DNA of 64,000 nt, from the NCBI GenBank assembly GCA_963514005.1, contig OY740808.1:2046001-2110000 (forward strand). Reading direction: 5' to 3'. The notes beneath the pieces were generated by a model. That model was not told the DNA's origin, ran no database searches, and saw nothing but the letters and a program-made list of their open reading frames with translations. A program made the position numbers and the translations under genes. This DNA comes from Raja brachyura. Taxonomy: Eukaryota. Positions 1-64,000 of this stretch are shown here, one piece after another. Within the stretch, counting starts at the first letter, position 1. The number at the start of each line of letters is the position of its first letter.

Positions 1-154
1 CAGCGGCGACCAGAAAAAGGTACGACTCTTTGGGCGACTACTCATGACCATACAGGCATCACGTGTCAACATGGTGAAAATTTTCGGAGACCTGCTGCGA
101 CTATTACGGGTGCCGGCAAGTCACCGAAAAAATTGCGTAAGTGGGACAGGCCCT
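1..154. mobile_element. Right end of a CpG-rich non-autonomous DNA transposon, probably a PIF/Harbinger MITE (truncated by window edge)
   Basis: CpG-rich sequence ends abruptly in AAGTGGGACAGGCCCT followed by TTA, a TWA-type 3-bp target site as used by Harbinger. The left TIR lies outside the window. Confidence 0.55.
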
Positions 155-1968
155 TTAGAGGAATTGTATAAATTAATCTTGGAAGGGGGCATTGTCACTT
201 GTTGCAGATATTCCTCTTCTACTGGTTGAAAGGAAACCAAAAGACATCATGCTTCATCTCAATGTTGCACATTATTTTACAATGTAAATATCAAATCGGA
301 CATAAAAGTAACTGATATCAGAGCTTTGAATCAGTGCCAATGTGAACTATTCATGACATTTCTTGCATATAATTGTTTAAAATTGTGTCCCTCCAACTGA
401 CCTGGAATTAAATTCAATGACCTTTATTAAACTTAGAAAATGTGGCTACAGGTTACATTTCACCTTGGTGAATATGTGTTTCCCGTCCATTTAGGTGAAT
501 GCAGGCAAACATAACACCTGTGAGGCAATAAAAGATATTAATGCAACTGGAGTGGTAATCCTTAATTCAAAGTGTACATGGCATCACAAGAAATTGAGCT
601 CAAATTGTGACCCCTGCTAGATGAACTGTGGGATTCCACTATCTGAATTGGTGGTTTTTACTTGTACGATCCACGTCTGCAATTCAAAAATGGCTAGTCT
701 GATTAACAATTGCCACTTATTATGGCTGGCATGTGCACAAAATCCATCCCTGCAGATTTCTGTCAATTTAACCCATCTGGCATGTAATTTTCTGACATGC
801 AACCAGCCATGTTGGCTTTCTTTGAAACTCACAGCAACACTGCATATATAGAAGCTGTGCCAATCATAATTTGCATCAAATATTGTCTGTACATGCACAG
901 TTATGCCAAGAAGTTTGGAGCATTTGCAGCCCAGCTTGTAGGATCTGCACAACATGGCTACATATCTATTATTAGTGGCCAGCAGCCTCAGAGGGGTGAT
1001 ATAACCTTGGCTGTTGAAGGTAAAACCAATGTTTATTGATACGAGGTTGCTTCTCTAGAGTTGGCACACTACTCATTCTCACATATCAACCTTAGATGGT
1101 ATCTCATAATTGGCAGAAATCTGTTGTTCTATTGTTTTTGAGGCACACTTATCTGTAAATGTTGTGCAGACTTGTAATTTGCAAGTGTAATAGAGATTTG
1201 AACTCGTCAAAACCTTTGCAATCTAACAATCACGTACTCTTTCACATCAAATTTTGTTTTGACAATGTTCTCTGGAATTTGCTTGTGACATGCCAATCCT
1301 CTTGAACGTCGGGCATAATGATGTAATTAGAGTATTATTTGTGTAATGTGTTATTGGCTTAATTCTTAAAAGCAATTTCCGATTGCATAGCCTACCCAGT
1401 GACAGAACAGCTGGTAACTGAGGAAATACTTACCGGTAATTTTTCTCATTTTTCTGTCATGGGTGTTCGGACTACCTTTAAAGAAAAAAGAAAGGTAGTT
1501 TACCTATAGGTATTCCCTCAATCTGTGAAATTGTGTCAGTGCTTTGACTCCCAAATTTGATCTTATTTTGCACAATTGACACAAAGATGGGAAACAAAGG
1601 CTGTCAAGTGATTTGGTTTCTCCTATTGTTAATAGTGAAACTCCAGGAATGGGAACCTGTAGACATCTAAACTGAGCTCATCAGACCAAGCAAACACCAC
1701 AGATTCGTAACTTATCACTGGACTTGGAATTCCATTTGAAAACAGCAAGGAAGCTGTCCATTGATCTATGTCACGTTGATAAGAATAGCAATTGGAAATT
1801 GCAATTTGGCATTTTGTTATTCTGGCCATATCAAAATCTGACAAATTTCTTTAAATCAATCTCTTAACTCTTTGTTATATCAGAAATGGACTAAATGATT
1901 AGCAATACATTAGGCAGTTTTAAATGTGCCTTTAGATTTGGAACTAATTTGTTTTTTTTCTATTTCAG

Positions 1969-1998
1969 TGTGACAGTGAGAGTGACATTGACGACAAG
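1969..1998 (+). CDS. FBRSL1: 30-nt phase 0-0 coding micro-exon (CDSESDIDDK) of an AUTS2-family gene, best match fibrosin-like 1
   Basis: Branch-point-like CTAAT at 1944-1948, polypyrimidine tract and TTTCAG acceptor ending at 1968, and AAG|GTAAGA donor at 1999. The peptide matches the acidic micro-exon of the family as I recall it (AUTS2 CDSDSDQEEK, 30-nt exon 5; FBRSL1 CDSES..DDK). Paralogue choice rests on 10 residues only. Confidence 0.75.
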
Positions 1999-2314
1999 GT
2001 AAGACTAATTTTTTTGACTAAGTGTTTGGTTCCAATATATAGCAGCTCCCAATGCTGCCTTAATATCTCTCAATCTAAGACAATCTGTGGTTAATGTTTT
2101 TAAAAACCTATAATTTTGATTTTTGGAACAAATTACACATTGCTAATGTATCGTTACGCCAGAATCTATACTAGCTAATGAAAATGGTCCACAGCAGTGC
2201 TAAAGATAACTGAAAAGAGCAGCTAAATCTCATACACCACAAATGTTTTATAGAACAATGAATGCGAGTTGAGTAAGTCAACAGTATTGTTAATTGAAGT
2301 TACGTTTGTCTTGG

Positions 2315-3000
2315 TAGGACAAACAGAGTAAATAACAGGAACCTTAACAGTTTGATGTGCTGGGGAACCTTGGCGTACGCGGAATAATTGCACTGGGCAT
2401 TGAAAAAGCCATTTGTTATGCTTGCCTTCTTAGGGCAAGGCGGTGAATACAAGAGTAGGCACGTCATGTTGCAGTTTTACAAAGCATTGGGTAGACGGCA
2501 ATTGGAGTATTATGTACATTTATGATCACTACACTATAGGAAGTGTGCGGTAATAATAGTCCAGTAGAAATTCACTCGGATGTTGCCTGGAGTTATAGGG
2601 AGAGACTGGATAAACTGGTTTTGTTCTCAGTGGAATATAGGAGGCTGAGGAGCAACCTTCAGAGGTTTATAAAATTATGAGAGACATAGATCATTTCTTT
2701 CCAGCACAGGGGAGTCTACAACTAGAGGGCACAGGTTTAAGGTGAGTGAGGAGAAATTTAAAGGAGATCTGAGAAGTGCGGTTTATGCACAAAGATTGGT
2801 GGTTATCTGGCATGACCTGCTAGAGGATGTCATAGAAGCAGATACAATATGAAAATTTAAAATGCATTTGATTAGGTACTTCAATAGGAAAAGCGTAGAG
2901 GGATGTGAACTTAATGCAGGTAAATGAGATTCGCATCGATAGGCATCACTTTCAGCAGCAATGAGGTGGAGAGGGCAGTTTCTGTGGTGTACAATTCTGT
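2315..3000 (+). mobile_element. Old CR1 LINE 3' fragment (decayed RT C-terminus + 3' UTR)
   Basis: Degenerate versions of CR1 motifs LQFYKALGRRQLEYYVHL, TRGHRFKV and FKMHLIRY, with many stops and frameshifts. Confidence 0.8.
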
Positions 3001-4349
3001 TTCTTTGGTTATATAAGCCCCAATAGAAACGTATTCAGTCACTTCCAGCAACTTGTGAATTTATCTAGAAAATAAGGAACCTTCTTATATGATGTGACGA
3101 CGAAATAAAATTTGTTTCTGAAATATGGTTTTAATTGAGCTAAAATAGTTGAGCAATGTTATTGTGTAATAGTTTTGGGAAGAAGGACATTCCGGTAAGG
3201 TTTTCTGCAATTTTGGAATAATTTACATATTAATTATTTTTACCTTACATTTGTGAAGGCAATAAGAAGCCTTTTGTAATTTATTTAGCATTTTCTTCTG
3301 TTACATATGCAACATGCATGTATAAAGATAATTTCATTTTCTTAAAAATTGTTATTAAAATGCAACAGCTGTAATGTACTCTATTTTGAAGATGCTGTAA
3401 CCTCTAAATGATAAACAGAGACACTCTAAATGTTAAGGTAGAACGGTAACCTTTGGTGCAACATGAGTTACCTAAAAATCAATGTGCAGATGGAATATTA
3501 ATTATCACTGTTTGAAGAATACTTTGATGGTCACACAGCTGGTGGTCACTATGATTGGCATTCCTTATAGTTGCAAGACTGTCCTTTGCTGTGTATTAAT
3601 AACTACATAAGTTTTAGTTGATCGTACTGCTTAATATTTTTTAGACTTGAGAAGCTGATTTCACTTTAGCAAATGCTAAAAGACACTGCAGACATACATC
3701 TCCACATTTAATTTCTTAGCATATTAATTGCTTCCAATTAACAAATGTTCAAATTACTAAGTTTATTTTACCAGATCATGAATGTTTTCTGAATATTTGT
3801 ATTTCTTGGAAGAGGAAATTAAATGTTTGAAGAGGACATTGTCTAGTTCAAAAACTGAAAGCATGGTTGAGTCCAACAAGTTCTGACATTGGTAGCTGTT
3901 TTCCTGGAAAATGCTGCATGTATTTAAATTTAAACTAGTTTTTTAAAGAACATTTTCAGCGTTTCTTAAAAGAATTATGTTTGCTGCGATGTTTGCTGCG
4001 ATGTATTTACAGTAAGGAAAGAAAAAATCCCAAATGTTGTATTGGACAAAGAGTTTAAGAAAGCTCATAACGTATCAGTAACGTGGGTGATTTGGGGGGT
4101 AAAAGATCAGTTAAACCTAATAACAATATATTGAAATACACGCAATATGTACCGTTAAACTGATGACGTGTAGTACAATTTTTTTTTTTTTAAATTTGAT
4201 CTAAAGCCCATTCTGGTGGGGTGATTTCAGATTTGAATTTGGAATCTTCCAGGATTCATGACTTTGAGATCCTCTCACATTCTTATAAATTCTACTAAAT
4301 ATAGACTAATCATGATCTATCCTGCACTGGTGGTCCATTTGCCTTGATA

Positions 4350-4428
4350 GAAACAAAAGGGTGGAGTAACTCAGCGAGTCAGACAGCATCTGAATGGATG
4401 ACGTTTCGGGTCGAGACCCTTCTTTCAA
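4350..4428 (-). mobile_element. Short PLE terminal fragment with degenerate hammerhead core
   Basis: GGAGTAACTCAGCG...GACGTTTCGGGTCGAGACCCTTCTTTCA is shared with the other PLE-end copies in the window. Confidence 0.7.
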
Positions 4429-4697
4429 TACAGCTACCAATGTCACAACCTGTTGGACTCAACCATACTTTCATTTTTTTGAACGAGACAATGCCCTCTT
4501 TAAACATTTTTTTTCCTCTTCAAGAAAAACTTAAAATACAAATATTCAGAAAATAAGGCCCATTTGCCTTATTGGAATTAGTCCAGTTATGACATAATGC
4601 TACTATTCCAACATTTTAATCAAAATAATATTGTGGGATAATTTAGCATATAATGCAATCCTGTACAAAATATATAGAATTTGGTGCTGAGGTAGGA

Positions 4698-5370
4698 TTG
4701 TGTAGGAAGGAACAGCAGATGCTGGTTTATACCGAAGATAGATACAAAATGCTGGAGTAACTCAGCGGGACAGGCAGCATCTCTGGAGAGAAGGAATGGG
4801 TGACTTTTTTGGTCGCGACCATCCTTCAGACTGGGAGGAGGAGATACTGAGATAAGGAAGTGTAAGATGTGAGAACGAGACATCAAAGAGGGTGGAGATC
4901 AAGGTAAATGTAGAATAGATAATTGTTGGCTAGGAAAATGTAACTCAGATTCAGATTCAGATTCAGATTCAATTTTAATTGTCATTGTCAGTGTACAGTA
5001 CAGAGACAACGAAATGCATAACAACAAAGCCATCAGAGATAAAATGTAATCGGGGACAGTCAGACTGGTTAGAGAACTGGGAAGGATGAGGGATGGAGAG
5101 ACAGGGAAAGCAAGGGTTACTTGAAGTTAGAGAAGGCAATATTCATACCGCTGGTGTGTAAGCTGCCCATGCAAAATATAGGTACTGTTCCTCCAATTTG
5201 CACTGGACCTCACTGTGACACTGAAAGAGGCCCAAGACACAGAGATTAGTGTGGGAATGGGAGGGAAGTTAAAGTGTTTAACAAACAGGAGATCAGGTAG
5301 GTTTAGGCGTACTGAGCGGAGATGTTCAGTGAAATGATCGCCGAGACTGCGCTTGGTCTCATCGATTGTG
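4698..5370 (-). mobile_element. Penelope-like element 3' fragment (GIY-YIG endonuclease C-terminal remnant + terminal repeat)
   Basis: ORF 5127-5450 contains IDETKRSLGDHFTEHLRSV..D...KHFN, resembling the PLE GIY-YIG YIGETKRRLGDRFAEH motif. The shared PLE terminus CCAGCATCTGCTGTTCCTTCCTACACA is present on the minus strand. Confidence 0.8.
4946..5018 (-). mobile_element. Rex1/Babar-type 3' tail nested in the PLE fragment
   Basis: On the minus strand, TGACAATTAAAA followed by an (ATCTGA)n tail. Confidence 0.6.
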
Positions 5371-5549
5371 GTTAGGATTGGGCAGGGTGATTGATGGTGA
5401 AAAGGCTGTTCTTGAACCTTTAGGTGATGGTTCTCAAGCTTCTGTACCACCTTCCCGATGGTAGCAACAAGATGAATGTGTGGCCGTACTCAAGATGGAC
5501 CAGGCCATGGTCACCATTTGCTGCAGCCTCCTCCATTCTTGGGCATTAT

Positions 5550-5835
5550 TTTAAACTTTAGAGCTACAGTGCAGAAACAGGCCCTTCGGTCCAACGAGTC
5601 CGTGCCAACCAGCGGTCACCCCATATACTAATGCTATCTTACACAGTAGGGACAATTTACAAAATTACTGAAGCCAATTGACCTACAACTTGTACGTCTT
5701 TGGGATGTGGGAGGAAACCGGAGCACCCAAAAAAACCCATGTGGTCACAGGGAGAACATTCGTACAGAAAGCATCCATAGTCAGGATCGAACTTGGGTTT
5801 CTAGAACTGCAAGGCAGTAACTGTACAACTGCACT
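5550..5835 (-). mobile_element. tRNA-derived V-SINE (HE1-like) with CR1-derived tail
   Basis: V-domain core TGTGGGAGGAAACCGGAGCACCC, B-box-like GGATCGAAC, and CR1-like tail GAAACAGGCCCTTCGG. Confidence 0.85.
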
Positions 5836-7404
5836 ATTCAGGTTATCAAAGCAGGCCATTCAGTACGCTTTTCACCGTACACCTGTAGATGTTCGGTGAC
5901 TGTCCGAATATTCTTGATCTTCTGAGGAAGTAGAATTTTCTTTGTGATGGCATTAATATGCTGGGGCAAATAAATTGAGGCGCATCTATAACAAATAAAT
6001 GAAGGCATATAGGTTTAAATAGCAAACATTTCGTAGGATTTTGATCCTTCAACTCTCAGCCAACCAGCTACTAAACTGATATTTAGTTTAGTTTTATTTC
6101 ATAAGATGGAATTAACAACAGTTTAATTGGAAGGTGAATATGCCAATAAAGTGTTTTACCTCGTATGATTGATATCTAGCAGATTAGATTGGCCTTTGGA
6201 ATACACTGATAAAATTACAAAGCAAACAATGTTGATTGCCGTTTAAACAGTGATATTGGAGACTAGCTATTTAATCATCTTTACAATGTTCAAATTAAAA
6301 TGTTATTTCTCATAATATAGGGAATATAGATGCTGAGTAGAAATCCAGTTATAAACTGCATTTTGAAAGCATTTCAGTAGAGCAATGCACCACTGGAAAG
6401 ATTTAATTGGGTAACTTGACAACATTTATAATTGTATTTGTTAAACAATACTATTTGAAATCGTGTAGAACACTGAGGTCTTTTCACAAAAGATGAATAT
6501 TCAAATCTGTCCAACAGACATTACTGGCTCTTGTGTAGACTATGGTTGATTTCAGCAGCAGCACGATTAGGCCATGTACCACTTGAGCCTGTTGCGCCGT
6601 TGAGTAAAATGATGGTTGGTCCAATCATTTTCTTCATCTCCAAAGCTATGAAATATATTGCAGTTATGTAAGTCTGCATCCTGTAACCTGGCCAAGAAGC
6701 ATCAAACTTCAAGACAGGATCTGTCTTAATGGCACCTGAATAGTTTAAAGCACATAAGGAATTAACTACCATTTTTGAATCATTATTACTCCTGCACTAA
6801 TCTCTGGTTTATATAGCCTTAATGTTAGTGTGGAAATAACATACTAGAAAATTGCATTTTTCACTTACGGTGAATGGTGAGAAACTTGGAAGCGGAATAC
6901 CATAAAATAACATAATGTTTCATTGTGATGCATTCAGTTACGTAATTAAATAATATTAATCCATTACAGAATGTTTGCCAAGCACTGAAAAAGTATAAAA
7001 ACATTCACATACATTTAAATTAGTTGGATATATGCCAATATTTGTTACAGTTTCAACATCTTCAGGAGAAGGGGAAAGAAAATTTGAATACGAAGAGATT
7101 TTTTTGACAAATCGCCTCCAAACTAATAATATTAACAGATGAAAGCTAGATGTTTCCTTGACATTTTTTTGTGAAAGGGCAAGATTTGGGAATTAAACTA
7201 TTAACCGACTGTAAGTTTAATACTAATAATGTGGTAATTTGAGAACTGTCAGTTAGAGGAGCACAGCATCTGCAAATTTGACAGTCCAATGATAAAATTG
7301 CTTGATGCTGTCAAGCCGTCCGGGGGGAAATGACCCAACTATTTAAGCTTCATTTATCGCTGTTTATCCATTTTATGTTAAACATCATTGAAATAAATGA
7401 TCTG

Positions 7405-7550
7405 AGAGCCATTCTGTTCTTTGTGGGAGCTTGCTGTGTACAATTTTTGGCTGCACATTTCTATGCAACTGACAATACAATAAATTGGTTTTAAACGCTT
7501 TTAGAATATCCAGTGATCATGAATGAACGCTGTACTTATTTGTATTTGTA
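7405..7550 (+). mobile_element. Ancient Deu-domain SINE 3' remnant (SacSINE1/AmnSINE1-like)
   Basis: TGTGGGAGCTTGCTGTGTACAATTTTTGGCTGC...ATTGGTTTTAAACGCTTT resembles the DeuSINE 3' region. Confidence 0.55.
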
Positions 7551-8020
7551 CTTATTTTTCCAGTTAATCCTTATAAAATCAATGTAAGGCCTCCCGATGG
7601 CCCACTGGTTGATGCATAATTGCCTTTGTTTGCATCACAAGTAAGCAACCCATCCTCCACATCACTTCCCATCTTATAGTATTTCTGTTTTTGATCTCCT
7701 GATGACTTCTGTTTGCAGTACTTGAGTCACAGTAGCACTGACCACCATTGTTACTCCATTTTAACATGATATATTTGACTAATTTTGTCGTTTCACCCAG
7801 TTCATGGATTAAGCGTATCTTGGATGTTTGGTTTTCTTGATCTCTCATTCAAGATTTTGATGATATGCCACCCATTAACCTTTGCCTGTACCGTTCTTTC
7901 CTGCACTCATTCTCCTTGATTTCGGCCAAACAACCAGATTCTTCTTAAGGAATCAGAATATTCTATATCCAAGTGCATATATGTTGAAATGTGTTTATAA
8001 GTATATCCACAAAGTATTGT

Positions 8021-8199
8021 TTAAGAAAGAACTGCAGATGCTGGAAAAATTGAAGGTAGACAAACATGCTTGAGAAACTCAGCAGGTGAGGCAGCATCTA
8101 TGGAGAGAAGGAATAGGTGACGTTTTGGGTTTAGACCTATTCCTTCTCTCCATAGATGCTGTCTCACCTGCTGAGTTTCTCAAGCATTTTTGTCTACTT
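8021..8199. mobile_element. Fold-back PLE-end mini-element with 15-bp target-site duplication
   Basis: ~65-bp inverted arms (~8053-8118 and ~8135-8200). Direct repeat TCCACAAAGTATTGT at 8006-8020 and 8200-8214. Confidence 0.85.
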
Positions 8200-8713
8200 T
8201 CCACAAAGTATTGTCTATTCACAAAATATTGGACAGTTTCTCCCTTTTTAGTACGTGATGTCTTGCTTGGGTTTTTGCTGTGACATTCATAACTTCAGCA
8301 TTTCTACTCTACGCACCTTTATATGCCACATTAGCCAAAGAGCAACAGGTTTTCAACATCAAAATAGCATTTCTAAATACTAATTATAAATCTAATATTA
8401 AAGTAGGTATATTACATTATGATTGGATATATAATATCCAAATATATATAATGTAATGGGTATAATTTTAACTTATTGAGGTGCCTTGAGTTGCCTTAGG
8501 ATCAATAAGCTTTCATTCAGCAATGCTACTTTTTGAACATTCTCTATTTTGGAATATTTGGCTTTTCATTGGTTTGTGGATTGATATTTTTGATAAATGT
8601 ACCACCCATTATCCCAGGAAAGTTACAGGTGTAGTTCTATTTTTTCTATATTTTATTTTCATTTCATTGTAAAATAATCCATGTAGAATTGGCCAGATAC
8701 TTAAGAAGAAATA

Positions 8714-8985
8714 TGCCTCACAGTGCCACAGACCCAGGTTCAATCCTGACCTCGGGTGCTTTGTGGAGTTTGCACGTTTTCCCTGTGACCATGTGCGTTT
8801 CCTTTAGGTTCTCCGGTTTCCTCCCACATCCAAAGGTATGTAGGTTAATTGGCTTTTGTAAATTGCCCCTAGGGTGTAGGGAGTGGATGAGAAAGTGGGA
8901 ATATATAGAACTCGTGTGAATGGGTGATCGATGGCCAGCATGGACTCGGTGGGCAATAGGGCCTGTTTCCGTGGTGTTTCTCTAA
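8714..8985 (+). mobile_element. tRNA-derived V-SINE (HE1-like)
   Basis: B-box GGTTCAATCC, V-domain TCCGGTTTCCTCCCACA, and CR1-like tail GGGCCTGTTTCCGTG. Confidence 0.85.
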
Positions 8986-10367
8986 CTAATCTTATCCCCA
9001 TGTGACCGGAACTAGGCGATAAAATTAGCCTTATCGTCTCTTGATTCCAAAAAGGAAGCACACAGCATTATAGCAAACTAACAACTTTGGCACTCCAAGT
9101 CTGTTAGGACATTCAGCGTCTTTGGACAAGTCTGAGATTTTCTATGGTCGATAGCCGAAAATTCTGTTTGAGTGCTGGCCACAATGTGCAAGATATAGAC
9201 AATTTGTAAACCTGCAAATTATTAAAAACTTTACAAAATTTTCATTCAATAGACAAGTTTCAGAATTTGAAAAAAAATGTAGATTACACAAATTTAGCAT
9301 TTGGATGTAAACAGCTATAGAATGTAGGAGCAGTTTCAATCATTTTGCATATTCACTGCATGTGGATTATTTTAGGATTTGTGTCTCATCAGTCCTTTCA
9401 GTTATTGTTAAATATTTTTGAAGTTAGTCATTATATTGGATCACAAAGTTTTGATATCAAGTTTTAAAACATGATTAATTTGCCATAATTATCCAGTAAA
9501 ATAGTCTGTAACATTTTTAATTTTAAACAAAAGACCACATTTTATTTTTTGAAAATGCTACAAAATAATTAAATACCTGCTGAGTTCCATAATAAGTGTA
9601 GCATTTATTTTTTATACAGCGATGTATAATTATGCATGAAAAATATCTGCGAAAAACACAAATGCAGTCAGTTCTTCACTGTTTATAAACGGATTCTCTT
9701 GGAAGAGAATATTGCATCTACAAATTAAGAATGATATATAATATGAAATGACCCAAATTGTGCAGTTCAATGAAATTCACAGGAGTTGCCTATTCCAGTA
9801 GGAATAGATTCATATTCCTAAATGAACATCCAAACTCTAGAGCTTCCTTCGGGATATGGAGATTTAAAGCACAGTGACCTAGTTTACTAGAATCATGCAC
9901 TTGCTGATAGAAAAAAATATCAAATGCTGTTTGAAAGATCAAAAACTACTTTTTTTCTTTACAACCAGGAAAACTTAAAAGAATGTCAAATTTGACTGTA
10001 GTTTTGAAGTCAGTGGCAAGGAATCATCTTGCAAACAGTTGGTAGATGTGCTGTCTAAATGTTTGAAATGTAACTTTGATGCATGGGAGGTTACTGACAT
10101 GCTAATCCTTTCTTCCTTACCTACTCACAATTTTAAAAAAAACCTCTGGACCATTGTTTCACAATAACATGGCTACAAATGAGTAGGGAAAGGGGTGAAA
10201 AGTATGGTCCGTAGGGTGGGAGGAGGAGCAGAAAACTGTTGAAGTGCTTTGAAAATTCTTGAAGCATGAAAGGAGTGACAAAGAGAGAATGACAATAGCA
10301 AGAACCAATCTGAGAGAGGCCCACCCATTCTCCCACATCCAGAGAGAGTGGTAAAGAAGGCGAGTGG

Positions 10368-10945
10368 AATGCATCGATCAGGACATTGAGTGTTAGAGCT
10401 AAGAGGTTAAGTTGCAGCTTTATAAAACTTTGGTTAGGCCCCCATTTGGAGTATTATGTGCAGTCCTGGTTCCTCCATTACACAAAGGTGTGCAGGATAT
10501 GGAGAGGGTTCAGACGAGGTTTGCCAGGATGCTGTTTGGATTAAAGCTATTAACCATAAGGAGAGGTTGCACAAAGTTGGATTGTTTTCTCTGGAGCATC
10601 GCAGGCTGTGTGGAGAACAAATAGAAGTATGTAAAATTACAAGAGGCTTAGATGGGATAAACAGTCATAATCTTTGTGCTCAGAGGGGAAATGTCAAAGT
10701 CGAAAAGGCGTAGTTTTGAGGTGAGGGGCGTAGTTTAAAGGAGATTTGCAGGGTAAGGTTTTTTGTACAGACTGGTGGGTTCCTGGAATGTGCTGTCAGT
10801 GGTGGTGATGGAAGCAGATATGTAAATGGCATTTAAGATATTTTTAGATAGGCACATGAATGTTTGTAGATCGTGATCATATGCCGGCAGAAGGGATTAA
10901 TTTAATAAGGCATCATGTTCAGCTTAGACATTGATGGCTCTAGGG
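10368..10945 (+). mobile_element. Old CR1 LINE 3' fragment
   Basis: LQLYKTLVRP, MERVQTRFARML, ERLHKVGLFSLE and IEVCKITRGLD occur in shifting frames. Confidence 0.85.
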
Positions 10946-11119
10946 TGGGTGCTCTTTTATACTTTTACTAAGACAGAAGACTTCAGCCTTTGTGGTACCT
11001 GCCTCCTCAGACAGCAATCCCATCAGTCCTATTATCCCTCCTTGTTTCCCTGCAGCCCTGCAATTTATTCTCTCTCACACATGCTATCATCTCCGCTTTG
11101 ATTCATTTTGCCATTAGTC

Positions 11120-11360
11120 TACATTAAGGGGTAATTTACAAAGGACCGTGAGTGAGAATTTAAAATGTCAACATCGCTTTTAATGCATCTATCAAAATGT
11201 CTTTTGGAATGTTGGGGGAAACCAGAACATCCAGAGGCTATTCGAACAGTGCAGAAAGAATGTGCAAACTCCACACAGATGGCACCCGAGCTCAGGACCA
11301 AACCTATGTCCCTGGAGCGGTGGGCAGCAGCATTAACTGTTGCAGCGCTCTACTGCCCAT
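11120..11360 (-). mobile_element. Degenerate V-SINE
   Basis: GGAATGTTGGGGGAAACCAGAACATCC, TGTGCAAACTCCACACAGA and the tRNA-like head GGCAGCAGCATTAACTG. Confidence 0.75.
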
Positions 11361-11784
11361 AGCTGTTCTAGCTTTCTCTCTTTATTTACATATTGAGCTT
11401 GCATGTGTTACTCTCCATCTGCAGAAGCAGTTCCATACCTGCAGAGTTTTGGAACTTAGTGAGGGCATCCTCTTTCTCTCTAAGCATCTCTTTCAAAAAT
11501 CTGGGATGTAGGTTATTGGATCTGAAATTTATCAATTTTCATTTTCACAAATGTCTTGTAGTATTGTTGTTACTGATGTCCTTCACTTCCTCATTCTCAC
11601 CAGGCTTTTGATACCTGGCAGTTTTTTTTGTATCTCCTTCTGTGAAGACCGACACAAAGGATTTGTTTTCAATAACAAAAGTATTTGTTTTTAATATAGT
11701 GTGTCACATCATGAGAGATCTATTCTAACTTGACATTAATGTATCAACATCTCATATTTTTCTTATATTTTCTTATGTTGTAGG

Positions 11785-12115
11785 AGACTATTCAGCCAAT
11801 TGAGCCTGTGCTGGCTCTCAGAGTCATCTCATTGATCCCATTCCTTCATTTATTTCCCATAAACCTATTCTCTCCCATATATCCATGAACCCCATCCTGT
11901 TTCTCCGGACATGCAGGTGCACTTCAGTAATTTACAGCCAAAGTTCCAACCCAATAGCATGTGTTGTGTCATGGGTGGAGACTGGAACGTCTGCTGAAGA
12001 CTCATCCAGTCACAAGGAACCGTGCAAACTCCACACACACAGAGCAGGTCAGGATTGTACCTGATGACTGGAGCTGTGAGGTGGCATCAGCAATACCCAG
12101 TGCACTACTGTGGTG
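11785..12115 (-). mobile_element. Degenerate V-SINE with CR1-like tail
   Basis: GTGCAAACTCCACACACAC...GGTCAGGATTG...GGAGCTGTGAGGTGGCA. Confidence 0.65.
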
Positions 12116-13384
12116 CTTATATTAAAAAAACCTAGATCTCTAACATTCACAATGTGCAAGACGCATATCCCATTGAACGAATGGCCCACAACATCACTGC
12201 ATAAATGGCAGGAACCGATCTTTAGTGTCTGGAAAAAGGGAAGTAAAATTGAGAACAGAAGCAAGAGCAGATAAAAAAGAAAGTGATTCAATTTTGAATT
12301 TATAATGCCTTTTAATTTTACCTAGCAGAAACATATATAGAAACGTTTAATTGTAAAGTTTGATTTTTGTTTGAGTTTAAAATGAAAATGGTGGCAAATT
12401 TGCTCATTACCAGAGAGCTGTGCAATGTAAGAAATCGAGAAAGCGGTTTATCATGTTTTATGAGTTTATTCTATATTTATTCTTCAGCCTACCCAGTGAT
12501 ATTTTTTTCCTAGTTAACTCCAAGCACATTCATAGGCTGAATGTTCATGTTATAGCTCTGCAAATCACACTGGTATGGCCTAGAATGTGGGTTTGTATGA
12601 ATATTTTTTTCAAATTAGCATTGAATTGTAGTTGTTCCTTGGCAGCAGACTTAATTTGTGGTTGACTATTCTTGACAGATTATTGGGAAACTAGCCCAGC
12701 GCTCATCTCAAATAATAAACAGCTTACCTGCTGACACATTGACAGACTTAATAATTTTATACAAAAATGGACAGACTTAATGCTTCCACACAAGTGATCA
12801 TCTGTCCTGATATCCTTAATGAAATTAGATTAAGTGCACCTGGGAAAATGCTGAGAAGGCACAATACCTACTGCCTCCTTTAATTTAAAACCAATTTGCA
12901 GAAATATTCTCTGAAGCGGGATGCTGAATGAGAGCAAATCCATTTGGACTTGTGCTGATAATTTTAATTCTGTCCGTCCGCAGCATAAAAATAACAACAG
13001 AGAGCTCTGATTGAAAATTTAATATGTCGACATCACTTTTAATGATACTGTGTCTAAGGTCACATTTTGCTTGAATCATTGGAAGAAGTGCCAGTTTCCT
13101 ACAGTTTGCTGGTGTGTTTCATTGCCAAAATAATATAATTTATCCTATTAGCGAGTGACTCAAGTTGCGAGCATTTGTAATACTGAAATGACATGAATGT
13201 GTTGCAGGACTAATAAAGTTGTAAGTAATGAAGTTCCATTACATGTTATAATTGCAGTAGAATTGACCAGTTGACAGCATTTTTCATATAAAGAGATGAG
13301 CAAATGTGCGTACAATGTAGGAGTCTGAACGACGTTATGATTATGAAGTCTTTGGGCATAAATTTTGCTTTTGAAGCCCTTCTT

Positions 13385-14228
13385 TGGGGGTTAACCACCA
13401 GGGGCAGCCTCTGCCTACAGTCTGTCTGTACAGTGTTCATCTTTTTATTATTTTTGGTCTGTTTAAAAAGTATGTTTTGGAGGTTTCTTAGTATTTTTAT
13501 GTGGGGGAGGTGGGGAGGGTAAGGGGGAAACTGTTTCTCAGTCACTTCCTGGTGAGGATGCATCTATTCTCCGAGTTGCGTCTTCACCCCCTCCCTCACG
13601 GCCTACCATCTGGATTGGCGCGGTCTTTCCTGCCGGAGACCGAGCAGAGCTTCAGCGGCAGCACAGCATTGATTTACCATTGCGGAGCAGGCGATGCCTT
13701 ACCGGGGATCGCTTGTTGAAGCTCCGGAGTGTTGGGCCTGCTGCTTTATCATTGTGGAGCTGTGGTTGCGGAGCTTCCAGTCACGGGCGCCGCTGACTTC
13801 AACATCGCGGAGTCCTGGTGATCCCTTTGCCAAGGGCCACCAGTGTTGAATCTCCACCCAGCTCGGCCTGTGGACTTCGGGAGCCACGATCTCCGGTAAG
13901 AAGTGGCCGATTCGGAACTCCAAGCCGCTAAGAATGTTCTTCCATTCCGACGTTGGAGTTCCGATCATCCCGGTGAGAAGGACTGAACATCGGGCTGCTG
14001 TAGCGGCGACTGCGGAGGGCTCGGGAGGCCCCGACCACGGGTGGCCAAAGAGGAAGATGACTGAACTTTATTGCCTTCCCTCACAGCTGATTCTGCTGTG
14101 TGGGGATGTTTATGTTAAATTCTATCGTTCTGTGTTGTGTTTTTTTTATTCGTATGGCTGTACGGTAACCCAAATATTCATGTACCAAATGGTACAGTGA
14201 CAGTAAATGTAAACTTGAACTTGAACTA
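13385..14228 (+). mobile_element. Unclassified GC/CpG-rich non-autonomous retroelement with Rex1/Babar-like 3' tail
   Basis: Sharp GC/CpG-rich block with recurring (A)TYGYGGAG(C) motifs, ending in GTGACAGTAAA..(CTTGAA)n. No long ORF. Confidence 0.6.
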
Positions 14229-14859
14229 CTGTGGTGTATGCGCACATGGATATTTCTGAAAGGGGTTGTGTAGTATTGATGTAGGTTGTTACTGGCACAC
14301 AAAATCATGTTGTCAGTAATTGGATAATACTGTTGTTTGGAGCTGAAAGCTCAAAGTCATGATTTTGAGTCTTCGCAGAGGAACCTGATTTAGCAGCAGG
14401 AAGAACTCCCAGCAGTGCTTTCTACTTAGCTACTGATTTTTTTTTAATGCCAGAAATTTGTGCATTTGCCAAAATATTTGGTGCTTCCATGAACTCTTTG
14501 AAATTGCTTTAGTCTACTGAGAACACTGTAGCAGCTTCTGAGGGTCTTTATTTCTGCACGGCCTCAGCACAAGCCACTAGTTTCCAGATGTGAGCATATT
14601 ATTAGGTGATCTTGTTGGTAATTTGTTGGTTAAATGAGAAAAGACACTCAAAGGAGAACAAACTTCATTAAGTGGAAGATGGAAACGTAGAACAGAAGAG
14701 CTTTTGGCAGGACACCACATTAGGTCATGGCGTTCAGTGAGTAGTTGCCTTACCTGAACGAAGTTTGGAGCTGCAAGGACATTTGCATTGAATCTCTCCT
14801 GAAGAGTCAACACCTAGCAACACACGTATCTATGACGGTGATTTTGACCACATATTTTC

Positions 14860-15140
14860 ATGTCCTGTTTTTCTGGGAGTTCTGCAGATAAACCCTATCC
14901 CTAAGAATCCTCCCCAATAATGACACAACCGCCGATGTGAAGCTCACCGGCCCAGAACTTCCTGTATTATTTCTATTTCCCTTCTTAAACAAAGGAACAG
15001 CATTGTCTAATCTCCAAGACCTCGCCTGAGGTTGAGAGATTACAATACTCTTCGTCAAAGCTTCTCTCAATAACCTAGGCTAGATCCCATCAGGTCCTGG
15101 GGACAACACTTTAATACTCTTCAGTGACCTGACAATGCCT
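14860..15140 (-). mobile_element. CR1 LINE internal RT fragment
   Basis: ORF 14858-15070 reads WRLDNAVPLFKKGNRNNTGSSGPVSFTSAVVSLL, a decayed form of WRVANVTPLFKKG..NYRPVSLTSVVGKLL. Confidence 0.85.
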
Positions 15141-16179
15141 CTTCGTGAAAGGTTTGTTTGCTTTCATATTTCATAACAAAAACAGGAATCTGAATCCTCT
15201 TCCTTTATCTTTCGAAAGAGCATAGGTTTGCTGGCTATCTTGTATATCACATCACCCAGAATTAAGAGATATTTAATTTATCTGGTGAACTATTTAGGCC
15301 GGTAATGTAAATAAATCCACTTTTAAGCTCACTTCATGGCACAGCATATTCAAACAAATGCTGGTATTAACTTCATGTAATTATGATTTGAATTACTTCC
15401 TCTATTTCCCGTTACAGCTGCTGAATCTACTTACTACACTGGAACATCCTTCCTTCAGCATATAATGCATCATCCTTTTTGTTGAATTCTTCCAGTGTTG
15501 GAAGCACTCAAATACATTTGTAAAATACAAAAATATATTTCGCATTTTAAACTTGGATTTGAGCACTAATACTCAAATTTGCCAACATTAAATATTGCCA
15601 AATTATTTTTGTTGCTCAACAGTATCCAGATTTATGATAAATCACAAATTTGTGCCCTTGGTGAAGCCTCTTACTGAAACATTTGCGTATTTGTAGATGC
15701 TTAAAATCATCCTATGTATGAAAATCAATGTTTTCATCCCTTGAACATTTTTGATTAAGATTGATGGGAAATGTTAATTATAGTAATAACCCGTTTACTG
15801 AAATGTTGTTGCTTCATCGAGATTATCAAGGATAATCCTTTCGTCTTTCCAAGAGTTGTAAGTTAAATTTAAAGTTAAAATTAAATTTAAATTTAAAGTT
15901 AAAATTAAATTTAAAGTCTAAATTAACTTCCCAATTTCGCCGAGTTTCCATAGTGTAAATTAAAGATATATTTTCCGACATCCATTCTATTCTATTGGAT
16001 TATGTGCAGGCAGAGTTCATCTTGGTATTATGTTCAGCACAGACATTGTGGGCCGAAGGGCCTGTTGATAGAGCTTTGGCACTGAGCAGTACGTTTTTTT
16101 TTTCCGTTTTTTTTTGCAAGTATATTTCGGACTATTAATTCAAACATAACATTTGCATTACATGCAAAGGAACTTTTGA

Positions 16180-16300
16180 TATCAAGCTTTTGATATCACG
16201 GGTCAAACAGCATCTGTGTAAAAAATGGGCAGACGGTGTTTCGAGTCTGGACACTTCTTCAGATTGACATTTTTGATGGTCCCGACCTGAAAGGTGAAGC
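16180..16300. mobile_element. Degenerate PLE-end remnant with two opposed hammerhead-like cores
   Basis: GTTTCGAGTCTGGACACTTCTTCAGA (minus) followed by TGATGGTCCCGACCTGAAA (plus). Confidence 0.45.
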
Positions 16301-17569
16301 TTCCCATTAATTAAAGGTGTTAGTTGGCAAGTAGCTTCCTCTGCAGAATCTCTGGAAATATTGAGATCTCTAAATATAACTTGAGTAAACAATATTTAAG
16401 AATCCTATCCTCAGTAGGAATATAGGAATAATTGTACCACACTAATGTCATGGAAGGATGTGGGAAACATGAATAACTAGATGAATGTCATGAGCTTTTT
16501 CTTATTTCCTCTCTACTCTCCTCATGTGAATACTGCATTTAAATCTGGTTTGTTGAATATAAAAATCAGAAAACACTGCAGATGTTGAAAAACTGAAACT
16601 AAAACAAAAAATGGTGAAAACACTCAGCAGGTCAGACCACATCAGTAAAGAGTGAAACAGAGCTTATGTTTCAGAATGAAAATCATTACTATGGGGTTGG
16701 AAGTGTTTGTATCATTGTTGGAATATTGTTGGGCTGTGCCATGCAGTCCTTCAAATGCAATGGTTCCTTGTAGCTGACATGGAATTATAAACTAATAGAA
16801 AATTTGTAATTCTGAAGTGTTGAACATGTGCATTTGAGAACATATTTAACATATTTGTTCATGTCAATCTATTACAACTTTTTTAAACCTAAACAGTTTT
16901 GCATACAGCACTTTTTATTCTTTTATCTTCCTGACCATATTTAATTGTACTTAACATTTTAAGTGATAACGCACATAATCAAGAAGGTCTCTTCAATGAT
17001 TTTCTAATCATTTTTAATCATAGTTATTAATCCAATTGCTCGCCTGAAGTTTTCCACTCAAAGGCGGCACTGCATGAAATTTGACATGTTTTGGCGCTGC
17101 CCTAATTAGTGAAGCAACAATCATGTGAAGAGGAGAAGTTGACAAATAAAATGAAATGCTGGACGTCTGTTGCTTTCCATCCCTTACAAATGTTCTGACA
17201 AACTAGTTAATCTTCATCCAACATCAAAAACAAAACTGAAAATGTAAAAGAAAATATGAGCTCCATTTTTCAGGTCTATATCTATAATACACTGAAGACA
17301 AATTTAATCTACGGTCATGAACATTAACTGTGCAGAAACATTGGCTGAAGGTTTTATTCAGTTCTGTACATCATTTCTATCCAACAAGTTTAATGAATCT
17401 GAAAAGTCTACAAAGAGTGCAGCTGGCAGATGCTACTCTTGCATTTATCTCAAATCCTCCAGTCTGAGTAACAACCACACCATAACTCTGATATCTATCA
17501 CTACCACCTCTTACTATGTTGCCACTGTCATTTTTATTCCATGAATTCATCCACAGTCATGTTATGTTC

Positions 17570-18015
17570 ATGTCATAGGAGCAGAATTAGGCCATTCGGC
17601 CTGTCGGGTCTACTCCATCATTCAATCATGGCTGAGCTACCGTTCCTTTTGAACCCCATTCTCCTGCTTTCTCCCCATAACTTTTAACATCCTTGCTAAT
17701 CCAGAAACTGTCCATCTCCACTTTAAAAATACCCATCGACCTGGCCTCCATAGTTGTCTGTGGCAATGAATTTCACAAATTTGACATCCTCAGACAACAT
17801 TAAATCTTCTTCATCTCCTTTCTCAAGGTACATCCTTTTATTCTTGAGCATGACCGTCTGGTCCTAGATTCTCCCACTAGGAAACATCCTCTCCATATCC
17901 ACATTATCCAGGCCTTTCATTATTCAGTGAGTTTCAAGTGCACCCTCCCTCATCCTTCTAAACTCCAGCGAGTACAGGTTCAGTGCTGTCAAATGCTCAA
18001 TATACATTAACCACC
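17570..18015 (-). mobile_element. CR1 LINE 3' fragment (different subfamily from the neighbouring young copy)
   Basis: CATAGGAGCAGAATTAGGCCATTCGGCC 3' end followed by decayed RT C-terminal sequence. Confidence 0.8.
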
Positions 18016-18083
18016 TTGACTGGATAGCAATTTTTAGGTAGTGTTTTGAGTCACAGAGCTATACAGCACGGAAAATTGTGCTT

Positions 18084-20932
18084 CATAGAAACATAGAAAC
18101 ATAGAAAATAGGTGCAGGAGTAGGCCATTCGGCCCTTCGAGCCTGCACCGCCATTCAATGTGATCATGGCTGATCATCCAACTCAGTATCCCGTACCTGC
18201 CTTCTCTCCATACCCCCTGATCCCTTTAGCCACAAGTGCCACATCTAACGCCCTCTTAAATATAGCCAATGAACTGGCCTCAACTACCTTCTGTGGCAGA
18301 GAATTCCAGAGACTCACCACTCTCTGTGTAAAGAATGTTTTCCTCATTTCGGTCCTAAAGGAATTCCCCCTTATCCTTAGACTGTGACCCCTTGTTCTGG
18401 ACTCCCCCAACATCGGGAACAATCTTCCAGCATCTAGCTTGTCCAACCCCTTAAGAATTTTGTAGGTTTCTATAAGATCCCCCCTCAATCTTCTAAATTC
18501 CATCGAGTACAAACCGAGTCTATCCAATCTTTCCTCATATGAAAGTCCTGACATCCCAGGAATCAGTCTGGTGAATCTTCTCTGTACCCCCTCTATGGCA
18601 AGGATGTCTTTCCTCAGATTTGGAGACCAAAACTGTACGCAGTACTCCAGGTGTGGCCTCACCAAAACCCTGTACAACTGCAGTAGAACCTCCCTGCTCC
18701 TATACTCAAATCCTTTCGCTATGAATGCTAACATACCATTTGCTTTCTTCACTGCCTGCTGCACCTGCATGCCTACTTTCAATGACTGGTGTACCATGAC
18801 ACCCAGGTCTCGTTGCATCTCCCCGTTACCTAATCTGCCACCATTCAGATAATAGTCTACCCTCATGTTTTTGCCACCAAAGTGGATAACCTCACATTTA
18901 TCCACATTGTACTGCATCTGCCATGCATCTGCCCATTCACTCAGCCTATCCAAATCACCCTGCAGCCTCCAAGCATCCTCCTCACACCTAACTATACCCC
19001 CCAGCTTGGTATCATCTGCAAATTTGGAGATGTTGCATTGAATTCCCTCGTCCAAATCATTAATATATATTGTAAATAGCTGGGGTCCCAGCACTGAGCC
19101 TTGCGGCACCCCACTAGTCACTGCCTGCCATTCTGAAAAGGACCCGTTTACTCCTACCCTTTGCCTCCTGTCTGCTAGCCAGTTCTCTATCCACATCAAT
19201 ACTGAACCCCCAATACCGTGTGCTTTAAGTTTGTATGCTAATCTCTTATGCGGGACCTTGTCGAAAGCCTTCTGAAAGTCTAGATATAACACATCCACTG
19301 GTTCTCCCTTATCCACTCTACTAGTTACCTCCTCGAAAAATTCTATCAGATTTGTCAGACATGATTTACCTTTCGTAAATCCATGCTGACTTTGTCCAAT
19401 GATTTCACCACTTTCCAAATGCGCTGCTATCCCATCTTTAATAACTGACTCTAGCAGTTTCCCCACTACCGATGTTAGACTAACTGGTCTGTAATTCCCC
19501 GCTTTCTCTCTCCCTCCTTTTTTAAAAAGTGGGGTTACATTAGCTACCCTCCAATCCTCAGGAACTACTCCAGAATCTAAGGAATTTTGAAAAATTATCA
19601 CTAATGCATCCACTATTTCTGTGGCTACCTCCTTGAGTACTCTGGGATGCAGACTATCTGGCCCTGGGGATTTATCGGCCTTCAATCCGTTCAATTTACC
19701 CAACACCACCTCCCGGCTAACCTGGATTTCACTCAGTTCCTCCATCTTATTTGACCCCCGTTCCACTGCTATTTCTGGCAGATTATTTATGTCTTCCTTA
19801 GTGAAGACAGAACCAAAGTAGTTATTCAATTGGTCTGCCATGTCCTTGTTCCCCATGATCAATTCACCTGTTTCTGACTGCAAGGGACCAACATTTGTTT
19901 TAACTAGTCTCTTTCTCTTTACATATCTATAAAAACTTTTGCAGTCAGTTTTTATGTTCCCTGCCAGTTTCCTTTCATAATCTATTTTCCCTTTCCTAAT
20001 TAAGCCCTTTGTCCTCCTCTGCTGGATTCTGAATTTCTCCCAGTCCTCCGGTAGGCTGCTTTTTCTGGCAAATTTGTATGCCTCATCTTTTGTTTTTATA
20101 CTATCCCTGATTTCCCTTGTTATCCATGGATGCACCACCTTCCCCGATTTATTCTTTTGCCAAACTGGTATGAACAACTTTTGTACTTCATCCATGCAGT
20201 CTTTAAATACCTTCCATTGCACATCCACTGTCAACCCTTTAAGAATCACCTGCCAGTCTATCTTGGCCAATTCACATCTCATACCTTCAAAGTTACCTTT
20301 GTTCAAGTTCAGAACCCTTGTTTCTGACTTAATTTTGTCACTCACCATCCTAATGAAGAACTCAACCATATTATGGTCACTCTTGCCCAAGGGGCCACGC
20401 ACAACAAGACTGCTAACTAACCCTTCCTCATTACTCAATACCCAGTCTAGAATAGCCTGCTCTCTCGTTGGTTCCTCCACATGTTGGTTGAGAAAACTAT
20501 CCCGCATACATTCCAGGAAATCCTCTTCCTCAGCACCCCTGCCAATTTGATTCACCCAATCTACATGCAGATTGAAGTCACCCATTATAACCGTGTTACC
20601 CTTGTTGCACGCATTTCTAATTTCCTGTTTGATGCCATCCCCAACTCCAATACTACTGTTAGGTGGCCTGTACACAGTTCCCACTAGCGTTTTCTGCCCC
20701 TTAGAGTTTCGCAGCTCTACCCATATCGATTCCACATCCTCCACGCTAATGTCCTTCCTTTCTATTGCATTAATCTCCTCTCTCACCAGCAACGCTACCC
20801 CACCTCCTTTTCCTTTTCGTCTATCCCTCCTGAATATTGAATATCCCTGGATGTTCAGCTCCCAGCCTTGGTCATCCTGGAGCCAAGTCTCCGTGATTCC
20901 AACTATAGCAACTATAGCAACTATAACTATAG
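18084..20932 (-). mobile_element. Young, 5'-truncated CR1-clade LINE with uninterrupted ORF2
   Basis: (TTTCTATG)n 3' microsatellite at 18084-18107, conserved 3' hairpin region GGCCGAATGGCC, and an open APE+RT frame. No ORF1 or 5' UTR. Confidence 0.95.
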
Positions 20933-21074
20933 CATTCAACCTGTACATGCTGACCAAATTGTCTAAGTGTTTGTCCCACTTGCCTGTGACTGGCCCATAT
21001 CGCTCCAAATCTTGATTATCCACACACTGGTCCAAGAGTCTTTTAAATGTCGTAATTATACCCGCCTCTGCCAC
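18183..21074 (-). CDS. CR1 ORF2: AP endonuclease + reverse transcriptase (963 aa; first ~55 aa chimeric)
   Basis: APE motifs ITETW, GGGVALL, YRPP, MGDFN and SDH. RT motifs SPGPD, NYRPVSLTS, QHGF, LDFQKAFD, GVPQGSVLGP and FADD. CR1 C-terminal TRGH. The N-terminal APE NARS-type motif is absent. Confidence 0.9.
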   Translation of the reverse strand: MAEAGIITTFKRLLDQCVDNQDLERYGPVTGKWDKHLDNLVSMYRLNAIVIVAIVAIVGITETWLQDDQGWELNIQGYSIFRRDRRKGKGGGVALLVREEINAIERKDISVEDVESIWVELRNSKGQKTLVGTVYRPPNSSIGVGDGIKQEIRNACNKGNTVIMGDFNLHVDWVNQIGRGAEEEDFLECMRDSFLNQHVEEPTREQAILDWVLSNEEGLVSSLVVRGPLGKSDHNMVEFFIRMVSDKIKSETRVLNLNKGNFEGMRCELAKIDWQVILKGLTVDVQWKVFKDCMDEVQKLFIPVWQKNKSGKVVHPWITREIRDSIKTKDEAYKFARKSSLPEDWEKFRIQQRRTKGLIRKGKIDYERKLAGNIKTDCKSFYRYVKRKRLVKTNVGPLQSETGELIMGNKDMADQLNNYFGSVFTKEDINNLPEIAVERGSNKMEELSEIQVSREVVLGKLNGLKADKSPGPDSLHPRVLKEVATEIVDALVIIFQNSLDSGVVPEDWRVANVTPLFKKGGREKAGNYRPVSLTSVVGKLLESVIKDGIAAHLESGEIIGQSQHGFTKGKSCLTNLIEFFEEVTSRVDKGEPVDVLYLDFQKAFDKVPHKRLAYKLKAHGIGGSVLMWIENWLADRRQRVGVNGSFSEWQAVTSGVPQGSVLGPQLFTIYINDLDEGIQCNISKFADDTKLGGIVRCEEDAWRLQGDLDRLSEWADAWQMQYNVDKCEVIHFGGKNMRVDYYLNGGRLGNGEMQRDLGVMVHQSLKVGMQVQQAVKKANGMLAFIAKGFEYRSREVLLQLYRVLVRPHLEYCVQFWSPNLRKDILAIEGVQRRFTRLIPGMSGLSYEERLDRLGLYSMEFRRLRGDLIETYKILKGLDKLDAGRLFPMLGESRTRGHSLRIRGNSFRTEMRKTFFTQRVVSLWNSLPQKVVEASSLAIFKRALDVALVAKGIRGYGEKAGTGY

Positions 21075-21914
21075 TTACTCTGGCAGTTCATTCCATGTAT
21101 GCCCCCCCGTATGGAAGAAGTTGCCCCTCTAGTCCTTTTTAAATATTTCACCTCTCACCTTAAACCTTAGATTCCCCGATCCTGGGGAGAAGACTGTGGC
21201 TGTTCATCTTACCTATGCCTCTCTTCATTTGTTTATACCTCTATAAGGTCACTCCTCAGCTTCCTTTGCTCTAGTGGGATAAAAAGACCCAGTCTATGCA
21301 GCCTCTCTTTACAACTCAAACCTCCAGACCCGGTAACATTCTTGTCAATCTTTTTGTACCCTTTCCAGTTTAATGATATTCTTCCCATAACAGGGCGATC
21401 AGTACTGCACACAGTACTCCAAATGTGGCTTTACCAATGCCTTGTACAGCCATAATGTGTAATCTCAATTCATGTACTCAATACCCTGACCAATATATAA
21501 GCAAGCGTGTCAAATACTGCCTTCAACACACTGTCCACTTGTGTCTACCTTCTTAGAACTATGTACCTAGGTGTTTTGTGCTACGAGGTGGCTTGCTTTA
21601 CGACACTCTCCATGGACCTACCACTTACTGTGTAAGTCCTGCCCTGGTTTAACCTACATGATGCAACACCTCACATTTATCTGAATTAAACTCCAGCTCC
21701 CATTCGTCTACCTATTGGCCCTGTTGGTCAGGATCCCATTGTAATCGTAGGTGACCACTTTCATTATACTATACTACAATACCAGCAATTTATGTATTAT
21801 ACTAACAATGTTCCTTACATTCGCATCCAAATCATTAATAAAAGTAACGATCGGTAGACCCTAACGAACACCGATCCCTGTGATGCACCACTTGTAATAG
21901 GCCAGTCTGAAAGT

Positions 21915-22195
21915 CCTCCATTGCCAGAGTGAGACCCAGCACCTCACATTTCGCTTCGGTAGTTTACATCCCAGCGGTATGAACATTGACTTCTCTAACT
22001 TTAGATAGCCCTTGCTTTCTCCTTCCTTCCCCTCCCCTTCCCAGCTCTCCCACAAAGCCTACTGTCTCCACCTCTTCCTTTCTTCCCCCACCGACATCAG
22101 TCTGAAGAAGGGTCTCGACCCGAAACGTCGCCCATTCATTCTCTCAATAGATGCTGCCTCACCCGCTGAGTTTCTCCAGCATTTTTTGTCTACCC
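21915..22195 (+). mobile_element. PLE 3' end (GIY-YIG C-terminal peptide + terminal repeat)
   Basis: Encodes QHLTFRFGSLHPSGMNIDFSNF, followed by a pyrimidine tract, hammerhead core and the shared PLE terminus. Confidence 0.85.
22098..22133 (+). ncRNA. Minimal type I hammerhead ribozyme motif
   Basis: CUGAAGA (22102-22108), extra A, stem II GGGU-CUCG-ACCC, then GAAAC-GUC (palindromic ACGU stem III, GUC cleavage triplet). Stem I is weak. Confidence 0.7.
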
Positions 22196-36394: not shown

Positions 36395-36505
36395 CATCGC
36401 AGCAGAATGAGGCCATTCGGCCCATCAAGTCTGCTCCGCCAATCGATCATGACTGATCTATTTTTTTCCTCTCAACCCCATTCTTCTGCCTTCTCTCCGC
36501 AACCT
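36395..36505 (-). mobile_element. CR1 3' tip
   Basis: GCAGAATGAGGCCATTCGGCCCATCAAGTCTGCTCCGCCA..ATCATGACTGATC. Confidence 0.7.
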
Positions 36506-36509
36506 CCCA

Positions 36510-37320
36510 TCAGACTCCACATCCAACATGTCATTCCCTGACGTTTCCGCCACCTTCTATCACATTACACCAGTCACAACTTCCCATCCCCTTCGCAACT
36601 ATTTGCTTCACTCATCCCTCCCCACCCAAACCATCCCCTCCCCAGGTACTCTTCTCTGCAACAGCAGGAGATGTAACAGTTGTCCCTTTACCTCCTGACT
36701 AAACATAGACTAAGTGACCATCTCGCTTAGTCTGCCAGGACATACTGGATCTCCTGGTTGTTGACTATTTAAACTACCCATTCCTATACTGACCTTTCAG
36801 TCCTGGACCTCCTTCATTGTCAGAGTGAGGCCACAAGCAAGTAGAAAGAAGAGAACTTCTTATTTCACTTGGGGTGCTTGCAACCCAACGGTATGAACAT
36901 TGAATTCTCCAATTTTAGGTAACTTACCTACTAACACCTCCCTCCCCATTTGCACCCCATTTTCCATCTTCTCTTCCCTGTGTCCTATCTGTATGCACTT
37001 CCAATTCCCCTCTCCTCTCCCGATCCCCTTCCACCTATATTCCTTTTTCTGACTTCACATTTATGCTTCTTCTATCCTTATCTCTCACTTTTTGGTATTT
37101 TCATCTCTGGCCTTTGTCCATCCAGCTGCCGATCAATATTCTCTCTCACTTGTATTCATCCATCACTTGATAGCCTTTGTCCCATCCCAACCTCTCTTCC
37201 AGATTTCTCCTCACCAATTACAATTGATCTGCGGAAGGGTCTGACTCGAAATGGCTCTTAACCATGTTCTCCAGAGATGCTACTTGACCCACTGAGTTAC
37301 TCAAGCACTTTATATCTTTT
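36510..37320 (+). mobile_element. Decayed PLE 3' region (Zn-finger/GIY-YIG remnant + terminal repeat)
   Basis: CNSRRCNSCPF (CxxxxCxxC linker of PLEs), FHLGCLQPNGMNIEFSNF, and a degenerate hammerhead/terminus at ~37228-37315. Confidence 0.75.
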
Positions 37321-37599
37321 ATCATTATTTTAAATGTATTTAAGCTCCTTAAAACATAATTTATTTATTGTTCTTTTCATATACTACAGTCAACAAATCA
37401 ACCCATACAAGATTATCTGGCTGGGGTGAAATAAATTGCATTGTGCTTAATTGCAGTTGGAGTTAAAATATTGGGATCAAATTATTTTTGCTACAAACAT
37501 TGTGGGCCGAAAGGCCCGTTCCTGTGCAGTACTATCCTGTCAGATGATAGCCATCATGTGACCTGCTCTTTGTAGCCATGATATTTCTATGGATAAAAT

Positions 37600-37752
37600 C
37601 TGTAAGAAAAAACTGCAGAAGCTGGTTTAAATGGAAGGTAGACATAAAATGCTGGAGTAACTCAGCGGGAAAGGCAGCATCTCTAGAGAAAAGCAATGGG
37701 TGATGTTGCTGCTTGTCCTGCTGAGTTACTCCAGCATTTTGTGTCTACCTTT
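37600..37752. mobile_element. Fold-back PLE-end mini-element
   Basis: AAGGTAGACATAAAATGCTGGAGTAACTCAGC is inverted against GCTGAGTTACTCCAGCATTTTGTGTCTACCTT. Confidence 0.8.
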
Positions 37753-37939
37753 CTTTATATGGCTGTTCTACCTGAGGTTCTGGTTAAATATGAACCCCCA
37801 GGATGTGATGGTGGGTGAAGACAGTGCTGTTACTTTCAAATGTAGGTAGCTTTAGTCTCCCTTCTTGGAGATTGTCATGGCAAGGCACTTGTGTGATAGA
37901 AATGTTACTTACTGCACCAGTACGTGCCTGAATACTGTG

Positions 37940-38096
37940 CATGCTGGTCCCTGGATCTGGAGGTGTGCATTTTCACACCCCTGTACCTCTTGGCTGATTG
38001 GAGAGGATAGAAAAGGGAATGTCCAGGGTGAAACTTATCCTTGATTATGCTGGTGGCCTTGCCGAAGCAGCCTGAAGTGTAGATGGAGTCAATGGA
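37940..38096 (-). mobile_element. Rex1/Babar LINE 3' fragment, interrupted by the CR1 (continues ~39225-39270)
   Basis: Minus-strand peptide SIDSIYTSGCFGKATSIIKDKFHPGHSLFYPLQSAKRYR matches the Rex1 C-terminal KAxxIIKDxxHPGHxLFxxLPSGRRYR motif. Confidence 0.8.
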
Positions 38097-39224
38097 AGCA
38101 CACAGCATTGGGGGTTCAGTATTGATGTGGATAGAGAACTGGCTGCCAAACAGGAAGCAAAGAGTAGGAGTAAACGGGTCCTTTTCACAATGGGAGGCAG
38201 TGACTAGTGGGGTACCGCAAGGCTCAGTGCTGGGACCCCAGCTATTTACAATATACATTAATGATCTGGATGAGGGAATTGAAGGCAATATCTCCAAGTT
38301 TGCAGATGACACTAAGCTGGGGGGCAGTGTTAGCTGTGAGGAGGATGCTAGGAGACTGCAAGGTGACTTGGATAGGCTGGGTGAGTGGGCAAATGTGTGG
38401 CATATGCAGTATAATGTGGATAAATGTGAGGTTATCCACTTTGGTGGCAAAAACAGGAAAGCAGACTATTATCTAAATGGTGGCCGATTAGGAAAAGGGG
38501 AGATGCAGCGTGACCTGGGTGTCATGGTACACCAGTCATTGAAAGTAGGCATGCAGGTGCTGCAGGCAGTGAACAAAGCGAATGGTATGTTAGCTTTCAT
38601 AGCAAAAGGCTCTCAGTATAGGAGCAGGTATACTTCAGTTGTACAGGGTCTTGGTGAGGCCAAACCTGGAGTATTGCATACAGTTCTGGTCTCCAAATCT
38701 GAGGAAGGACATTATTGCCATAGAGGGAGTGCAGAGAAGGTTCACCAGACAGATTCCTGGGATGTCAGGACTGTCTTATGAAGAAAGACTGGATAGACTC
38801 GGTTTATACTCTCTAGAATTTAGGAAATTGAGAGGGGATCTTATAGAAACTTACAAAATTCTTAAGGGGTTGGGCAGGCTAGATGCAGGAAGATTGTTCC
38901 CAATGTTGGGGAGGTCCAGGACAAGGGGTCACAGCTTAAGGATAAGGGGGGAATCCTTTAGGACCGAGATGAGAAGAACTTTTTTCACACAGAGAGTGGT
39001 GGGTCTCTGGAACTCTCTGGAACACAGAGGGTAGTTGAGGCCAGTTCATTGGCTTTATTTAAGAGGGAGTTAGATGTGGCCCTTGTGGCTAAGGGGATCA
39101 GAGGGTATGGAGAGAAGGCAGGTACGGGATACTAAGTTGGATGATCAGCCATGATCATATTGAATGGCGGTTCAGGCTCGAAGGGCCGAATGGCCTACTC
39201 CTGCACCTAATTTCTATGTTTCTA
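38097..39224 (+). mobile_element. Young 5'-truncated CR1, same subfamily as 18084-20932, two small frameshifts
   Basis: RT motifs GVPQGSVLGP and FADD. ~5-nt deletion near 38628 and ~2-nt insertion near 39020. TTTCTATGTTTCTA tail. Confidence 0.95.
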
Positions 39225-40748
39225 AGAGAGATTGGTTTGTATGATGGTCTGGGCTGTGTCCACAGTGTGGTCATTGGAGTGTTTTCCTTTGATGTTCTGT
39301 ATTACTGAAAGCCTACAAGGTATTACATTTTTCTTTTTTTTCTCCTTATGTTTGCTGTGGAGAAATAATTTAAAGTCTTCCATTTCCCACATAAGCCATT
39401 TTGGGACCTGCCTAATTAGCAATGTCATTTATTGACAACTTCTTGTTCTGAGGCCATGCTTGTTAAGAATTGAAACTGCTCTTTGCAATCTTATAATGTA
39501 AAATTCTGGCAGACAGCAAACAAGCAAACCATCTCATCAGTCTGCGCAAAATTTTGATTGTAGTCGAAGATCTAAAAGGTATGTGTCTAATGCTGTATAC
39601 CACCGGCCCCTCTGCACCACTGGATCCTGATGTGGTTGAATTCTACACGTTATTTCTGGGGAAAAAATAATTTCACAACTAATATTGACAGCTCATAAAA
39701 TATTTATTGGGGATGATTTTCTGTGCGTGAAGGAAAACGGGTGCTATTTTGTGCATTACAATGATTTTGTTAAGCAAAGAGCCATGAATATAGTTAAATT
39801 GACTGAAAAGGTATATGCCATTGTGTACAATACAAACATGATACTATAGTGAATATGTTCCACAGCTATTTTACCATCAACACCAAATTTCCATTAATGT
39901 CCTGTCAAGAATTTATCATTTTAAATCTAGAGGAATGTGGAATTTATGACATAGAAAATCACCCCATCGTTAACAGTAAATGAGAAGAATATGCACCTTA
40001 TTTATATATTTATAAATTCATTCGATTGAAGGAATATAACAAGATTTTTTTACATTATTTAATTAAACTAGAGCATCTTAAATTGAAATGTAATGTATCT
40101 TCAATTTTATAGCAATTATGCTGGTCTTGAAACATAAACAGTATTTAAATGTACACTTTTTGAGCACTCCCACCTTTCACGCTGAAATACATCACCTGCA
40201 ATGGTACTCCGCTTCAGGCACAATGAAGGATGCAAATTCAGTTCAAAATTTTTGTTAAATGAACTAATCTCATTTATCTGATGAATACAGAAATTTAACA
40301 AATGAATTTTTAAGAGATGTAATTTAACAAAGAATGAATATTGATTTAAATAAATGAGATTTTTGAATAGAGAGTAGAGAATTTATTTTTCATAACTAGT
40401 AATTATTTAACTAATTCTGCTGATGTGACTTTCAATGTTTGTCTCATGATACATTTCCTCTGGAATTCCTGATCCACATTATAATTTTAATCTGCAATTC
40501 CTTATTAATGCAATATTGCCTGACTCCAAATGGAATTATCTTGCTGCGAATGAAATTGAGCTCTTCCACAGGATTTGTGGAGCTTGCTCCCTAGCAGTCA
40601 AATGAATTGAGAGATGGGTGGAAGCATCTGAGTCCTCTGAACATTAATATTCACTTGACTTGCAACGTCCTTGACCCACTGGGAGAAGACATTTTGTGAC
40701 ATCTCTGGATACCTGTCGAGAGAAAGAAAACCTACAAATTTTTCACGT

Positions 40749-40927
40749 GAAGATAGACACAAAAAGCTGGAGTAACGCAGCGGGTCAGAGAGCATCTTTG
40801 GAGCAAAGGAATAGGTGACATTTTGGGTTGAGACACGTGAAGAAGAATCTGTCTGACCCACTGAGTTACTCCAGCTTTTTGTGTCTATCTTCGGTTTAAA
40901 CCAGCATCTGCAGTTCCTTCCTACACA
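40749..40927. mobile_element. Fold-back PLE-end mini-element
   Basis: GAAGATAGACACAAAAAGCTGGAGTAAC is inverted against GTTACTCCAGCTTTTTGTGTCTATCTTC. Flanks are TTTTTCACGTG and TTTTTCATGTG. Confidence 0.8.
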
Positions 40928-41041
40928 TTTTTTCATGTGTATAGCTTAGGTCCATCAAGTTGATTGTAGTATCCTTGCAGCTACCTTTGATGTTAGCTAC
41001 TCTCAATCGAGACGTGGATGGAAGACTTTCATTGTCTAGAT

Positions 41042-41391
41042 CACGGGTGGGGAACCTGCGGCCTTCTAAGCCATTAAGTGCGGCCTTTTGAATGAATCCA
41101 AATTTTGTAGAACAAATCTTTTTATTATTATTATTATTATGTTTTTGTTCATCTTTTATTATTTTTATTTTAATCTTAAAATGAATGTATTTAAAAGAGT
41201 AAAAGAAGATTCAACGAAATAATCCTCCTCGATTGACGGCCACAATTAAAACATTAGCAAGTCATGAGGGCTATTTTAACAAAATAATGTACATTTTGAA
41301 GTATATCTAATTGAAGTTTCGTGGATGTGGCCTTATTAGATTACAGCTAACTTAATTCCGCCTTCCACCGTGAAAAGGTTCCCCACCCCTG
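41042..41391. mobile_element. hAT-Charlie-type MITE, 350 bp
   Basis: 16-bp TIR CA(C/G)GGGTGGGGAACCT with one mismatch. Perfect 8-bp TSD GTCTAGAT (41034-41041; 41392-41399), fitting the NTCTAGAN Charlie target consensus. Confidence 0.93.
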
Positions 41392-43582
41392 GTCTAGATG
41401 GCTGACCTTCAACACGCAGGTGATTTATTGAAGATACGGTGAATGTGCCTGCAAGTGATTCCAACTCTGTAAGTGTGGGAAGGATGTCAGAGGAAAGGAT
41501 AAAAAAAAACAAAAAAAATCTAAGTGTGAAATTTAGGCTATCTAATCAAAGATCCCAGAATGTTATTGTAATTTGGGAAATCTCAACTTTGATCTTTCTC
41601 TCCAGTATTGAAACTTTAATGTTAGATTTTTGTGTGTGGAGAATATGAAGAGGATCGTAATAATGTCATAATTAATATAATGTAGTAATGGAGATAATCC
41701 TTGTAGCATGAGGACATTTTTATCTGTGTAATTGTAGTTAAGGGAATAGCTCAGTTTCACATTTGCAGATGACATTTTGCAAAATGCCTATTTCCCACTT
41801 ACTCGTTAATATTTTTCACCACTTTCAGCTGAAAATGATGTTCTCGTCATAGCTCTCCTACAGGATGGACTAGTTGCTCTATATGATGTTGTTGTGATGT
41901 TAAAATATTATGTTCACCACTCATCAAGAAATTTGTTATCAGTCAGTAGTTTGAGTTGCTCCTCAGTTCCTGTTTGTCCCTGATGAATGCACTCTTTTGG
42001 TGAAACTGACCTCCTCCAGTAGACCACTGTGACATTGATACAGCTCTTCTAATGATGAGAAATTGAGTTATAATGGCAGTTGTTGAACCGTAGGCTGCAA
42101 ATAAATGTGCTTTAGAGAACTGCCATTGGTGCCTCTAAATGGATTATATATTTTGTTTGGTAATCCAATATTTAATACCGGCCTAATCTCGAGTGGTTAT
42201 CTCTATTCCATTCTATGACAAGTGCCCTGATTTTTCTTCCCTCAAATAGACTGGTACACTGTCCCTAGTTTCATTCTTTGTTACTTATTCTTGACAATAT
42301 TATTTTATTGTCTATCTGTCCTGATTCCCCTTTGTTATATATTCATTCCTGTTCTTTGGTTTCTAACAACTGTAGTCCAGTGCAGGCATTGCCTGCTCTC
42401 TTTGTAAAAAAAAAAGCTTTTACTGTTTCTATTGATCTTAAATGCTGTAAGATGCAAATTACTATGCTTGACAGGGTTTGAGGCATTTTATCATCAATGG
42501 AAAGTAATTATCCCCTGCTACACTGATATTGGATTGTTAAGCTCGAGGATAATGCGTTGTGCAAGTCCTCAGAAACTGGTCCACCCCTGGGATTTGTGTG
42601 AATATGATGGATAGAAGGAAAGGAGAATGGCTGACTTGGGATCCTCTGGGACACATCACAACATGGGGGCTGTTCATTTTTCTAAAATTTATTTGGCAAA
42701 GGCACTACTGAAACTCATTTTTCCAGATCTTGCTGGTGCTATGATTGCTGAGTTATGTTTTTGAGTGGTTAGGTCACAGTTTCTACCTGGTTATTTCAGT
42801 TCAGTCTATTCTTAAGTATCAAAGTGTTGTTCATGAAAATAACCCACTTTGCATTTCTCATTAATATTTTGTTCTGGGCAGTTTCTCCAATAACATTTTT
42901 AAGTTGCATTTTTGTGTATTGGTTTATTGTTACCTGTATCATGATACAGTAAAATATTTGGAGGGACTGCTATTGATTTTTAACTTTAGTTATGCATCAG
43001 ATAACCTCAAAGATCTCTGGTTAAACTGTTGAAATTACAACTGGAAGGCCAGAACTTGAATCTATTTTTGACAGATAGATTGGCCCCGGTTTTTGGCTGC
43101 TTGTTATTTATGTTTTACAGAATTGCACTACTTTATCATAATGAAGCACTCCAGCTCCAGGAGAAAAGAAACTAATGGGATCAAAGTTGATCACCAAGAA
43201 ATATATATTTTTGGGCAGTTTGCAGGGACTGATAAACCAGACCATAATAGATCAAGGAGCTGGATAGCTGTGATTGAGATTTTTTTTGAGCCAATAATCT
43301 GAGTCAAAATTATCAATGAAAAACATGAATTAATAAATGACACCCTATGAAGGTTAGGTTAAGAAGATCACAGTTAGCTATCTTGACAGCTCTTTGCCGA
43401 AGTAAGTTGGTGGGTTGATGATGGGCAGGACAATTGATACTGTATGTGAACTTTCAAAGGGCATTAAGAAAGGACCGCAATAGACATATGGCAGCTAAAG
43501 AATAAACCAGAGAAGGGTGGCATACTGTACTCTGGGAGGAAGAATGAAGCGTTAGCATGTAATCTAAGTTGTATAATTGTAA

Positions 43583-43748
43583 TGTGTAGGTAGGAACTGC
43601 AGATGCTAGTTTACACGGAAGATAGACACAAAATGCTGGAGTAACATAGCGGGACAGGCAGCACCTCAGGAGAGAAGGAATAGGTGATGTTTCAGGTCGA
43701 GACACTTCTTCAGACCAAAACGTTACCCATTCCTTCTCTCCAGAGATG
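43583..43748. mobile_element. PLE-end mini-element with partial fold-back and 12-bp TSD
   Basis: GTATAATTGTAA at 43571-43582 and 43749-43760. The inversion junction falls inside the hammerhead core. Confidence 0.85.
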
Positions 43749-43759
43749 GTATAATTGTA

Positions 43760-44890
43760 AAATGGGTGCAGAAACACTGGTGGTGTGCTATACAAATCTT
43801 TGAAAATGGCGAGAAAAGTGGAAAAGGTGTGTAAAAACAAAAAGAGGAATTATTGCTTTCATAAACAGATGCAAGGCAGCTATACTAAACTTTTAAAAAT
43901 CACTGAATATGCCTCACCAGTTGGAGAAGAGGCCACCTCTGGAAATCACAATTAGGAAGAATATTGAAACCTTGGAGAGGGTGCAGAGGAGAATTACTTT
44001 GGTGGTATAAGTGATTCAGGACCAATTACATCGAGACTAGAAATTCAGCTTTTCATCTTGGAACTTACATAGAAAATTTTGGGGGGAAATGAATAAAGAT
44101 GAAAAAGCATTAAAAGTTTTCATTGTATATGTGCTGAGAAATTGTTTCCAGATACCACATGAGAACTGTCAGTAATCATGAAACAGATTTTAGCTAACTG
44201 AGTAAATGCCAGAGTTTAGATTTTTAACAACAAATTGAATTATAAATTATATATTTTCTTTGAAAGTGTGTTGGAAGCAAATTCAAATTTGAGCTGTCCA
44301 TTAATCACCATTAGAGGAGGTTTACACACTTTTTTTCAGTCAGCTTATCAATATCCATCACAGCCAAAGACTATCTTAGCCTAAGACAACTGTCAACCAC
44401 CAATTGAATATCTTCTGCAAATTTAACAATCATGTCTCCTATACTGATTATATAACAAACAGTAAAGATCACAACGGCAATTACTGCAGAACACCACAAG
44501 TCACAAAAATATAATCACAAAAACAACCCTTGACCATCCCTCTCTGCCTTTTATCACCATACCAATGTTGCCAAATTGCCCTGGATCAGATGGGCTCGAA
44601 CCTTTCGGACACGTCTCTCACTAGGGACCTTATCAAAGGTTCATGGAGGCTACCTCAAGTCCATTACCCTCATTGACATGCTTAGTTATGGCTCCAAACA
44701 TTTTCATCTAAATTCAACAAAGCAAAGCTGAATATCCTTGATTTAATATCTGCCTACCCAAGTGCCGATTAATATTGTCCTCAGAATTGTTTCCAATAAT
44801 TTCCTCACCACTGATGTTAGACTCATTAGCCTGTAATTACCTAGCTGCTCCCCTGTCTTGCTTGAATAAAAATGCCATATTTTATGCCCT
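43760..44890. mobile_element. Two very old CR1 fragments (plus ~43760-44285; minus ~44390-44890)
   Basis: Degenerate TTGGAGAGGGTGCAGAGGAGA (LERVQRR) and CACCACTGATGTTAGACTCATTAGCCTGTAATT (NYRLMSLTSVV on the minus strand). Confidence 0.6.
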
Positions 44891-45289
44891 CATGAATGGT
44901 ATCATTAGCTTGGGTAGCACGTAAAGTAGTTTTTCACTATCTTGGTACGTGACAATTTAAAAAAAACATGGAACTTAGTCTGTGTTTGAAGAGATAAAGA
45001 CTTAACAGTCAATAATAATTTTGTTAAAACACTTCCCCTTTTCTTGCAGAGATGCCAATGTATATTGCAGTTGCTGATTGATCATTTATATCAGATCATT
45101 TATCTTGGTCAGTTGTGGCTGCCAGTGATTTTCTTCCATCTTTATACCATGTTTTCCAGCTGAGTATGTTGACAATTTCACAATTTGTTCCTATTTGTTA
45201 AAGGTGAGGCTACATGTACATCTGTAAACTACAATGATTTTGTAAACTGCATACATTAAATACTTACATTTTACATTATTTCCAGAATA

Positions 45290-45763
45290 AGCATGCAGGT
45301 ACAGGGATGGTGGGTCTGACATATGATGAAAGAATGGATTGACTGGGCTTGCATTCACTGGAATTTAGAAGAATGAAAGGGGATCTTATAGAAGCATATG
45401 TAATTCTTAAGGGATTGGACAGGCTAGATGCAGGAAAAATGTTCCCCATGTTGGAGTCCAGAACCAGGGGTCACCGTTTAAGAATAAGGGGTAGGCCATT
45501 TAGGACTGTTGAGGAAAAACCTTTTCACCCAGAGAGTTGTGAATCCGTGGAATTCTCTGCCACAGAAGGCAATGGAGGCCAATTCACTGGATGTTTTCAA
45601 GAGAGAGTTAGATTTAGCTCTTAGGGCTAACGGAATCAAGGGATATGGGGAAACAGCAGGAACGGGGTACTGATTTTGGATGATCAGCCATGATCATATT
45701 GAATGGCGGTACTGGGTCGAAGGGCTGAATGACCTACTCCTGCAACTATTTTCTATGTTTCTA
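45290..45763 (+). mobile_element. CR1 LINE 3' fragment
   Basis: SLEFRRMKGDLIEAYVILKGLDRLDAGKMFPMLESRTRGH, with a TTTTCTATGTTTCTA tail. Confidence 0.92.
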
Positions 45764-46244
45764 ATACTTGGAAAAGATTGTGAGAAAAATGCACAGCATT
45801 AAAATTACATTAATATTCTAACACTACACATTTGTCTAACTTCTTCTGAAAACATTTTAAAATTTAATGTAGGATTTACTACACTAAATAAATTATGTAA
45901 TTTAAGATCCAAATTAAATTCTGTTTCTGTTACTGACCTGTTTCCATTGTGTGGTGGAGCCAATTTTTGAACTCGTGCACAATAAACAATCTGCTGAATT
46001 GAATTTATCCCATAATTCAGTGATGCCACAGTAAATTAAAAATCACAGAGTTCCATTATGGCTCCATTCGTAAATACAATTATGTCACTGAGCCATGAGA
46101 ATTTGCTTTCTAACGCAAGTTACATTATCTAGAGTGGCAAGTAAGACACTAAGTAGATTTTATTGCACTGATCAGGAGTACGTTCCAATCTGATCTATCC
46201 CATGTGTTTATAAAAAAAACAAAACGCTTTTACAGTTTAAAATC

Positions 46245-46550
46245 AAACTCAGTTGGTAGAAATGTCCCTTCTGAAATGATGGGTTATGAGATCCAATCCT
46301 GCTCCAGTGAATGCATTGCAAAATAATTTAAAGCAACATTTTAAAATACGCTAAATCAAGGCCCCATCTCGCTGCTTTATTACAAGATCCCGAGGTGGTG
46401 TACATCCCTTTGTTAAGGGCGCTATAAAAATGCCATTCTTTTCACTTCTGGTTTGTGGGATCTTCTCATGCACACTGGTTGCATTGTTTATGTGCACAGT
46501 GTACTTGACTGCAATTCAAGGATAATGTATTGGTGGAACACCTCATGTCC
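46245..46550 (+). mobile_element. Ancient Deu-domain SINE remnant
   Basis: tRNA-like head, TAAATCAAGGCCCCATCT..AAGATCCC (Deu domain-like), AGGGCGCTATAAAAATGC and TGTGGGATCTT 3' pieces. Confidence 0.5.
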
Positions 46551-47389
46551 TGCAAATCTGATGCATCATATCAACACAAGGTGGTCTCATTTCTTTCCGT
46601 ACTCAATTCACTCAGGAATTTATTTCATTAATAAACAAATTAATCGGTGAAGTTCAATGTAAGGGTTGGAGCTGACATGAGAAAACACTATTGATTGTGA
46701 CATTGGCTAAACTGCTGAGTAAGAAGAATAACAAAAATATTAGTGCCTTTTTCCATGTATGTTAATAGAATTTGATGTTATATTGTGAACTAATTCAGCA
46801 TTATGCTGCTGTGCAGAACCTCATTAACAAACATGTGATTGAAGCTTCAAAGTGCAGGTTTAGCTGTTTTATAATTAAATAAAATGGACGCATTAGTTCC
46901 GTGCCTGAATTTTCTGGAATAAAACAGATGCATAAATTAGTGCCTAATTAGTACAGATAATAAGGAAGATAACTAGAATGGCTTATTTGCTCAGCATGAT
47001 TATTACAGTATGATTGTTATAATATAAAATGATATGTTGCACAATAATTGACAAACCTTAATCCTCACTCATCAAGATGAAACTGCAACCCATGAGACAC
47101 TTGGTGAGTTGTAATGTCAATCATTCTGTTTTATGTTCCATTTAAATTTGAAAGCACTGAATCAATGTAGGTATTTCAATGTATTGAAATAGCTAATTCA
47201 GCCTAAGCTTAAACTAATAGACTTGTCATTCTACTGGTCACAATGCTATTACAAAACAGAATAAAATCTGATATTATACAATAGCGTTTTACATTTATTA
47301 ACTGCCTTTTTATAGCAGGAAATGAGCAAGGGTAAGCATGAGATCTCATTGAAACTGCTCTGGTAAATCTGGTAACTGTTAGAGCACTG

Positions 47390-47957
47390 GAGAGTTTTGC
47401 AGAACAAAGATCTGGGAGTACAGGTGCATGGCTCACTGAAAATAGCAAGTAAGGTGGACAGTGTGGTGAAGGAGGTGTTTGGCATGTTTGCCTTCAAAAG
47501 CAAGGGAATTGAGTACTAACGTTTACACATCATGATGCAGCTGTGCAAGTCATTGGTGAGACCACAGTTGGAGTACTGTATGCAGTTCTAGTTGCCTATC
47601 TACAGGAGGGATGTCATTAGGTTGGAAAGGGTGCAGAAAAGATTACTAGGTCGCTTCCTAGACTTGTGGATGAGCTAAAGGGAGTAGTTGGATAGGTTAA
47701 GACTTTTTTCTTTGGAGACATTTAAAGGGATCTCAGGGCAACCTTTTTACTCCGAGAGTAGTCAATATCTGAAATTAGTTGCAAGAGGAATCTACAGAAG
47801 TGGATGCAATTATGGCTTTAAAAGACATTTGGACAGATACATGGATGGGAAGGGGCCAGAGGGCATTGAACCGAATGGGACCAGCTTAGTATGCCAATTT
47901 GGTGGGCATGGACCGATGAGCCTCTCTGTATGCGGTTTAGCTCTATGACTCTGTAAC
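47390..47957 (+). mobile_element. Old CR1 3' fragment
   Basis: MMQLCKSLVRPQLEYCMQF, LDRLRLFSLE and FKRHLDRYMDGKG, with a CTATGACTCTG tail. Confidence 0.85.
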
Positions 47958-47984
47958 ATCTCACAGAGGAGGACATCTGCCATC

Positions 47985-48362
47985 CTTGTCCTGGTGGTGT
48001 GAGACCTCAGGCTTCTGTATCTCCTGCCTGATGGGAGCACCAAGAAGAGGGCCTGGCCCAGATGGTACGGATCCTTGATGACAGATACTGCCGCCTTCAG
48101 GCAAGACATCATGTAGATGCTTTAGATCGTGGGAAGTACTGCACTGAGATACCACTCTGTAGTATCTTGCATTGCCTTGTGTTGGAACTTGCTGGACCAG
48201 GCCATGTTGCAACCAGTCAGGATACTTTCTGCAGTGCATCTGTAGAGGTTTGTTGGGAGTATTCGGTGGCATTCTGAATCTCTTCTGAGAAAGTCGAGGT
48301 GCTGGTGTGCCACCTTCTTGGTTACATCTATGTGCTGGGCCCAGGAACTTGAAGCTGCTGAA
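47985..48362 (-). mobile_element. Rex1/Babar LINE 3' fragment
   Basis: TNLYRCTAESILTGC..AW and CLKAAVSVIKDPYHLGQALFLVLPSGRRYRSL. Confidence 0.85.
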
Positions 48363-48639
48363 CCTCAGCCTTCCAATGAAATCACTAATGATTCACCATT
48401 CTCTGCAACAAAAAAAATCCTACATGTCTCAATCTTAAATGGCTGCCCCTTATTAAGTAACTAAATCCCCTCAATTCAGACTTTCACAAATGGCAACCTC
48501 TCAACATCTACACTATCATGTTCCTGAGGGTCTTGCAGACTTTAGTAAACTTATCCCTTATCTTCTAGACTCCAAATACCATTTCAAAATGTCCAATCTA
48601 TCTTATTGGTTCCATGAAATAGCAAAAAAAAAGAGGAAA

Positions 48640-49370
48640 TATTAGATGCAAAGAGGAGTTACATAAAGTTATATAAAGTGGCCGGTATAAGTAGCTTGGA
48701 TTGGCAGCAGTTTCGAATTTGGTAAAAACAGACCAAGGGAGATTGAGAGTGAAAATAGACTATGAAAGGGCAAGATGGAGTGTAAACACTTCTCTAAGTA
48801 AGTGTAAAGAAAAAGATGTGAAGACAATCATAGATCCCATTTTGGGAGAAATGGGAGAATATAGAATGGGGAACAAAGTAAGAGCAATACATTACACAAG
48901 ATAGACATTAAATGCTGGAGTAACTTAGCGGGACAGGCAGCATCTCTGAAGAGAAGGAATGGGTAACGTTTCGGGTCGAGTCCCTTCTTCAGACTTTTCC
49001 TTCCTCTTTTCCTTCCTACCTAATACAGAAACATTACACAAATACTTTGATTCAGTCTTCCCAGAAAAAGACAAAATATAACTTCCAGGGAATGAATTTC
49101 CACTAGGAGTTTTGCCTGGCAATGTGAAGCCTTGTACCAGGAGTCACTGCTCAGGATATGTTTTATGACAATTAAATGAGAAGAAATTCCTTCATTCCAG
49201 CAGTAGAATTATCTACAACAGAAGACTGTAGAGTCGTCAAATATACTCAAGAAAGAGATAAATTTCCAGACACAAAAGGCGTCAAGGGATATGGTATTGA
49301 GGGAGATAATCAACCGTGATTGTATTGAATGACAGAACAGAACTCAAAAAACAAATGTCCTGCCATTTTC
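48640..49370 (+). mobile_element. Old internally deleted CR1 carrying a PLE-end insert
   Basis: KIDYE..., EMGEYRMGNK..., and KYFDSVF resumes after the insert. Decayed 3' end. Confidence 0.7.
48900..49030 (-). mobile_element. PLE-end mini-element with near-intact hammerhead core and 11-bp TSD
   Basis: Minus strand CUGAAGA-A-GGGACUCGACCC-GAAACGUUA (48961-48995). ACATTACACAA at 48889-48899 and 49031-49041. Confidence 0.85.
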
Positions 49371-50599
49371 ATGTTTTTTTTTGTTCTGTATATTTGAAAA
49401 ATTCTATTACATTTGACATATTTAAACACTGTTTCCATTCAGAAATTATGTTGACTATCTAACCACATTATTCTAAGTGTCCTTTTACAGTAATGGGTTC
49501 AGCAATTTTCTAAAGATATAAATCAGACTTTTTTTCGCTCTCTCCCTCTCCCTCTTCAAGGGAATCTTGGGAACATCTAATACTTCCACTATCTCCCCGA
49601 TCATTCCATTTAAAAGCAGAAGCCACAGGCTAAACAGTATGCCAGTTGTGATTGTTTAAAATTCCTGCATTCCTTTTGTCCTCTGATTTTCTAATATTTT
49701 AGAGGTGCCTGCTACAAAATAATAAGCCTGGTACAAAATAATTACTTAAGATCTCTGACATTTCCATGTTCCCAATTATCAATTCCCCAATGTCGGCTTC
49801 TAAAGGATCAATGTTTATATTAGCTATTATCTGTAATGTTGTAAAACATCGCAAGCACAAGGATATAGCTTGTAATATCTCTGCAACATATCAAATAGCA
49901 TGGCATTAAAATGGCAGAAATATTCCCCTTCCACTAAAAAAATGTTGCTCATTTTCTGTATTAGGTTGCTGAACATCCTGCCAAACATGATGGTACAAAT
50001 AGTTATTTCTCTAACCTATTTGTACCTTTGTATTTATCATAGTCACTTGCCATTACTCAATTTGTGTATAGGTGCATATTGAAGGAAAAAAAATTAAAAA
50101 TTAAATTACATGTCGTAACACAACATAAAATCTAGTATTAGGTTCAACACAATATTTCAATGATTGAATCCTCTTGATGTTCATAAATAGGTGCTCATTT
50201 GCCCTCGCTATTTCTGAAATGAGAACTATTCATATGAATTACTATTGTGCAACATGTGGTCAGACATTCATTTGAATTGGTTACTTAGATTGTATAAAAT
50301 ACAAGTGATTTTTGGGCAGCCTATAATTGTATTGACTGCAAAATGCATGATTCAAATAAACTATAATCCTATCCATAAGTAATCTGGGATTCTTTACCCT
50401 GTTACTGCTGTTTATTGTCTTCATTAGGTTGATTAATTCTTTGAATAATCAAATGTTCTGTCAACAGAATCTTACATTGTTATATTAAACTTAAGCAATC
50501 CATCACAATTATGCACAAACTTGAATGAAAAATATGTGATTGTTAATCTAATAGCTCATTCACAAATATTCGTGAATAAGGTTTTCGTTTATCATATTG

Positions 50600-50703
50600 T
50601 TTACAGTGTACTATGTTTATATATTCTGTTGTGCTGCTGCACGTAAGAATTTAATTGTTCTATCTGGGACACATGACAATAAAACACTCTTGACTCTTGA
50701 CTT
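50600..50703 (+). mobile_element. Rex1/Babar-type 3' tail
   Basis: GTAAGAATTTAATTGTTC..ATGACAATAAAACA(CTCTTGA)n. Confidence 0.65.
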
Positions 50704-50847
50704 GGGCTCCATCTAGTTGCCATTTTTCTGCTGGTTAGGAAGCTTAGATTGTTAGATTGGAATGGACCATTGGTGGCATTTGGTAAGTAGAATGTGGGTT
50801 GCACTGAAATATTAATGTTTTCAATCACAATTTTGAAACGACCCGTG

Positions 50848-51705
50848 AAGAGGGTGTTAGGAGGTTGCAGGGTGACCTGGACTGGTTGAGTGGGTGGGCA
50901 GATCCGTGGCAGACGCAGTATAATATAGATAAATGTGAGGTTATCCACTTTGGCGGCAAAAACAAGGGGGCAGAATATTATCTCAATGGGGTTAGGTTAG
51001 GTAAGGGGGAGGTGCAGCGAGACCTGGGTGTCCTTGTACACCAGTCACTGAAAGTTGGCGTGCAGGTACAGCAGGCAGTGAAGAAAGCTAATGGCCTTTA
51101 TAACGAGGATTTCAGTATAGGAGTAAAGAGGTTCTTCTGCAATTGTATAGGGCTCTGGTAAGACCACATCTGGAGTATTGTGTACAGTTTTGGTCTCCTA
51201 ATTTTAGGAAGGACATCCTTGTGATTGAGGCACTGCAGCGTAGGTTCACGAGATTGATCCCTGGGATGGCGGGACTGTCATATGAGGAAAGATTGAAAAG
51301 ACATGACTTGTATTCACTGGAGTTTAGAAGGATGAGGGGGATCTTATAGAAACCTATATAAAATTATAAAAGGACTGGACATGCTAGATACAGGAAAAAT
51401 GTTCCCAATGTTGGGCGAGTCCAGAACCAGGGGCCACAGTCTTAGAATAAAGGGAGGCCATTTAAGACTGAGGTGAGAAAAAACATTTTCACCCAGAGTT
51501 GTGAATTTGTGGAATTCCCTTCCACAGAGGGCAGTGGAGGCCAAATCACTGGATGGATTTAAGAGAGAGCTAGGGGCTAGTGGAATCAAGGGATATGGGG
51601 AGAAGGCAGGCACGTGTTATTGATTAGGGACGATCAGCCATGATCACAATGGTGCTGGCTCAAAGGGCCGAATGGCCTCCTCTGGCACCTATTTTCTATG
51701 TTTCT
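50848..51705 (+). mobile_element. CR1 LINE 3' fragment with frameshifts
   Basis: LQGDLDWLSGWAD..DKCEVIHFG and YRALVRPHLEYCVQFWSP, with a TTTTCTATGTTTCTA tail. Confidence 0.93.
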
Positions 51706-52861
51706 ACTGCATCATTTTTGTGACATTTTTGTTTTATTTCTCACCCCAGCTAAATATGCCATAACGTGATGTTATTAATTAATCATAGCATAGTTACAAC
51801 ACAGGAGGACATTTTGCCCACTTTGTCCGTGTTGGATTGATCAGCATTGAATTTAGGGCAGACAGACTTGTGCCTACAATAAGGTGCAGAGTGTTATAAA
51901 CTCAATTAATAATGGCCCCATTGGAGCAGCAGAGATGGACTTCTGCCCCGTTTGCTAACTGGTTGGGAAATCAGGTTGTAGAGGAGTCAGAACCCAGCAT
52001 ACTATATACTTTTCACTGAGTATACATTTATTGCTTTTCTTGTATCTCATTGTGGAAGTCGGTCACATGGGCTCAGAGTTCCTGGTCTGCTCTCCTGCTG
52101 AGTTCGCTGATTTGCAGTACCACAATTAATGTCAGCAATCCTGTGCTAAATCTTCTTTTCACGAACATTGCACGGTGACCTTTTCTTCAAATTCTGCATC
52201 TGAAAATGATAGAATAAAGTTCATCTGTTCTGTCCTAATGATTGAATAGTTTGCTTATTTTAAATGGGGCATGCATATGATGATAAATTGGTAACTGGCA
52301 CTTATGCCTCACTATAACCACATTTGGAAGAAATGAGAAGTAAGCCAAGGGAAGAAACATATAAAGAATCAAACACTAATTAACCTTCCGTAGCTTCTCA
52401 CGGGAAGTCAAGATACTGATGAAGAGTGATTCAACCAATAATTGGACAAGACCCAAAATGCCATCTTCCTCAGTATATTCCTTCCTCAGATGCTGCCTGA
52501 TCGCTGAGATCTTCCAGCACCTTATGTTTTGAACTGGAACAAACAGCATATATAACATGCCAGATTTATAATGGTACTTTCATTTATATACAATACTTAG
52601 AATTTATATTATTTTAAGTGCCAATGAGTAATTAGAATTGGTTGGAATACAGGAGTTTTGCTGCAAATCAGTTTAAAGACCTGAAGGACTGAGCCATTGA
52701 GGTGTAAACTCCCTGGTGGAAAGTACAATTAGTGAAGGATAATTTTACAATGTCAATATGAGGGGAGTAATTTCACAATATTAAATCAAGTTATAGAAAT
52801 AGGAATAATCTTACACCCCTCCACCTACCACTGACTATACCTATCGACTTTACTTGTTCCG

Positions 52862-53760
52862 TTTTAATTTTAGAGATACAACACGGAAACAGGCCCTTTG
52901 GCCCACTGCGTCCACACCAACCAGCGATCCCTGCACATTAACATTATTCTGCCATTTAAAGAGATCACAGATGTTCTTCCACATAAACTCCACTTTTCCA
53001 CCCAATCACTAGATCATCCGATTTCCATAATGTTCCACAATATATCAGATTCATCATTAAATATTATCAATGATTGATCATCTCCTGGTTAAAGAAAATT
53101 ATGAAGATTTAGAATCTTTTCATTTCTAATCTAAATGTCCAACCATTTATCCTGGAAAAGTAGCCCCGATTTCTAGATTCTCCAGTTGGACAAATGAGTT
53201 AGTTGTGTTCAATGAATGAATGAGTGAATAAGTTTATTAGCCAAGTATGCACACATACAAGGAATTTGCCTTGAGAATGAGAATAATGAGATCGTCTCAT
53301 TCTTTTAAACTCTGATGATAGGCTGCTAACTATTTTAACTTTGCTTCCCATTCCCATACCGATCATTGTGCTCTGGGCTGCCGCCTTTGGCTAAGTGAAG
53401 CCACAAGCAAAGTTGAGGAGCACCACCGTGTTCCGCTTGGGTAACTCAAAACCCAATGGCAAACATCACCCCCCAACATAGTGTCCACACATTTCTCTGA
53501 GTATCTCCCACCACCCCAATCACCCTGCTCCTTTTCCTCTTCTGTACACTAATCTCCTATCCCCAAGACCCATATTTCCCTTTTATTCCTCTTTCTTTCC
53601 TTCTCCACTGCCCCCTTCCACTCATATCCCTCCCTCCAGAATTGCATTTTGTTCCTTTCCGTATGTGAGACCCTTTTATCTCCTTTTCATACCTAGCCTT
53701 TGTCACCTACTCTACTCCACCTTTGTGCCAATCAACTCCTCCCCTTCACCTGTATCTGCA
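52862..53760. mobile_element. Cluster: SINE 3' tail, old CR1 3' piece (minus) and decayed PLE end (plus)
   Basis: GGAAACAGGCCCTTTGGCCCAC; CCCCGATTTCTAGATTCTCC; GAGTTGAGGAGCACCAC-like PLE C-terminal remnant followed by a pyrimidine tract. Confidence 0.55.
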
Positions 53761-56700
53761 GTAATGCCAACCTAGATTATTAAGATCTTGTCCTGAAATG
53801 GGCCTTAAACCCACAACCTTTTAAATCAGGCTACCAACTTAACTAATATTTGCCTGCCTTGGCTCATTTTAAATTCTGGTTTCAGAAGCAAAGGAAATTA
53901 AGAGATAAGTAAGCAATGCAATACTCTCTCTTGATGGTGTTCTGAAAAGTTTTGAATTTTGCTACATTATATTTTTCTTGATTTTATTGCTGCATACAGG
54001 CATCAAGATAATTAATAACAGTGATATGGCTTAGCATGCCTTCATGAATGTTGTATTAAATGAAAGAGTAAATATTTGTTATATTTTCTGTTTTCCTTTT
54101 GCTGAAAAACTGTATGGTTTAAAAATAGTGATTTTCAGATATCCAGTGAACAGATATCCAGATAACAGATGAAACAATCCAGAAATTATGTTTAATACTG
54201 CATGATAATTTTGATACCTTTTCTTGAAAATGAAATGAAATAATACAAACCCATATTCTTAAGTTGCAGAAAATCAAATCCAAATGTATCCACAGTATAA
54301 ATATAATTATATAAGCCAATGTGATTATTGAGTAACAGGTTAATAATGAAAGACAATTATGAATTTATTAGTGAATCTATCTTTCACTTTTATATTGTGC
54401 TTGTGCATTATGGGTTAAAATGGATGATATTTGAAGGTGGACTGTAGGATCTTCACATGATGTACTTGGCAAGCAATCCATTTTCTCACTATTATCATCC
54501 AAACGATCTGTGTTTGCAGTAACCAAAGGTCGTCATGCATGAGTTAGGTCTGATGACAACTGTGTTTGAGCACTGGGGAGAAAAATGAAGCGTCAAAATA
54601 ATATCTGACAGTCTAGGCGCAGCCACCACAGTTGGTTTAGAATGCATCTAACACAAGGTGGGGTTATACGCAGCTACTTAAATATATTGTATGCAAATGG
54701 TGTGGACATTGATATTTGAAAAGTGAGGGAGCGAAAGGACAATGCTGATAACGGCTTCTCAATGCTGATAACGGCTTAGAAACAAGTTTGTCACTGCAAT
54801 ATTGTGAAATATAAAATATAGTGTTGTGACTGAAATATCCTCAGTGAGGAAATTAGAAATATATGGAAGTAGTTTACACTCAGACTGTGAAAGCACCAAG
54901 GAGCTGGCTTTCCAGTAGGCTGAATGATACCATCAATGTATTCAGGTAATAGGTTTTATTTACAATTCCTTTTAAAGGTAAATGATATTTAAAACCTTTG
55001 AAAATTATTTAATAATATGTCTGATGGAATTATAGGTTTTAAAATATGGTGGTTTAAAAAAAAAACCTCAATTAGAATGTGAAAATGAGCCATTCATATA
55101 TTTATTGATATATTTTGCTTCAGGAAATTATAAGATGTTTTCGCAGAAAATGTGGGCGTTGGTAAAATATGAGAAATAGAATTCCAACCCAGAGTTTTTT
55201 GGGAGGGAGGTATTTTCTAAAGTCAAAACTACACTATCATTCAGACAGCAGTCAACCTCTTGAATGGTTTAAAATCCTTGAATACATCAGCCAGTATGAG
55301 TCAATCTCATTGGTTCTGCAATTTGAGTATTCATTGCTGTATTAGATATTAAATAGTCCTTTTGACACTGTATTCATGCTGGCTTCAATTGCATCAGTGC
55401 AAAAGAGTTGTATGAGCACATCAGCACTTTTGTAAGTGTAATTTTAAAGACTTATTGAGCATGTTGAACCCTGAAGGTATGAAACCTCTCCTGAAGGCCA
55501 ACCCACCAATTTGAATTCCAAACACATGTAGCGTAAATTAAGCCTTTGTGAATTCCATATTGATGTTCTATTTCCATAACTGCCATACAACAGTTTAAAC
55601 CGTGTTGGTCCTGAAGGAATAACTTGAATGTCCTCCATCTCTATTTGTATTGAAAGAACAAAACTAACTCATATAACAGTTTGTAACCTGAACTCGTTTT
55701 CTTTGTATTGTGCAGTGACATCATGGCATCCCAGTTCTCAACAGACATTACATTATAGATAGTTGCAGTTTAATGTCGATGTCTTGGCATCGTGACTAAA
55801 CGTTGACTTCAACATTTGGAAGTATTTACTGAAAGATTGCTCCAGATTTTAGACCAAATAAGACCATTTTAAATAAGTATTTACATCAACGGCAGTACTT
55901 CCAGTATGTGTGTTGATCAAGCTCCAGAATGCAGACGCTGCAAATTCTAACATGGTCAGCAAAATGCAGAACTGGGAGGGATAACTTTCCTGATATCACA
56001 AGAGTGAGTGCACTGCACCACATCTACCATCACACCAGCCAGTTTCCCTGATGTATTTCTTGCTCAGACTGAATAAGCTGATCCCAGTTGCAAGTAAGGA
56101 AATTTGGCTGTGTATAATCACAATGTTCACCTGTGAGGAGAACAAAAATAAATCACTTTATATTTCCTCTGTAGTTCAGTAATCAATGGCATCCTCTGGA
56201 TAATATACATTTATATATTTAAAAAAATGGTATATCCTTTTTCGAAAAAGAATGTATTTTTGGCTGCAATCCCCAAACCCTGGAGCAGCAGTACTCTTGG
56301 CCATCTACTGACAAGAAATAAGGCAGAGCCATGTATGGTAAAAGGATCCAGACCCTTTATGCAGATCCAGAATTTGAATTTCATGGTGTTCTGTAAGCCT
56401 CAGCAATCTGCTTCATGAAGCACAAGTAGCACATTTCTGTATCTGTTAATATATGCTGCCTGAATGGTTTGCCATGTTGGATATTCATGGAGCTTAATAT
56501 TGCTCATTGATTGATGAATCCTCGTTTCGGATATGAAGATTAAAACTTAGAAAACAATAAACAAAGAATACCTATTGAGTGATTTTACTCTATTGTGGCA
56601 TCTTTGTCCACTCCTTCACTTTGTGTATATTTAACCCAGTTTATCAATAGCTTCACCCAAGAAGCTTTTGAATTTTTCTCTTGAACTTTTCTACTGCTTG

Positions 56701-56999
56701 AGGAAAGTTACTCACAATTAACTTATTCTGAAATTGACATTTCCAGTGAACAGAACGTTCACTAGCAGATCAGAAAATCATTAAAACTTCAGCCACCAAA
56801 ATTGACTTTGTGTTGTAGTCTATCACCAAAGTTCATTCCTTCAAAATTATTGGAATACATGTTGGAGGTGACTACAATGTGCTGAAGATACTAAATATCT
56901 CATTCTGTGCTACCAAGTAGGATGGATTTCCAAGAAGTAGGATATTAAGTGGAGGTTTGATAGCGCCAATTCATCCGAGTTATTCTTGCTGAACGCTGT

Positions 57000-57690
57000 T
57001 GAAAATTGGAGACAAAGAATAAATTGGGCAGTTAAAATGTTGTATTCTGTTCCCTCACCAAGAAACATTCTTCAGTATAAGTGAGTTGAGGGAAATGTCT
57101 TGCAGACTGAGTGGTTAGTGCCTGAAATGCTCTGCCAGGATTACAGGAGGCAAATTTAACTGCAACATTTAAAATGGAGATGGATAAATATCTTAAAGGA
57201 AGGATTTACAGGACTGTGGAGAGAGAGTGATCGAGTGGAACTAACGGGATTGCTCTGACGTGTATTTGGTATGGATTTAACAAGTTGAGTGACCTCCTTC
57301 CATGCTATAACTCTCTTGTGACATGCTTCAGTTTTGCATTTTATTATCCAGGCTTAGATAATCAGTTTCTTCCATGCATTACTCCTTCCAAATAGAACAA
57401 TAAACTATGCTATTGCCATTTTATCGGCCTTACTTATATTTATTACATAGAATTGTTGCTGAAAAGAAAATCAAAACTGAAGATGCTGGAAGTCTAAAGT
57501 AAAAAGAGAAACAGCTGGAAATTCTCAATGGATCAGTCAGTGCCCATGGCAAGAGAAACAAAGCTTACATTTCAGGTCTCTGATCTTTGGCGTTCAGAAG
57601 GAACATAAATAACTTCTGATGAAATATCATGGACCTGAAATGTTAGTTCAATCCCCATAGACGCCGCTCACCTGAGTATTTGGAGTGTTT
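57000..57690. mobile_element. Old CR1 3' piece (~57000-57315, plus) and old fold-back PLE end (~57470-57690)
   Basis: ACATTTAAAATGGAGATGGATAAATAT (TFKMEMDKY). CTGAAGATGCTGGAAGTC...CTGATGAAATATCATGGACCTGAAATGTTA. Confidence 0.55.
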
Positions 57691-57889
57691 TATAGATTTT
57701 ATTGGAGAAAATGTAGAATGTTTACATTTTTTTTAAGTTTGACAGTAGATCGGAATTGAGTTACACATCTGCAATTGTATTTCAAAATTCTGCTGGCAAT
57801 CAGAAATGAGTAGTAATCATTAAAACCATATGTCTACATTTATGGCGTTGCAGTGTGCTGAAGAAGTTATTTGTTCTATAACTAGTTGA

Positions 57890-58782
57890 CAATCCTGAGC
57901 GAGGAGTTAATTGACACTTGTACAGGCGACGCTGCATGGCCCCTTTAAGAAAAAGAAGCCGTCTGTGTAATCCATCTTTCTTGAATAGATCGGTTCAGTC
58001 TGCTCGCTGGCATTACACCCTAAGCTACCTTAGGAGGTTGAAAGCGGCAGTTGTCCAGAGCGGCTCCAAAGCTGATTTGGAGGCTTAACAGTAACAAGAT
58101 TGAGATTACAATGTGCAGAGGATATTGCTCTTCGTTCATCATGGGAATTATGGATATCAAGACCTGAGAAAATCATCTTAGCGCAGTTTGTATGAGGGAA
58201 GCGGCTTGCGGACCCGAGTGAGGATTGGAAGTGGCTTCTTGTTCAGTGTGTGCGTGTGCGAGCGCCGGGCTAATGAGCGGAGCAGCTGGGCAGCGCTGAG
58301 CCCAGCCCCGCCGCCGCGCCCCACAGTCTCGCACAACACTCAGACGCGGAAGGATTTACTTCGGCCACATTAAGAGAGAGATATATATTTATTTTTAAAA
58401 CGGAGAAACCGAGAGGGAGGGGGTTGCTCCGAGTTGCTGGCTTTGTACGGCGGTTTGGAGGCAGCGTCAGCGCCGCTCTGCCTTACTAACTGGACGACGG
58501 GCATATCAGGTTTGTTTTTCTTCGCTCTGCCCGTTTCCCAATTCGGCTGTCTCCCCCTCCCCCCACCTCCCTGGAAAGAAAACTGATTTTTTTTTGTAAA
58601 GGCAGCACGGTCTTAGAAGCCCGAGAATACGGCCATATTTCACGAAGAATGATTTTGTTTCGCTGCGAAGGGAATGTGCCGGATAATTGTGGATTCCTAA
58701 ATGGTTGGGATTACTGCGCTTTTGCAGCGTGGATTGAGGTTATCATTCATTGTTTGTGTTTAGGAAAATAAACCCAGTGTTG
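57890..58782 (+). promoter_or_regulatory. Intronic CpG island; candidate alternative promoter/first exon of the host gene
   Basis: Roughly 45-50 CpGs (counted by eye) in ~850 bp of non-repeat DNA in an otherwise CpG-poor window. GC-box-like CCCCGCCGCCGCGCCCC. Candidate donor TTG|GTAAGA at 58782/58783. Confidence 0.7.
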
Positions 58783-61194
58783 GTAAGATACAATATATAT
58801 TTCACTTTTATCTATCTAAGAAAATGCCGTTGTTTCTGTCGCTTCCACTGTTTGTTTTTTTTATTGTATACTCCTCTGTCTTTGAGATCGGTAACAAAGG
58901 GAATCCTCCCTGTTGGCTTCTTGCCTTTTCACCAAAGTAACAGCTCAGAACGATGCCGGATTCATTTTTACCTCGTGTTTAAAATATATATACATATATG
59001 TATCCCGTTATTCCCGCTATTTGGTCAAAGACACACGGGCTGAAGCAGTTGGTTGGCATTACTGAACAACAAAGTTAAACATTTCGGAGCAGGCTGCATG
59101 CTCGGAGTGAAGCAGAAATGAGTCATGGGGAAATGAGTCCAGGAAGCCCTTTGTCAGTTCTCTGAGCTGCTTTCTTATCAAATATGAAACCAATAACTTT
59201 GGACAGTTGAAAAGCTGCTTGTATAATAGAAATCAATAATTTCTTGTAAAATCATTGGAGTCCTTTGTTTCCTCTCTCTGGTACCTTGTTGCAGGAATAC
59301 TCATGCAGCTGTTAAACAGGTCTGCCTGTCTGTTTTCTTCCAGCATGTTGAAATACTACTGAATATGTATTTTGTAACTGGAAAATATTTGAGGCATCTG
59401 AGTTTCCTTAGGCAGACATTTCTCTGTCTAATTTTCTTATTAACTAATTGGATAGATAGCCTTTAGAATCCCAACCTTGTTGTCTTGAATTTCTTCTGAG
59501 GAGCAATAGATGCCTCTAGTATTTTGTGTAGGTTCCTTTACGGTTGCTGCTTAACTATTTGTCAACAGAAATTACACAATCACAATATTAACTTAGGAAG
59601 AAAGCATTTCCTGGAATTGACTAGTAATACTTTAGTTAATAAGGGATTTCCATGAAGCATTTTGACATTAAAGTTTTAATTTTATTTTTTAAATGGTTTC
59701 TTTTAGAATGATGCTAGACATACATAGTAAAAGACTAAAGCCGAGCTTATTTGCAACCACGGTCGTGGGACTAAAATGTTTATGTACAAAAGACAAAGAC
59801 TGCACATTGTAGCCTGCAAGTAAACTCTTGCAGTTAGTATAACCTTTGAACAGTACAGAGTACATGCAGAAAAAAACTGTCTTTTGAGTACAGCGTGTAA
59901 GAGACTTGGTTGAAACATAGGCGTTTATTGTGGTGACTGGTCTTCAGCATTCTTGCAATTGTCCTCACAAGCAGAAACCAGAACAGTAAGCCTAAATGAT
60001 ATTGAATATTAGCTTCATTTTTATTTCAGAAGTACTCATTGATGCAGGCTGAAAGACATGCTGTAGGCTGTATTTAAGCCACTGGGTACTGGAGTGCCGT
60101 AGCTGTCTATACTGGCCATATCAAAGCCATTGAGGTTGGTAGTAATGTTAAAAAGGTATTCTGTTGTTGGAAAGATGACCTTTCTACAAAATCCACTGTT
60201 CTACCAAAGACTCTGGGGTGGGCTTTGTTGCTTTCAACACTGAAGGTCACATCATTGTGCTTCCCTGTCTCACGAGGCCTCTAGAACTACACAAAAAGCA
60301 TCCTATTATTCCAGGCTTAAAGCCATTCCTTCTTCACCAGTGTCTGGCACGATACGTTAAAACAGTGTTTCCTTTTGATGCAGCATTTACAAGACAAACG
60401 TTCTTATCACTCCTGATTAATTCCTGCAGAAATGGAGGAAAACAGATGAAGAGCCTGAGGCTGGTTCCCTAGAGAAGTCATTTGTATGTTGTCACATGCT
60501 CCCTTCCATTAGTGTGACACCACAATGAAAGTAAAAGCTGTTCTTCATTGTGCACTTTTGCCCCAATGTATCCTCCTTAGCCAACATCCCCCATTTTTTA
60601 TTAATTCATTAATTTTATTTTTGATTCCGTCTTTTTTTTATTAACATTAAATTAATCTAATATCAGTGTAACCATAAAGTTTCCTTTTGATTTGGCAAAA
60701 GTAGCGTTTCTTGTACTTTTATTGGTAGGTGCAGATGACACTGAAGCGAACTGGCGTTGCTTATTGATAGCTTGTGTCTTGTTATCCTACAGCTGCATTT
60801 TGATTTTCTGCTGCCATTGTGGATTAAATTGAGTTGTCTTTTGTTACCTTTAAGTGCAGTAATTAAATCAGTTCTGCATTGGTTTATGTTTGGTAAATGT
60901 CACTTGTATGCCTGCAGGCTTGCTGAAGTTGCCATTTACCAGATGTTTTTTCCCCAATGCTCATGGTGGAAAGCGTAGGCTCCAAAAATAGCAAAGGGCC
61001 TTCATCTTGGGTGTTACAGCCTGCTTTTTTTCCATGCTGGCTCTTGTAAAACCGCATGGCAAATTTTGTTAGAAAAATACCCTTAGTATTCTCAGCCTTA
61101 TTAATAGAGAAATGTATGTATTTTTGAAACGTTGAAAGATGTAAATCAACTGAGTTTTCCTATCCCGATCCCCATACTCCAGTATGTAACACGT

Positions 61195-61375
61195 CATGGA
61201 GATGATGCGCTATAATGCTGAGAACTATATTCTGCACTGTATGTTCTCCTTTGCTACTTGTACTTGAGTTTGTCTTGATTGTATTTATGTATAGTATTAT
61301 CTGATTGGGTAGCATGCAATATTAAGCTTTTCACTGTACATCAGCATGTATGACAGCAATAAACCTATTACCTAA
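61195..61375 (+). mobile_element. Rex1/Babar-type 3' UTR fragment
   Basis: AAGCTTTTCACTGTAC..ATGACAGCAATAAACC 3' end. Confidence 0.55.
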
Positions 61376-64000
61376 ATTTGATGATGATATCCTTGAGATA
61401 AAACAAGTGCTTGCCAAGATGGTGTGTTGCCATTATCTTTTTCAAAGAAGTATGATTTACTGATTAGTATGTTTTAAAATGAAAAGTAAAGAAAAATAGA
61501 ATTTTTTTCCAAGCAAATAATAATTATAACCCGTGTCTTGTGTCATAAAAGCACCAAGGTAATAAAATACATGCAGCCCCTTAGTTACATTAGGTAATGG
61601 ATATTTCCCATTACAAAATTCAAAATTACAAATATAAATTCTGAGATGTAAATTTTAATAAATTGCTTACAATTTTTTTGTGGGGGTGGTGTAAATAAAC
61701 ATAAATTAAATTTATAACACTTATTGAAACATGTACAGATGACGTGGCTTTGCGTTACAGAAAATCGCGATACAGTCCATTTTCTGGAAACGCCACCCCC
61801 ACCCTCTCATGATGCGGATATTGCCCAAATCTATTTGCATATCAGTCATGTGATTGTGGTCTCTGCAGGCAATATTGCATTTGTCGCTCTGATTTTGCTT
61901 TTCTTATGAGGAAAGCTGGGATTAATGTACAGAAAACCCCAAGAAAGCCCACAAAGGAAGGTGTGATACAAGGTCTGGAAAAATTGGCTTCTTCATTAGC
62001 TGTGATCTGTTCACATTAGGGTAATTAACACAAGTGCAGATTGCTGAACATCTGTGCATTTAACTCTTATGTCAGACTCTTACACACAACACACAGAAGC
62101 GGAGTACAAAATAAATGCTGCCAGCGATGTCCTTCCTATCATTACACTGCACTCAAGCAGCATTACTACTCTTCATCCACCCCAGGCCACATTCACATTT
62201 GTATTCTCTTGTCAAGGGGTTGGAAGCAAAGTTCGGGCAGTTTGTTTTCTAGCTCTTGCCGGTCCTGAATTATGCATGATCAATTTATCATCCCCCCCCA
62301 ACTGAAAACTAATTGTGTCCCCAGGATATATTTACTAGAAATTATAGTTTGCCTTGTGAAGTCCCCAGGGTAGCTGAAAGCAGATGATGTGAGAGAAGTT
62401 GAACCTTACAATACGTGCTTGATGACTTCAGCTAGGGCATGGATCTTTGATTTGCAACTTTTGTGTTTTAATTTGACAGAGATGTTTTGCTCAGTAAACA
62501 AACAAGAACACTCCCGCAGAGGAAGAAAAGCCTTAATCTGATCAAAAATGTCCAAAGGCAAATGGAATTGGGAATGTGTCCTGGCTAATAGAAAACCTTG
62601 TAGAGTATGTAGATAATTTGTTTATCGGTTGGGTAGCATTACATTTATGAAATTACTTTGCTCCTGGGCAATGGAAAGTGAAGAATGAGAGATGAGGAAT
62701 AAAATTGCGATGGTCTTCTAGCTGCAGGGGTACTAGGATAGCGGCTTTTGCTGATAGCACGTTCACATTTGCAGCCAGACAGGCGACTGCAGATCATCTG
62801 CCCTTTCATTAATCGAGAAATGGCACATTAGCAAGCACAGGTTAGCTCATCTATTCACTGATGTTCTGCATGATCAACTGCAGCCTCTATGGCTTTTTAA
62901 AATATTAAATACTGATAGCTGACTTGTCTCTGCTGTCTTTGATTCCTTCCATCAATCATGCCAGCTGCAATTTTGCACCAAACCTCCATGAAGCCTCATG
63001 CTGACCCTGTCTGCTTTTGTGCAGCAAAGTGTGGATCCTTCTAATTACAAGCCAGAGCAACGCAGCAGGTGCGGAGGCTTGCTGAGCGACTTAGCCCACA
63101 CCTGATAAGGCTTTCTCGTAGGAAGAAGCGCTTACGCACTTAAGCGTGCTCACCGAGATACCTAATTATCTGTAACTCTCAGGTTGTGTAAAAGAAAAAG
63201 CTAAAGGGATGAAATAAGGAATGGTTCCCCTGCTGTGACTGCAGCTTTTCACAGCTGATTAGATCTGAGCACTGATAAAGCTGTTGGAAGCTGCCAGGAG
63301 GTGGTATGGTTTTCCTGGGGATGCAGAAGTGTAGAGAATGAGGACAGGGGAGCAGTATCCTAAAGAAGCATGGTGTCAAATAGCATGTTGAATCCTCTTG
63401 TCCTGTGGGGACACAATAGAGACAAGATTAACCCATTTACTGTTTCACTTCTCTTCTGAAATCTGGTACAGTGTGATTTCTACAATTCATCCAGAGCAAG
63501 GAAGAACTTCAAATACAATTCCATGAAGCTGAAGCAAACTGATAACAGATTAAAGAGAGCAGCATATCCCTTTAACTTGGGATAAGCTGGTTTGCCTTTC
63601 ACTGCCAAGCCTTTCATTTTTTCTCGTGCTAGCTGTTTGAGCTACAAGGCCAAAACTGAGGGAGACTTGGATTAGCTTCTGTGCTGACAATGCCTGCAGG
63701 CTGATAGCCTGGTAGGAACAGCATGAAACACAAGGCGATTGGCTTGACTTTGCCTTTTATAGTGGTATTCTAACAGCAAGAATTGAAGGCTTGCATAAAT
63801 TTTCGATGATGTCCGTCCTTAACAATTTGGGATTCTTTCATTCTCTCTCCAAATTCAGTGTTCGTAAAATTAAGATGGGAAACTTGAATTCTCTTATTGC
63901 ACTGTGGACATTAATACATCTGCCTTTTTAATTTATTTTTCCTAAAACTATAGCTTCTGAGGTAGACTAGATTAATATGCGTACATTTAGGTGTAAGTAA

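Follow-up and report, generated by a model that had tools for sequence, protein, structure and literature searches.

Minimal hammerhead ribozymes (min-HHRs) were described in 2014 by Cervera and De la Pena (PMC4209133) in the pseudo-LTRs of metazoan Penelope-like elements (PLEs). For PAc, the green anole Poseidon element (Frangieh et al. 2024, PMC11167929), a pair of internal RT starts has been reported together with a tail, and the non-LTR retrozymes of animals (bioRxiv 10.64898/2026.07.22.740005) are defined by two units in succession that carry motifs. The D. virilis Penelope element has a TATA-less internal promoter composed of an Inr and a DPE that contains ACGT (PMC2377424). Here we describe a 64-kb window, the whole stretch analyzed from contig OY740808.1 of the skate Raja brachyura, in which a motif of this kind recurs. 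The motif itself has been known since 2014.

Comparison of the letters confirmed that the repeated motif is a predicted minimal type I hammerhead like those already published, located inside the pseudo-LTR of a PLE, the origin that an earlier note on this DNA had proposed. Exact cores with the arrangement CTGAAGA-A-GGGT(CTCG)ACCC-GAAAC-GTC are present at 22102-22129 on the + strand (predicted cut after 22129) and, in a young subfamily copy, at 28363-28390 on the - strand, both as recorded in that note. A third core, previously placed at 48961-48995 and called near-intact, was found at 48965-48992 (-), with one mismatch in stem II and a terminal GTT. The window contains seven matches with at most two mismatches (1.03 expected; seven were reached in 0 of 100 shuffles), and a profile search found 19 pieces; as a control, the reversed sequence of a 1.33-Mb sample gave 0 matches. 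Degenerate copies reported near 4400, 4800, 16240, 33540, 37230, and 43685 were recovered by the profile, whereas the one near 57615 was missed by it and is recognizable by eye only. All core positions are present (C3-U4-G5-A6-N7-G8-A9, G12-A13-A14, A15.1-U16.1, and H17) and are invariant in the majority sequences of six out of six clusters of copies, except for H17, which is C or U. The 4-bp stem II, the extra A after A9, and the palindromic, loop-less ACGU stem III were also seen as stated earlier. A feature absent from the earlier account is that stem I is limited to 2 bp (U-G or U-A followed by G-C), with an A/C mismatch at the third position. In the scan with hammerhead models that had been suggested as a check, Rfam cmscan of the window returned no hammerhead family among 16 matches with E values of up to 5. 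Its miRNA-like matches at 8.1 and 37.6 kb were rejected as spurious and correspond to head-to-head copies.

The skate motif and the published min-HHRs (PMC4209133) share the full core, an additional nucleotide between 9 and 10.1, before stem II, the G10.1-C11.1 pair, and a palindromic 15.2-16.2 without loop 3, and in both cases most copies are solitary and truncated and number thousands per genome. The two differ in their stems: in the skate, stem II has 4 bp and stem I 2 bp, compared with 7-8 and 4-5 bp in the Schistosoma families. The 2-bp stem I falls short of these 4-5 bp; the published descriptor is relaxed for stem sizes. Copy number is also far higher in the skate, at ~93,000 copies in which core and stem II are complete (an extrapolation from the 46 found in 1.33 Mb), than in the genomes covered by the available text of that paper, which maps no 5' ends of the kind mapped here.

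The parent is a PLE with a tandem unit of 4051 bp and a single 1192-aa ORF that comprises an RT plus a GIY-YIG domain at the C terminus (Pfam RVT_1, E 2.5e-4; GIY-YIG, E 1.7e-3; both below the curated cut-offs). A PDB sequence search with this ORF and a Pfam search with four broken ORF pieces gave 0 matches each. In tandem units, the motif lies ~250 nt past the ORF stop and 136 nt ahead of the next ATG. The single ORF with this domain order, the Cys-rich linker with its Zn-finger-like motif between RT and EN (C-x4-C-x2-C), tandem and partial tandem units, inverted 5' copies, and an optional 30-40-bp tail at one end are all shared with Neptune-type EN+ PLEs (PMC8557442), and the parent element may be Neptune-like, a tentative clade placement based on the linker motif. 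PAc resembles it in the position of the hammerhead at the pLTR-ORF junction and in two adjacent internal RT starts that give rise to an optional tail. As described in the available text, however, the PAc ORF begins inside the ribozyme, whereas the skate ATG follows 136 nt past the cut site, and the Cys-rich linker also sets the skate element apart from PAc. The element is abundant and young, with 53,803 exact 27-mers genome-wide and an estimated ~1.2 million fragments, and the 64-kb window is ordinary for this genome. The value of the system lies in its copy ends: ~1 million fragments record where RT started and stopped.

The 3' ends of the copies are fixed at two places, +66 or +102 relative to the cut site. 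Among 86 young copies, 34 have 5' ends at -32 to -28, only 1 at -33 to -44, and 22 at -27 to -9; 17 begin at -45 or beyond (the number of copies extending farther upstream than -33 refers to this sample, not the whole genome), 2 at +16, and 0 at +1, and 10 are ambiguous. The upstream edge of the class is sharp (p 2e-17), and its peak is centered on -30/-29, not -31. Long copies have scattered 5' ends, from -114 to -1753, and one locus that continues into the ORF likewise begins at -32. The short copies are a discrete class, not a smooth truncation series, in agreement with the non-continuous length distribution that the earlier note implied. In the 1.33-Mb sample, 91 head-to-head and 10 tail-to-tail pairs were counted, and the tail is confined to one arm in 59 of 74 head-to-head pairs. 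The same sample contains 30 adjacent tandem matches.

In the window, the copy with the + strand intact core (21937-22197) is 5'-truncated and comprises the ORF end, the 3' UTR, the hammerhead, and terminus +66 without a tail; ORF-like letters may extend back to ~21905. The young copy at 28297-28746 (-) runs from -347 to +66, is flanked by a 13-bp TSD (28284-28296 and 28747-28759), and carries a small piece of tail in inverted orientation (28720-28749). These two intact copies measure ~260-290 and 450 bp, and both extend into the ORF end. Short copies are located on the - strand at 48898-48995 (-31 to +66, with the near-intact core), 33478-33570 (-31 to +62, core decayed), 4348-4424 (-25 to +63, initial core letters absent), and 16199-16267 (old, -33 to +35). 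The first of these is followed by 33 nt on the opposite strand that resemble a stuttered tail. Longer decayed copies lie at 4699-5366 (-), which reaches the endonuclease region and has a tail, and at 36589-37317 (+), in which the core is decayed near 37230. Head-to-head insertions occupy 43583-43748 (a - arm from -30 to +102 with tail and a short + arm from stem II), 8020-8201 (- arm with tail, + arm without), 37601-37751 (most of the core missing), and 40750-40928. Microhomology leaves the start of the + arm at 8020-8201 ambiguous within +1 to +3. An old pair at 57475-57690 combines a - arm with a weak profile match and the decayed + core mentioned above, and old related fragments were found by profile at 16573-16674 (-; weak, E 0.0013) and 52450-52531 (+). 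Exact TSDs flank 3 of 16 insertions searched, at 8.0 kb (15 bp), 28.3-28.7 kb (13 bp), and 43.6 kb (12 bp), and an exact 12-mer occurred in 0 of 150 random intervals. Weaker ones were seen at 40.75 kb (11 bp, one mismatch), 48.9 kb (13 bp, one mismatch), and 33.5 kb (a possible 8 bp). The remaining 10 insertions, the 22.1-kb copy among them, showed no TSD. The two intact copies exceed the 90-200 bp that the earlier note gave for many copies, and its description was confirmed in part.

These are PLE insertions with a minimal hammerhead motif in the terminal repeat, and we consider it likely that their short copies are run-off cDNAs that extend from the internal RT starts to an RNA 5' end at about -31. 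RT would start inside the element RNA, 66 or 102 letters past the predicted cut site, and run off at the RNA 5' end, predicted 31 letters before it. Position -31 would be a Pol II start site, with Inr, MTE-like, and DPE-like motifs in register and overlapping the ribozyme. The match at A(-31) (Inr 5/6, MTE 8/10, DPE 4/5) is the best among 794 A positions of the unit (background 85 of 219,199), with a score that was chosen after the edge was known and MTE and DPE consensuses that are those of Drosophila. The predicted promoter is similar to that of D. virilis Penelope (PMC2377424) in being TATA-less and internal, with an Inr and an ACGT-containing DPE. In D. virilis, however, transcription starts 46 nt ahead of a 75-nt intron, the end of which maps to the hammerhead, so the layout differs from that of the skate element, in which the motifs overlap the ribozyme. 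Tandem and long copies cross -31 and would require read-through RNA or a template switch. Head-to-head pairs could arise from priming on both target strands, and most templates would be uncut RNA; in PAc (PMC11167929), too, both target strands are primed and the main template is uncut RNA. An explanation in print that derives head-to-head repeats from antisense self-priming may apply instead.

If the fixed edge reflected RT stalling, a site of processing, or a splice acceptor instead of a transcription start, the pyrimidine tract ending in CAG that lies upstream of it in long copies, often with a CTGAC/CTAAC-like word, would be accounted for, as would the -30/-29 peak and the lack of a consistent cap-G signature (in only 3 of 23 TSD-bounded short copies do the extra letters consist of G or GG alone or end in GG before the start). 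However, G or AG before the core is kept in many short copies, and no shared upstream exon was seen joined to them, which counts against a splice junction. The upstream edge is also hard, with shorter ends trailing downstream, and the core-promoter match is in register with it, so we regard this explanation as rather unlikely. That the short copies are the mere end of a smooth 5'-truncation curve would fit the scattered ends of long copies and the heavy 5' truncation for which PLEs are known. The contrast between 34 ends in 5 positions and 1 in the next 12 refutes this for the young subfamily, and with it the plain random form of the extreme truncation suggested earlier; we give it almost no weight.

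The other suggestion of the earlier note, mobilization of the ribozyme-bearing terminus as a unit of its own, corresponds to a SINE- or retrozyme-like element with its own internal promoter that is mobilized in trans. The discrete size and TSDs are as expected of such a unit, the predicted downstream promoter would fall within it, non-autonomous PLE derivatives are known, and short tandem arrays exist, such as a 94-bp array (locus L130). Each of six clusters (208 copies, 11-82 per cluster) nevertheless contains long, short, and paired copies, and the short class recurs in all of them, young and old. No position diagnostic of long or short copies was found in them (smallest p 0.024 in ~93 tests per cluster; power is limited at these cluster sizes), which argues against a separate SINE lineage. 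Short copies also end at the RT start sites and are thus without the downstream RNA that is essential in the anole element, according to the available text (PMC11167929). An independent unit is therefore improbable, and the short copies are probably by-products of the parent element. They share with the retrozymes a PLE origin and a type I hammerhead, but those in the window are dispersed monomers or head-to-head pairs without a lineage of their own. The profile found no tandem hammerhead units in the window, and elsewhere they are rare; the few skate arrays (L130) would fit the retrozyme definition.

Few copies end precisely at the cut site (199 per 52,902), yet such ends are 4-7 times commoner than those just upstream, a hint of rare in vivo cleavage; in PAc, the available text reports no RNA reads ending there. 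Less than 1% of templates would be cut by the ribozyme, probably aided by the element protein. A fuller reading, which we offer only tentatively, is that the first 31 letters of the RNA may serve as a Pol II core promoter in DNA and as a minimal hammerhead in RNA, with the genome preserving a record of cutting in copies, tandem arrays, and pairs that begin at the scissile bond, both arms being cut above chance as from a protein-held ribozyme dimer. If the run-off reading holds, the transcript start is placed on the ribozyme, and tiny solo terminal repeats are explained without a separate SINE. It would also be indirect evidence that a minimal PLE hammerhead cleaves in vivo, evidence that is absent from the available text of the 2014 paper and was unseen in the RNA reads described in that of 2024.

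Nearest-neighbor models predict that monomer and dimer hammerhead folds are unfavorable: the dimer fold has -6.7 kcal/mol versus -21.3 for the best fold, the hammerhead was the best monomer structure in 0 of 4 window stretches, and folding of the first 212 nt from the predicted 5' end is no better than that of shuffled sequence (z -0.51). Insertions of a single letter at the cut site were considered as a re-ligation mark and rejected, as the 3 matches genome-wide are all duplications of a neighboring letter. The 24 runs considered are all contigs, with 1 on record as RNA. In 4 of 4 runs examined, summed depth is 5- to 9-fold lower upstream of the motif, and no pile-up of starts or ends was listed; these runs may represent DNA, the organisms are coded, and the upstream sequence varies between subfamilies, so the drop was not counted as evidence. 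A host gene on the + strand of the window, within whose pre-mRNA the 22.1-kb copy had been proposed to be transcribed, was not found (30 splice-bounded candidates were unconvincing), and Pfam searches with 273 of 281 unmasked window ORFs of at least 48 aa gave 2 weak matches, both under the cut-off.

Once inserted, the copies appear to decay neutrally, and a role as host ribozymes is unlikely. Non-CpG core positions differ at 3.5%, versus 5.0% at invariant downstream positions (p 0.049), but the difference was not counted as evidence of selection because the core is A-rich, matches were picked by score, and CpG positions in the core have decayed at 18-21%. Of 5 clusters formed by 269 low-scoring old matches, 3 have majority sequences that contain the core, and in 2 the 5' part of the majority was unreadable.

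The minimal type I hammerhead motif reported in the earlier note is present in the window, with an exact core in two copies, 22102-22129 (+) and 28363-28390 (-), and a single stem II mismatch in a third, 48965-48992 (-). Matches with at most two mismatches number seven (1.03 expected), and a profile search, based on 61 motifs from a genome sample of 133 random 10-kb stretches (140 were drawn, of which seven fell beyond the ends of their contigs), found 19 motif pieces in the window; an Rfam scan with E values up to 5 gave no hammerhead match. The density in the window (19 per 64 kb) is lower than in the random sample, which contained 580 profile matches (0 in the reversed-sequence control) and 61 intact cores, 46 of them with full stem II. 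The exact 27-mer of the motif occurs 53,803 times genome-wide (control, 0), and extrapolation puts the number of fragments at ∼1.2 million and that of full motifs at 93,000. The motif is real and of a known kind, and its host element is ordinary and very abundant. Its location in the terminal repeats of Penelope-like elements (PLEs), the solitary truncated copies and the idea of dimers are all already described in PMC4209133.

A genome search with a piece of the ORF returned many equal-scoring matches with long open frames, of which 16 were fetched. In these loci the parent PLE carries one ORF, which encodes 1192 aa counted from the ATG and matches RT and, at its C terminus, GIY-YIG (both under the Pfam cut-offs); it also has a C-x4-C-x2-C linker. 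It is arranged as 4051-bp tandem units, in which the motif lies ∼250 nt past the stop codon and 136 nt ahead of the next ATG. One locus of the young element (L065/L066, G000:C2:3633000-3652800) contains three or more 4.05-kb units in tandem, and a splice-donor-like AG/GTATG overlaps the ATG. Positions are numbered from the predicted cut site, so that the H of GUH is -1, the letter that follows is +1 and the C of CUGA is -28. On this scale the 3′ ends of copies fall at +66 or +102, in agreement with the pair of internal RT starts and the optional tail shown for the green anole Poseidon element (PMC11167929).

The earlier note had proposed that the ribozyme-bearing terminus may be mobilized as a unit of its own, like a SINE or retrozyme, or may arise from extreme 5′ truncation. 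Clustering of 208 well-scoring copies out of the 580 gave six clusters with a divergence of 2.5–12%, and long, short and head-to-head copies were present in every one. No position diagnostic of long versus short copies was found in the six clusters (smallest p 0.024 in ∼93 tests per cluster, with long copies assigned from upstream pyrimidine content at a background rate of 4%). Within these clusters short copies do not form a separate lineage, which speaks against mobilization as an independent unit. The core is identical across all six cluster majorities, and variation between clusters falls in loop 2, at a single stem II position (U-A to U-G), at H17 (C/U) and at +1 (G/A, either of which pairs with U). 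Among inserted copies, 18–21% differ at core CpG sites; inserted copies decay as neutral DNA does.

Tiny copies with their own target site duplications (TSDs) were also part of that description. Clear TSDs were indeed found for three of the 16 insertions searched in the window (weaker in three, and none found in 10, among them the 22.1-kb copy), but the two intact-core copies are ∼260-290 bp and 450 bp long and both include the end of the ORF. The 5′ ends were determined in 86 young copies (43 from the random sample and 43 from other loci, with partner arms and the 28.4-kb copy of the window), which were picked by an anchor lying downstream of the predicted cut site to keep the choice independent of the 5′ end. 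Thirty-four ended at -32 to -28, one at -33 to -44, 22 at -27 to -9, 17 at -45 or beyond, two at +16 and none at +1, with 10 unresolved. The upstream edge is sharp, with 34 ends in five positions versus one in 12 (p 2e-17), and the window copies at 33570, 43715 and 48995 likewise begin at -30 or -31. The length distribution is a spike with a smooth tail, not the continuous one named earlier as evidence against a mini-element. Extreme 5′ truncation agrees with the scattered ends of long copies, which reach as far as -1753, but random truncation alone is insufficient to produce the spike.

A splice acceptor at this edge is disfavored, as the G or AG that precedes the core is often retained in short copies, and no upstream exon is common to them. 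When A(-31) is set as transcript +1, the Inr (5/6), MTE (8/10) and DPE (4/5) core-promoter motifs are matched with the required spacing (consensuses from PMC5580651), and the revised MTE, CGANC, is matched exactly in the same register. Among the unit's 794 A positions, A(-31) has the highest promoter score; 85 of 219,199 background A positions reach this score. One locus that runs on into the ORF begins at -32, and an internal Inr/DPE promoter is described for D. virilis Penelope (PMC2377424). From these sequence features we infer a predicted transcription start at about -31. Arguing against it are the lack of a clear cap G signal at short-copy 5′ ends and the center of the 5′-end peak, which falls one or two letters short of -31. 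With transcription from -31, the RT starts would sit within the 5′ UTR, and run-off from them to the 5′ end would yield units of ∼95 or 133 nt. A search of mostly open-access literature found neither a PLE start site placed on the hammerhead nor cleavage inferred from genomic ends; the value of the finding lies in the mechanism information held in copy ends.

Whether the ribozyme cuts was approached through the same ends. Stem I comprises 2 bp if the 5′ end lies at -31. In folding predictions monomers adopt folds other than the hammerhead, and the double hammerhead is less stable than the best two-strand fold by ∼15 kcal/mol in a model that takes no account of core contacts. Published minimal motifs cleave weakly as dimers (PMC4209133) or only with protein (PMC11167929). 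Young copies with three non-matching letters just before each of five positions were counted genome-wide, giving 55 candidate ends at -2, 47 at -1, 199 at +1, 115 at +3 and 125 at +6, with 52,902 copies carrying the +1 anchor as reference. Reading of 40 +1-class loci (from the first 51 of the 199 matches; the control positions are represented by counts) classified 28 as true ends (TSD-bounded copies, A-rich joints, arrays and pairs among them), three as junctions with other element parts, one as an AAA inserted at the site and eight as substitutions or small deletions. After obvious small-deletion triplets were removed by eye among the matches listed, at most 23 (-2), 19 (-1), ∼77 (+3) and 70 (+6) remained, as compared with ∼110 independent +1 loci. 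Ends at +1 are thus ∼5-fold above the upstream level but only ∼1.5-fold above the downstream level. Both arms ended at +1 in six pairs among the first 100 matches (compared with a single such pair at +3, another at +6, and zero at -1 and at -2), and arrays at three loci (L281, L283 and L294) restart exactly at +1 three or four times, with 61-63-bp units that lack the ribozyme core. The step at +1 would be expected if a minor fraction of the RNA, corresponding to well under 1% of copies, were cut; it may also reflect an RT stall or an uneven baseline, and on sequence grounds we consider the chances of cleavage in vivo evenly balanced. The loci L308, L312, L304 and L303 show A runs joined straight to +1 and the one AAA insertion at the predicted cut site; these could have arisen when the RT jumped to RNA ends bearing an A tail, or by addition of letters without a template.

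Paired copies are oriented head-to-head in 91 cases and tail-to-tail in 10, and 59 of 74 head-to-head pairs have a tail on one arm only. Both features are already in print for PLEs, and in vitro work has demonstrated that both strands of the target can be primed (PMC11167929). At L130 (G000:C30:3447240-3457239, ∼6200-6560), a tandem array with a 94-bp period begins every unit at the hammerhead. It would qualify under the published definition of a retrozyme and is probably a product of repeated template jumps; bioRxiv 10.64898/2026.07.22.740005 argues that animal retrozymes derive from PLEs.

No host gene was found in the window among splice-bounded candidates or in a Pfam scan of ORFs; a short splice-bounded open frame at 60430-60483 (+) could be a candidate host exon. 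A nearly intact LINE at 18183-21074 (-), with a 963-aa open frame and endonuclease and RT Pfam matches, is presumably CR1-like, and further truncated copies of it lie near 38.1-39.2, 45.3-45.8 and 50.8-51.7 kb. A Tc1/mariner-type transposase fragment is located at 30618-31085 (-) (HTH_Tnp_Tc3_2, E 6.8e-13), and an 85-nt inverted pair (29812-29896 and 31301-31385) may represent the ends of such an element. Outside the window, an open frame that adjoins a PLE copy (L019, 2153-2671, +) has a RING and B-box-like appearance and may be a TRIM-like exon.
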